This document shows, one piece after another, positions 1 to 42,818 of a stretch of 42,818 nt of DNA. The DNA is from Chrysiogenia bacterium (GTDB taxonomy: Bacteria; JAGRBM01): positions 1 through 42,818 of the forward strand of contig JAGRBM010000369.1 in NCBI GenBank assembly GCA_020434085.1, in the 5' to 3' direction. The notes under the pieces are model-generated. The model made no database searches. It was not told the DNA's origin and saw only the letters and a list, made by a program, of their open reading frames with translations. The position numbers and the translations under genes were made by a program. Each line of letters begins with the position of its first letter. Within the stretch, counting starts at the first letter, position 1.

Positions 1-3000
1 ACGCGGCCCGGAGCCTTGGCCGACTCGGCATCGCCGCCGCTTGCCCGCGAGGGACCGGCCGGCGGCAGGGAGAGCATCCAGCCGACGGTCTCGAAGGTCT
101 CGATCCCCAGGCCCCGGTTTGCAAAGATCTGCGAGAGCGGGTCGGGCGTCTTGAAGTTGGTCAGTTGCAGCACGCCTTCGTCGACCGCCGCAATGGTGAC
201 GTAGGTGGGTTCCGAAAGCCTTCCCACGTCCACGCTGACGTCGAGTTTACTGTTGGGGAGAATTTCCTCGGGCGCGGCAATGCTGACGGTCCCGACAAAG
301 CCCTCCGGCTCGATCTTGATCGATTGCACGCCGAACGCGCGCCCGGGCAGGAAGGCTTCCTTCGAGTCAATGTGCGGATCCTTTACCAGGAAGGCGCTGA
401 CGTAGACGTTGGGCGCAAAGTCCTCGACCTCGAACTCCCAGCTCACCGTGCCGGTGGCAGCGTCCATCCATTGCGACTCGATGACGTGGTCGGTTTCCAG
501 GGTGAACAGAATCCGGCCGCGGTAGGGAACCTCCGCGTTCGCCTGGGCTTTCTCGCCGACCTTGATCTGCGCGGGTACCTTCAGTGGCAAAGATTTGGGG
601 CGCAGGGGCCTTGGCGTTTCGTCGCGGCGGCTCATGCCCTGGCCTTCATCGAACCACCACCAGAAGTCGTCCTCGAAGTCACCTTCAAGATACAGATCGG
701 TCTCGGCCCTGCCGCTCCGGGCGCGCACGATGTAGCCGACCGCGCGGGAGTTAGGGGTGAGGGTTTCCTTGAATCGCCCGCCGCTCACCGTGACCTTTTG
801 CTTCCCCTCGGAAACAAGCCGCTGGATTCGTTCGTATTTCCACCAGCCGTCACTATCGTCGCGGTACCAGTTGAGCTCCTGCTCCACGTGGTAGAGCTGA
901 AACTCAATCTCCTCTATGTCGGAAACGATCTCGCCGTTCCAGTCCACGACCAGCCCTTCAATCTGAACCGGAGCCCCAGGACCCACGGCCTTGGCGCCCG
1001 AGGCGAGGCCCACGTAGTAGCGCTCGGGATGGACGCTCACCCGGGCCGTGCCCGTGGTGCTTCTCCCGCTTCCGGCCTCGAACACCGAAGCCCGCGCCAC
1101 CATCTCACCGGGTCCGCGGAAAGCGCCCGCTTCCAGGGGGCTGGGGCAGATCGCATCGGCGTGTCCCTTCTTGCCCAGCACGCCGGTCAGGTTGCCGACC
1201 AGCAGCGTGCGTTGTTTCGATTTCTCGGGATTCCAGACGCCGTAGGTGAACTCGGTGTTTTTCGGCGGCCGGAAACCCGTCGGCTTGAGCTGGCAGCTCA
1301 CCTCGTAGCGACTGCCCTCGGCGTCGCCACCGAAGAGGTACTCGGCGTCGATTGCGACGGGCACGGTCTGGTTGATGAGATAGGGGCCCTCGCCGGGCTT
1401 CACCTTGACCCGCATACGTTCGGGAACAAATTCCTCGACATTGAAGCCATACTGCGCGATCTGCGTCTTGGCGATCTCCAGGCTGAGCTTGTAGGCGCCG
1501 GTGTCTGCGAAGTCGGCGAACTGTTGATCGTAAGCGACAATGCCCGCGTCGTTGGTCTTGAGCGCCCGGCGTGCCAGGACTCTGCCTCGCGGATCGGTGA
1601 GGATGAGTTCCACGGGCATTTCCGCCGTCGGGGCGACGTAGGATTTGTCGCGCACGATGCCGACCAGGTGCGCCGTCTCGCCCGGACGGTAGACGCCGCG
1701 ATCGCTGTAGAGAGCCGCGGAATAGGCGGCCGCGCGCTCGTATGGCTCGCCCTGCACCTGCGAGCCTTCGAGATCGACCTCCAGCTCGCTGAATTTCAGA
1801 AAGGTGAAGTCATTCCCCTTTGTGGCCACGATGGCGAACGGCGGGCTCTTGTCTTCTCCCGCCGGCCCGGCCTCCAGCACGCACCCGCCGCCTCCTCCGC
1901 TCGTGCATTCGGCGACGGCCCTGCCGCTCTTGGTGATCCACTTGATCCGCGCGCCCGAGGCAGGCGCGGCGGTGTGGGCGTCGATGGCCCAGACGTTGAG
2001 GTGCTTGCCCCATCCGTCGGGCGAGGGGGCGCTGCTTCGCTTGACGATGAGATTCAGATTCGTCAGTGCAATCCGGGCGGTGTCGCGCTTGCCTTTCGCC
2101 GTGACGGTAAGTTCATAAACACCGCGCTCGGGACTTGGAACCAGCGCCTCCAGATCGATCCAGCTCGTTTTCTGTTCGTCGAGCTGACCGGAGACGCGGA
2201 GCGTCTTCTGCAACACGAGATCGGAGGTCCGGTCATCGGTCTGCTCGCTCTCGCCGCTGAGCCAGTAGACGACATTCTGTGCGCCCACGTGGCGCACGGA
2301 GAGCACCAATTCATCGACGTTGAGATGGCGAAGCGGAAGATTGCCCCAGCTGTCGGCGGGCAGGTAGCGACCCTTCGAACCGAACGCGACGCTGGGGCTG
2401 CGCTCGGGTACGGTAAACAGCGTCTCGTAGGTCTCACCCAGCACGCCGCCGTCTTCGGAGCGCGCGCCCGCGTCGATGCGCATGCGGTAGCTCCCGCGCG
2501 CGAAGTCGCCCAGCAGCCGGAATCCCCGCCGGGTGGCGGAGACACTGACCTGTACCGGCGGGTCGAAGTGAACCGCCGTCTCCACGTCTTCGGGCCGCAG
2601 AACGCAACGATCAGAAATGTAGATGTAGTCGCGGCGCATACTGTCCCAGCGGTAGTAGTTCTTGCCGCCGGCCGCGCGGTCGTCGCAGACGACTTCGATG
2701 AAGTGGCCCGATGCGCCTTCCTTGCGATTGGCTTCGAAGATGGTGAGTGCTTCGCCGAGTTTGACCAGAAGCCGCTCCTCGGTGGCGGGCGCTCTAACCG
2801 AGCGGTCGCCTGCCAACTGGACGCCATCCTGCATGACGAACTGCACCTGCGCCTGGGTCTTCGCCGTCGAGGGACGGAGCTTCACACGCGCCACGTTCGG
2901 CCGGTCCGCCGCCTGGTAGCTGACATCGGTTACGCCCGCACCGTCGATGAGCCAACGACTCGATTGCCGCAGGCTTCCCAGATCCACCGGCGCGGAAAAG

Positions 3001-3581
3001 ACGAGATCGAGCTCCGCCTGAAGGGTGCGCTGGACCTTGTTCACCTTGTGGGGCGAGACGCGCACGAGGCGGAAGGCGGGTGCCTCGAACGCGAAGTCCC
3101 ATGCGTTGGCACTGGGCGGTTCGAGCACGCCGTCCTTGGTTTCGAGTTTCTCCAAAGATGCAGTGAACCTGGTGGCGGGCGGCAGCGGCTTCTCGGGCTC
3201 GAAGAGCAGGCTCGCTGGACCGGTTCGCATCAGCCTTCCGCTGACCTCGGGCGAGAGGGAAAGAACGGTCTTGTCGGAGACCGCCTGATTCACCTGCTCG
3301 GGCTCGAACACGATTTGGGAGAAGGAAATTTCGATCTGGTGGGGAACGACGCCCTCTTCGCCGATGAGCCGGAAGAACGGGCGCACCTGTGCCGCGGTAA
3401 CGGCGGGCCTGGTCGAGACTTCCTTCGGGCCGGTATCGGGAACCTGCGTGGGGGCGGACCTCGCCGCGACTTTCTTTTCGTCTTTCCTGATTTCTCCCTT
3501 GCAGCTCAAAGCCCCGGTTGCCAGAAGACAGGCAAACACGGCGGCAAGCGCGCAGGTACGGACACGGATGGAAATCTGCAT
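1..3581 (-). CDS. alpha-2-macroglobulin family lipoprotein (YfhM-like); N-terminal ~1193 codons, 3-prime end beyond window
   Basis: Not in the ORF track because there is no stop in the window. Reverse-strand ATG at 3581-3579 has GGAGG 7 nt upstream. My translation starts MQISIRVRTCALAAVFACLLATGALSC (signal peptide plus lipobox LSC) and I saw no stop down to position 1. Segments YRPGETAHLVGIVRD, VEEFVPERMRVKV and AAVDEGVLQLTNFKTPDP match conserved blocks I recall from E. coli YfhM / bacterial alpha-2-macroglobulins. The thioester region would lie off-window. Confidence 0.85.
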   Translation of the reverse strand, partial: MQISIRVRTCALAAVFACLLATGALSCKGEIRKDEKKVAARSAPTQVPDTGPKEVSTRPAVTAAQVRPFFRLIGEEGVVPHQIEISFSQIVFEPEQVNQAVSDKTVLSLSPEVSGRLMRTGPASLLFEPEKPLPPATRFTASLEKLETKDGVLEPPSANAWDFAFEAPAFRLVRVSPHKVNKVQRTLQAELDLVFSAPVDLGSLRQSSRWLIDGAGVTDVSYQAADRPNVARVKLRPSTAKTQAQVQFVMQDGVQLAGDRSVRAPATEERLLVKLGEALTIFEANRKEGASGHFIEVVCDDRAAGGKNYYRWDSMRRDYIYISDRCVLRPEDVETAVHFDPPVQVSVSATRRGFRLLGDFARGSYRMRIDAGARSEDGGVLGETYETLFTVPERSPSVAFGSKGRYLPADSWGNLPLRHLNVDELVLSVRHVGAQNVVYWLSGESEQTDDRTSDLVLQKTLRVSGQLDEQKTSWIDLEALVPSPERGVYELTVTAKGKRDTARIALTNLNLIVKRSSAPSPDGWGKHLNVWAIDAHTAAPASGARIKWITKSGRAVAECTSGGGGGCVLEAGPAGEDKSPPFAIVATKGNDFTFLKFSELEVDLEGSQVQGEPYERAAAYSAALYSDRGVYRPGETAHLVGIVRDKSYVAPTAEMPVELILTDPRGRVLARRALKTNDAGIVAYDQQFADFADTGAYKLSLEIAKTQIAQYGFNVEEFVPERMRVKVKPGEGPYLINQTVPVAIDAEYLFGGDAEGSRYEVSCQLKPTGFRPPKNTEFTYGVWNPEKSKQRTLLVGNLTGVLGKKGHADAICPSPLEAGAFRGPGEMVARASVFEAGSGRSTTGTARVSVHPERYYVGLASGAKAVGPGAPVQIEGLVVDWNGEIVSDIEEIEFQLYHVEQELNWYRDDSDGWWKYERIQRLVSEGKQKVTVSGGRFKETLTPNSRAVGYIVRARSGRAETDLYLEGDFEDDFWWWFDEGQGMSRRDETPRPLRPKSLPLKVPAQIKVGEKAQANAEVPYRGRILFTLETDHVIESQWMDAATGTVSWEFEVEDFAPNVYVSAFLVKDPHIDSKEAFLPGRAFGVQSIKIEPEGFVGTVSIAAPEEILPNSKLDVSVDVGRLSEPTYVTIAAVDEGVLQLTNFKTPDPLSQIFANRGLGIETFETVGWMLSLPPAGPSRASGGDAESAKAPGR

Positions 3582-3916
3582 GGAACCCTCCCCCTGAAAA
3601 ATCGCTGCAGGTGTGACCCGCGAATAGTACGGGAAGGGGCGCTGGAGGGCAATGACGGGGGCCAAGTGACCGATAATGCGTCGGTTGGCGTGTGGGAGAC
3701 ACGAGGTACCAGTCTCGGCGAGATAGGGGCGGGGCCCCTTGGCTGCCACGAGATTGCCGCGTGGTGATGCACCGGTTGAATCCTCGTTACCACGTGGCGA
3801 TTCGAGGCTGTCGTCATCATTCCAGCTCCCGGTATCCAGGAGTTGCGCACAGCTTTCCTTTGCGAACACGCATGGCGAGCTTACGGCCGAGCACATCGCT
3901 CGAAAGGAAATCCGCC

Positions 3917-5323
3917 ATGTCCGACCAGAATGAAATCTACCCCGATGGGGAAAGCCGAGTTTACACTCCTGGGCCCGAGCCTGCGTATACAGAGCCACGC
4001 AGGGCCCAAGCCGAACCGGCGAGGGCGGAACCCGCACCCGTAACGGAGAAGCCCTCCCGCAAGAGCCTCCTCGCCGAGGAGGCGCAGACGCTCTCGGAAA
4101 TCATCGCATCGCTGGGCGGCGCAACTGCGGGGCGCCTCAAGCTCTGCGTGCAGCGAAATGTCCGCGGGATCGGCTGGAAGTCCCTGCGGGCGATCCAGAT
4201 CGAGGAGTGGATGATTGACAATGGTCTCGACGTGCCCGAAGTCGTAGGGGAGGCCTATGGCGACGGCTTCTACCGCTGGCAGCTCCGTTATGCCGGAAGA
4301 TTCCTGCGCAAGGGGGATTGCCATTTGGAGGGCTATGAGCACGTCCGCGACGACGCAATTCCGCCGCCCGATAGCGAGGATATGCCGCAGGTTGATCTTG
4401 TGCAGCTCCTCGAACAGCTTCGCAAGGAAATGCGCGACGAAATCAGGACCGCGACCGCGATGCCGCAGACGCTCTCGGGTCAGGGGGATCAGCTCAAGGC
4501 CGTGATGGAACCGCTCATGCGCTTCCTCGAATCGAAATTCCCCGGACAGCCCACCAAGCCCCAGGGCGCCGATCCAACGGTGACAGCTCTCATCTCGATG
4601 ATGGCGCAGCAGACCAACACGTTCATGCAGGTCATGGCGCAGGGGATGACTCACGCGCCCGCATCGGCGCAGCCCACGCTCACCGAGAACGTGCGTGTGC
4701 TCAAGGAGATCATGGAAGTGGCGCGGGGGCTCAGCACGCCGCAGTTTGCTCCATATGAAGACTCAGAAGATACGTATGACGATGCAATCCCCGACCTTCT
4801 CGCTCCGTTGCAGGAACAGCCCGCCGCGCCGCAGGGAAATCCGATCATGGATCAGCTGGGCAAGAGTGTCAGCGCGGCGGCGAATCGGCTGCTGACCAAT
4901 CTCGTGCAGGTGGGGGAGGAGAGGCTCGCCGAGCAAGTCACCCAGATGGCCGGGGCACAGCAGGCGCCCGCGCAGGCGGCTCAGACTGCTCCGGTTCAGA
5001 ACGCCGAGAGCGCGTCCTCAGCAGCGGACCCCGCCCAGGAGATCGAGATCCTCTGCGATGCCCTCGATCACTGCATCACGTATCAGATCCCGCCAGAGCG
5101 ACTCGCCAGGGAACTGGCCTCCACCTATCCACCCGAAACGCTGCAGCAACTCACTGCCGAGGGCATTGACGCCCGGCAACTCGCTGACGGACTGGCCATC
5201 ATGGGCAAACCGGAGCTCGCACAAAAACTGCGCGAACCGGCGTATGCGGAGTATCTGGAAAAGCTGATCGGGGCGTTGCGGGAGAGAACCCTGGGGGCTT
5301 TACCCGATGGCTTGGATTCTTGA
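3917..5323 (+). CDS. hypothetical protein (468 aa; acidic, with Q/A-rich low-complexity segments)
   Basis: Part of track ORF 3692-5323. I prefer the in-frame ATG at 3917 (MSDQNEIYPDG...) because AAAGGAAA lies 7-14 nt upstream. An alternative ATG at 3872 has no Shine-Dalgarno sequence. I recognise no family motif. Confidence 0.6.
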   Translation: MSDQNEIYPDGESRVYTPGPEPAYTEPRRAQAEPARAEPAPVTEKPSRKSLLAEEAQTLSEIIASLGGATAGRLKLCVQRNVRGIGWKSLRAIQIEEWMIDNGLDVPEVVGEAYGDGFYRWQLRYAGRFLRKGDCHLEGYEHVRDDAIPPPDSEDMPQVDLVQLLEQLRKEMRDEIRTATAMPQTLSGQGDQLKAVMEPLMRFLESKFPGQPTKPQGADPTVTALISMMAQQTNTFMQVMAQGMTHAPASAQPTLTENVRVLKEIMEVARGLSTPQFAPYEDSEDTYDDAIPDLLAPLQEQPAAPQGNPIMDQLGKSVSAAANRLLTNLVQVGEERLAEQVTQMAGAQQAPAQAAQTAPVQNAESASSAADPAQEIEILCDALDHCITYQIPPERLARELASTYPPETLQQLTAEGIDARQLADGLAIMGKPELAQKLREPAYAEYLEKLIGALRERTLGALPDGLDS

Positions 5324-5354
5324 TATGAAAATCTGGAAGGAGGTGACCGGGGTG

Positions 5355-6245
5355 CTATGCCAGATCCTCGCGGATGGGGTTCATCTGCTCCCACCATGAA
5401 CGAGTGAACCACGTTTCCGTGAACTTCCCTTCGAGTTCCATCGCCAGTTGGGCCCGTTGCTCTATCGAAAATCCCGAGTCGACGCCCCACCCAGAGCGGA
5501 TACGAACTCGGCTCCATGCGCCGCTGGGAAGCCTTTCGATTTCAAGAATCTCCGCGCGCCCGTTGCCGTAGGAAAGACCCACATAGGTCTCGCCGATTTG
5601 AGGGTCGGCATTGAAGTCTGGCGACTTCAGGTCGCGCGCCCGGGCCACGAGATGGTTCAGCCGGAACGGCCATGCGGAGGAGGGAGTTTCGCTGGGCCGG
5701 GGGGCTCGAACGGGGCAGCTCTCGCGGGGGTCGCATCGCCGATGGCGTTCAAAGCTGTGACGGGCGAGCAAAAGGCAGCAAGCGTTGGCACCGCTCAATA
5801 CCGGGGAAAGGACTTGCTCGGGATCATCCTCCCACGTGCAGACAGGGCAGACGTCATACCGGCCAAGTGCCGCGAGCGTGAAACAGAAACAAACGGGGCA
5901 CTGGTTCAGTCCATTCCAATCCGATGCCAGCGACAGGCTCTGGACGAACACTTCGAGATCCTGGAGCCAGCAAAGCCGACCTGGAAGTGAGCCGACATCT
6001 TCCCGGAAGCTCAATCCAAAGGGCTTGCGGTGTCCATGTTCAAGCCAGCATTGCTCCCTGGCATTGGCGCCGTAGGGATACATGTGCGGGCGCCTGGAAA
6101 AGCCAATGCGGTAAGTCAGCTCGAAATCCCGGTGAGCGATCTCCCACCTGCCGTCGACGTGGGGCGGATCCCAAGACTCTGCGTCAATTCGCCAGCCCTC
6201 GGCGATCAGGCGTTTGCGAAGCAGTTGTCGGTGCCAGCCTGGCAT
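5355..6245 (-). CDS. hypothetical protein with a CPCC-type cysteine-rich motif
   Basis: Track ORF 5355-6332. The internal ATG at 6245 (MPGWHRQLL...) has GAGG 7 nt upstream, so the start is uncertain (6332 is the alternative). It contains CPVCFCFTLAALGRYDVCPVCTWEDDPEQ...SGAN, which resembles the Cys_rich_CPCC family pattern CPCCG..L....YEICPVCFWEDD. Confidence 0.65.
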   Translation of the reverse strand: MPGWHRQLLRKRLIAEGWRIDAESWDPPHVDGRWEIAHRDFELTYRIGFSRRPHMYPYGANAREQCWLEHGHRKPFGLSFREDVGSLPGRLCWLQDLEVFVQSLSLASDWNGLNQCPVCFCFTLAALGRYDVCPVCTWEDDPEQVLSPVLSGANACCLLLARHSFERHRRCDPRESCPVRAPRPSETPSSAWPFRLNHLVARARDLKSPDFNADPQIGETYVGLSYGNGRAEILEIERLPSGAWSRVRIRSGWGVDSGFSIEQRAQLAMELEGKFTETWFTRSWWEQMNPIREDLA

Positions 6246-6376
6246 GTAATCCCTCGAAATAACCGGTGCCGATCGACCGCGCACCGATGGACTCCCGAGA
6301 TTTTGGCAGCTGGATATGTCACCTGCTGTCACACCTCTCCGGGAACCTCAACAAAACGAACCCGGAGGAGGGACAA

Positions 6377-6694
6377 TCACAGGGAGAGCGTCCCTTGAAT
6401 GGTGACGGTAGTTCCTACCGGCAAAAGACCGCTGGGCGTGACGGCGACATCGGTAAGGCTTGGGACATCGCCGAGTTCGCAGGATGCGTAACTCGGCGAG
6501 ACGAGCGCTGGATTCCCGGGGCCCTGGATGGTGGCCTCAAATTGGACTTTGGTCGCGCCGGACTGGATTTCTTCGGAAATGCGGTCGTATTCGGGCCCGT
6601 CCACATCGATGTAGACATCGGCGCCTGGGCTTCCTCCAGTCAGCTTGCCCTCAAGGGGGTTTAGAGGGGGACTTAGGTTTAGTAATTTGTTCAT
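6377..6694 (-). CDS. small hypothetical protein (105 aa)
   Basis: Track ORF 6377-6751. The internal ATG at 6694 (MNKLLNLSPPLNPLEGK...) is preceded by TAGGAGAATTGCAG, a strong AGGAG Shine-Dalgarno. No signal peptide and no recognised motif. It lies upstream of, and co-directional with, the CPCC-motif gene. Confidence 0.5.
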   Translation of the reverse strand: MNKLLNLSPPLNPLEGKLTGGSPGADVYIDVDGPEYDRISEEIQSGATKVQFEATIQGPGNPALVSPSYASCELGDVPSLTDVAVTPSGLLPVGTTVTIQGTLSL

Positions 6695-6805
6695 CTGCAA
6701 TTCTCCTAAAATAATATTTTGATACTGCACTTGTAATTTACGAATCATCATCTATGCTTATTATAACACACGGGAGCCCGGACTCTCTCGGGAAGGCAAA
6801 AAAAC
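6695..6805. promoter_or_regulatory. AT-rich divergent intergenic region (probable promoters for the R-M operon and the minus-strand small-gene pair)
   Basis: This is the most AT-rich stretch I noticed in the window (aaaataatattttgatactgcacttgtaatttacgaatcatcatctatgcttattataac). It holds candidate -35/-10 pairs such as TTGTAA-16 nt-TATGCT on the plus strand. No experimental support. Confidence 0.3.
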
Positions 6806-7441
6806 TTGCTGGAAGCCCTGAAAAAGCCCGAAAAGCCCTCCTGGCGCCCCCTTGGGGAGCTAGCGGAGCTTTTTTCCGGCCTCCCGCTGCACCGGAAGCG
6901 GGCCCTTGCCGGGATGGCTGCGCCGGTCGTCCAGGTGGGGGACCTCCAGGGGGCCGAGGATCCCGAATGGCGGCTTGGCCGGGTTTCGGTGCCCGATCTG
7001 GGGCGCCACCGGCGCTTTCACCTTCGGGCGGGCGACGTGGCCATCGCCACCAAGGGGGCGGGCTTTCGCACCGCCCTCGTGCCGGCGCGCTGGGCGGGAG
7101 CGATCCTGACGGGGAACCTCATCGGCATCCGGGCTAGGGGGGAAGTCCTGCCCGAACTCCTCCATGCCTGGCTCTCGGGGGAGGAAACCCGCTGGCTCCT
7201 CGAATCGCGGGCCACGGGGTCGCGTCTGCTCAACATTTCTCTTAAATCTATCACGGAAGTGCCCGTGCCCGTTCTGCCCATGGCGGAGCAGGAACGCCTG
7301 GCCGAGCTGCTTCGGGCAAGCCGGGAACAGAGCGAGCAGGCGCTGCTGGCCTCGCGCCTCCGCACAAGAATTTCGCAAAAGATCGTTGCCGATGCTCTGC
7401 GCGGCGCGGAGTCATCCGACATCGGGGGAAACCGTTCATGA
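6806..7441 (+). CDS. hsdS: Type I restriction-modification specificity subunit, half-size (single target-recognition domain)
   Basis: 211 aa with a TTG start and GGAAGG upstream. It has the HsdS layout: W-x-P-L-G-E-L opening (SWRPLGELAELFSG), one TRD, then the conserved helical region VPVLPMAEQERLAELL. The stop overlaps the hsdM start (ATGA at 7438-7441). Confidence 0.8.
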   Translation: MLEALKKPEKPSWRPLGELAELFSGLPLHRKRALAGMAAPVVQVGDLQGAEDPEWRLGRVSVPDLGRHRRFHLRAGDVAIATKGAGFRTALVPARWAGAILTGNLIGIRARGEVLPELLHAWLSGEETRWLLESRATGSRLLNISLKSITEVPVPVLPMAEQERLAELLRASREQSEQALLASRLRTRISQKIVADALRGAESSDIGGNRS

Positions 7442-8943
7442 AAGTTATGACCACGACCCAGCTCTTCAGCCACATCTGGAAGGCCGCTGACATCCTGCGC
7501 GGCTCCATCGACTCGTCCGACTACAAGGGCTTTATCTTCGCCATGATGTTTTTGAAGCGTGCCTCCGACGTCTTCGACGAAGAGGCCGAGCGCATTCTGA
7601 AAGAAACCGGCGATGAGAAACTTGCCTACGACGAGCCCGACGAGCACCCGATCTTTGTGCCCAGGCGCGCGCGCTGGGAGGAGCTTCGCAAGAAATCCGC
7701 TCAGATCGGCGACGCCCTGAACAAGGCCTGCGAGGCCCTTGAAGAAGCCAACCCCACGCTCGAAGGCGTGCTGGCCGGCATCGACTTCAACGACGAGCAC
7801 AGACTCGGTGATGCCAAGCAGCGCGACACCCTGCTCGCGCGGCTCATCCTGCATTTCTCGGAAGTCAGCCTGCGCAATGACGCGCTGCCGAAATCGGACG
7901 TGCTGGGTGACGTCTACGAATACCTTATCGAGAAATTTGCCGATGACGCCGGCAAGAAGGGCGGCGAGTTCTACACGCCCCACGGCGTCGTGAAGCTCCT
8001 AGTGGAGCTTCTCGACCCCAAAGAGGGGATGCGCATCTGCGACCCGACCTGCGGCTCGGGCGGCATGCTTATTGAGTGCGCCCGGCACGTGAAGGGCGCG
8101 GGCGGCAATGTGCGCAACCTCTCGCTCTACGGGCAGGAAAAGAATCTGGGGACCTGGTCCATTGCCAAGATGAACCTCATCTTCCACGGCATCCGCGACG
8201 CGCGCATCGAGAAGGGCGACACCATCGCCCAGCCCAAACTCCTCGAACAGGGCGAACTCATGCTCTTCGACCGGGTGATTGCCAATCCCCCGTTCAGTCT
8301 CAAGGAATGGGGGCGCACTGCCGCCGAGGCCGACAGGTACGGGCGCTTCCGTTTCGGCATTCCGCCCGCCAGCAAGGGGGACATGGCGTTTCTGCAGCAC
8401 ATGGTGGCGAGTTTGAACTCCAAAGGCATGATGGGCGTCGTCATGCCCCACGGCGTCCTCTTCCGCGGGGCGAGCGAGGGGAAAATCCGCGAGGAGATCC
8501 TCAAGGAGGACTTGCTCGAAGCGGTCATCGGCCTGCCGCCGAATCTCTTTTATGGCACGGGCATCCCGGCCGCGATTCTCATCCTGCGCGCCAAAGGTGC
8601 CAAGCCCAGGGGCCGCAAGGGCAAGGTGCTCTTCATCCACGCGACCGAGGGATTCGAGAGCGCGCCCAACCAGAACAAGCTGCGCGAGCAGGACATCGCG
8701 CGCATCGTCGCGGCCTTTCGCGCGTTCAAGGACGAAGAAAAATTCGCCCGCGCCGTGCCGCTCGAAGAGATCGCGCAGAACGCGTTCAACCTCAATATTT
8801 CCCGCTACGTGGACCTGACCGAGGAAGAAGAAATCCCCGACGTTCGCGAGGCGCTCAAAGCCCTGCGCGAGGCCGAGAAGCGCCGCGACGAGGCCGAGAA
8901 GAAAATGAACAAGATGCTCAAGGAGCTGGGGTTCGAGGGATGA
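7438..8943 (+). CDS. hsdM: Type I restriction-modification DNA methyltransferase subunit M (N6-adenine)
   Basis: 501 aa. It has the SAM-binding motif DPTCGSGGML, the catalytic NPPF motif (VIANPPFSLKEW), and an HsdM N-terminal helical region (LFSHIWKAADILRGSIDSSDYKGFIFAMMFLKR). Confidence 0.95.
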   Translation: MKVMTTTQLFSHIWKAADILRGSIDSSDYKGFIFAMMFLKRASDVFDEEAERILKETGDEKLAYDEPDEHPIFVPRRARWEELRKKSAQIGDALNKACEALEEANPTLEGVLAGIDFNDEHRLGDAKQRDTLLARLILHFSEVSLRNDALPKSDVLGDVYEYLIEKFADDAGKKGGEFYTPHGVVKLLVELLDPKEGMRICDPTCGSGGMLIECARHVKGAGGNVRNLSLYGQEKNLGTWSIAKMNLIFHGIRDARIEKGDTIAQPKLLEQGELMLFDRVIANPPFSLKEWGRTAAEADRYGRFRFGIPPASKGDMAFLQHMVASLNSKGMMGVVMPHGVLFRGASEGKIREEILKEDLLEAVIGLPPNLFYGTGIPAAILILRAKGAKPRGRKGKVLFIHATEGFESAPNQNKLREQDIARIVAAFRAFKDEEKFARAVPLEEIAQNAFNLNISRYVDLTEEEEIPDVREALKALREAEKRRDEAEKKMNKMLKELGFEG

Positions 8944-10160
8944 GCCGCAAACTTTCAAAAGGCTGGCGCCGCGTGCGGCTTGGTGAGGTCGTTCAAGAGC
9001 GCCCTGAGTTCATCACGGTTTGGGATGAACGTGTCTATAAACGGATCACACTTCGCCTTCGTAATCAGGGGATTGCGTTGAGGGATGAGGTGCATGGGCA
9101 CAAGTTGCGGACAAAAAAACAACGTGTCGTGCGCGCGGGTGATCTGGTAGTCGCCGAGATCGATGCCAAGATGGGTGGCTTCGGGATTGCGCCACCTGAG
9201 ACTGAAGGAGCCATCGTCAGCAGTCATTACTACCTATTTACTGTCGATCAAGCCAAGTGCGACCTGGGGTATCTGGACGCGTGCATCCGCAAGGGGATGT
9301 TGCACCGGCAGGTATTTGCCGTTGGATCGACCAACTATGCGGCGATTCGTTCCCGCGACGTACTCGATTATCGCATTCCGCTCCCTCCAATGTCTGATCA
9401 AAAGCGCATCGCCGACGCCCTGCGCGTGATGGACGATGCCATCCGCGCCAATGAGGAAGTCCTGGAATGCACCCGCGCGTTCAAGAAATCGCTGGCTCAC
9501 GAACTCCTGACCCGCGGCATTCCGGGCCGGCACACGCGGTTCAAGGACTCGCCGCTGGGGAAGATTCCGGCGGAGTGGGAGGTGAAGAGGTTGGGGGATG
9601 TGGCGGGTTTATCTTCTGGCGGAACGCCCGCCCGTGGTAATCCTTCTTATTGGGGCGGCAAAATTTTGTGGGTAAAGACCGGAGAGATAGATTTCAATAT
9701 CATTGAAGACACTGAAGAGAAGATTACGCAGACAGGGCTCGATAACTCTGCGGCAAAGATTGTTCCCCGAGGCGCTATTCTTATGGCGTTGTATGGACAA
9801 GGCAAAACGCGTGGCAAGGTGGCACGCTTAGGGAAACCCGCTGCTACAAATCAAGCATGCGCGGTTATTGAAGCACCCGAGGACCTTGATGCTGATTACC
9901 TGTATCACTACTTGGCGGCTAATTACTTGAGGTTCCGGGCATTGAGTAACGATGGAAGCCAGAAGAATCTCAGCCTCGTCTTAATTCGAGATTTCCCTGT
10001 CCCAATTCCCACCAAAGGCGAACAACAAGAAATCGCTTCTACCTTGGAAGCATGTGTAAACCAAACCCCAGCGCTCGAATGCACGCGGGAGAGTCTAGAC
10101 GCAACGAAAAGCCGGATGCGCGATGCCCTTCTGGCCGGGGCCCTGGGAGGTGCGGCATGA
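8940..10160 (+). CDS. hsdS: Type I restriction-modification specificity subunit S (two target-recognition domains)
   Basis: 406 aa from ATG 8940, with an ATGA overlap on the hsdM stop. There are two TRDs opening with GWRRVRLGEV and EWEVKRLGDV, each followed by a conserved spacer (PLPPMSDQKRIADAL; PIPTKGEQQEIASTL). The listed 5-prime extension 8076-8939 is an Arg-rich out-of-frame overlap with hsdM and is excluded. Confidence 0.9.
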   Translation: MSRKLSKGWRRVRLGEVVQERPEFITVWDERVYKRITLRLRNQGIALRDEVHGHKLRTKKQRVVRAGDLVVAEIDAKMGGFGIAPPETEGAIVSSHYYLFTVDQAKCDLGYLDACIRKGMLHRQVFAVGSTNYAAIRSRDVLDYRIPLPPMSDQKRIADALRVMDDAIRANEEVLECTRAFKKSLAHELLTRGIPGRHTRFKDSPLGKIPAEWEVKRLGDVAGLSSGGTPARGNPSYWGGKILWVKTGEIDFNIIEDTEEKITQTGLDNSAAKIVPRGAILMALYGQGKTRGKVARLGKPAATNQACAVIEAPEDLDADYLYHYLAANYLRFRALSNDGSQKNLSLVLIRDFPVPIPTKGEQQEIASTLEACVNQTPALECTRESLDATKSRMRDALLAGALGGAA

Positions 10161-10432
10161 GCGTGTCCGCGCAGAGGCGGCAGCGGCGGTCGATCCGGTT
10201 GCGCGGGTACGATTACACGCGGGCCGGCGCGTATTTCTTGACGATCTGCGCGCGCGGGCGTGAGTGCCTCTTTGGTGAGGTGGCGGAGGGCACGGTTCGG
10301 CTGAGCGATTCCGGACGCGCGGTGGAAGCCGCGTGGCACGGTCTGCCGGAGCATTACCCGCATGTGGACCTGGATGCGTTCGTTGTCATGCCCAACCATG
10401 TTCACGGGATCATTGTTTTGTCGGATCCCGAC

Positions 10433-10461
10433 GTAGGGGCGGGTTTAAAACCCGCCCCTAC
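10433..10461. repeat. REP-like palindrome copy 1 (GTAGGGGCGGGTTTAAAACCCGCCCCTAC)
   Basis: Perfect 14+1+14 inverted repeat inside the RAYT CDS, translated as VGAGLKPAPT. Confidence 0.85.
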
Positions 10462-10487
10462 CGAAAATGCCGTGGTGGAAATGGACC

Positions 10488-10512
10488 GGGCGGGTTTAAA
10501 ACCCGCCCCTAC
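10488..10512. repeat. REP-like palindrome copy 2 (GGGCGGGTTTAAAACCCGCCCCTAC)
   Basis: It lies 26 nt after copy 1 inside the RAYT CDS. The left arm is shorter. It is translated as RAGLKPAPT in the same frame. Confidence 0.8.
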
Positions 10513-10764
10513 GGGGACACATCACGGGTTGCCCGAAATCGTGCGGGCGTTCAAGACGTTCTCGGCCCGTCGGATCAACGCGCTGCGGGGCACGCCGGGC
10601 GTTCCGGTCTGGCAACGAAATTACTACGAACACATCGTTCGTGATGATGACGATCTGGCTCGGATTCGTGAATACATCGCAAACAATCCGATCGGGTGGG
10701 GAGGCGACCGGGAGAATCCGGCAAATGCCGGCCGGGTGGAGCGTTTTCCCGACGAGGATGCGCC

Positions 10765-13700
10765 ATGACCCTCCCCACCACCCTCACCCGCATCGACGCG
10801 CTGCTCGCCCGCTGGCGGGCGCGGGTTCCGCTTTCGGAGCGGGATCTCGCGCAGCTGCGCGCGCACTGGGAGGTGGTGCATACCTACAATTCCAACGCAA
10901 TCGAGGGGAACACGCTCACCCTGGGGGAGACGAAGGCGGTCCTGCTGGACGGGATCACGATCAGCGGCAAGCCCCTGCGGGAGATCCTCGAAGTCACGAA
11001 CCATCGCGAGGCCATGCGGCTTCTCTACCGCTTTTCCGAATCGAAGACGCCCGTGAGCGAGGCGGAGATTCTGGACCTGCACCGGCTTATCCTCACCGGC
11101 ATCCAGGCCGACGACGCCGGGCGCTATCGCCGCACCGGCGTTCGCGTGGCGGGATCGCAGCACGTCTTTCCCAATCCGGCGAAAGTGCCGGCGCTGATGG
11201 AGGAATTCGTTTCTGCCGTCGGTGCCTGGGACGACCACCCGGTGCTGGTGGCGGCCCGGGCGCATTTCAAACTCGTGGCGATCCACCCCTTCGCCGACGG
11301 CAACGGCCGCACAGCGCGGCTCCTCATGAATCTGCTGCTCATGCGCGGGGGTTGCCCGCCCGCCTATCTGAAAGTCGAACGCCGGGGGCTCTACTACGAT
11401 GCGCTGGAAGAAGGGCATACCAGGGGCACCGCCCGTTTCGAGGAATTCATCGCGAACGCGGTGCGCGAATCGCTGGAGGAAACCCTTGCGGCATTGGGCG
11501 AGGAACCGGCGGAGATCGTAGGGGCGGGTTTGAAACCCGCCCCTACGGGGGAGATTGCGGCGACGGGGCGGGGATACCGGCGCGGCGACTATGGGTTTGG
11601 GAAGAAGCTCTGGCCCGAAGAGAAGGAATCGGAACTCCCGGCGCTGGAGTTGCTCGAAAATCTGGGCTGGACCTTCGTGCCGGCCGCCGAACTCGACGGC
11701 GAGCGCGAGGGGGAGCGCGACCTCATCCTGAACGCGCGACTCGAACGCGCCCTGCGGCGCCTGAATCCCTGGCTTTCAGAGGAAAACGTGCGCAAGGCCG
11801 CACGCGCCGTGACGCATGTTCAGGCGACGGGGCTCATCGAGGCGAATGAGAAGATCCACCGCCACCTCGTCCACACGCTCTCGGTGGAGCAGGACACCGG
11901 CGACGGGCGAGGGCGCATCGGCCGGGACGTGCGCTTCATCGACTTTGCGCAGCCCGAAAGCAACGACTTCGTGGTGACGCGCCAGTTCGAGGTGATCGGC
12001 ACCCGCAAGTTGGTGCGCTTCGACCTCGTGTGCTTTGTGAACGGCCTGCCGCTCGCCGTGATCGAGTGCAAGGCTGCCGGTTTGGGCGAAAAATGGTTTG
12101 AGCAGGCGAGCACGCAGCTCGACCGCTACCAGGAGGCGGGCGATGCCTGGTACGGACAGGGTGTGCCGCGCGCGTTCGAGGCGGTGCAGGTACTGGCGGC
12201 CGTGGCGGGGCCAACGGGCGCGCGGCTCGGCACGGTGCTCACGCCCGGGCGCCACTTTGGCGAGTGGCGCGAGCCCTGGCCGCTCCCGCGCGATCAGATT
12301 GAAGACGATCTCGGCCGCAAGGCCACGCCCCAGGACATCCTGCTGGCGAGCGCCTTTACTCCCGCTGCGCTGCTGGACCTCGTCGCCAATTTCACCGTTT
12401 TCGAGCCCGAAGGCGGACGAGTCATCCGCAAGCTCGCGCGCTACCAGCAATTCATCGCTGTGAACAAGGCACTGGAGCGAATTCATGGCGCGCCAGAGCC
12501 GGAAAAGCGAGGCGGGATCGTCTGGCATACCCAAGGCTCGGGCAAGTCGCTCACGATGCTCTGGCTCGCGGTGAAGCTGCGCCGCATCGAGGCGCTGCAG
12601 AATCCTACGCTCGTTATCGTGACGGACCGGACCGATCTTGATGCGCAGATTCACGAGACCTTCGACCGGTGCGGCTTTCCCAATCCCGAAAGAGCCAAGA
12701 GCGTGAAGAATCTCCAGGAGCTTCTGCGCGGCGGATCGGGTCTCACTGTGATGACGACGATTCAAAAATTTCAGGATGTTTCAGGTGGGCGAGGGGAATC
12801 GCTCTCGGAGGAACCGAACATTTTCGTTCTGGTGGACGAGGCGCACCGCACCCAGTACAAGTCGCTTGCCGCCAACATGCGCAAGGCGCTTCCGAACGCC
12901 TGTTTTCTCGGCTTCACCGGCACGCCCATCGACAAGAACGACCGCTCCACGGCGCGGGTCTTCGGGCCCTACATCCATACCTATCCGATCCAGCAGGCCG
13001 TGGCGGATGGAGCCACCGTGCCGATCTACTACGAGAGCCGCCTGCCGGAACTCCGTGTGGAAGGGGAGACACTGGACGCGGTTTTCGAGCGGATCTTTCA
13101 GGATCGGAACGAAGACGAGCGCGCGGCGATCAAGAGCCGCTTCGCGACTTTGGAAGCTATTGCCGGCGCGCCCAAGCGCATCGAGCGCATCTGTCTCGAT
13201 CTGATCGAGCACTTCGAGAAGCACATTCATCCCAACGGTTTCAAGGCCCAGGTGGTGGCCTGCTCGCGCGACGCGGCGGTGACGTATCTGGAGGCGCTGG
13301 AGAAACTCGGCGCGCCTCAGGCTGCGATCATCATGTCGTCGTCCCACAACGACCCCGAGCGTCTGACGCGCCACAAGAAGACAAAGACCGAGCAGAAGGT
13401 GCTCATCGAGCGGTTCAAGAACCGTGACGATCCCCTCTCGATCCTCGTGGTCTGCGACATGCTGCTCACAGGCTTCGATGCGCCGGTGGAACAGGTGATG
13501 TACCTGGACGCGCCGCTGCGAGAGCACGGCCTGTTGCAGGCCATCGCCCGCGTGAACCGCCGCGCCGAGGGCAAAGACGGAGTTGAGAAAGATTACGGCC
13601 TTGTGGTCGATTACTGGGGCATTTCCCAGGAACTCCAGGATGCGCTGGCGATTTTCGATCCCAAGGACATTCAGGGAACGCTGACGGACATTCGCGACGA

Positions 13701-14631
13701 ACTCCCGCGGCTGCAACAACGCCATCGTCGCGTGATGCGCTACTTCGAGAAGGTTCCAAAAGACGATCTCGAATCCTGCATCCGCGCCCTCGAACCGGAG
13801 GATCGCCGTGCGGAATTCGAAGCGGAGTTCCGCAAATTCGTCCAGAGCCTCGACATGGTTCTGCCCGATCCCGAAGGACTCGCCTACAAGGCCGATCTCC
13901 ATTGGCTTGCGAAGCTGCGGGCCGCTGCCAGGGCGCGGTTCATCGATCCGCGCATGGATCTCACCGGTTGCGGTGCCAAAGTGAAAAAACTCATCGAGGA
14001 GTACCTTCGGGCGGAGGGGATTAGTCAGATCTTGGAACCAGTTGATATTTTCTCCAAGCGCTTTGACGAGGAAGTTGCCAAGCTCCGCTCGCCCGACGCC
14101 AAGGCCAGCAGGATGGAGCACGCGATCCGCCATGAAATCAACGTCCAAATTGAGCGGGATCCGATTTTCTACCAGAGGCTTTCCGACCGGCTGGAGGAGC
14201 TGATCCGCGAGCGGCGGGAAGGGCGCCTCAAGGCAGCTGAGGAATTGCGCCGCCTGGAGACGATACGCGAAAAAATGCGCGGGCGTGAAAAAGGAGAAGG
14301 GAAAGCCGGGCTTTCTCCCGACGCGGCGGCGTTCCTCGATCTTCTGAAAACCACTGAACGGGATGAGAGCGATGGCGGCGATGAGATCGCCGAAGAACCG
14401 GCTGCCTATGGAGCAGTGTCTGGGCCGGACGGTCAGGTGAAGCTGGTGAAGGAAATCCTCGGTTCCCTCGAACTGTTGGCCGTGATCGATTGGACGCAGA
14501 AGGAGGACGTGCAGCGCGAAATGCGCCGCCGGATCAAACGTCACCTGCGTGCCGCCGGGTATGACGGGATGCCGCTCGAAAACCTTACGACGAAGATGAT
14601 GGACCTGGCGCGGGTCCGCCTTGCACGCTGA
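10765..14631 (+). CDS. hsdR: Fic-domain protein fused in-frame to Type I restriction enzyme R subunit (HsdR)
   Basis: 1288 aa from ATG 10765.
- N-terminal ~245 aa form a Fic domain with the active-site motif HPFADGNGRTAR (11284-11319) and the inhibitory motif SNAIEG (10891-10908).
- From about 11623 it is a complete HsdR: N-terminal ELPALELLENLGW, nuclease motif FDLVCFVNGLPLAVIECK, and helicase motifs HTQGSGKSLTM, VLVDEAHRTQ and FLGFTGTP.
- There is no in-frame stop and no canonical in-frame start between the two parts. Confidence 0.85.
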   Translation: MTLPTTLTRIDALLARWRARVPLSERDLAQLRAHWEVVHTYNSNAIEGNTLTLGETKAVLLDGITISGKPLREILEVTNHREAMRLLYRFSESKTPVSEAEILDLHRLILTGIQADDAGRYRRTGVRVAGSQHVFPNPAKVPALMEEFVSAVGAWDDHPVLVAARAHFKLVAIHPFADGNGRTARLLMNLLLMRGGCPPAYLKVERRGLYYDALEEGHTRGTARFEEFIANAVRESLEETLAALGEEPAEIVGAGLKPAPTGEIAATGRGYRRGDYGFGKKLWPEEKESELPALELLENLGWTFVPAAELDGEREGERDLILNARLERALRRLNPWLSEENVRKAARAVTHVQATGLIEANEKIHRHLVHTLSVEQDTGDGRGRIGRDVRFIDFAQPESNDFVVTRQFEVIGTRKLVRFDLVCFVNGLPLAVIECKAAGLGEKWFEQASTQLDRYQEAGDAWYGQGVPRAFEAVQVLAAVAGPTGARLGTVLTPGRHFGEWREPWPLPRDQIEDDLGRKATPQDILLASAFTPAALLDLVANFTVFEPEGGRVIRKLARYQQFIAVNKALERIHGAPEPEKRGGIVWHTQGSGKSLTMLWLAVKLRRIEALQNPTLVIVTDRTDLDAQIHETFDRCGFPNPERAKSVKNLQELLRGGSGLTVMTTIQKFQDVSGGRGESLSEEPNIFVLVDEAHRTQYKSLAANMRKALPNACFLGFTGTPIDKNDRSTARVFGPYIHTYPIQQAVADGATVPIYYESRLPELRVEGETLDAVFERIFQDRNEDERAAIKSRFATLEAIAGAPKRIERICLDLIEHFEKHIHPNGFKAQVVACSRDAAVTYLEALEKLGAPQAAIIMSSSHNDPERLTRHKKTKTEQKVLIERFKNRDDPLSILVVCDMLLTGFDAPVEQVMYLDAPLREHGLLQAIARVNRRAEGKDGVEKDYGLVVDYWGISQELQDALAIFDPKDIQGTLTDIRDELPRLQQRHRRVMRYFEKVPKDDLESCIRALEPEDRRAEFEAEFRKFVQSLDMVLPDPEGLAYKADLHWLAKLRAAARARFIDPRMDLTGCGAKVKKLIEEYLRAEGISQILEPVDIFSKRFDEEVAKLRSPDAKASRMEHAIRHEINVQIERDPIFYQRLSDRLEELIRERREGRLKAAEELRRLETIREKMRGREKGEGKAGLSPDAAAFLDLLKTTERDESDGGDEIAEEPAAYGAVSGPDGQVKLVKEILGSLELLAVIDWTQKEDVQREMRRRIKRHLRAAGYDGMPLENLTTKMMDLARVRLAR
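11518..11546. repeat. REP-like palindrome copy 3 (GTAGGGGCGGGTTTGAAACCCGCCCCTAC)
   Basis: The same element with one loop substitution. It sits in the linker between the Fic and HsdR parts of ORF 10765-14631 and is again translated as VGAGLKPAPT. Confidence 0.85.
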
Positions 14632-15368
14632 TGGCCACCGCATCCAGAGCTATCGAGTTTGGCAATACCCGGATTTACTATCGGCTTCGCCGAGGAAAAC
14701 GGCAGAAGACGGTTGGCATTGCGATCGATCCGGTACAAGGGGTTCTCGTTCGAGCACCTCACGGTCTTCCCGTGGTCGAAGTGGACCGGATCGTTCGCCG
14801 CAAAGCCCGGTGGATTGTTTCCAGAATGGATCGTAGCGCCGGCGTTCCAGTGGCCCAGGCGGCTAGGGAATTTGTCAGCGGGGAGTCCTTTTCTTACTTG
14901 GGACGAAATTATCGCCTCAAGGTTATTCGCAGTCGGCGTTCGGAAACTTCTGTGAAGCTCGTCGGCGGTCGCTTTTTGGTCGAGGTTGGAAAGGGAATTC
15001 CCAAGCGCAGGCAAGCGGAAGAAATCCGCGGCGCCTTGGTGGATTGGTATCGCGCGCACGCCTTGGACAAACTCCGAAGCCGCGTGCACCTTCTGGCCCC
15101 AAAGCTTGGACTGGAACCGCCCGAGGTTCTGATCCGGGACCAGCGCAGGCGCTGGGCGAGCTGTGATTCGAGAGGGTGCCTCCGTTTTAACTGGCGCATC
15201 GCGATGGCGCCCCTGTCCCTCGTGGATTACGTTGTGGCTCACGAACTCTGCCACCTTGTCTACCACGACCACTCGGTACGTTTCTGGCGCGCCCTGCGCC
15301 AGCTCCTTCCGGATTTCGAGACCCGCAAGGAACGACTCGCCCTGGAGGGGCCGAGATTCATACTCTGA
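14631..15368 (+). CDS. DUF45 / YgjP-like zinc metallopeptidase (M48-type HEXXH)
   Basis: 245 aa. The ATG shares one nucleotide with the hsdR stop (TGATG). The HELCH motif lies at 15240-15254, in the typical C-terminal context WASCDSRGCLRFNWRIAMAPLSLVDYVVAHELCHLVYHDHSVRFW. As I recall, this family is a frequent neighbour of hsdR. Confidence 0.85.
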   Translation: MATASRAIEFGNTRIYYRLRRGKRQKTVGIAIDPVQGVLVRAPHGLPVVEVDRIVRRKARWIVSRMDRSAGVPVAQAAREFVSGESFSYLGRNYRLKVIRSRRSETSVKLVGGRFLVEVGKGIPKRRQAEEIRGALVDWYRAHALDKLRSRVHLLAPKLGLEPPEVLIRDQRRRWASCDSRGCLRFNWRIAMAPLSLVDYVVAHELCHLVYHDHSVRFWRALRQLLPDFETRKERLALEGPRFIL

Positions 15369-15963
15369 CCCGCCAGGTCACCTTGGGCGAAAGGGACGTC
15401 TCCTTCCAGGAGGGCATGAGAGAGGGGGGGGACGAGTCTGCGCGGAAGTGGGCAACATCCCAGCAACTGGATAGTGGGCACTTCCGGGGGCACCTAAGAA
15501 TCAGTATTGAGCTACTCCGGTCACAGATGAGTCAACACAGGCCTGTCATTGGACTTGTTGATTCATACCCCAACGCCCCATATCCGCACACATCCGTTTT
15601 TCGGGCATGCAGACTAGAACCGAAACCTGACGTTCTATGTAGTCGTAATTGCCGATCTCGGCATTTTCGGAGTCGCAATGGCACCGAAGGCGTTCTCGAA
15701 GTCTACAAGGATCTGGTCTTCACTGATGGGTGTGACTTGGCTCACGCTGCTGATGGCTCTCGCAACCTTGCCTCGCGTTCGGGCTGCCCACACTTAGTTT
15801 CGAATGGAGATTGAATGGCAGCAGGTTGAGTGCTACTAACCCCGCGTTCTGCCACAGTGTACGTGGGTTGTGGCGGGCAGGTGGCGCAGGTCAGGGGCGA
15901 GCGAACTGACCGGCGTCTTCTCTTTGACTCCCAAACCGGTGAAGGCGGGGCGGGGGATGGGCC

Positions 15964-16038
15964 ATGCGCTCACGTCTTGTTGCCGGATTTGCATCATTTG
16001 TAGTTGTTCTTCTCATCACTGCCGCCAACGCGACAGCG
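15964..16038 (+). other. Sec signal peptide of the giant protein
   Basis: MRSR n-region, hydrophobic core LVAGFASFVVVLLI, and A-T-A cleavage motif before QTPS. Confidence 0.75.
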
Positions 16039-19000
16039 CAGACGCCATCGATCAGTGGGGGGCCGCCCAGCAGCGCCTTCCCCGGCGAGCAGCTGTGCTT
16101 CACCACTACCCTGACGAACACCGGCAGCCCCGGGTTTAACCCGTATCTGCGTGCGGTGCTTCCACCGGAAATTACCTACAGTTCTTCGACTTACTTGAGC
16201 ACGCCGCTCAGCACCACGGCAGTGGGGATTTTCCCGGCCTCGCCGGGCAACCAGCTCACTGATCCCAAGTCCATGAGCGCGGTCACCGGCCCCGACGGCG
16301 GGACGCTCACGCTGCTGACCATTCCCCTTGGCAGCGTGGTGGACGGAGGACCCGACATCGACGTGGACATTTGCCTGGCTCTCGACGCGATGGCACCGGT
16401 CGGCGCGCCCCTGGACGTGACGCTGCAGCCGGTTTTCGAACTCGGCGACACGCCTACCGGGGCCAACGGGCCCATCGAGGGCATGGCGATGACGACGCAG
16501 GTCACGCCCACGCTCTTCACTATGAGCGCGAGCAACAACGCCCCCGAGGGCGAGCGCGCGCCGGGACCCGATTTTTCCATCACTTATACGACCAGCGTCG
16601 ACGTGGCGAACGCCCAAACGATTTCAAACATCGATATTGATGATGTGCTCGACGCCGACCTGCAGTACGCGGGCGGACTGAGCATTGTCGGGGGTGCCGG
16701 ATGCATGGCCGTCAGTGCCCCCTCGATGGTGGTGCCTGGAGGAACACTGAACGTCACCTGCACCAGCATTGCCGGCACGCTTGCCGGCAGCGAACTGACG
16801 ATCAGCTATCAGGCCTACATCATCGATACGCTTGCCGAGACCGGCTGCGGCACGCAGGGACTGAGTAATGCAATCAGCATGAGCGCCGAGGACGCCATGA
16901 TGAATCCGCTTGCGGCTGCAGATTCCAGCGGCGTGAGCGCCAAGCACCTGCCCATCCAGAAGGGCGCCGGGCCCGGCACGGTCGTGCCCGATGACGTGGT
17001 GACCTACACGCTCAACTTCCAGGTGAGCGACTACGCGACGGCAAACCGGCTCATCATCAACGACGCGCTTCCCGACGGGATGGATTTTACTTCACATGTT
17101 GCGGCGACGGTCGGTGGCGGACCCATCGCGATCGCCCCGACGACCATGACGGCTCTGGGTATTACCAGCATCCAGTACGACGTGACGGCCGTGACGGGAA
17201 ACCTTGCGCCCGGAACGACGGGAACCATCAGCTATACCGGCACGGTGCGTCAGCAGTATCAGAATCCGGTCGCAAACGTCCTGCAGAGTGATCCGCTCTC
17301 CATGGGTGTGGTCAATGACTTCGACCTGACCGCAGGCGGCAGCCTGTGTAGCGATGCTTCCTCAGCGGGGGTGACGGTCAAAAAAATCAACGTGACCAAG
17401 CAGGACGCCACCGGCTCGCTCTTCTATGTGCCCGGCGACGTGGTGCGTTTTCGTCTCGAGGTCTCGATCGAATCCGGCGACAGCCAGGCCTTCGTGCTCG
17501 AAGACTATCTACCCTTGCCCATCTTCGATGTCGACGATCTGGACCTGACGGGCGCGCCAACCATCGCTGCGATGCCCGATGTAGAGTTCGCACCCAGCGA
17601 CAATGTGGGAATGGATCCCACAAGCGTCACCATCGACAGTGCCACCAACAAGATCCGGCTGGAGTTCCCGGCCGTGAGCAGCGGCATGCCGACCACGACG
17701 CAGACCATCGCGGTAGACATCCTCACCACCGTGACGAGCGAACCCTTTGCGCCCCAGCCCTTCCTGACCAACCTGGCGCAGGGCAGCACGGCGAACTCTC
17801 CCGGAACGGCAATCAGCTCGGCCGCCAATACCATGCTTGAGGTGCGCGGCGCCGAACTCATGGTGACCAAGGGTATTTCGGCCAGCTCCAACGCCGTCGC
17901 CGATTCCACCATCACGCCCGCACCGGCCATGACGCCGGTGGACGGCGATATCAGCCAGAGCGACGGTGGCGACACAATCACCTTCGTCACCACTGTGCAG
18001 AACATCGCCGGCGCGAATGCCTATGATGTTCAGATCGTCGACACGCCGGCAGTGGGCCTGACCGGCTGCGCGCTGATCTCGGTTGCCGACGGGATCGGCA
18101 CGCCGCTATCAAACCCCGCCGATTACACGGGCAACCTGTTTGCCGGGGGCATCACGCTCGTCAACCCGATTGAAGAAATGGGGGCGGCGCTGGGCAAGGA
18201 CGAGATCCTCGTCACCTATACCTGCGATCTTTCAAGCACCACGGAACCCGACGACGTCATCACCGACGATGTCACCGTGTTCTTCGCCCACAGTCCTGGC
18301 GCGACGCTCTTTGACCCCGTGACCGATGACGCCACCATCACCATGGCCGCGCCCGATATTTCCATGAGCGTGCTCAGCACCGACGTGCCTGAAACGGGTT
18401 CCAGCCAGGTAAATGCTTCCAATACGGACGTGACCCTGGGTGAGAACGTTACCTTCCAGATTGTGGTGACCGTGCCGGAAGGCCGCTCCGACATCGTGGT
18501 CGACAACGTGATCCCCGCGGGACTCAACTTTGTCTCCAGTAGCTGGATGGCAGGCGCGAACCTGACTCCAATGATGATGCCGCCCTCGGGCACGAGTCTT
18601 GACTTCGGCATTGTGAGCAATACGCCGGACGGGCTGAGTAACGGCGACGACCAGATCGTCATCGATCTCACGCTCCAGCTTCCGGCTGCGACGAGCATCG
18701 GCAACGGGGTTACGAGGACTCCGATGGCGGATCTCACCTACACGGGTGGGACGGCGTCCGACGGGGCGCCGATCGACATCGTGAAGCCCGTCCTGAATCT
18801 GACGTATGCGATCTCTCCGAGTTCCGGCGATGCCGGTACCGGCGTGACCTTTACGCTGACGGCCTCACACGCGGGTAGCTCGCGGGCGCCCGCCTACGAC
18901 CTGGTGCTCACCGACCTGCTCGATTCGGCCTACACGCTCAACGTGGGTTCGGTGACGGAGTTGGCACCGCTGATTGGAGCCACTGTGGACATCGGCAACA

Positions 19001-22000
19001 CCGGCGGCGATACCAGCGTGCAGGTTTCCGCCCCGGTGATGCTGCTCGGTGAGAATTTGAGGATCCAGTATACGGTTACCGTCAATTCCATGGCGATGAC
19101 TCAGACGACCATCACGACTACCGGCGAGTTGGACGCCGATTCGCTTCCCACGACAGGTGATCCCGAGGAAGCGCAATACAACATCACCCGCAACCGCAAC
19201 TTCACGGTGAACTCGCCGAGCATTACTCACACTATTGCCGCGACGAACGAACCCAGCACCGGGTCGGTCAACGGAGCGACGCCCAACATCGACCTGACCA
19301 TTGGCGAGCAGGTGACCTTCGAGGTCAATGTCACCTTCGCGGAGGCAACCGCAAGCGGCGTTTCGGTGGTGGAGCAGCTCGAAAACGCAGATGGTATTCT
19401 CAAGGTGCTGAGCAGCCAGATCACGGCGATCGGCGCCGACCTGAGTTTCACCGCGCCGGGCATCATGGTCGGGCTTGCGGGCACGGCCAGTGACAACGAT
19501 CTCGATACATTCTTCGATCGCGTTACCTGGAATCTGGGGGATGTGACCAATTCCGGCGCCAGTGCTGGAATATCCGCCGCCGACATGATGACCTTCCAGA
19601 TTGTTGCGCAGGTCATCGACAATCCGGCGAATGCCAACGGCGACCTGCTCGATAACACTGCGACACTCAATTACGGTGCCGGCCTTGCCATGAGCGCCGA
19701 CGTGGACCTCGACGTCGTCGAACCGGACCTGACGCTGAACCTGTCGGTTCCGGGGGCCGCGGTGGATTCGAAGGACGTCATCACCGTAACAGCCGAGATC
19801 GACCAGAACTCGCCCACCTCCCAGGCTGACGCGTTCTCGCTCGTCTATACGGACCTGCTGGCCAGCGCCGGTGTTAGTCTTATTCCCACTACTGTAAGCG
19901 CCCCCGGTGGCGTGGTTGTTGCCGGTAACGGCGGTGGCGACACGACCGTGGTCGTGACTTACCCGACGCAGGCGCTCGGTGCGGGCACGCTGACTCTCAC
20001 CTACCAGGTGCAGCTCGAGGACCCCTCTGTCGCGGGGCTGACGGTCCCGGTCTCGGGTACGCTGGGCTGGGACAGCCAGGGCGCAGTGCCCGGCGTGGAA
20101 ACCCGCAGCCACAGCGACGGCGATGGCGCAAGCATCAACATCGATGAACCCACGATCGCGCACAGTATCTTCGCGACCGACGTCGCCCAGACCGGCAGTG
20201 CCCGGCATGTGGGCGGCGTGGAAGATCTGGCCATCGGCGAGTCGGTCACGCATTATATGACCGTGACCTTTGCCGAAGGAACCAATCAGGGCATTGTCGT
20301 GCGTGAAGAGCTCGACACCGTCGGCGAGCGACTGGAGGTGGTGAGCACCCAGGTCGTCTCCGTGGGCGCCAACCTCTCGGGTGCGAGCCTCCCGGTCGTC
20401 GCCTCGACGGCAACAAATGTGACCGCCACCAGTGCCGAGTGGATCCTCAATGACATCGTGAACGCGGGTGATAATGGGCCCGGTCCTGGCTACGCAAACA
20501 ACGTCGATGGGGACGATCAGATCGTCTTCGAAGTGGTGGCGGTACTGGTCGACGACGCGCCCGATACCAATGTCGACGGCGACTCGCCCGTCAACGTCGC
20601 GCGCCTGCAGCATGACAATGGGGCTGACAAGACGGCCAATGTGACTCTCGACGTGGCAGAGCCGGTGCTCGATATCCAGATGGCTTCCGACAGCCCAACC
20701 GGTGACGCGGGCAATCTGGTGCAGTTTACTGTGACCGTTAGCAATGACGGCGGTGCGCCCTTCAACTCCGACGCGCCGGCTTTCGACCTGGTGATCGAGG
20801 ATCTACTCGACCCGGACCTGAGCCTTAACGTGGGATCGGTTACGCAGGTGAGTGCCTTGGGCGGCTTTGCCGTCGTGAGCGGGAACACCGGTGGTGATAC
20901 GACCGTGCAGGTAACCCTGCCGGCGCTGCTGCTGGGTGAAACACTTGAATTCACTTACACCGCAAGTATCTCCACGGCGGTCGCACCGATGGATATGATC
21001 TCCACCACTGCGACCATCGACTTCGACAGCTATCCGGCGGACCCGCCCAGTGGCGCTGCTGATCAGCGCGCCTACAACGCAAGCGAGGGCAACACCCTGA
21101 CCATCCTGCCCATCGTGGTGGGTCACGTCATCACGGCGACCTCGGAAGTCGCTTCTACCTCGGCGCAATATAATCCTGCCGTGACCGACCTGCTCATCGG
21201 CGAGCAGGTGACCATGGAGATCGAGATCACCCTGCCCGAGGGCACCACCTCGAACGCTGCACTCAGTGAGCTCCTGGACAAGACCGTTGGTGTCTACGAG
21301 GTCGTCAGCAGCGAGATCACCCATATCGGCGGCCAGCTCACCATCGGTAGCGGACTCATGGTAGGTGACTCCGGCGTGGCCAGCGATTCGAACGCCGACC
21401 TCGCCAACGATCAAGTCACCTGGACGTTGGGCAATGTGCTCAACAATCCCGACGGTATGCAGACCGACGACGATCGCATCCGCGCCGAGATCGTCGCACG
21501 TCCCATCGACCGCGCGAGCAATGCAGCGGCGGATCTGGCCACACATACGGCTGAATTCACGTACGGAATTGCCGCCAGCGGCAGTGCCGACGTGCAGACT
21601 GAGATCGTGGAGCCCGTTCTTGATCTGACGCTGGCGGGAACTCCCGGCAGCGCCGACGCGGGCGATACAATCAGCTACACGGGCACGATCACGCACAACG
21701 GCGCTTCGACCGGACCGGCACAGGATGTCATCTACACGCACGTGCTCGCGGGGCCGGATCTGATCCTGACGCCCGGCACGATCGTTGCTCCGGGCGGCAC
21801 GGTCATCAGCGGTGACAACCCCGGCGACGATACCGTCACGGTGGTCTTCCCCTCACTGGCGCTTGCGGGCGGCCCGCTCACGGTGGACTATGACGCCGTT
21901 CTCCAGAACAGCGTGCAGCCGACGGACACTGCCGATACCGAGGCGACGGTCCACTGGAACAGCGTCTCGCCCTTCAGTGCCGGTATCACCCGGCGCTCGG

Positions 22001-25000
22001 TTCGCCCGGCGACCGAGAGTACGGACATCGACGACAACGCGGTGGGGAGCGTCTCCATCCTCAGCACCACCGATGGCAATACCGGAACCGGGCAGGGCAA
22101 TCCCGTCCTGGCCGACCTGAACATCGGTGAGAGTGTGACCTTCAGCGTGACGGTGACCTTCATCGAAGGAACCACCAAGAATTCGAGTTTCAGCTTCGAC
22201 CTGCCCAAGGGGACGGGCGCGCTCGAAGTGACTGCATCGAGCGTGCTGGGCGTGGGGGCCCAGCTCTCGGGCGCCGGGCTGCCTACCGTGGGACAGGCGG
22301 GCGCACCCTCCGACACCAACGGCGATGGGATCGATGATCGTGTGACCTGGACGCTGGGGAACGTCCTCAATACCGCCGACCAGGCCCTCAACGGCCTGGA
22401 CCAGATTACCTTCAGCATTACCGGCCGCGTGGCCGATCTGCCGGTGAACGCCGGCGGCGATACGCTCACCAACACCGCGACGCTTACCTACTCGGGCGGC
22501 TCCCAGTCGCAGATGCTGGATGTGGACATTGTCGAGCCGGTGCTGGTTATCACCAAGACCGGCAGCCTGCCGCCGGGGACTGCGCAGGCGGGCGGCGCGG
22601 CGGTCACCTACACCGTCACAGTGGAAAACCCCTCGGGCAACGGTTCGAGCGCGCCCGCCTATGCGCTGCGGATCGACGACCTGCTCGACCCCGATCTGGC
22701 TCTCGTCGTTGGGAGCGTCACCGAGACCAGCGCACTGGGAATGAGCGTTGCCGAAGGAAACACCGGCGGCGACGACTCGGTGACCGTGAATCTGGGTGAC
22801 CTGCAGCTCGGAGAAACACTGACCTTCACCTACCAGGCGGGTGTGAATGCCGGCGTTGCCCTGGGCACCATGATCACCAACACCGCGAGCCTGCAGGCCG
22901 ACAGCGCGCCCACCTACGTGGCAGGCGCGACGCGGCGCCAGAACCCCAGCGACATGCACACGATTGAAGTGGGCGCGGTCGATCTGACGGTCTTGCTCGA
23001 CGATGGTGCGGTTACGGCTAATCCCGGCGACGACGTCACTTACACGGCGACCTATGAGAACGTGGGCAACGTAGCCGCCACGGGCGTCACGCTGAGCCTC
23101 GTGGTGCCCACCGGCACGACCTTCAACCTTGGCATGAGTGCGGGCTGGACCTGTCTTGTGGCGGGTGCAGCCGGTGACACTTGCTCCAACATGATCGGCG
23201 GCGTCCCGGCGGCCTCGGGCGCGGCCATGTCGAGCTTCGTGCTCACTGTGGACGATCCGGTCCCGGCCGGGGTTACCGAGGTGATGACGAGCATCGCCAT
23301 TGCCGACGATGGTGCCAGCGGCGCCGACGATGTACCCGGCGACAATTCGGCAAGCGAGAACACCCCGGTGAGCGCGGTTCCCGATCTCACCATCGATGTC
23401 GATGATCCCGCTGGTCCGGTCAGCCCCGGCGGGCAGATTCTCTACAGCGTGAGCTACGACAACAACGGTCCGGGTGCCAGCCAAGGGGCGACCGGGGTGG
23501 AGATCACCCTCATCGTGCCGGCCGGGACGAGCTTCGACGATCCGGCCACGACTGCGGCCTGGGCTTGCGCGCCCGATGACAGCGCAGGCAGCACTTGTAC
23601 GCTGTCGGTGGGCGGATTGGCTGCCGGTGCCATGGGCAGCGCGGATTTCGTGCTCGCGGTGAACGCTTCGGTGGCCACGGCTCTGGAGCAGGTGGTCCTT
23701 GACGTGGCCATCGCCGACGATGGTACCAACGGCGCCGATCCCGACCTGCTCAACAACATGGACTCGGCCGCGGCGGTTTCCATCGATGCCGCCCCGGATC
23801 TTGCGATGAGCCTGATGGGGCCGGGCCTCACCGCCAACCCCGGTGACAACGTCCCCTACACGGCAACCTACGACAACCTGGGTGACCAGGGAGCAACCGG
23901 CGTGACGCTCTCGCTCACTGTCCCGGCGGGAACCTTCTTCAACTTCAGTGCCAGCGCCGCGGGCTGGGCCTGCACGCCCACCTCCAGTGCAGGCAGCGCC
24001 TGCACCTTCGCGGTATCGGGCACGGTCGATCCGAGCGACCCGGCGGGCAATGTCGCCTTTACCCTCACCGTGGTAAATCCCGTTCCCTCGGGCACGCCTG
24101 GGACACTGAGCACTACGGTCAGCGTCAGCGACGACGGTGCCAACGGTGCCGATTCCGATCCGCTGAACAATTCCGACACGGCCATGGGAACGACCATCAA
24201 TGCCGGTCCAGATCTTACCCTGAGCGTTGATGATTCGATCAGCGCGGCCGATCCCGGGGATACGGTGGTCTACACCCTGGTTGTCGAAAACGTGGGCACC
24301 CAGGATGCCATCGGCGTCGTGCTGACCAACCCGGTACCGGTCGGCGTGAGCTTTAACGCCGGCGCCAGCAGTGCGGGCTGGGCTTGTGCGCCCGCCTGCA
24401 CGCTCTCGGTGGGAGCAGTCGCTGCCGGTGGCAGCCGCACGCGCACCATCGCCTTCGACATCCCCGCGACGCTGACTGCAGGAGTGGCTTCTATCACCAA
24501 CAGTGCCAGCGTGGCCGACGACGGCAGCGGCGGAGCGGACCTCACGCCCGGTGACAACAGCGCGAGCCACGTGACCCCCGTGGATGCGGCCCCCGATCTC
24601 TCGCTGAGCCTCGACGACGGCGGAGCCAGTGTCGTGCCCGGCAACCCGATTACCTATACGACGACCTATGAGAACAACGGCACGCAGAACGCAGCCGGCG
24701 TGAGCATTGCCGTGACCGTTCCCACGAATACGAGTTTCAATTCCGGTGCCAGCACCGGCGCCTGGGTCTGCGTGCCTGATGCGAGTCCAGGTTCGATCTG
24801 CACGAGCGCTATCGGCGCCGTAGCGGCGGGCGCCTCGGTCATGATCGACGTGGTGCTGGACGTCGTTGTTAGCGTGCCCGGGGGTACTACCGAGATCACC
24901 ACCAACGCGCAGATCAGCGATGATGGTGCCAACGGTGCTGATCTCACCCCGGCTGACAACAGCGCTTCGGATACCACCACCGTGAGCGCGGCGCCCGACT

Positions 25001-28000
25001 TGAGCGTGAGCGTTGCCGACCCGGCTGGTCCCGTGGTGCCCGGCGACGATGTGGCCTGGGCGATCACCTACGACAACATTGGCACGCAGGATGCGGCCGG
25101 CGTCACGCTGGTCACCACCGTCCCCACGGGCAGCACTTTCAACGGCGCGCTCAGCCCGGCCGGCTGGGCCTGCACCGCCGGCGGCATCGCAGGCGCGACC
25201 TGCACCTTCACCGTCGCCGGAACCGTCGCGGCGGCAGATCCGGCCGTGATGGTGAACTTTGTGGTGAGCGTCGATGATCCGATTGCCGCGGGCGTGGATG
25301 GCCTCTCGCTGAGCGTGAGCGTCGCCGACGACGGTGCCAACGGTGCCGATCTGACGCCTGCCGACAACACCGACGCCTCGGCGCAGCCCGCGATCACCGC
25401 GGCACCGAACCTGAACGTCACGGTCGAAGGTCCGGGAGGCAATGTCTCCCCCGGAGACTCGGCTTCCTACACGATCATCTATGAGAACACCGGCAGCCAG
25501 GGCGCCACTGGCGTGTTCCTTACCTTTACAGTCCCGCCGGGTACCATGTTCCAGAGCGCGGGAAGCCCAGGTTGGACCTGCCTGCCCGATGGCAGTGCGG
25601 GCAGCACCTGCACCTACAACGTAGGCGGCGTTCCCGCGGGCAACCCGCCCGTGGGCGTGGGCATCACGGTCAAGCTGCTCGATCCAATGACGCCCGGGGT
25701 GGAGACCCTCGATCCCGGCGCGAGCGTCGGAGACGACGGCGGCAACGGTCCCGACGAGGACCCGGGTGATAACGGTGGTAGCGCTTCCGATACCGCGGGT
25801 GATTCGGGCGTGAGTGCCACGCCGGACCTCACCCTCGGCGCCGATGATGGCGGGGTGAGCGTGAACCCTGGCGACCAGATCAGCTACACGCTCAGCTATG
25901 CCAATGCGGGCGACCAGTCCGTGGCCGGCGCGCAGATTGCGCTCATCGTTCCCGCCGGAACGAGCTTCAACCTGGGCATGAGTGCGGGCTGGAGCTGCAT
26001 GGTGGCTGGTGCGGCGGGCGATACCTGCACGCTGAATATCGGGGCGCTCGCCGGAAACGGCGGCAGCGGCATGAGCACGCTGGTGCTCGACGTGGACTCG
26101 CCCATCGGTGGGGCGATAGAGGAGATCGCCTTCAGTGCGACCATCTCCGATACCGCTTCGATGGAAGCCGATGCCAATGCTCCAGATAACACCGCGACTG
26201 AGACGACGCCCATCGATGCCTCGCCCGATCTGTATGTGAGCGCGACGGGGCCAGGCGGGACGCTGGTGCTCGTCCCGGCAGGGCCGAACCCGAACCTCAG
26301 CTATACGATCAACTACGCCAACGACAATACGCTGGGCATGCAGGCGGCCAGCGGCGTAGAGATCGCCATCACTGTGCCGGCGGGCACCAGCTTTGACGAC
26401 CCGGCTACCACGGCGGCCTGGGCCTGCCTCCCCGACACGAGCGCGGGCAGCACCTGCACGCTCTCGGTGGGGGCACTGGCCATCGCGGGCAGCGGCAGCG
26501 CCGACTTCGTTCTCGCCGTGGACAACCCGCTGGCAGCGGGACTGACAGGCGTGGCGATCACCGCCGACATCTCCGACGACGGGATGAACGGCTCCGATGC
26601 CAACGCCGCCGACAATACGAGCACCTCGACCAGCACGACCCTCGATGGTGCGCCCGATCTCGTAATCGACGTCACCGGCCCGGGCCTCTCGGCCACGCCG
26701 GGCAACAATGTCGCTTACATGGTGGGCTATGAGAACGTGGGCACCCAGGACGCTGGGGGCGTGACGCTCACGATGACCGTCCCCACAGGGTCGAGCTTCA
26801 ACCCGGGCGCCAGCAGCGCGGGCTGGGTATGCGCGCCCGACAACAGCGCGGGCAGTACCTGCACCTTTGACCTTGGTAGCGTCGGAGCCGGTGATCCGGC
26901 CGGCAGCAAGAACTTCGTGGTCACCCTGCTCAACCCCGCACCCGCGGGCGCGGGTCCGAGCATCGGCATGAGCGGCATGATCGGTGACGACGGCGCCAAC
27001 GGAGCGGACCTTACCGGTGGCGACAACATGGACACCGACAGTGGGACGACGCTGAGCGCCGCGCCCGATCTCACTCTCGCAGCCAGCGACGGCGGCGTGA
27101 GCGTCAACCCGGGTGGCCAGGTGACCTACACCCTGGGCTACGCCAATGCTGGCGACCAGGACGCCACAGGCGTAACACTGACCGCCACCGTTCCTGCCAA
27201 CACGAGCTTCAACGCGGCGGCAAGCACGGCAGGCTGGATGTGCGCGCCCGATAGCGGCGCGGGCAGTATGTGCACGCTGAGCATCGGCAACCTCGGGGGC
27301 GGCGGCGCCGCCGGAAGTGCCCTATTTGTCCTGGACGCGGCAGCCATGATTGCTGCCGGCGCCGACGATGTGAGCTTCAGTGCCAGCATTGCTGACGACG
27401 GGGCCAACGGTGCCGATCCCACGCCCGGCGACAACGCTGCGATGGACACAACTCCCATCGACGCCGAACCCGATCTCTCGATCATGGTAAGCGACGGCGG
27501 CGGCACCCTCATGCCCGGCGATCTGCTGACCTATTCGATCGATTACGAAAACAACGGCACGCAGAGTGCCACCGGCGTTTATCTGGAAATCACAGTTCCC
27601 GTGAACACGAGCTTCAATGCCGGTGCGAGCCCGATGGGCTGGGTTTGCGCGCCCGATACCAGCGCGGGCAGCACCTGTACCTTTGCCGTGGGCGCAGTGG
27701 CCAGTGGCGCCATGGGGGCCACGAGTGCTGTCTTCAGCGTCGCCACCGAAATTCCTTCAGGCACAACGCAGATCACCGGCACGACCACCATCGGTGATGA
27801 TGGTACCAACGGCGGCGATGCCGACAACGTGGACAACTCGGTGACGCTCGACACGCCGCTTGACGCGGTGCCCGATCTTTCGGTGAGTCTCAATACGCCC
27901 GCCGGCCCGGTTATTCCCGCAGACACGGTGACTTGGGTGGTGAGCTATGAGAATGCCGGCGGTCAGGACGCTACCGGGGTTGTGCTGAGTGCCACCGTGC

Positions 28001-31000
28001 CCAGCGGTACGACCTTCAATGCCGGTGCGAGCAACCCGCTCTGGATGTGCGCGGGAGTGAGCTGCACCTTGAGCGTCGGCGCGCTCGCCGCGGGCGTGGC
28101 GCCCGTGGATGTGGACTTTGCCGTGGACGTCAACGATCCGGCGGCGGCGGGGCTGGGTTCGCTTTCCTTCAGCGTGAGCATCGCCGACGACGGCGCAAAC
28201 GGCAGTGATGCCAACGGGACCGACAACTCCGACACCTCAAATGCCCCGACGGTTACGGCGGCGCCTGACCTGGTGATCGATGTCGCAGGCCCCGGGGGCA
28301 GCGTCGGCGCGGGCGACCCGATCGGCTTCACGATTACCTACCAGAACACCGGCAGCCAGGCTGCGACGGGCGTCGAGCTCAGCTTTACGATTCCGCCGAG
28401 CACGCAGCTCAATGCGTTGGGTAGTCCCGGTTGGGTATGCGCTCCCGATGGCAGTGCAGGCAGTGCTTGCACCTATGCCATCGGCAGCGTGCCTTCGGGC
28501 GGCGCGGCGATGGGCGTGGGCCTGACCCTCATGGCGCTCGATCCAATCGATTCGGGCGTTGAGGGCGCGGACATCAGCGTGACCCTGGGGGATGACGGCG
28601 CCAACGGCGCTGACGAGAACCCGCTCGACAATACCGAGAGCGCTTCAGACGGTGGCGGCGATGTCGCGCTTGCGGCGGCGCCGGACCTCACGATCAGTGC
28701 CGATGACGGCGGCGCCACGCCCATGCCCGGTGACTCGGTAAGCTACGCATTGGATTATGGCAACGCAGGTGGCCAGTCGGCTGCCGGCGCGCAGATCTCA
28801 GTGACGGTGCCGACGGGATCAAGCTTCAACCTCGGCATGAGCGCGGGCTGGACCTGCCTGGTGGCAGGGGCAGCCGGCGACACATGCAGCTTGAACATCG
28901 GTGCCCTTGCCGGCGGCGCCATGGGCGGCACCACCGCAGTGCTGGATGTGGACTCACCCCTTGGCAGCGCCATTGAAGTTGTTGCCTTCAGCGCGAGCAT
29001 CGCCGACACCGCAGCGATGGAAGCCGACGAGAATCCGGCCGACAACACCGCAGCAGTGAACACCGCGATCGATGCAGCGCCCGATCTGCAGCTCAGTATT
29101 GTGGGGCCCGGTGGCAGCGTTGCCCTCGTGGCGGCGGGCCCGAATCCCACGATTGCCTACGCCTTTAACTACGCCAACGACGATACGCTCGGTAGCCAGG
29201 GCGCGACCGGAGTGACGCTGACGACCACGGTCCCGGCGGGTACGCTCTTCAGTTCCGGCGATACGAGCGCGACGTGGACCTGCCTGCCCGGCAACGGCGC
29301 GGGCAGCACCTGCACCCACAGCGTGGGGACCCTGGCCCTCAACGGCAGTGGTAGCGCGGACTTCGTTCTTCAGGTGGAAAACCCGGCGGCCGCCGTATTT
29401 ACGAGCGTCTCGATTTCCGGTGCGATTGGCGATGACGGCATGAACGGCGCCGACGTGGCGCCCGCCGACAACACGAGCACTTCGGGCGCGGTCAGCATTG
29501 ATGCTGCTCCCGATCTGCTGATCACCGTAACGGGCCCGAACCTGAGTGCCATGCCGGGACAGAATGTCGCCTACATGGTGGGTTACCAGAATATCGGTAC
29601 GCAGGACGCGACCGGTGTGGTGCTCACCATGACAATCCCGCAGGGTACGAGCTTCAATCCTTCCGCCAGCGCGGCGGGTTGGAGCTGCACGCCGAGCATT
29701 CTTGCGGGCAGCACCTGCACCTACAGCGTCGGCAATGTGGGCGCCGGCGATCCTGCCGGCAGCGTGAACTTTGTCGTCATTGTGGATAGCCCCGTGGCGG
29801 CGGGCGTGCCCGCGACCATCACGCTCGGTGGCTCCGTCGGCGACGACGGCGCCAACGGTGCCGATCTCGACGGTGGCAATGACATGACGAGCGATGCCGG
29901 AAGCAGCATCGACGCTCAGCCCGATCTGACCTTGAGCGTCTTTGACGGCGGCGCGAGCGTCGTGCCCGGCGGGCAGGTGAGCTACCTGCTCAGCTACGCC
30001 AATACCGGCGACAAGGGCTCCACCGGTGTCGCACTGACTGCCACGGTTCCTCCCGACGCGACCTTCAACCTGGGGGCGAGCACCGCGGGCTGGGTCTGCC
30101 TGCCGGATTCCAGCGCGGGCAGCACCTGCACCTTCAGTGTGGGCGGCGTTCCCGCCGGCGGCGCGGGCAGCGCCACCTTCGTGGTAGATATCGCCCTGAG
30201 CGTGGGCTCCGGTGTTACTCTTATCACTCAGAATGCGAGCATTGCCGATGACGGTATGAATGGCGCCGACGCAACGCCCGGTGACAACGCCGCGAGCGAT
30301 ACGACAAACCTCAACGCCGAGCCCAACCTGGCCCTCACCTTCAGTGACGGCGGGGCGGGGGCCATGCCCGGTGATACGGTGACCTACACGGCTACCGTGG
30401 AGAACCAGGGCAACCAGGAAGCCACCGGCATCATCGTCGCGAGTTCCGTGCCCGACAACACGGTATTCAATCCTGCTGCCAGCACCATGGGCTGGGTCTG
30501 TGTGCCCGACAACTCGGCCAGCAGCAACTGCACCATCAACGTGGGAGCGCTCGTCTCGGGCGCCATGACCAGCGTGAACTTCGCCGTGGATATTGACGAC
30601 CCAGTTCCCAGTGGTGTGACCCAGATCAGTGCTTCGGGTTCGGTGGCCGACGACGGTACCAACGGAGTAGATCCCGATCTGGGCAACAACGGCCAGAGCG
30701 ACACTACGCCGCTGGGTGCGTTCCCCGACCTGAGCGTTTCGGTAACAGACCCGGCAAGCCCCGTCGTGCCCGGCGACAGTGTCAGCTACGTGATTGCCTA
30801 CGACAACGTGGGCGATCAGGACGCGGTGAACGTGGTGATTGATGTGATCCTTGGTGCGGGCGCGGGTTTCAATGCCGGGGCGAGCAGTCCGGGCTGGAAC
30901 TGCACGGGACTTTCCTGCTCGCTCAGTGTGGGCGCGGTGGATGCCGCCGATCCGGCGGGGAGCACGACGCTCGTCGTCGACATTGACGATCCTATCGCAG

Positions 31001-34000
31001 CGGGTATCGACAACTTGAGTGCAAGCCTTTCCATTGCAGATGATGTGGCCAACGGCGCCGACGCCAATGCGGCCGACAATACCGATTCCTCGGTCTTGCC
31101 GGTGGTCGATGCCGCGCCCGACATGGCGATCACTGTGAGCGGTCCGGGCGGCAGCGCCCAGCCCGGTGACACGCGTGTCTACACGGTGACCTATCAGAAT
31201 CTGGGCAATCAGGATGCCACGGGTGTCACGCTCGAAATGACCGTTCCGGCGGGTACACAGTTCAATCCGACCGGCAATCCCGGCTGGATCTGCGCCCCCG
31301 ACGGCAGCGCGGGCAGCACCTGCACCTTCCTGGTCGGAGGCGTGGGCGCCGGCGATCCGGCAGTCGGCGTGGCCTTCACGGTGGACGTGCTCGGCGCAAT
31401 CGGCACGGGAATCGAGCTCATCGACCTGGGCGGCTCGGTCATGGACGATGGCGCCAACGGGCCCGATACCGGTGGTGGCAACAATGGTGACAACGACGAT
31501 GGCACCAGTATCGACGCGGCCTCCGATGTGGCGCTCAGCCTGAGCGATGGTGGCGCAATGCCCGGTCCCGGCGCGAGCGTGAGCTACATAGCCGGCTACG
31601 CGAACAACGGCGATCAGGATGCCGGCGACGTGCGCCTGTCTTTCATGGTTCCGGCCAATACGACCTTCAACGCCGCAATGAGCGATCCCTCCTGGAACTG
31701 CATACCCTCGGCGGCGGCAGGCAGTGCGTGCGAGTTGATTGTGGGTGCGCTGGCCTCGGGTGGTTCGAGCATGGCCGCCATTGTGCTCGATCTTGACGAT
31801 CCGATTGCAGCCGGTGTTGCCGATATCACGCTCACTGTGAGCGGCACTGATGCTGTCTCGCCCGATCCCGAGCCCACGCCCGCCGACAACAGCGCGAGCG
31901 TGATGACCCCGGTGCTTGCTGCGCCCGACCTCTATGTGGACGTGAGCGATCCGGGCGGCAATGTCACCCTTGCGCCCGCAATGACGGGCGGGGCGATCTC
32001 CTACACGATCTCCTACGGCAACAGTGCCGGCATGGGAACGCAGGCCGCGACAGGCGTGGCTCTTGCGGCGGTGGTCCCCGCCGGGACGAGTTTCTCCGAT
32101 GCCGACACGGTGGCAGCATGGGCTTGCGTGCCCGGTAGCAGTGCGGGAAGCACCTGCACGTTGAGCCTGGGCGCGCTCGCATTGGGGGCCTCCGGCAGCG
32201 CGGACTTCGTGCTACGGGTGGACAATCCGGTCGAAGCAGCAATCGAGAACGTCGTCCTGAGCGTGAGCATCGCCGACGACGGCGCGAATGGCGCGGACGT
32301 CGATGGTGGCAACAATACCGATACCTCGACGACGACCAGCATTACTGGCGCCCCGGACCTGCGCTTTGATGTGGTGGGGCCGGGCCTGACGGCGTCACCG
32401 GGTGAGGACATCATCTACTCACTTGAGTATGAGAATGTGGGTACCCAGGATGCCGCCGGCGTGTTCGTTTCGATGACCGTCCCGGCAGGAATGGTCTTCA
32501 ACCAGACGCTGAGCCCGGCGGGGTGGGCGTGTTCGCCCGATCTCAATGCCGGTGCCACGTGCATCTACAACGTTGGCGCCGTGGGCGCGGGCGATCCGGT
32601 CGCCGCGGTTCCCTTCATCATCACGGTTCCTGCGATCGTGGTTGCCGGAGTGGGTCCGGTCATTCCGGTAGGCGGTTTCATCGCCGATGACGGCAACAAC
32701 GGACCCGACCTCGCGCCTGCCGACAATGTCGATACGGACAGTGGCACCAGTATCGACGCCGCGCCCGATCTCTCGCTGATGCTCTCGGACGGCACAGCCT
32801 CTCCGGTGGCCGGCGGCAGTGTGATCTACACCATCAATCTTGAGAACCTCGGCGATCAGGATGCCACGGGGCTGGTCGTCACCGAGACCGTTCCGGCGAG
32901 CAGCACCTTCAGTGGCGGGGCGAGCACGCCCGGTTGGGTATGCATGGGTGGCGGCGGCGCCGGCGATACCTGCACCATTGCCATTGCGACGCTGAATGCG
33001 GGCTCGAGCGCGTCGCTGAGCTTCGCGGTGGTTCTCGACGCGACCTTGCCCGCGGGGCTCGATGAAATCGTAAATACTGCAAGCATTGTCGACGACGGCA
33101 TGGGCGGCAGTGATTCCGACGCCATGAACAACACCGATACGGTGAACACTGTGGTCGGCGCCATGCCCGACCTGGTTGCCGGTCTCGACGATGGCGGCGC
33201 CAGCGCCGCGCCCGGCGACACGGTGACCTACACGGTGAGCTGGCAGAACAACGGTACCCAGGGTGCAACCGGCGCGAGTGCCACCATCGCGATTCCGCTG
33301 AACACCACCTTCAACGCAGGGATGAGTGACCCCTCCTGGAACTGCTTCCCCAACGGGAACCCGTTGAGTGTGTGCACGCTGCCCATTGGAGCCGTCGCTT
33401 CGGGTGATTCGGGTATGGCGAGCTTCGCGCTTACCTGGAGCAACCCCATGCCGGCGGGCGTCGATGAGATCATTGTGAGCGCAAGCGTCTTCGACGACGC
33501 AGCCAACGGCGCGGATACCATCCCGGCAGACAACACCGCGCAGGATGCGACGCCGGTCATCGCGGCGCCGGACCTTGGTATCGACATTGACAACCCGGCC
33601 GGTCCGCTGGCTGCCGGTGGTACACTGCTCTTCGAGATCGCCACGGCCAACGGCGGCAATCAGGACGCGACCGGCGTGGTGCTGAGCGCCACGATTCCGG
33701 CGGGCCTTGAGTTCGATGCCGGAGCAAGCGACGCGCTCTGGTCGTGTGCGCCCAGCGCGACAACCGGGCCCGCATGCACGCTGAGCCTCGGAGCCTTTGA
33801 CGTGAGCGATCCCACCGACCAGCGCGACTTCGCGTTGCGCGCGCCCGATCCGCTGGTCTCGGGCCTCGATGATTTCACAGTGAGCGTGAGTGTGGCCGAC
33901 GACGGCGCCAATGGTGCCGACTCCAATGCTGCGGACAACACCGATACAAGTGCCAGCGTGAGCTTGGATGCTGCGCCCGACCTGCGGGTGACAGTCACGG

Positions 34001-37000
34001 GCCCCGGTGGCAGCGCCGAGCCCGGTGATACTCGCGTCTACTCCGTCACCTATGACAACGTCGGCACGCAGGACGCCACCGGCGTGGAACTCACCTTCAC
34101 AGTTCCACCGGGTACAAGTGTCCAGACCGGAGCGAGCCCCGGCTGGGTGTGCTTGCCCGATGCGAGTGCCGGCAGCACCTGCACCTACGCGGTGGGAACG
34201 GTTGGTGCGGGTGATCCCGCTGAGTCGCGCACCATTGCCCTCGACGTGCTCGATCCGGTGCCCGCCGGCGCGCACATAATCGACCTGACGCTGGATATCG
34301 GCGATGACGGTGCCAATGGCCCCGACGAGAACCCGGTCGACAATTCCTTCAACGAAACCGACACCGCCATCGATGCCGAGCCCGACCTGGCACTGTCCAT
34401 GAGCGGGGACGTCGCAACCGTGATGCCCGGCGGCGCAGTGGTCTACACCCTCGACTACGTCAACAACGGCGATCAGGACGCCACCGGCGTCGTGCTGACC
34501 GAGACCGTGCCCGCCAACACCGCCTTCAACGCCGGCGCGAGCACAGGGGGCTGGATGTGCCTGGTCGCCGGTGCGGCGGGCGATACGTGTATATTGAACA
34601 TCGGTGCTCTGGGTTCGGCTGCGATGGGAAGCGCCGATTTCGCCGTGGACGTGATCGCTGTGGCGCCCGCAGGGGCGGATAGCCTCTCAAATACGGCAAG
34701 TGCGGCCGACGACGGCGGCAACGGCGCCGAGCCGACGCCCGCCGACAACATGGCGATGGTGGAGACCACCCTCGACGCCGCGCCCGATCTCTCACTGAGT
34801 CTTGACGATGGCGCCATGAGTGCGGCGGCCGGTGGGGCGATCACCATTGACGTCATTGTGGACAACGCGGGTGACCAGGACGCGACCGGCGGCATGTTGA
34901 ACTTCACCGTGCCCACCGGAACGACGTTCAACGCTGGATTGAGCGCCATGGGCTGGAACTGCATGCCCGACGCCAACGCCGAGGCGAGTTGCACCCTTGC
35001 ACTGGGTGCTCTCAGCGTGGCCGGCACACCCGCCGCGTCTGTCACGATTGTGCTGGACGTGGATAACCCCGTCCCGGCCCTGCTGGAGTCGGTGACCACC
35101 ACGGTCAGCCTCGGCGACGATGGTGCAAACGGCGCCGACCAGATGCCTGCCGACAACGCGGCCGGTATCACGACCCCGGTGGACGCCGCGCCTGATTTCT
35201 CGCTCTCCAAGAGCGATGGATCGGCCGCACCGCTTCCGGGCGAGGTGGTCAGCTACATGCTCAATTATCAGAACACCGGCGATCAGGACGCGGCCAGCGT
35301 CACTCTCTCCGAAGTCGTTCCTGCCAATACGAGTTTTGAGACGGCCTCCAGCACGATGGGCTGGATCTGCGTGCCCGATACCAGTGCCGGCAGTGCCTGC
35401 ACGCTGAGCGTGGGCGCCTTGGCAGCCTCGGCCATGGACAGTGCAGTCTTTGCCGTGCGCGTGGACGGCTCGCTCGTGGGCGGCATGACCAGTCTTTCCA
35501 ACACCGCCGGCGTAACCGGTGATGGGGTGGGACCGATTGCCTCCAACCCGGTTACTACCGAAGTAAACTTTGCGCCCACGACCATGAACGATGCGGCTAC
35601 GGTGCAGCAGGAGCGCGCTCAGCAAATCGACGTGCTGGGCAACGACCTGGACGGCAATGTCCCGCCCGAGGCCCTGAATATTGTCGCAGTGGAGACCGGT
35701 GATGCCGCCGCAGGTGGCAGCGTGAGCATCGATCCGGGCGGATTGACGCTCACCTATACACCGAGCATCGGCTTCACCGGCGTCGATACCTTCGACTATA
35801 CGGTCGCAGATCCCCACGGGGCGCAGGCGACCGGCACCGTCACGATCACAGTGGTGGGTGTGCTTATCACAGAGTCCGACGGGGAAACCCGCGTCTTCGA
35901 AGGTGCTCTACCCGAGTATGCGGACAGCTATGAAGTGCGGCTGACCAACTGCCCGAGTTCGCCGGTCAATATCGCCCTGTCCCTGGATGCGGACATTTTT
36001 GTGAGCCCGGCGGTCCTTAATTTTGCCTCTCTGGGCTGCGTCGGTGCACCGATTCCGCAGACGGTCAACATTCAGGGCGCGGTCGATACCATGATCGAGG
36101 GCGATGAGATCGCCACGATTACTCATACGGTGAGCAGTCTGGATCCGAACTTCGACGGTGCTCCCGCGGCCGATGTGGACGTACATGTCGAGGACGCCGA
36201 TCTGGTGGCCGATCCCGGCGAGGACCGCACGGAACTGCCCGGCCTGTTGCGCCTGGACGGTTCGAACAGCCATGCGCTGGGCGACCTGGCCCTCAACTTC
36301 AACTGGCAGCCGGTGAGCGGTCCCATGGTTACGCTCACCGGATCGACTGGGCCGCGCCCGAGTTTTGTAGCGCTTGAGCCCGGCAATTATGTCTTCCGTC
36401 TGACGGTTTCCATCGTTACGGGAGAATATGATTCCGAGGAAGTGACCATCACTGTCACCGATGTGCCGCCCATCGCGCGAATCTCGCGCAACGTCATGGG
36501 AGTTGCCTCGCCGCCGATGGAATCGGCAGGGATGGATGTCGGCGAGACGTTGCCGCTCTCGGGTCTGCTCTCGTCGGACGATAATCTGACGCCGATCGAT
36601 TCCTTCACCTGGCAGCTCGGAGACGAAGTACCCTTCGGGGCGGACATCAACGAAGTGCTCGACGATCCGTCTTCACCGACGCCGGTGTTCACGCCGCTGG
36701 TGAGCAGCGCACCGGTGCCGGGCCTCTACGAGATCGAACTTGTTGTCAGCTCTGACGGCACCGATTCCGAGCCCAGGCTCCTTCGCGTCTACGTGCGCAA
36801 CTTCGACGAGATGGATCTCGCTGGATCCGTGGTGGAGCCCGCGGCTGATGCTGGTGTGGACCAGTACGCTGGCGTTGCGAGCGTTTACCAGCTCAACGGC
36901 ACCGCCAGCCTGGATCCCGACTCGCGCCAGCAGGGAGCGGAACTCGAATACTCGTGGCGCCAGGAACTGGGCACCCCGGTCACGCTTTCGAACCCCGCGG

Positions 37001-40000
37001 CCATTTCGCCGAGCTTCGTGATTCCCTCGCAGGGGGCGTTTACCTTCTGCCTGGAAGTGCGCGATGTGCTCGACGATGACCTGCCCAGTATTGAAGACTG
37101 CGTGACCATCACGGCCTTCGATCCGGGTGCGAACTACGCACCGGTGGCGGTGCCGGAATTCGTGGATGTCGATGACGACAATCTCGATGGGCGGGTCAAT
37201 GTGGGTGAAGTCTTCACCCTTACGGGGATTAACAGCACCGATCTTGATGGTGATGCCCTCACGGCGAACTGGAGGCTAGTCGATGCGCCGGGCTTCCACT
37301 CCTTCTCCCCAACGCTCAATGAGACCGAAATCTCCATGATGCCCTTCGTCGAGGGGACTTACCTATTCGAACTGACCGTCAACGACGGCATGGCGAGCAG
37401 CGTGCCCGTGGTCCTACCGGTCCATGTGCTGCCGGTCGGCACCGATGCCGCCCTGGCGGTTGCCAAGGCGGAGGTCGAGGAGAACACCAAGCTGACGCTC
37501 AGCGGTATCGTTCCCTTCATGCTCGATGGGGCGGAAAGCATCGGGAGTGATGGGCTCACGAACGCAAATCTCGGATACCTGTGGCAACAGACCGAGGGTC
37601 CCACCGCGATCATCGAAGATGCCAGCGCAATGCTTCCGATCGTGACGCCCATCGTCTCGGGCTACTACTGCTTCGAACTGACGGTGCGCACGCCTGGTGG
37701 CAGTCAGGCACACGACGAGGTGTGTCTGGAGGTCGAAATCACCGGTGGGGAGACTCGTAATCTGATCCCCACGGCAGTGCCCAGCGGGCCGCCCTATACG
37801 CGCAAGGATGTTGCAGTCACGATCTCGGGTACGCTGAGCAGCGATTCGGCTGCTGATGCCGACGGCGTGACGGGCGTGGTCAACGGCCTTGGCCTTCGCT
37901 GGTCCCAGTGTGGCGGCGTGCCGGTTGTGCTCGATGACAACCCCTTCACGCCCACCTTCACGCCGCCCGAGGACGGGGAGTATTGTTTTGAGCTGGTCGC
38001 CGACGACGGCGAAGCACTCGGCCTGCCCCAGCGCATAAGCGTGCAGGCGATCCTGATTGGTGCGACAGGCGGCGGGGGCACCGGTGACTGCACGCTCAAT
38101 CCCTCGGCCCCGGCCGGTGGGTGGACGTTACTGCCGCTGCTCAGTCTGCTTATGCTCTTCTTCTGGGATCGGCGCCGGCGCGGGGTTGCGGTGGATTCAA
38201 AACGGGGTAGGGGAACCGGGCTGCTGGGCCTTGCGCTGTTGTTCGCTCTTTCACTGGCTGGCAATGCTCACGCGCAGGCAGACCTGGGATTCCAGGCCGA
38301 GCACTTCGATCCGCTGCCCTCGCAGAAGCACAACATTCTCAACATTTCGCGCAGCGAGCTGATTGCCGAGGGAAATTACTCCCTGAGCATCGTCTCGAAC
38401 TATGCGAACGATCAGGTGCAGTTCGCGGCCTTCATCAACCCGTTCACCATCACCGAGCGGCCGATGCACCACAAGTGGCAGAGCGACCTGCTGGCTTCTT
38501 ACGGCGTGTTCGACTGGGCGGAGATCGGCATTGCAATCCCCGTGGTTTGGCGCCAGTCGGGCGACCCGCTCACCCTGATCGGGATGCCCAATACCGAGCT
38601 CGACGGGGCGGCCTTCGGCGATATTCGGATCGTTCCCAAGGTCAATCTGATCGCCCCTGATGATGGAGAGGGCTTCGGCATGGCATTTCTGATGCCGCTT
38701 TTCATCCCCATCGGGAAAAAGAACTTCCTCGCATCCGACCAGTTCTTTCGCGTCGAGCCGCGACTGGTTGCCGACTGGACCTTTGCCAACAAGGCCAGCA
38801 TTGCCATCAACCTGGGCGTGCAGATTCGTCCGCAACGCACCTTACTTAATTTCGTGAGCAACGATGTCTGGCGCTGGGGCATCGGCATGGAAACCCCCCT
38901 TGATTACGACTGGATCAAGAACGCAACCGGCTTCGAGCATCTCGAAGACTGGCGCGTCGGCGTCACGCTGTTCGGAAATCAGCAGATTCAGGACAACGTG
39001 GACTTCGGGGACTTCTTCTCGGGCGGCAATACCTCGGGTGATGATCCCACGGAGTTCATGGCCATGGTGCGATGGGATTTCGAGCCCGACTGGATGACCC
39101 AGCTCGCCTTCAGCAGCGTGCCCAATTACGGCGTAGGCGCTCCCGATTGGCGCATTACCTGGGGCATTACTTTCGAACCTGCCGTGGAAGAGGCGAGGGG
39201 CCCGGTGGATACCGACGGGGACGGGTATTTCGACCCCGACGATGAATGCCCGCTTGATCCCGAAGACTTCGACAATTTTCAGGATCTGGAAGGATGCCCC
39301 GATCCCGACAACGATCAGGACACGATTCTTGACGTGAATGACACCTGTCCGATGGATCCCGAGGACATGGACCAGTTCGAAGACCTCGATGGCTGTCCCG
39401 ATCCCGACAATGATCAGGACACGATTCTCGACGTGGTCGACCGCTGCCCCATGGAGCCCGAAGACATGGACGGCTATCAGGATGAGAACGGCTGTCCCGA
39501 TCCCGACAACGACGACGACGGAATTCTCGATATCGCCGATTCGTGCCCGATGCAGCCCGAGGATCTCGACGGCTTCGAGGACGAGGACGGCTGTCCCGAG
39601 CCCGGCCCCCTGGCGGCGGCCCCGAAGAAGCTGATTGCGCTGGACAAGATCCAGTTCGAGACCGGCAGCGCCACCCTTCGCAAGGAGAGCTACCCGATTC
39701 TCGACGACATCGTCTCGCAGCTGGTGGCCAACCCCTACATCACCAAGGTGCGCATCGAGGGGCATACCGACAGCCGCGGCGGCGACGCCTACAACCTCCA
39801 GCTCTCCGAGGACCGCGCCTTCGCGGTGCGCCAGTATCTGGTGAACTCAGGAATCGACAGCTCGCGCCTGCTCTCAAAGGGCTACGGCGAGACCCAGCCC
39901 ATTGCCGACAACGACAGCGCCAGCGGGCGCGAGCAGAACCGCCGCGTGGAGTTCGTCATCCTGGCCATCGACGGAAAACCGGTGGAGGGAGTGGAGCAAT

Positions 40001-40002
40001 AA
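15964..40002 (+). CDS. giant secreted repeat protein (8012 codons): DUF11-rich adhesin-like protein continuous with an OmpA-family module
   Basis: A single uninterrupted ORF with GGGGGA upstream of the ATG. The N-terminal signal peptide is [27 protein letters not shown]. The body is rich in D/T/A/G/S/V and made of beta-sandwich-type repeats. Module architecture is given in the features below. Confidence 0.85.
   Translation: [8012 protein letters not shown]
18346..22974 (+). repeat. about five tandem bimodular coding units (~0.94 kb, ~312 aa each)
   Basis: The second module of each unit starts at V/A-[EK]-P-x-L at 18781, 19717, 20656, 21607 and 22531, giving spacings of 936, 939, 951 and 924 nt. 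Each unit has two modules. Module A reads ...ETGS..(D)LTIGE.VTF.V.VTF.EGT... and module B reads ...GDAG..V.FT.T..H.G.S.AP.AYDLV..DLLD..L.L..GSV....GNTGGDT.V.V....LLGE.L...Y... Confidence 0.7.
22975..35565 (+). repeat. 31 tandem DUF11-type modules (~125-140 aa) organised as a 7-module supercassette repeated about 4.4 times
   Basis: Each module follows the pattern (A)PDL.[LIV]......PG..[LIV].Y...Y.N.G.Q.A.GV.L...VP.GT.F......GW.C.P....AGS.C......[LIV]..G........[LIV]......G.......[LIV].DDG.NGAD....DN........, the classic DUF11 'conserved repeat domain' layout. Supercassette starts are at 22975, 25819, 28678, 31519 and 34378. Confidence 0.85.
35566..38085 (+). other. C-terminal adhesin modules: cadherin-like, Calx-beta-like, and six PKD/K319L-like repeats
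   Basis: - Cadherin-like module: [23 protein letters not shown]...[22 protein letters not shown].
- Calx-beta-like module: [13 protein letters not shown]...[16 protein letters not shown].
- Six repeats with the pattern L.G..S.D......Y.W.Q..GP.V.L......P.F.P...G.Y.F.L.V.D.
Boundaries are judged by eye. Confidence 0.6.
38086..38184 (+). other. C-terminal-type sorting tag (MYXO-CTERM / GlyGly-CTERM-like) located internally
   Basis: It reads [33 protein letters not shown]. That is a Gly/Cys signature, a hydrophobic helix and an Arg cluster, but it is not followed by a stop codon. Confidence 0.6.
38191..40002 (+). CDS. OmpA-family outer-membrane protein module with its own signal peptide (in-frame inside the giant ORF; may be a separate or processed product)
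   Basis: An in-frame GTG at 38191 opens (M/V)[29 protein letters not shown], a signal peptide spanning 38191-38274. After it come about 300 aa with beta-barrel-like alternation, TSP3 repeats, and then the OmpA C-terminal domain ([10 protein letters not shown]...[30 protein letters not shown]...[27 protein letters not shown]). Confidence 0.55.
   Translation: [603 protein letters not shown]
39208..39603 (+). repeat. thrombospondin type 3-like calcium-binding repeats (tandem ~96-nt units)
   Basis: It opens with [15 protein letters not shown]. Repeated units follow of the form CP.(D/E)PED.D.(F/Y).D.(D/E)[13 protein letters not shown].CP. The three central units are clearly related at the DNA level. 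Confidence 0.8.
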
Positions 40003-40266
40003 ACGGAGGCCGATAGGAAGTTCTGGTCACAGGCTGGATCGCGGGTATTGTGGCACCACAGTAGCTGGTATGCGGCTTCAAGCTGAGCGCCAGGCGTGCC
40101 TTTCTGTGACCGCCCCGTGACCGCGCGAGTGTACGCCGGGTGGTTTTCGAGTCGTCGCTCAAAAAATAGAGAAAGTGGGCCGCAGGATCGGTGTTCTAAG
40201 TGATTGATTTCATTGGATGCGGTTTTACTGAGAATGGCGCAAATCTGGTTCTGCAACGGCGAATAG

Positions 40267-40313
40267 TCTTCCCAAGCTGAGGGTCGCGGGTTCGAACCCC
40301 GTCTCCCGCTCCA
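40267..40313 (+). pseudogene. 3-prime half of a tRNA-Gly(CCC) (anticodon loop to CCA); no matching 5-prime half
   Basis: The sequence CTTCCCAAGCTGAGGGTCGCGGGTTCGAACCCCGTCTCCCGCTCCA parses as follows:
- anticodon loop TTCCCAA (CCC);
- 3-prime anticodon stem GCTGA;
- variable loop GGGTC;
- T-arm GCGGG/TTCGAAC/CCCGT;
- acceptor strand CTCCCGC;
- discriminator T, then CCA.
The C70-G71-C72 plus U73 combination fits Gly identity. The upstream 40 nt cannot form an acceptor strand (GCGGGAG is absent), a D-arm or a 5-prime anticodon stem. Confidence 0.65.
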
Positions 40314-40443
40314 GACTTCGCGCCTCGGGCGCTTCGCCTGGCAAGCCAGCTTTTCAAACCCCTGAAAATTTTGCTCCCTTGCATCGCGCCCCGATCCGCT
40401 AGACTGGTTGGTGAACCAGCGCGAACTTAAAGGGGATTGCTGC

Positions 40444-41811
40444 ATGGCAAGCCGGGTTCTGACACCATCGGATGCAATGTTTTTGTACGGGGAGAGCCGC
40501 GAAACCATGATGCACGTGGCTTCGTTGCTCATCTTTTCGAGGCCCGAGGACGCGGCGCCCGATTATCTTCGGGAGGTGCTCGATGAGATCCGCGACTGCT
40601 GCGATGTGCAGCCGCCGTGGAATCTCAAACTCAAGACCCCCGACTTCCTGATGAACCCGCGCCACGTGTGGGAGGAGCAGGACGAGGTCGACCTCGACTA
40701 CCACGTGCGCCGCTCGGCGCTCCCCTCACCGGGCGACGAGCGCGAGCTGGGCATTCTCGTCTCGCGCCTGCACGGCCATTCGATCGACTTCCACCGCCCG
40801 CCCTGGGAGGTGCACCTCATCGAGGGGCTCGAGAACGATCGCTTCGCGCTCTTCTTCAAGATTCATCACTCGCTCATGGACGGCTTTACCGGCTCCAAGA
40901 CCCTGGCGCGTTCGCTCTCGACGACGCCCGAGGACGTGGAAAAGCCGGTCTTCTTCATGCTTCCCGAGCCCGAGCGCCCTGCCGGCGAGGCCAAGCAGCG
41001 CGGCGGGTGGCGCGAAGTCCTTCGCGCGCAATGGGAGACCGCCCGGCAGGTGGGCAGCGAGCTATTGGAGGTCGCGCAGGGCAAGGACCCCGACCTGGTG
41101 CTGCCCTACCAGGCACCCAAGTGCATTCTCAATGGCCGCATCGGCCGCAACCGCCGATTCGCCACGCAGCAGTACGGGCTCGATCGGCTGAAGGCTATTG
41201 CGAAGAAGAGCGAGACCACGCTCAACGATGTGGTGATGGCGCTCAGCGCGGCCAGCTTGCGACGCTTCCTGATGGAGCTGGGCGAGCTTCCGGGCGATCC
41301 GCTCATCGTGATGATGCCCGTCAACGTCCGGCCCAAGGACGACCCCGGCGGCGGCAATGCCGTGGGTGCGATTCTCGCTTCGCTTGCCACGGACATTGCC
41401 GATCCGGCAGAGCGCCTGCAGGCCATCCACGACTCGAGCTGTCACGCCAAGGCCCAGCTCCAGGGGATGAGCAAGGACGCGATCCTGCAATACACGACGC
41501 TGACGATGTTGCCCTTCGGGCTCCAGCAGGTCACGGGCCTGAGCGGGCGCACCCGCCCGGCCTTCAATGTGGTCATTTCCAATGTGCCGGGGCCCGATCA
41601 CCCGCTCTATTTCCGCGGCGCAAAGCTGGAGGCCAACTACCCGGTGAGCATCCCCATCCACGGCCAGGCGCTCAACATCACCTGCGTGAGCTACAACGGC
41701 ACTTTGAACTTCGGCTTCACCGGCTGCCGCGACACCCTGCCGAGCATGCAGCGCCTCGCGGTCTACACCGGCGAAGCGCTCGAGGAACTCGAAGCGGCGC
41801 TGGGGATGTAG
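40444..41811 (+). CDS. wax ester synthase / diacylglycerol acyltransferase (WS/DGAT) family protein
   Basis: 455 aa from ATG 40444 (AAAGGGGA upstream). It has the active-site HHSLMDG (HHxxxDG) and a typical N-terminus, LTPSDAMFLYGESRETMMHVASLLIF. The conserved C-terminal block is NVVISNVPGP...LYFRGAKLEANYPVS...GQALNITCVSYNGTLNFGF. Confidence 0.9.
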   Translation: MASRVLTPSDAMFLYGESRETMMHVASLLIFSRPEDAAPDYLREVLDEIRDCCDVQPPWNLKLKTPDFLMNPRHVWEEQDEVDLDYHVRRSALPSPGDERELGILVSRLHGHSIDFHRPPWEVHLIEGLENDRFALFFKIHHSLMDGFTGSKTLARSLSTTPEDVEKPVFFMLPEPERPAGEAKQRGGWREVLRAQWETARQVGSELLEVAQGKDPDLVLPYQAPKCILNGRIGRNRRFATQQYGLDRLKAIAKKSETTLNDVVMALSAASLRRFLMELGELPGDPLIVMMPVNVRPKDDPGGGNAVGAILASLATDIADPAERLQAIHDSSCHAKAQLQGMSKDAILQYTTLTMLPFGLQQVTGLSGRTRPAFNVVISNVPGPDHPLYFRGAKLEANYPVSIPIHGQALNITCVSYNGTLNFGFTGCRDTLPSMQRLAVYTGEALEELEAALGM

Positions 41812-42573
41812 TTACTTGCCGCCGTTGGCCTGCAGGTCCTCGATGCACTTGGGATCGAGATCGGGAATGCCGCTGCCGAGCAGGTTGGCCAGAATGTCGG
41901 TGGTTTCCACCTGGTAGTTCATCAGGCAGCCCTCCACGTTGCAGTGTGCGCCGTGGGGGATGTCGTGATGGGCAGGGTCGACCGGCTGCGTGCCGGTGTT
42001 CACCAGACCCAGCAGGTGGCCGAATTCGTGGAGCAGCACGGTGGTCTCGAGCACTTCCTGGCTGGGTTGGCCGATGCCGCCGGCATTGTCGTCGATGGTT
42101 TTCTTGAAGAGAACCGCCGCGTCGCCCTGGTAAGCTAGCCCCAGGACTTTGGAGTCCCCTTCATTGGCGGCGTAGTCGGCATCCACAAAGAGGATGTGGG
42201 CTACCACCGTATCTCCGGCAGTCATTTCCGTGCGGTATTCCTGCGCGAGTTGCGCGGCCTCAAATGCCGAGAGGGTCGCCTTGCCCGGCGAGGGGATCGG
42301 GTCGTCGACGCTCACGGTGATGCCGCCGCTCTTGTTGAGACGCGCATTGAGGAAGGCTTCGAGATTGTCGACGCTGGCCATCAGGGGCAGATTGCCCTCA
42401 ACGGCCTGAATCTCGACGATGAGTTTGGTGAAGGTGGTATCGCTCAGATAGCTGCGGGCCAGAGATCCAGTTGCGAGCGAACCGCCCTCACTTGTGCAAC
42501 TGAGGAGCTGCACGCAAAGGCACAACAGGAGCGGGGTAAGAACTTTGCGGACGCCTGAGAATACGTGATGCAT
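41812..42573 (-). CDS. zinc metalloprotease lipoprotein (HEXXH, metzincin/archaemetzincin-like)
   Basis: 253 aa. It has a signal peptide with a lipobox (LLCLCVQLLSC|TS), the motif LLHEFGHLLGL, and then a Cys-containing segment HGAHCNVEGCLMNY...PKC. It is convergent with the WS/DGAT gene. Confidence 0.8.
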   Translation of the reverse strand: MHHVFSGVRKVLTPLLLCLCVQLLSCTSEGGSLATGSLARSYLSDTTFTKLIVEIQAVEGNLPLMASVDNLEAFLNARLNKSGGITVSVDDPIPSPGKATLSAFEAAQLAQEYRTEMTAGDTVVAHILFVDADYAANEGDSKVLGLAYQGDAAVLFKKTIDDNAGGIGQPSQEVLETTVLLHEFGHLLGLVNTGTQPVDPAHHDIPHGAHCNVEGCLMNYQVETTDILANLLGSGIPDLDPKCIEDLQANGGK

Positions 42574-42660
42574 GCGCCGATCGTGACCGGCGGAGCGGAC
42601 CGCCTCAAGCAGGGATGTCCCAATGATCGGCGACGGCGCGCGCCCTTTTCGTGATGCGTC

Positions 42661-42818
42661 TTACTTCGCCACTGCCTGCGCCGGCTTCGCCGGTTTCTTG
42701 GCAGACTTCTTTACCTTCTTTTTCGCTGGCTTCTTCGCGTCGTCCGATGCGGGCCCGATCCTCTCGGGCTTCTCGCTTGCACGCCGCTTGACGGGAATGG
42801 GGTTGCCGGCCTTGCGGG
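42661..42818 (-). CDS. 3-prime end of a gene encoding a Lys/Ala-rich basic C-terminal tail (5-prime part beyond window)
   Basis: Reverse translation gives ...RKAGNPIPVKRRASEKPERIGPASDDAKKPAKKKVKKSAKKPAKPAQAVAK-stop (TAA at 42663-42661). It is not in the ORF track because the start is off-window. Identity unknown. Confidence 0.4.
   Translation of the reverse strand, partial: RKAGNPIPVKRRASEKPERIGPASDDAKKPAKKKVKKSAKKPAKPAQAVAK

Follow-up and report, generated by a model that had tools for sequence, protein, structure and literature searches.

Fusion of a FICD-like Fic domain to the restriction subunit HsdR in a type I restriction-modification operon with a REP palindrome in the inter-domain linker

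PrrC is a latent effector encoded in the EcoprrI type I restriction-modification (R-M) locus, which is kept silent with the R-M complex and is released upon blockage of restriction. Genes of the Fic/Doc type have also long been known inside type I R-M operons, and to our knowledge a link to restriction has not been demonstrated. The fusion of two genes is one of the best genomic indications of a joint action of their products. Effectors and toxin-type genes near hsd genes include the rlo genes in Campylobacter hsd loci (PMC10440598) and a pneumococcal phd-doc pair flanked by hsd genes (PMC4257102). SoFic constitutes a single-gene anti-phage defence (Millman et al. 2022, preprint 10.1101/2022.05.11.491447; PMC12249575) and has been described as an abortive-infection AMPylase (PMC12249575). 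REP palindromes inside their own transposase gene have already been described for TnpA_Y1 subclass 2.4 (Quentin 2018, PMC6006769), and in-frame intragenic GTAG REPs located in flexible protein linkers have likewise been published (Di Nocera 2013, PMC3733652).

The locus presented here lies in a stretch of 42,818 nucleotides from a Chrysiogenia bacterium, the whole of which is termed the window. It is a type I R-M operon with the gene order half-hsdS, hsdM, hsdS, RAYT, fic::hsdR, ygjP:

6806..7441, + strand: half-size HsdS-like gene with one target-recognition domain, the operon's first gene (PADLOC Specificity_I and mad5; NCBIfam HsdS-like)
7438..8943, + strand: hsdM, type I methyltransferase (Pfam N6_Mtase, E 9e-105; HsdM_N, E 3e-30)
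8940..10160, + strand: hsdS, specificity subunit (Pfam Methylase_S, two stretches)
10157..10768, + strand: RAYT/TnpA_REP tyrosine transposase of the subclass 2.4 type (Pfam Y1_Tnp; NCBIfam REP_Tyr_transpos)
10765..14631, + strand: fic::hsdR fusion ORF, 1288 aa
14631..15368, + strand: YgjP-like metallopeptidase (Pfam YgjP-like, E 5e-57)

The genes hsdM, hsdS and fic::hsdR are co-encoded on the same strand, the start codon of hsdS overlaps the stop codon of hsdM in ATGA, and the RAYT gene overlaps both hsdS and fic::hsdR in the same manner. Several of these genes recur in related loci (designated by L and a number): the half-size HsdS-like gene has an 85% identical counterpart at the same position in L003 and is also found in L007-L009, the window hsdS is matched in the HsdS of L003, L004 and L008 (tblastn), and ygjP is located downstream of hsdR in L003, L004, L006-L009, L034, L091 and L093. 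In related loci the gap between hsdS and hsdR is a slot for varied accessory defence genes, including SMODS, SIR2 with HerA, DUF6119 and YhcG.

The original prediction of one ORF carrying a complete Fic domain followed by a complete HsdR is borne out. Positions 10765-14631 form a single open frame of 1288 codons with an ATG start at 10765, which is a genuine fusion, and profile searches together with structure prediction find a Fic fold and delimit the following parts:

10765..11499, + strand: Fic domain, class II, FICD-like, aa 1-245 (Pfam, PDB, AF2/Foldseek)
11500..11613, + strand: inter-domain linker, aa 246-283 (38 aa), predicted to be disordered, fast-evolving
11614..14631, + strand: HsdR part, aa 284-1288, with complete nuclease domain, complete SF2 motor and complete C-terminal domain (Pfam, PADLOC)

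The Fic domain is recognised by Pfam at aa 97-192 (E 3.6e-23), human FICD aligns over aa 28-244 in a PDB sequence search (E 2.6e-40), and the AF2 model, with pLDDT >90 for aa 1-243, superimposes on FICD with an rmsd of 1.7 A and 36% identity over about 245 residues (Foldseek, E 5e-16). Its active-site motif, H174-PFADGNGRTAR-185, reads as HxFx(D/E)GNGRxxR and is identical across all fusions compared; among 28 homologues H, F, D, G, N, G and the last R are invariant, and the first R is more than 90% conserved. N-terminal to the Fic core of the same chain lies the inhibitory motif S43-NAI-E47-G48, which corresponds to (S/T)xxxE(G/N), aligns to the alpha-inh region of FICD and is invariant in the 28 homologues and in all fusions. 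The HsdR part comprises the Pfam domains HSDR_N (aa 286-482), SWI2_SNF2 (561-786, where ResIII also matched in the motor), T1R_D3 (871-950) and T1RH-like_C (1009-1280), and the PADLOC profile REase_I spans aa 286-1267 (E 1e-159). The sequence contains the nuclease motif VIECK, the Walker A motif HTQGSGKS and the DEAH-box motif VDEAHR; the HsdR domain is likewise modelled at pLDDT >90, and the predicted fold of aa 284-560 resembles HsdR of EcoR124I (Foldseek). Moreover, the HsdR part is 63-71% identical to stand-alone HsdR proteins, which start M-x(5-10)-WNE.

Compared to PrrC/EcoprrI, RloC and the rlo genes, the locus shares an accessory effector inside a type I hsd operon and a presumed latent-effector logic, with fic located in frame with hsdR between hsdS and ygjP. 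The chemistry and the mode of attachment differ: PrrC is an anticodon nuclease with a regulatory NTPase domain and is bound non-covalently, whereas the predicted Fic AMP-transferase is covalently fused to HsdR and possesses its own intramolecular inhibitor, a class II alpha-inh. Neither Pfam nor PADLOC found a PrrC-like or HEPN domain in the fusion. Stand-alone Fic/Doc proteins of type I R-M operons occupy the same neighbourhood as separate polypeptides, in contrast to the single 1288-aa chain described here. While Doc is a kinase with the antitoxin Phd, the fused domain is FICD-like, harbours a canonical AMPylation motif and lacks a separate antitoxin. With FICD/HYPE and bacterial class II Fic proteins (BT_2513, 3CUC) it has in common the N-terminal inhibitory helix SxxxEG and the motif HPFxDGNGRxxR; in contrast to FICD, it comprises neither TPR nor membrane anchor and is fused to a DNA translocase/nuclease.

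On the Fic part, PADLOC matched the profiles PDC-S04 and SoFic, the latter at aa 42-243 (E 1e-29) over profile positions 63-270 of 361. The fusion thus lacks the full SoFic architecture, as it has no counterpart of the C-terminal domain that is reported to be critical for the toxicity of SoFic. In the PDB search SoFic matches only aa 155-193 (E 6e-06, as opposed to 2.6e-40 for FICD), and FICD-like proteins therefore appear to be much closer relatives than SoFic. Taken together, the locus is probably a type I R-M operon in which a FICD-like, auto-inhibited Fic serves as the N-terminal domain of HsdR and the REP palindrome of the linker is secondary.

Fused orthologues were found in at least four other assemblies, spread over several diverged lineages and always within operons of the type hsdM-hsdS-x-fic::hsdR-ygjP. 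The fusion of L003 (P0122) is 86% identical to that of the window, and the fusion of L004/L005 (P0123) is 66% identical; the NCBI protein MCW5829638.1, encoded on a 260-kb MAG contig of a Deltaproteobacteria bacterium, groups with the latter (66% identical). The motifs HPFADGNGRTAR and SNAIEGN are invariant among the fusions, and in each fused pair dN of Fic is similar to dN of HsdR. Between fused orthologues dN/dS amounts to 0.11-0.17 for Fic and 0.08-0.15 for HsdR, compared to 0.47-0.80 for the linker. Both domains (0.08-0.17) are hence under purifying selection, with intact catalytic motifs, and the linker, which varies in sequence as well as in length (26-45 aa), evolves almost neutrally.

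Stand-alone fic genes had also been said to reside often in hsd operons, and separate genes directly upstream of hsdR indeed turned up alongside the fused architectures. In L034 and L036 a Fic of 247 aa, and thus of the same length, is translationally coupled to the hsdR-ygjP pair through an ATGA overlap, and in L006, the closest unfused relative, the fic stop codon TAA is followed after 2 nt by the ATG of hsdR. Adjacent separate fic and hsdR genes are the obvious precursor state. Fusion is rare: among the matches above about 150 bits that a search with aa 1-480 returned from 1.84 billion representative proteins, one 50%-identity cluster, the window's own, spans both domains; HsdR fusions with other Fic subfamilies may score below this limit. 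A metagenome scan with the junction protein yielded 11 HsdR loci and no additional fusion, the degenerate DNA pattern for ESLEETLAALGEEP had 0 matches in the metagenome scan, and our literature search found no paper describing a Fic-HsdR fusion. Most close HsdR relatives occur without any Fic, and from the decayed Fic upstream of hsdR in L101 it is evident that this R-M family can do without Fic.

The three fused lineages do not form a single clade in the neighbour-joining (NJ) tree of the Fic domain or in that of HsdR (0-2% bootstrap). In the Fic tree the stand-alone Fic P0001 nests with the window and L003 (98%), and in the HsdR tree the HsdR of L004 groups weakly with unfused HsdRs. As the trees provide no monophyly, a single ancestral fusion is not claimed, and the history may instead comprise two fusions, Fic swapping or loss.

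The likeliest role of the fused domain is that of an auto-inhibited AMP-transferase on the restriction complex, either a regulator or a second effector, and it is reasonable to infer a tethered effector of this kind. Each HsdR of an R2M2S1 complex would carry a latent AMP-transferase that E47, its own inhibitory glutamate, keeps inactive. If the complex changed state, for instance by stalling or because an anti-restriction protein blocked it, the inhibition would be lifted, whereupon a host or phage target would be AMPylated and infection stopped. Such a sequence of events would follow the logic of PrrC and EcoprrI, except that the tether is covalent and the chemistry differs. A latent, HsdR-borne AMP-transferase that is freed by a state change of the complex and halts infection is plausible, though we would stop short of calling it probable. 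More tentatively, a conformation-gated AMP-transferase in the restriction motor might lose the hold of its auto-inhibitory Glu once HsdR stalls or meets a blocking anti-restriction protein of a phage. By AMPylating HsdR or some protein of the host or the phage, it would then convert failed restriction into growth arrest or restriction shut-off, a version that we hold to be rather doubtful.

If a tethered and gated AMP-transferase is indeed present, it would be the first case of a restriction subunit that physically includes an effector acting by post-translational modification, and repeated capture or fusion of Fic at this position would represent a selected design rather than an accident. The conserved and selected fusion, together with the fic and hsdR genes that are translationally coupled in unrelated bacteria, speaks for a Fic subfamily that cooperates with the restriction complex. 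A single polypeptide with known switch residues (E47, H174) also offers a clean test construct.

Alternatively, the Fic domain might regulate restriction rather than act as a toxin, as a FICD-like AMPylation/de-AMPylation switch on HsdR, HsdM or the YgjP-like protease that tunes or shuts off restriction, for instance to protect host DNA with unmodified sites. The closest solved relative, FICD, is a bifunctional AMPylase/de-AMPylase regulating a single partner, and the inhibitory glutamate, required for de-AMPylation, is conserved. Furthermore, fusion guarantees a 1:1 stoichiometry of Fic and HsdR, the gene after hsdR always encodes a conserved YgjP-like protease, and the closest stand-alone Fic homologues (P0001, P0002) reside outside defence loci, with no hsd genes nearby. 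However, close HsdR relatives mostly function without Fic, the slot occupied by Fic also hosts classic defence cargo (SMODS, SIR2-HerA), and the PADLOC matches are to defence-type Fic families. A purely regulatory domain, including its proposed purpose, is accordingly regarded as unlikely.

The linker between the two domains harbours one of three REP copies found in the 42.8-kb window, all of which are intragenic and confined to 1.1 kb:

10433..10461, no strand assigned: REP copy 1 (GTAGGGGCGGGTTTAAAACCCGCCCCTAC), in frame within the RAYT gene, translated VGAGLKPAPT
10487..10509, no strand assigned: REP copy 2, 5' arm imperfect, in frame within the RAYT gene, translated RAGLKPAPT
11518..11546, no strand assigned: REP copy 3 (GTAGGGGCGGGTTTGAAACCCGCCCCTAC), in frame in the linker (V252-T261), translated VGAGLKPAPT

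Copy 3 is a short, GC-rich palindrome headed by GTAG, and its 14/15-bp arms (11517-11547) are 100% complementary, where 0 matches are expected by chance; the RNA hairpin is predicted at -33 kcal/mol (z -3.75). As an intrinsic terminator the element was rejected, since no T-run follows the hairpin. The linker reads ...LGEEPAEIVGAGLKPAPTGEIAATGRGYRRGDYGFGKKLWPEEKESELP, the same residues as given previously, and copy 3 is translated in frame as had been proposed, encoding aa 252-261. AF2 assigns pLDDT <50 to aa 252-279, which are predicted to be disordered.

The RAYT gene 750 bp upstream carries the linker's REP element twice, in frame, between the HUH motif HVHGII and the Y motif YYEHI. [quoted passage not shown] The NCBIfam profile REP_Tyr_transpos scores 65.8 bits in two stretches; the REP insert splits the match and thereby keeps it under the cut-off of 80. 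The homologues are named RayT, and about 110 of the 120 best contain VGAG[LFS][KE]PAPT repeats. [quoted passage not shown] Two features set it apart from published intragenic REPs: it lies in the tether joining the two domains of a defence protein, and the palindrome that a sister lineage has at this place is unrelated to it. The exact REP peptide of the window is not listed in the supplement of PMC3733652.

The original prediction further suggested that fic and hsdR had once been separated by a spacer, and that insertion of the REP may have removed the stop and start signals and welded them into one ORF. This part of the prediction is not supported as an account of the fusion and is improbable. 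Intergenic spacers are the usual landing sites of REPs, and unfused fic-hsdR neighbours are known, but these pairs offer no spacer, given their ATGA overlap or 2-nt gap. The stretch from GEEP to DYGF in the linker resembles translated non-coding sequence under near-neutral evolution, and what remains of a ribosome-binding site might be seen in the conserved GGGGGAGA that follows closely downstream; yet L004/L005 and MCW5829638.1 are fused by a short Pro/Ala-rich linker with no palindrome. A palindrome does sit at the same linker site in the window and in L003, which share the fusion and the in-frame linker flanks GEEP... and ...DYGFxKxLxPEE, but they do not share the REP: the L003 palindrome, CCCCCTCTCCGCAATGGCGGAGAGGGGG, is different and was not found in the window, and the window REP is absent from the nine related loci searched. 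Among the loci compared, the RAYT gene bearing this REP is likewise confined to the window lineage and missing from the orthologous loci. Finally, the palindrome is 29 bp long and not a multiple of three, and hence it would not preserve the frame by itself.

It is most economical to assume that the fusion came first and the REP later. The REP would then be a lineage-specific secondary insertion into the linker, tolerated because it added ten residues to an unstructured tether. The linker REP should thus not be taken as the cause of the fusion; rather, the locus illustrates how mobile palindromes can be absorbed harmlessly by disordered inter-domain tethers. In the lineage of the window and L003 only, a palindrome that had entered a former spacer at an earlier time might conceivably have helped to create the fusion and have been replaced later.

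A further alternative is that HsdR is also, or mainly, translated alone from a start within the linker (TTG 11530 or another non-canonical codon), with the fusion as a minor product. The absence of a canonical in-frame start, claimed earlier, holds for ATG and GTG, neither of which occurs in frame between the end of Fic and the HsdR N-terminus of the window, but requires correction for TTG, of which three are in frame (11494; 11530, in the REP loop; 11650), none preceded by a well-spaced Shine-Dalgarno sequence. The ATG at 11591 is out of frame as stated before and yields MGLGRSSGPKRRNRNS. Separate translation could draw on TTG 11494 or 11530, and an in-frame TTG in the linker of L003 has a strong GGGGGAGAGG just upstream, from which some HsdR without Fic might also be made in that locus. 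In the window, however, TTG 11530 lies in the loop of the -33 kcal/mol hairpin and has no properly spaced Shine-Dalgarno, and in L004 no in-frame ATG, GTG or TTG occurs between Fic and the conserved HsdR N-terminus. Since no orthologue contains a stop codon ending the Fic frame, the fusion is made regardless of any internal start, and HsdR made on its own, be it additionally or chiefly, is hardly to be expected.

An artefact, with two genes joined by a frameshift that arose in sequencing or assembly, or a pseudogene whose Fic part is in decay could be suspected from the single metagenome-type contig and from the decayed Fic upstream of hsdR in L101. Either is very improbable, because the architecture is shared by at least five contigs that are independent of each other and come from different samples, with three linker lengths, all in frame, the Fic part exhibits the low dN/dS given above along with intact catalytic and inhibitory motifs, and AF2 models both domains with high confidence.

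The fusion gene fic::hsdR occupies fifth place in a compact operon, and ATGA overlaps were found at the junctions read directly (hsdM-hsdS, hsdS-RAYT and RAYT-fic::hsdR):

6806-7441, half-size hsdS-like gene with one target-recognition domain
7438-8943, hsdM
8940-10160, hsdS
10157-10768, RAYT (TnpA_REP tyrosine transposase)
10765-14631 (+), fic::hsdR
14631-15368, YgjP-like metallopeptidase

The half-size gene 5' of hsdM could be a spare specificity module; it occupies the same position in the related loci L003 (85% identical) and L007-L009 (about 41% identical).

As originally predicted, Fic and HsdR share one ORF, a single open frame of 1288 codons from the ATG at 10765 to the stop at 14631, in which Pfam recognizes both domains: Fic (aa 97-192, E 3.6e-23), followed by HSDR_N (aa 286-482), SWI2_SNF2/ResIII (aa 561-786), T1R_D3-like (aa 871-950) and T1RH-like_C (aa 1009-1280). 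The Fic fold is also recovered by an alignment with human FICD that spans all of aa 28-244 (E 2.6e-40), and by superposition of FICD on the first domain of an AlphaFold2 model (1.7 Å rmsd, 36% identity); the second modelled domain matches EcoR124I HsdR. Mean pLDDT is 92 for aa 1-560 and below 50 at aa 252-279 (pTM 0.57), and the model describes two rigid domains with a floppy tether between them. The Fic part harbours the canonical AMPylation motif H174-PFADGNGRTAR, and since the inhibitory motif S43-NAI-E47-G48 precedes it, the domain belongs to the class II, intramolecularly inhibited Fic proteins. The HsdR part retains its nuclease (VIECK), Walker A (GSGKS) and DEAH motifs. A complete, motif-intact AMP-transferase domain, predicted to be auto-inhibited, is obligatorily made as part of HsdR.

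The Fic-HsdR fusion is real, conserved and rare. When 5.8 billion proteins were searched with the full-length sequence, two other clusters matched the architecture at full coverage: P0122 (1296 aa, 86% identical to the window protein; NCBI assembly GCA_040960215.1, locus L003) and P0123 (1269 aa, 66% identical; two Logan assemblies, loci L004 and L005). The P0123 cluster includes NCBI MCW5829638.1, which stems from a 260-kb MAG contig and is labelled in GenBank as HsdR only. Among the top matches in 1.84 billion representative proteins, only the window's own cluster covers both domains, and a literature search found no paper on a Fic-HsdR fusion. The operon hsdM-hsdS-x-fic::hsdR-ygjP surrounds every fused relative, and all fusions agree exactly in their catalytic and inhibitory Fic motifs. 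dN/dS (Nei-Gojobori, per region) is 0.11-0.17 for the Fic part, 0.08-0.15 for the HsdR part and 0.47-0.80 for the linker; the Fic domain is under selection. Given the fused relatives in the same operon, these ratios, the identical motifs and the AlphaFold2 model, an artefact or a pseudogene is very unlikely.

Displacing the inhibitory Glu switches class II Fic enzymes, and so does, in FICD, a change of oligomeric state. Type I operons are known to house latent effectors, PrrC being the classic case. In the fusion, every R subunit would bear a latent AMPylase, and the state of the restriction complex could supply the switch that displaces the inhibitory Glu (E47). The Fic part might, tentatively, be a tethered back-up effector; a role as regulator of restriction appears rather unlikely, and we would favour the effector. 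PADLOC matches the Fic part to defence-type Fic. The fusion seems alike in concept to PrrC/EcoprrI, but falls outside that family, since its effector domain is a different one and is covalently attached. The Fic protein SoFic is an anti-phage abortive-infection effector (PMC12249575; preprint 10.1101/2022.05.11.491447); fic::hsdR is not a member of this group either, as it lacks the SoFic C-terminal domain and resembles FICD far more closely. That type I loci can hold Fic/Doc genes is already known (e.g., PMC4257102).

The window linker (...LGEEPAEIVGAGLKPAPTGEIAATGRGYRRGDYGFGKKLWPEE...) contains a perfect palindrome, GTAGGGGCGGGTTTGAAACCCGCCCCTAC (11518-11546), where none is expected by chance. 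The original prediction that this palindrome, REP copy 3, is read in frame holds: it encodes V252-T261, within the disordered stretch of the AlphaFold2 model. Reading the sequence also confirms that the domains are not separated by any in-frame ATG or GTG and that the ATG at 11591 belongs to another frame; three in-frame TTG codons are present, all of them weak. The further proposal that the REP insertion welded fic and hsdR is not borne out. The window REP is absent from all nine related loci compared, and the REP-carrying RAYT gene occurs only in the window, not in the orthologous loci; its slot holds a DUF6119 gene in L003 (8373-10004, between hsdS and fic::hsdR) and two small unknown genes in L004. 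The L004 proteins are fused through a Pro/Ala-rich linker of 26 aa without a significant hairpin (z -0.06), directly followed by the conserved HsdR N-terminus (RWNEEDLSE) and without a possible internal start between the domains. L003 and the window share the linker flanks GEEP... and ...DYGFxKxLxPEExESELP, yet at the site of the window REP, L003 carries an unrelated perfect palindrome, CCCCCTCTCCGCAATGGCGGAGAGGGGG (10771-10796, -43 kcal/mol), translated as PSPSPQWRRGG; no cognate transposase was seen in its locus. In the simplest history, the common ancestor of the window and L003 would already have been fused, RAYT would have arrived later in the window lineage, and it would then have seeded a REP copy 750 bp downstream, where ten extra residues are harmless. 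An older palindromic insertion might have contributed to the window/L003 fusion, though no observation calls for one, and the fusion in L004 needs no palindrome.

Palindromic elements may have a hot spot in the tether. A conserved GGGGGAGA lies 3' of both palindromes (L003 10805-10822; window 11547-11560), followed in L003 by an in-frame TTG (aa 274), which corresponds to ATT in the window; an internal start or a relic of an old hsdR ribosome-binding site is plausible in L003.

The RAYT gene itself contains two REP copies in frame, both lying between the HUH motif (HVHGII) and the Tyr motif (YYEHI):

10433-10461, REP copy 1, translated VGAGLKPAPT
10487-10509, REP copy 2, translated RAGLKPAPT

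About 110 of the 120 best homologues, from many phyla, carry one to more than eight VGAG[LFS][KE]PAPT repeats at this site. This exactly matches the published trait of TnpA_Y1 subclass 2.4, REPs inserted inside the tnpA_REP gene with the frame kept (Quentin et al. 2018, PMC6006769), and in-frame GTAG REPs are tolerated in flexible regions of unrelated genes (Di Nocera et al. 2013, PMC3733652). As to REPs and RAYT, the locus shows biology that is already known. With ATGA stop/start overlaps on both sides, RAYT resembles a domesticated operon member.

At the 5' end of hsdR, Fic cargo recurs; it is usually translationally coupled and sometimes fused. The best 120 Fic homologues are all stand-alone proteins of about 245 aa ending in ...LGE, which coincides exactly with the linker start of the fusion; neither of the two nearest homologues (83% and 71% identical) belongs to an hsd locus. 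When GTDB species genomes were scanned, hsdR followed fic in 4 of the 80 best Fic loci. Separate genes occur in L034 (uncultured bacterium) and L036 (Desulfobotulus alkaliphilus), where a 247-aa fic runs into hsdR through an ATGA stop/start overlap; hsdR is followed by ygjP in L034, and in L036 the contig stops inside hsdR. At L006, the locus of the closest unfused HsdR (P0124, 71% identical), a different Fic gene (48% identical) has its TAA stop 2 nt ahead of the hsdR ATG. L101, whose hsdR is a close relative of the L006 gene, retains upstream of it a 145-aa Fic remnant (538-975), from which an internal deletion has removed the HPF residues of the active site (…ETRVVIDGNGRTAR…); this is evidence that Fic decay and turnover occur at this slot. 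Between hsdS and hsdR, the remaining close HsdR relatives either lack Fic or hold other cargo, namely SMODS with an unknown gene (L091 4238-6004) or a 414-aa unknown; in more distant operons, SIR2-like+HerA (L034 2480-5511) or a YhcG/DUF1016 nuclease (L036 1241-2413) lies upstream of fic. The hsdM-hsdS gap of some relatives holds an AlbA_2-HATPase_c_4-Fic-like_C gene or an ORF6N gene.

Since the three fused lineages are not monophyletic for either domain in NJ trees (0-2% bootstrap), the history comprises either two independent fusions, or one fusion with later loss or swapping. The 246-aa Fic P0001, which stands alone outside an hsd locus (L001 5498-6238; 83-86% identical to the fused Fic domains), clusters with the window and L003 (98% bootstrap) to the exclusion of the fused Fic of L004, which suggests two fusions, escape of a Fic or domain swapping; the L004 HsdR groups weakly with unfused proteins. 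Extra domains fused to HsdR are not limited to Fic, since the more distant homologues P0175 and P0215 (1171 and 1214 aa) bear a Peptidase_S24 (LexA-like) domain.

Elsewhere in the window, the long ORFs 165-3767 (1200 aa) and 3692-5323 (543 aa) have no Pfam match, and the latter shares 62% identity with a gene located upstream of the L003 operon. On the minus strand, a 325-aa ORF (5355-6332) has a Cys_rich_CPCC domain. A giant ORF of 8012 aa (15964-40002), with many DUF11 repeats, CARDB, PKD and Big_9/cadherin-like domains and a C-terminal OmpA domain, probably encodes an envelope-anchored cell-surface adhesin.

Follow-up and report, generated by a model that had tools for sequence, protein, structure and literature searches.

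The question raised by this locus is what a reading frame of 8012 codons encodes in a bacterium. The window analysed in the present study, a whole contig from activated sludge, is occupied by this open reading frame (ORF) over 24,039 of its 42,818 nt (56%). An earlier note on the same DNA had described the product as one fibre-forming adhesin, with a Sec signal peptide at its start and an unusual tag-plus-OmpA arrangement at its end. The results presented here agree with the stalk of a fibrillar adhesin but not with the view of a single protein, since the ORF is a fusion of two proteins, the second of which has a signal peptide of its own. The earlier note is thus partly supported: it missed the second signal peptide, a beta-barrel and the two-protein nature of the product, and was otherwise largely right.

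Continuity of the reading frame and genomic context

In our own translation, the sole stop of the ORF is its final codon, in agreement with the uninterrupted frame described in the earlier note. Upstream of the ATG, the frame is open for only 7 codons (from 15943), and the GC content by codon position (0.63/0.52/0.78) shows the same signature as in other real genes of the window. Promoter and terminator scans at both ends of the ORF revealed nothing above the shuffled expectation. The DNA of the ORF was found in many activated-sludge metagenomes, and it is tiled at 99-100% identity by Logan contigs that derive from different studies, of activated sludge as well as of other metagenomes. No RNA run containing the gene was found. 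Apparent contig "joints" on the ORF were rejected as k-mer noise, with 20-24 letters on one side and high-depth unrelated contigs.

An assembly or sequencing artefact, in which repeats were collapsed, a chimera was joined, or the junction of the two units was altered by a lost stop codon or a frameshift, has to be considered for a contig that comes from a short-read-style metagenome assembly, and one contig of run X2 carries a 2-nt deletion at 18812, close to the end of that contig. However, no exact DNA repeat of at least 30 nt was found inside the ORF, and the best internal DNA match of at least 100 bp has 78% identity; the collapsed or chimeric repeats about which the earlier note had been concerned are therefore unlikely. 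Moreover, the tiling by three runs from three studies (X1, X2 and X3) is of even depth, with 0 differences across pieces of up to 4.1 kb. The junction (38160-38280) shows 0 differences and no stop in four independent runs from four studies and is therefore not a sequencing error. In addition, complete genomes of cultured strains show the same architecture. An artefact is accordingly very improbable, and the giant gene, with 8012 codons in one frame, is confirmed as real.

The neighbours of the ORF encode an alpha-2-macroglobulin, a type I R-M system with a Fic-HsdR fusion, YgjP and a WS/DGAT. The best named matches of this WS/DGAT belong to Myxococcota, Polyangia and Kofleriaceae (60-65% identity). 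Because of these matches and the distribution of the homologues of the second unit, we infer that the contig originates from Myxococcota. Exact look-ups of HsdM and of two WS/DGAT starts in a contig index gave no match. No myxosortase (CPBP protease) or T2SS gene is present on the 42.8-kb contig. The features of the ORF are collected in Table 1.

Table 1. Features of the giant ORF, with residues of the translated product and positions in the window
Feature	Residues (aa)	Positions	Strand	Basis or remark
Giant ORF	1-8012	15964..40002	+	8012 aa; ATG start; stop codon 40000-40002
N-terminal Sec (SPase I type) signal peptide	1-25	15964..16038	+	inspection
Distal region, ~5 beta-sandwich (DUF11/pilin-like) domains	26-794	16039..18345	+	
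Five super-units, ~310 aa each	795-2336	18346..22971	+	self-built HMM
31 back-to-back DUF11/CLIPPER modules, ~134 aa	2337-6538	22972..35577	+	self-HMM
Big_9/Cadherin_5-type Ig domain	6539-6632	35578..35859	+	Pfam
~115-aa module	6633-6749	35860..36210	+	without Pfam match at E <= 0.01
Six PKD (K319L-like) domains, membrane-proximal stalk	6750-7365	36211..38058	+	Pfam and inspection
Internal MYXO-CTERM-like sorting tag	7366-7406	38059..38181	+	inspection
Basic linker and second signal peptide	7407-7437	38182..38274	+	alignment, AF2
Outer-membrane beta-barrel, ~12 strands, FapF/COG4313 type	7438-7740	38275..39183	+	AF2, Foldseek
Four TSP3-type Asp-rich, Cys-containing calcium-binding repeats (periplasmic linker)	~7747-7880	39202..39603	+	
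OmpA-like peptidoglycan-binding domain	7898-7993	39655..39942	+	Pfam PF00691

The N-terminal unit

The first unit (aa 1-7406) is most likely a very acidic giant fibrillar adhesin, consisting of a signal peptide, approximately 54 beta-sandwich modules and a MYXO-CTERM-type tag. The earlier note had likewise described a modular stalk, and its count of 45-50 modules is raised here by HMM and AF2 analysis. The passenger is highly acidic, with 858 D+E vs 91 K+R. The signal peptide seen before was found again by inspection as MRSRLVAGFASFVVVLLITAANATA, which ends in ANATA/Q and combines two Arg residues in the n-region with a hydrophobic core and A-T-A at -3/-1; a lipobox Cys is absent.

In the distal region, the AF2 model of aa 26-480 (pLDDT 92) shows three Ig-like beta-sandwiches in succession. 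Foldseek matched the region with generic integrin-leg-like Ig chains, and no specialised tip domain was recognised in aa 26-794 by Foldseek or profile matches. The same region matches DUF11 and the TIGR04226 isopeptide-pilin domain (129 bits), and judging from the latter match some N-terminal domains may contain an isopeptide bond. Only 11 homologues were found for the N-terminal ~800 aa (34-46% identity), and the close ones occur only in MAGs labelled Gammaproteobacteria or Acidobacteriota, which counts against the main explanation proposed below. The closest of the N-terminal homologues, P0121, stops at the end of its contig. The five super-units that follow gave full-length matches to a self-built HMM (376-435 bits), have a mutual identity of 28-42%, and match DUF11 and TIGR01451; each of them probably comprises two beta-sandwich domains.

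The central array yielded 31 matches to its own HMM, with E-values from 1e-36 to 1e-56. The mean identity between its modules is approximately 40% and reaches 51% at an offset of 7, which corresponds to a super-repeat with a period of 7. Pfam PF01345 matches the array with 329 and 362 bits in 30 stretches, and the whole protein with 76, 329 and 362 bits in 35 stretches, in tandem and above the gathering score. When the profile of the 31 repeats was compared with the PDB, the top match was the CLIPPER structure 9IFR (E 0.005); phmmer of one central repeat pair gave no match in the PDB. Each module contains exactly two Cys residues and a DDGxNGxD..P.DN motif. There are 4 Lys residues in the 4202 aa of the array, none of which is conserved, and the position of the isopeptide Lys of 9IFR aligns to Ser or Val; the conserved Lys of the Lys-Asn/Asp isopeptide signature is absent from the 31 central repeats. 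Given this lack of a conserved Lys, together with the two Cys residues and the DDGxNGxD motif of every repeat, the modules are best read as isopeptide-less variants, which are probably stabilised by disulfides and Ca.

Toward the membrane-proximal end, aa 6539-6632 match PF17963 (2.7e-17) and PF17892 (1.6e-9). The PKD region matches PF22352 (7.6e-44) and also PKD and PKD_4; six W..(Q)..GP...F.L.V.D units are visible in it by inspection, and it aligns with the PKD-plus-tag end of NF038112, a myxosortase-dependent M36 peptidase. Among the domains for which the earlier note had proposed a map, DUF11, cadherin-like, PKD, TSP3 and OmpA were all found in the ORF, and Calx-beta was not detected there by Pfam.

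The junction of the two units

The residues that join the two units (aa 7366-7437) read GGGGTGDC-TLNPSAPAGG-WTLLPLLSLLMLFFW-D-RRRR-GVAVDSKRGRG-TGLLGLALLFALSLAG-NAHA/Q. The first part follows the tripartite MYXO-CTERM layout, in the order of a Cys motif, the transmembrane helix WTLLPLLSLLMLFFW and the Arg cluster D-RRRR, and at least 45 fused homologues have this layout in the same position. Unlike MYXO-CTERM tags at the extreme C-terminus, this tag is internal, with 606 residues after RRRR. It is also divergent, which counts against the main explanation: Cys7376 lies in GGGGTGDC, 10 residues ahead of the helix, so that the spacer is longer than usual, and GDC takes the place of the usual G-C-[SGA]. 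TIGR03901 aligned with the tag over model positions 1-32 of 34 and gave 10.9 bits (E 0.47), below the cut-off of 20; TIGR03382 did not match the tag, and the tag segment alone found no match in NCBIfam at E <= 1. For comparison, the control internal tags of fused homologues scored 15.5-19.7 bits with TIGR03901, and three of them pass TIGR03382. A GlyGly-CTERM/rhombosortase tag was rejected, since TIGR03501 does not match despite the GG before the helix and the host and family context is myxobacterial.

The second hydrophobic segment, TGLLGLALLFALSLAG-NAHA/Q, lines up with cleavable signal peptides in the stand-alone homologues of the second unit, and in this alignment the Arg cluster of the tag coincides with the n-region of those signal peptides. 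Of 66 sequences, at least 90% retain the A-Q pair of the cleavage site. In the AF2 model, helices are found at aa 7390-7405 (tag) and aa 7416-7430 (second signal peptide), both with low confidence (pLDDT 36-67). The grammar of the junction is uniform in 20 aligned fused proteins, in which GxC and a transmembrane segment are followed by a basic loop, a second h-region and AxA-Q. The basic loop of these proteins has 3-23 residues and a net charge of +3 to +10, and the second uncharged stretch has 12-27 residues. By reading of the junctions, a small residue stands at -3 and -1 before the conserved Q in 19 of the 20. Also, an in-frame GTG is located at 38191, 6 nt after a G-rich stretch and just before the second signal peptide, and could serve as an internal start.

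The C-terminal unit

The second unit (aa ~7410-8012) is most likely a TraB-like envelope anchor with its own signal peptide. The AF2 model of aa 7375-8012, based on the 66-sequence alignment (pLDDT 85.5), comprises two helices, a barrel of ~12 strands, an Asp-rich linker and an OmpA fold. The barrel is modelled mostly at pLDDT >90, and its Foldseek matches are FapF (5o65, 5o67 and 5o68) and the COG4313 channel 4rl8, with E ~1e-10 and TM-scores, normalised to the target, of 0.6-0.72; PF13557 was found in homologues of the unit. The earlier note had seen no autotransporter barrel at the very end of the protein, which is correct for the end itself; however, a 12-strand barrel of the FapF/COG4313 type is present further upstream. 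The occurrence of a second signal peptide and of this barrel after the tag indicates that the ORF is a fusion of two proteins, and the key role ascribed earlier to the tag-plus-OmpA end is borne out by an anatomy of tag, second signal peptide, barrel and OmpA domain.

In the TSP3 repeats, the invariant columns are D.D.DG..D..D.CP..PED.D.F.D.DGCP. The top Foldseek match of the TSP3-OmpA part is 5wtl, the periplasmic portion of Capnocytophaga OmpA (E 9e-19, 40% identity). The OmpA domain scores 91.7 bits with PF00691 (3.9e-26; cut-off 27.2), superposes on the C-domains of OmpA, Pal, OprF and YfiB with rmsd 1-2 A in Foldseek, and keeps the GHTD...N..LS..RA...NRRVE motifs. The best NCBIfam family for the unit as a whole is TraB (NF033763), and the unit contains all parts of the TraB architecture, i.e. 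signal peptide, barrel, TSP3 repeats and OmpA domain. Since the score of 262 bits is far under the TraB cut-off of 700, the unit is a TraB-like paralogue and not TraB.

Recurrence of the fusion

More than 7,900 homologues of the 603-aa C-terminal unit are known from the searches, and almost every one stands alone as a protein of 600-700 aa that carries a signal peptide of its own; in three loci examined, such genes are solitary among housekeeping genes. The search for homologous genes and their neighbourhoods, which the earlier note had suggested, included a scan of 80 loci of GTDB species representatives, nearly all labelled Myxococcota or the older Deltaproteobacteria with few others. In 15 of these 80 loci (~19%), the unit is fused in frame behind a long tagged ORF, which closes with GxC-TM-RRR and a segment resembling a signal peptide. 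The 15 fused loci include Corallococcus, Pyxidicoccus (3507 aa), Vitiosangium and Hyalangium, from complete or cultured genomes; the fusion of Corallococcus coralloides (L012) is a 2909-aa ORF from its ATG. P0050, P0075, P0093 and P0100 are also fused homologues, P0050 being a gene call that covers only part of a 3797-aa ORF (L007). When 1.84 billion representatives were searched exhaustively with phmmer, 1253 matches were obtained. In 27 of the best 150, the match lies far from the N-terminus and the protein is fused, with lengths of up to 4861 aa; the same junction was seen in every fused protein inspected among the 27.

The passengers of the fused proteins vary and include DUF11, cadherin/Big_9, Big_13/Big_7, EGF, HYR and ASH-type Ig domains. 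In six loci, the stop of a tagged ORF abuts or overlaps the start of a TraB-like gene; these operons represent intermediate forms and support the reading of the ORF as two units. In a neighbor-joining (NJ) tree of the barrels, the fused forms are dispersed among solitary ones, and the nearest barrels to that of the window are solitary. This scatter in a distance-based tree suggests repeated fusion and fission of the unit. In Myxococcus sp. Y35, a gene of the MXAN_5598 type is split directly after the tag. Thus, the fused layout is common in Myxococcota, where it accounts for about one fifth of TraB-like genes, and the arrangement, unusual in the words of the earlier note, is not unique; the case of MXAN_5598 is already described in PMC11980579.

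Comparison with known systems

MXAN_5598 of Myxococcus xanthus, in which an internal MYXO-CTERM is followed by a barrel and OmpA, has been called atypical, the MYXO-CTERM motif being internal "in rare cases", and its N-terminal part has been proposed to be processed and anchored at the surface (Guo, Haft & Wall, mBio 2025, PMC11980579). Like the ORF of the window, it is a large adhesin with an internal Cys/TM/Arg tag, barrel and OmpA domain and has the same junction grammar. However, the window protein is ~2.75x longer (8012 aa vs 2909 aa in L012), and its passenger consists of DUF11/CLIPPER and PKD domains, whereas that of L012 has Big_7/Big_13/Glucodextran_B and TSP3. The gene order in L012 is FtsQ, FtsA, the 2909-aa fusion and FtsZ, as in the context of MXAN_5598, and the window gene does not lie between ftsA and ftsZ. 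The barrel of the window falls outside the fused clade of Myxococcaceae in the NJ tree, and its tag is below the HMM cut-offs. From its neighbours, passenger, barrel position and divergent tag, we conclude that the window gene is not an orthologue of MXAN_5598. The size record, the junction rule and the ~19% frequency of the layout are new here, the layout itself having been noted once in the literature.

The likeness to TraA and TraB lies in a tagged surface receptor that is directly followed by a partner made of signal peptide, barrel, TSP3 and OmpA. TraA and TraB form 1:1 complexes, which TraB tethers to peptidoglycan (PMC12045341), and their ORFs overlap by 4 bases (PMC3325183). In contrast, the units of the window are fused rather than overlapping, and nothing points to a role in membrane exchange. 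Unlike TraA, the window adhesin has neither a PA14 variable domain nor the Cys-repeat stalk of TIGR04201, and its stalk is built from DUF11 and PKD; a PA14 match in the window protein was dismissed as spurious (E 0.057). DUF11 has been renamed CLIPPER, a CnaA-like stalk domain of fibrillar adhesins, and the CLIPPER adhesin B9T28_05395 of Acinetobacter silvestris (9IFR; PMC12617251) shares with the window protein a tandem DUF11/CLIPPER stalk, a signal peptide and an OmpA-like terminal anchor. Unlike that adhesin, the 31 central repeats lack the isopeptide Lys and have a Cys pair, and the anchoring part includes the internal tag, the second signal peptide and the barrel. The FapF/COG4313 channels and Capnocytophaga OmpA (5wtl) match the folds of the barrel and of the TSP3-OmpA part, respectively; for the barrel, the identity is just 10-13%, no Fap operon is present, and the likeness is one of predicted fold.

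Other known types of surface protein fit less well. A type Va autotransporter was rejected, as there is no autotransporter Pfam match and the FapF/COG4313-like barrel is followed by 270 periplasmic residues. An adhesin of the T1SS RTX/LapA type was likewise rejected: a Sec signal peptide is present, there is no HemolysinCabind match and the OmpA domain is terminal, in agreement with the earlier note, which had seen no end of the RTX/T1SS type. FbcH of Bradyrhizobium is a membrane polyprotein of cytochrome b and c1, which signal peptidase cuts at an internal signal sequence. It is unrelated to the window protein, and neither a sorting tag nor a second protease is involved.

A proposed polyprotein model and its alternatives

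Herein, we propose that the ORF is a polyprotein precursor of two partners for which separate genes exist elsewhere, and we consider this explanation, in which the steps of processing are inferred, to be fairly likely. The product of the ORF is thus probably not one mature fibre of 8012 aa. With the fusion, the two hydrophobic segments, the conserved cleavage motif and the recurrence established, processing and localisation might proceed as follows. The N-terminal signal peptide would take the chain to Sec, and the passenger would be translocated. The helix of the tag would then halt the transfer and leave the RRRR/KRGR loop in the cytoplasm, and the second hydrophobic segment, acting as an internal signal peptide, would restart translocation. 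A cut by signal peptidase I after AHA(7437) would free the second unit into the periplasm; the processed form would start at Q7438 (QADLGFQAEHFDPLPSQK), be inserted into the outer membrane by BAM and bind to peptidoglycan. The first unit would stay in the inner membrane through its tag until a myxosortase of the MrtX family, the presence of which in the host is assumed like that of the T2SS, acts at the Cys motif. MrtX is the protease that cleaves the MYXO-CTERM tag. The processed first unit of ~7,350 aa would reach the cell surface as a lipid-anchored fibre, as has been demonstrated or suggested for TraA and suggested for MXAN_5598. There, the fibre might dock through its membrane-proximal end on the co-made barrel partner, which would tie the fibre to the cell wall, and the fusion would enforce synthesis at 1:1, the stoichiometry reported for TraA:TraB. 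A further point counts against this model: to our knowledge, surface export of a ~735-kDa lipidated fibre by the T2SS would be unprecedented.

In one alternative, the protein exports itself independently of the T2SS, in the manner of an autotransporter or a two-partner system, with the FapF-type barrel as the conduit. The passenger might either stay covalently attached, without internal cleavage, or be threaded through the co-translated partner. A folded fibre of ~735 kDa would presumably be hard for the T2SS to handle, the best barrel matches include FapF, which is a polypeptide-secreting channel, and the order of passenger and then barrel is that of type Va autotransporters, even though the ORF contains no autotransporter Pfam domain. 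Moreover, barrel and tagged adhesin are often coupled, in ~19% of cases plus the operon forms; however, ~80% of the family are solitary genes amid housekeeping genes, and where the pair is split in an operon, it works without a covalent link. The stretch that separates the passenger from the barrel also has the appearance of a stop-transfer tag and a cleavable signal peptide with conserved AxA, not of a linker that spans a pore. TraA and TraB of M. xanthus arrive independently at the outer membrane (PMC12045341), and MYXO-CTERM proteins use the T2SS there (PMC11980579). On balance, self-export appears quite unlikely. A different alternative is that a stop codon was lost recently or neutrally, the second unit being translated from the GTG at 38191 and the read-through being incidental and tolerated through the signal peptidase cut. 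The placement of this GTG past the G-rich stretch and ahead of the second signal peptide would fit such a case, as would the easy repeated fusion and fission suggested by the scatter of fused barrels and by the stand-alone nearest relatives of the window barrel, the operon forms with abutting ORFs, and the split gene of Myxococcus sp. Y35. Nevertheless, there is no stop codon between the units, so that every ribosome that finishes the first unit continues into the second and the precursor is obligatory; in addition, many deep lineages have kept the fusion, the junction of which is constrained, and that of the window is identical in four independent metagenomes. Neutral loss is therefore unlikely; its sole difference from the polyprotein explanation is whether selection acts on the fusion.

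Significance

The ORF of 8012 aa is by far the largest fused adhesin-anchor seen here, the maximum among the best 150 phmmer matches being 4861 aa, and its common, rule-bound design contrasts with the description as rare and atypical in the M. xanthus literature. If the polyprotein model is true, the Arg cluster of the tag also serves as n-region for a second signal peptide, and two membrane proteases give two partners at 1:1 from one chain. A bolder version, which we consider improbable, holds that the hairpin of tag, basic loop and signal peptide is a selected "polyprotein joint" and that the barrel, besides acting as an anchor, is where its giant partner crosses the outer membrane or is assembled; if true, about one fifth of TraB-like genes would belong to a previously unrecognised pathway of secretion and anchoring that handles a precursor of 8,000 residues. 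Under the polyprotein model, the fibre is likely to let cells in activated-sludge flocs adhere over long range to one another or to the matrix. More generally, TraB-like proteins may be cell-wall-tethered docks for myxosortase substrates, and such a broader role would bear on the adhesive multicellular surfaces of myxobacteria and on floc formation in wastewater.

Internal organization of the giant adhesin

The giant adhesin carries an array of 31 modules (window 22,972-35,577) that is organized as a seven-module super-repeat. Mean identity between modules of this array reaches 51% at an offset of seven and 48% at an offset of 14, compared with approximately 40% at other offsets, and the longer modules of 142 aa also recur with a period of seven. 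These identity peaks, together with the recurrence of the 142-aa modules, imply that the array grew through the duplication of blocks of approximately 950 aa.

Deviations from the ORF were observed in X2, a metagenome run, in which one Logan contig carries a 3-nt in-frame deletion at window position 17,380 and a 2-nt deletion at 18,812, 25 nt from the contig end. The latter represents either a frameshift in a strain variant or an end-of-contig error.

Fused and split relatives

At locus L007 (GCA_041690335.1, 1484-12,877), an adhesin is likewise fused to a TraB-like anchor, in an ORF of 3797 aa. The annotation covers only the last 958 aa (protein P0050) because a run of N breaks the long TSP3 repeat array, and small antisense ORFs are called across the remainder. 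A split arrangement was found in Myxococcus sp. Y35 (locus L030, NZ_CP143624.1, 9700-10,100), where a stop directly after the Arg cluster closes the tag-bearing ORF (..RNRLRRTGRPHTPAD, then stop) and the TraB-like frame begins 56 nt past this stop. The barrel at this locus groups with those of fused Corallococcus and Pyxidicoccus proteins. Either natural fission or a frameshift accounts for this split of a gene of the MXAN_5598 type, in which the internal tag, barrel and OmpA domain share one ORF.

Flanking genes

Type I restriction-modification genes lie 5' of the giant ORF. In HsdR, the Fic/DOC domain (PF02661, aa 120-215) is followed by HSDR_N, SWI2_SNF2 and T1RH-like_C domains. The alpha-2-macroglobulin gene encodes more than 1366 aa and continues past the left end of the contig; coding signal is weak across 5.3-7.4 kb, and gene content there is tentative.

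Genes flanking the giant ORF (window coordinates)
Feature	Position	Strand	Remarks
Bacterial alpha-2-macroglobulin	3-4100	-	MG2, bMG3/5/6, A2M_BRD domains
ORF with Cys_rich_CPCC domain	5355-6332	-	PF14206, 1.4e-14
hsdM	7438-8943		before Fic-bearing HsdR gene
hsdS	end at 10,160		before Fic-bearing HsdR gene
HsdR, type I restriction subunit	10,696-14,631	+	N-terminal Fic/DOC domain
YgjP-like metallopeptidase	14,631-15,368		directly after HsdR gene

Distal end of the adhesin

Among 5.8 billion proteins, only 11 homologues of aa 1-800 (window 15,964-18,363) were found, with identities of 34-46%. The closest homologue of the N-terminal region is P0121; genes for a multihaem cytochrome and HaoB_nitrify (7176-9788) lie on the contig that encodes it (L088). 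None of the named homologues of aa 1-800 belongs to a MAG labelled Myxococcota; their MAGs carry the labels Gammaproteobacteria, Xanthomonadales, Wenzhouxiangella and Acidobacteriota. These labels may reflect either mis-binning or the horizontal spread of adhesin heads.

Follow-up and report, generated by a model that had tools for sequence, protein, structure and literature searches.

The question raised by this locus is why, within the window (the whole 42,818-nt stretch analysed), a protein-sorting tag is followed by a second signal peptide with no stop codon between the two. Our answer is that two genes of the TraA/TraB type have probably been genuinely fused in frame, and that the product is most likely a polyprotein that would be resolved in the inner membrane. 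The ORF listing and the translation agree on a single stop-free ORF of 8,012 codons on the forward strand (15964–40002), the sole stop of which is terminal, while the other two frames over the same interval hold 307 and 188 stops. Its parts follow one another in the order signal peptide, adhesin of ~7,340 aa, tag, basic loop, second signal peptide, barrel, TSP3 repeats and OmpA domain (Table 1).

Table 1. Features of the fused gene, with positions in the window and the basis of each assignment
Feature	Position	Strand	Basis
Whole gene: adhesin, internal sorting tag, internal signal peptide, TraB-like anchor	15964..40002	+	ORF of 8,012 codons
N-terminal Sec-type signal peptide, MRSRLVAGFASFVVVLLITAANATA-Q (cut before Q)	15964..16038	+	Hydropathy peak aa 3-25; cleavage site by eye
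Passenger, giant adhesin-like region of ~7,340 aa	16039..38067	+	Domain matches
MYXO-CTERM-like tag: GGGGTGDC, 10-aa spacer, helix WTLLPLLSLLMLFFW, D-RRRR-G	38068..38184	+	Sequence, hydropathy
Tag, Cys7376	38089..38091	+	
Tag, helix	38122..38166	+	
Tag, RRRR	38170..38181	+	
Predicted cytoplasmic loop DRRRRGVAVDSKRGR, also n-region of the second signal peptide	38167..38211	+	Positive-inside rule (inferred topology)
Internal signal peptide V(GTG)DSKRGRGTG-LLGLALLFALSLAG-NAHA; predicted cut before Q7438	38191..38274	+	Sequence, homologues, AF2 helix
TraB-like 12-strand outer-membrane beta-barrel	38275..39195	+	NF033763, AF2 model
TSP3 calcium-binding repeats, D-x-D-x-D-G...C-P, about 4 copies	39196..39600	+	Sequence; Pfam TSP_3 weak
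OmpA-like peptidoglycan-binding domain	39655..39942	+	PF00691, E 1.3e-26

The junction reads GGGGTGDC(7376)-TLNPSAPAGG-WTLLPLLSLLMLFFW-DRRRRG-VA-V(GTG 38191)DSKRGRGTG-LLGLALLFALSLAG-NAHA|QADLGFQAEHFDPLP. Besides the N-terminal signal peptide, only two stretches of the 8,012 aa exceed the hydropathy threshold and lack acidic residues, the tag helix (aa 7386–7401) and the second signal peptide (aa 7417–7434), and the loop between them is 15 aa long with 7 R/K and 2 D/E. Retranslation bore out the order GGGGTGDC-TLNPSAPAGG-helix-DRRRRG given in the first-pass annotation, together with its other readings of this region: no stop follows the tag, an in-frame GTG at 38191 opens a signal peptide ending in NAHA (seen in both sequence and hydropathy), the closest stop is TAG 38208–38210 in another frame, and a complete OmpA-family protein lies downstream (Pfam OmpA match, E 1.3e-26; AF2 model with pLDDT 88.4).

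The passenger is made up of about 31 DUF11 stretches, CARDB/NPCBM_assoc/HYDIN-Ig-like matches and 4 K319L-like PKD domains, is preceded by an N-terminal signal peptide (MRSRLVAGFASFVVVLLITAANATA then Q, recognised by eye and by hydropathy) and is among the largest bacterial adhesins. The tag that follows it resembles MYXO-CTERM, with a signature Cys (Cys7376) ten residues ahead of the helix, and with the helix WTLLPLLSLLMLFFW leading into D-RRRR, in keeping with the cluster of 2–5 basic residues, mostly Arg, that marks this class. It differs in that a MYXO-CTERM tag is by definition at the extreme C terminus whereas the one in the window is internal, 606 residues following RRRR without a stop, and its TIGR03901 (MYXO-CTERM) scores, taken in three contexts, are 7.2, 7.8 and 11.1 bits, below the curated cut-off of 20 bits. 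The tag region also aligns to the extreme C terminus of NF038112 (positions 1473–1603 of 1604, E 3e-5), a myxosortase-dependent M36 peptidase. Three tag classes had been offered at first pass; judged by its sequence, the tag is of the Cys-containing MYXO-CTERM type, though at 7–11 bits against 20, and the GlyGly-CTERM and PEP-CTERM readings are ruled out by the Cys signature and by relatives that match MYXO-CTERM. Among the ORFs of the 42.8-kb contig we found no myxosortase or other sortase-type protease (no CPBP match).

The downstream module has the architecture of TraB, namely a signal peptide, β-barrel, TSP3 repeats and OmpA domain (PMC12045341, PMC6372800), and its AF2 model comprises a signal-peptide helix (residues 8–21 of the model, corresponding to the internal signal peptide), a 12-strand barrel, a TSP3 region and an OmpA domain. 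The sole NCBIfam match of the barrel is NF033763, TraB (E 3e-23, 81 bits), the TSP3 and OmpA part is homologous to TraB, and the whole module reaches 262 bits on NF033763; since the curated cut-off of that model is 700 bits, the module is best taken as a TraB paralogue and not as TraB itself. Among solved folds the closest to the barrel are FapF and the COG4313 channel (TMt 0.65–0.71), the top match of the TSP3 and OmpA part is 5wtl, and the Pfam TSP_3 match to the repeats is weak. In stand-alone homologues the equivalent site is occupied by an N-terminal signal peptide, with an AxA end before [F][QA]xE[HQ]F[ED]PLP. A promoter and terminator scan of 37800–40500 gave one terminator-like match inside the barrel, fewer than the shuffle expectation. 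What had been described as an OmpA anchor is, by these family matches, a TraB paralogue, and it ties the locus to the TraA/TraB pair.

In Myxococcus xanthus, traA (MYXO-CTERM) and traB overlap by 4 nt (PMC3325183), the overlap is present in all orthologues examined (PMC6372800), and the two proteins occur at a TraA:TraB ratio of 1:1, with TraA modelled atop the TraB barrel (PMC12045341). The window has the same succession of a surface protein with a signal peptide and a Cys-containing MYXO-CTERM-type tag and then a partner composed of signal peptide, barrel, TSP3 and OmpA, and its tag spacer resembles the long Cys-to-helix spacer of the TraA tag (PMC11980579). It differs in that traA and traB are two ORFs whereas the window has one; here the TraB-like part still comes directly after a protein with a MYXO-CTERM-like tag, but joined to it in frame, where traB overlaps as an ORF of its own. 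The passengers differ as well, that of the window being of the DUF11/CARDB/PKD kind, without the PA14-like variable domain or the TIGR04201 Cys repeats of TraA (PA14 gives E 0.004 over 21 residues on the window passenger, below the cut-off).

The join recurs widely among homologues of the barrel. The barrel profile matched 4,058 proteins at E≤1e-3, and recurrence was scored in the best 150 barrel homologues, taken as representatives of 50%-identity clusters. The barrel begins >100 aa into the protein in 87 of these best 150 representatives, a fraction biased by the fact that four of the five profile sequences were fused proteins, and the proteins are up to 4,010 aa long. In all 87, a Cys-tag, an R/K cluster and a signal peptide immediately precede the barrel on the same chain; 84 pass a strict rule (Cys, hydrophobic run, R/K cluster, second hydrophobic run, small-x-small), the other three being weaker. 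Internal tags above the TIGR03901 cut-off occur in two fused relatives, P0010 and P0057 (22.1 and 29.6 bits, respectively). Median lengths at these junctions are 18 aa for the first hydrophobic run, 5 aa for the loop (with 4 R/K and 0 D/E) and 17 aa, c-region included, for the second run, which is uncharged and ends small-x-small; AxA is its commonest end (40 of 85). Because of these lengths and the AxA statistics, the second run looks like a signal peptide and not like a membrane anchor. In most relatives the junction is compacted, one Arg cluster being shared by the tag and the signal peptide. The passengers of the fused proteins are mutually unrelated (ASH/HYDIN Ig, Big_13/DUF11, Dicty_CTDC), and a signal-peptide-like run is present at the N terminus in 63 of the 79 fused proteins that start with M. 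On a rough barrel tree the fused and unfused states seem to have interchanged at least 20 times, so fusions appear to arise often.

Relatives within the window's own subfamily, from Myxococcota and Bradymonadales MAGs, include every stage from fused genes through a GTGA overlap and spaced pairs to stand-alone genes. Comparison with loci in relatives, one of the checks named in the first-pass annotation, favoured the fusion: the frame is fused in L005, L006 and L019, the two genes overlap as GTGA in L021, and L018 and L022 are spaced pairs whose upstream genes have bona fide MYXO-CTERM ends (20–25 bits), the remaining subfamily loci being stand-alone genes. In the three fused loci the in-frame start codons lie only within the h-region and have no basic n-region after them, so separate initiation there would give a poor signal peptide. 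The fused orthologues L006, L026 and L027 differ by 151–167 synonymous vs 24–69 non-synonymous codons, with the frame unbroken through the junction, and by this codon pattern the join in these three assemblies is kept under purifying selection. For the window locus, the closest barrel identity is ~34–37%, and a metagenome scan with window peptides found no close relative. A word-indexed protein search with the junction gave only 6 matches, a homologue search with a 12-sequence alignment of junction and barrel gave only 3, and the protein collection held no exact match to the 8,012-aa product, to the 603-aa product from GTG 38191 or to the product from ATG 38152.

In a polyprotein of this kind, the N-terminal signal peptide would send the adhesin of ~7,340 aa through Sec, the tag helix (aa 7387–7401) would act as a stop-transfer segment, and the Arg/Lys-rich loop would be kept in the cytoplasm. 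The second hydrophobic segment would then re-insert N-in/C-out as an internal signal peptide, so that export restarts, and signal peptidase I would cut after AHA (aa 7437) and free the barrel-TSP3-OmpA protein, which BAM would insert into the outer membrane and which would bind peptidoglycan. A myxosortase-type CPBP protease would cut off the tag, either at Cys7376, which is presumably lipidated, or after it, and the released adhesin would reach the cell surface and associate with the barrel in the way that TraA and TraB associate; the hairpin peptide of ~60 aa would stay in the membrane and be degraded. We infer both protease cleavage steps from features of the sequence; an AF2 model of the tag, loop, signal peptide and barrel gave no confident hairpin, with junction pLDDT below 50–65. 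Fusion would pay off by forcing a very costly adhesin and its wall-tethered anchor to be made 1:1 and to undergo biogenesis in the same place. The CPBP protease MrtX cleaves MYXO-CTERM (PMC11980579), and the window is like the myxosortase system (MrtX, MrtC, MrtP) both in its tripartite tag (Cys signature, helix, Arg cluster) combined with an N-terminal signal peptide and in having its relatives in Myxococcota and Bradymonadales, the two lineages with myxosortases. In M. xanthus TraA and TraB get to the outer membrane independently, so such coupling is not needed there (PMC12045341).

Of the explanations proposed at first pass, fusion of adjacent genes is favoured by the comparative evidence as the evolutionary origin, and a genuine polyprotein as what it gave rise to, given that the join recurs and that three orthologous loci keep the frame. 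The competing account that survives best is a real but recent fusion through loss of a stop or spacer, neutral or harmful, with the read-through product mis-sorted or degraded and any functional anchor arising by internal initiation at GTG 38191. We regard it as unlikely, but it has the state of the window junction in its favour, which is not compacted: the tail of the tag is complete, the in-frame GTG has a weak GGGG 5 nt before it, the second signal peptide has a basic n-region of its own, and the loop is 15 aa long against the family median of 5; this could mean a recent fusion, or also internal initiation, and to that extent weighs against the polyprotein. The frequency of fusion in the barrel tree and the lack of an orthologue of the window join among our matches fit a recent event as well. 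Long linkers are, however, also present in the fused proteins P0018, P0029, P0031 and P0067, fused genes with intact hairpin logic are under purifying selection elsewhere, the window loop fits the positive-inside rule and is followed by a canonical AHA-Q signal peptide end, and the scan of 37800–40500 found no promoter-like site in or near the junction.

A second alternative accepts the fusion but leaves the second hydrophobic segment uncleaved, so that an inner-membrane hairpin would hold both large parts in the periplasm as a single chain spanning the envelope. Two hydrophobic segments and a basic loop match a stable helical hairpin as well, but the second segment has the length of a signal peptide and a small-x-small end (with AxA in 40 of 85 relatives), and it sits where stand-alone homologues have their cleavable N-terminal signal peptide; moreover, a 12-strand barrel should be unable to enter the outer membrane when tethered to an inner-membrane helix that lies only a few residues ahead of the barrel's first conserved motif. 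We therefore consider this very improbable. An assembly or sequencing indel, the 1-nt error of the first-pass annotation, is slightly less likely again. One base inserted anywhere in 38185–38207 would make the upstream ORF stop at TAG 38208 (...RRRRG...TG*) and leave a separate TraB-like gene from GTG 38191, the GGGG run at 38182–38185 is a plausible indel site, and the junction still resembles two complete gene ends. The other 24 kb of the frame are nonetheless free of indels, although any shift meets a stop after a median of 14–25 codons, and from this we estimate the chance of an error in the ~23 nt of the junction as roughly 0.3% or less. Nor does the join call for an error, since many relatives have the fused state and conserve it; the recurrence of the join, the presence of every stage among relatives and the preserved frame of three orthologous fused loci all make one unlikely. 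Equally improbable is a disguised type V autotransporter whose barrel exports the passenger and whose "tag" and "signal peptide" are a hydrophobic linker, for although the window shares with type Va a large N-terminal passenger and a C-terminal 12-strand barrel in one chain, and the closest solved barrel, FapF, is a polypeptide transporter, there is no homology or autotransporter family match (TraB being the sole one), relatives encode passenger and barrel separately, each with a signal peptide and the passenger with a true C-terminal MYXO-CTERM, a cytoplasmic Arg-cluster loop and second signal peptide between the parts misfit a periplasmic linker, and periplasmic TSP3 and OmpA domains follow the barrel, unlike type Va.

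The polyprotein reading also has partial parallels elsewhere. The Bradyrhizobium japonicum FbcH cytochrome b/c1 precursor and the flavivirus polyproteins are resolved at an internal signal peptide, and the likeness lies in a membrane segment followed by such a signal peptide, where a signal peptidase cut gives two mature proteins in equal amounts. They differ in having no sortase-type tag and in that their products remain in or at the inner membrane, whereas the window implies a second, intramembrane protease and two products that go to the outer membrane or cell surface. The curated midcut-by-XrtH family (NF033207) takes its name from a mid-protein sorting signal, as opposed to a C-terminal one, and the P0057 junction gives it a weak match (16 bits vs a cut-off of 45); it belongs, however, to the exosortase/PEP-CTERM class and not to that of the myxosortases, and we know of no subsequent signal peptide or outer-membrane protein partner in its members. 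The coupling layout had been put forward at first pass as undescribed, and in the papers we found that mention MYXO-CTERM there was likewise no description of an internal MYXO-CTERM tag or of a TraB fusion.

Beyond this locus, we lean toward the broader view that Myxococcota and Bradymonadales widely use a "tag-then-signal-peptide" polyprotein route, in which the internal tag would serve as stop-transfer, its Arg cluster would double as the n-region, and signal peptidase I and a myxosortase would split the precursor 1:1 into a lipid-anchored surface adhesin and a TraB-like, peptidoglycan-tethered outer-membrane partner. Sorting tags (LPXTG, PEP-CTERM, GlyGly-CTERM, MYXO-CTERM) are defined and annotated as terminal, and a large set of internal tags with a second export signal would alter how tags are searched for and would show what sorting enzymes need for recognition. 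It would also be one of the rare bacterial envelope polyproteins to be resolved at an internal signal peptide. The model lends itself to direct testing with reporters, the junction being both short and portable, in M. xanthus or in E. coli with MrtX, the latter system already being available (PMC11980579). The TraA/TraB kin-recognition pair would be extended to a modular display of surface protein and wall-tethered barrel with many passengers. If the broader view is true, adhesin-anchor cassettes form a large family, of which TraA/TraB would be only the specialised, unfused tip.

The giant gene of the window is a single ORF of 8,012 codons whose translation meets its sole stop at its end. The first-pass annotation had reported that a C-terminal-type sorting tag is followed here by a new signal peptide with no stop codon between them, and translation bears this out; its factual statements on the tag, the in-frame GTG at 38191, the second signal peptide, the OmpA protein and the out-of-frame TAG at 38208-38210 (the stop nearest to the junction) are all correct. 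When the full-length product is scanned for hydropathy, the only above-threshold segments without acidic residues are the N-terminal signal peptide, the tag helix and the second signal peptide. Leaving aside the N-terminal signal peptide, the top peak in that scan is a Pro/Val/Ile-rich stretch of the passenger, the adhesin part of the fused ORF.

Features of the window (nucleotide positions; aa, residues of the fused product or of the protein named)
Feature	Position	Strand	Remarks
Bacterial alpha-2-macroglobulin	3-4100	-	Open-ended ORF past contig start; MG2, bMG3, bMG5, bMG6, A2M bait region
ORF opposite macroglobulin gene	165-3767	+	Probably spurious (GC3)
325-aa ORF	5355-6332	-	Cys_rich_CPCC domain, E 1e-14; between macroglobulin gene and restriction-modification operon
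Type I restriction-modification operon	7438-15368	+	
hsdM	7438-8943	+	
hsdS	about 8940-10160	+	
hsdR	10696-14631	+	HsdR 1,311 aa; N-terminal Fic/DOC domain, aa 120-215, E 4e-23
YgjP-like metallopeptidase	14631-15368	+	
Fused ORF	15964-40002	+	
N-terminal signal peptide	aa 3-25	+	Hydropathy scan
Pro/Val/Ile-rich stretch of passenger	32596-32682 (aa 5545-5573)		Uncharged, strongly hydrophobic; VAAVPFIITVPAIVVAGVGPVIPVGGFIA
Junction	~38068-38290	+	...IGAT-GGGGTGDC-TLNPSAPAGG-WTLLPLLSLLMLFFW-DRRRRG-VA-V(GTG 38191)DSKRGRGTG-LLGLALLFALSLAG-NAHA-QADLGFQAEHFDPLP...
Tag helix	aa 7386-7401	+	Hydropathy scan
Second signal peptide	aa 7417-7434	+	Hydropathy scan
Wax-ester synthase/DGAT acyltransferase	40444-41811	+	TIGR02946, 460 bits; directly 3' of giant gene
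Small protein	41812-42573	-	Weak archaemetzincin-like match; next after wax-ester synthase/DGAT gene, on opposite strand

The 603 residues from GTG 38191 contain an OmpA domain (E 1e-26), and their best NCBIfam match is NF033763, 'outer membrane exchange protein TraB', which is also the sole family match of the barrel region alone (E 3e-23). AlphaFold2, given 45 sequences, models this module with confidence (pLDDT 88.4) as a signal-peptide helix followed by a 12-strand barrel, a TSP3 region and an OmpA domain. FapF and the COG4313 channel, both with 12 strands, are the nearest folds to the barrel (TMt 0.65-0.71), and Capnocytophaga OmpA (5wtl) is the nearest to the TSP3 plus OmpA part. The motif F[QA]xE[HQ]F[ED]PLP occurs in the barrel, whose identity to its nearest relatives is 30-37%. 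The passenger (~7,340 mature residues) is adhesin-like, with about 31 DUF11 stretches, matches to CARDB/NPCBM_assoc/HYDIN-Ig-like and four K319L-like PKD domains. Its last domain and tag align, at E 3e-5, to the extreme end (positions 1473-1603 of 1604) of NF038112, an M36 peptidase that depends on myxosortase. Cys signature, helix and Arg cluster give the tag the three-part layout of a MYXO-CTERM signal; its TIGR03901 score of 7-11 bits stays below the cut-off of 20, likely as a result of its long Cys-to-helix spacer, and the TraA tag has a comparable spacer (PMC11980579).

The surface receptor TraA of Myxococcus xanthus bears a MYXO-CTERM tag; its partner TraB has a signal peptide followed by a barrel, TSP3 repeats and an OmpA domain. 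The two genes share an overlap of four bases (PMC3325183), and the proteins form a 1:1 complex in which TraA is modelled atop the TraB barrel (PMC12045341). Once the Cys has, presumably, been lipidated, the CPBP intramembrane protease MrtX cleaves the MYXO-CTERM tag, and a MYXO-CTERM protein reaches the surface via the T2SS (PMC11980579). The window thus contains, in one reading frame, a TraA/TraB-type pair whose passenger is of another kind and much larger. We expect the module to work like TraAB and like a MYXO-CTERM substrate. It differs from them in that the tag is internal rather than terminal and below the HMM cut-off, and in that the TraB-like module scores 262 bits where the family cut-off is 700.

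This layout recurs. The first homologue found, P0001 (1,002 aa, 28% identity from barrel to OmpA), has it as ...GGGGCSAGGNAGGGMVLAIAVLVLLRRRR-LAIAALAVSASAHA-DTRDLDLSVFDP..., and three further proteins from other data sets share it. A barrel-only profile run against 1.84 billion cluster representatives retrieved 4,058 proteins at E<=1e-3. The barrel starts more than 100 residues in for 87 of the best 150 (the longest protein has 4,010 aa), a fused fraction inflated by a profile in which four of the five sequences are fused proteins; 55 are stand-alone proteins with their own signal peptide and a barrel start at residues 12-100, and 8 are fragments. All 87 deep-start proteins carry, in the ~85 residues upstream of the barrel, a Cys-tag, a hydrophobic run, an R/K cluster, a second hydrophobic run and a small-x-small ending, and 84 of them pass a strict rule for the order of tag, cluster and signal peptide. 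Two internal tags (P0010 and P0057) exceed the MYXO-CTERM HMM cut-off, with 22.1 and 29.6 bits. The passengers are wholly unlike one another (ASH/HYDIN Ig domains, Big_13/DUF11, Dicty_CTDC Cys repeats), and 63 of the 79 fused proteins that start with M have a signal-peptide-like N-terminus. In the papers examined that mention MYXO-CTERM, the two on myxosortases included, we found no description of an internal tag or a TraB fusion. The fused layout is widespread in sequence data and apparently undescribed.

TSP3 repeats are retained in 71 of the 87 fused proteins and an NRRV-type motif is present in only 14. In the mostly fused 'RNLDLSVFDP' clade (P0001, P0010, P0012 and relatives) the C-terminus shows a weak or degenerate OmpA-like domain, with no Pfam OmpA match in P0010 and E 1e-8 in P0012. 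The last ~100 residues of the fused protein P0009 (L001:10001-11839) are an Arg-rich nonsense tail that resembles an out-of-frame TSP3 region; its contig is full of short gene calls, which suggests an indel-prone assembly.

Junction medians over 85 fused proteins are 18 aa for the first uncharged run (window, 22 aa), 5 aa with 4 R/K and 0 D/E for the loop (window, 15 aa with 7 R/K and 2 D/E) and 17 aa for the second run (window, 17 aa). The second run most commonly ends in AxA (40 of 85; AHA before Q in the window), and in length and ending it resembles a cleavable signal peptide. With so short and basic a median loop, one Arg cluster appears in most relatives to serve both as the tag's cytoplasmic tail and as the signal-peptide n-region. 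In the fused loci L005, L006 and L019 every in-frame start codon falls within the h-region and is followed by no basic residue, so that independent initiation would yield a poor signal peptide; this argues that their downstream protein is made by cleavage of a precursor. The window junction is less compact and has the look of a younger fusion. It retains an in-frame GTG with a weak GGGG 5 nt before it, and internal initiation may occur at this GTG.

A scan of one genome per GTDB species yielded 21 loci of the window's subfamily, all in MAGs labelled Myxococcota, Bradymonadales, 'Bdellovibrionota' or unclassified. They form a graded series from fused in frame (L005, L006, L019) through separate but overlapping genes (L021) and genes 100-170 nt apart (L018, L022) to stand-alone, all other loci having no tagged gene upstream. 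The upstream genes of L018, L021 and L022 terminate in a bona fide MYXO-CTERM (20.2-25.3 bits). At L021:3880-3900 (Myxococcales MAG HK-STAS-MYXO-6) that gene ends ...RRRRAR-TGA, and its stop overlaps the TraB-like GTG as GTGA, the same overlap of 4 nt as has been reported for traAB of M. xanthus; the L021 pair is one indel short of in-frame fusion. L006 and its orthologues from other samples (L026 and L027, from a second scan, of metagenomes) differ from one another by 151-167 synonymous and 24-69 non-synonymous codons over ~600 aligned codons, and the 62-codon junction has 12-14 synonymous differences with its frame unbroken. This excess of synonymous change across a continuous frame indicates that the fused frame is under purifying selection. 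A rough NJ tree of 133 barrels with Fitch parsimony, indicative only, requires the fused or unfused state to have changed at least 20 times and suggests repeated fusion or fission. The Myxococcota MAG XB_MAG542 holds both the fused L006, whose 1,317-aa product has an N-terminal signal peptide of its own, and a stand-alone TraB-like gene, L002, with an unrelated gene upstream; the family is therefore multi-copy within genomes.

It is formally possible that the join is an assembly or sequencing error, since one base inserted between 38185 and 38207 would stop the upstream ORF at the TAG at 38208 and split the two genes. However, the other two frames across the ORF hold 307 and 188 stops and any frame shift would meet one after a median of 14-25 codons, so the 24 kb are free of uncorrected indels; from zero events in 24 kb we put the chance of one in these ~23 nt at about 0.3% or less. 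An error is also superfluous as an explanation, because the fused state recurs. An exact look-up found neither the fused nor the split product in the protein collection. We consider the join very probably real, and recurrent fused relatives, purifying selection and junction anatomy support the genuine polyprotein that had been offered as one of three explanations. We reject an autotransporter: there is no family match, a cytoplasmic loop and a signal peptide are predicted between the parts, and in relatives the parts are two separate exported proteins.

Cleavage of a polyprotein at an internal signal peptide is known for B. japonicum FbcH and for flaviviruses. A mid-protein sorting signal has a precedent, for that single idea and going by its name, in the curated midcut-by-XrtH family. 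We think it likely that the precursor is processed as follows. The N-terminal signal peptide would initiate Sec export of the passenger, the tag helix would act as a stop-transfer segment with the basic loop kept cytoplasmic by the positive-inside rule, and the second hydrophobic segment would insert N-in/C-out so that export resumes. Signal peptidase I would then cleave after AHA and free the TraB-like protein for outer-membrane insertion by BAM and peptidoglycan binding, and a myxosortase-type protease would cut off the tag at the presumably lipidated Cys. The adhesin would move to the surface and pair with the barrel like TraA with TraB, and a ~60-aa hairpin peptide would be left in the membrane to be degraded; an AlphaFold2 model of the junction gave no confident hairpin, which speaks neither for nor against this processing. 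If true, such a precursor would make 1:1 production obligatory and co-localise biogenesis for the adhesin, which is extremely costly, and its anchor, which is tethered to the wall.
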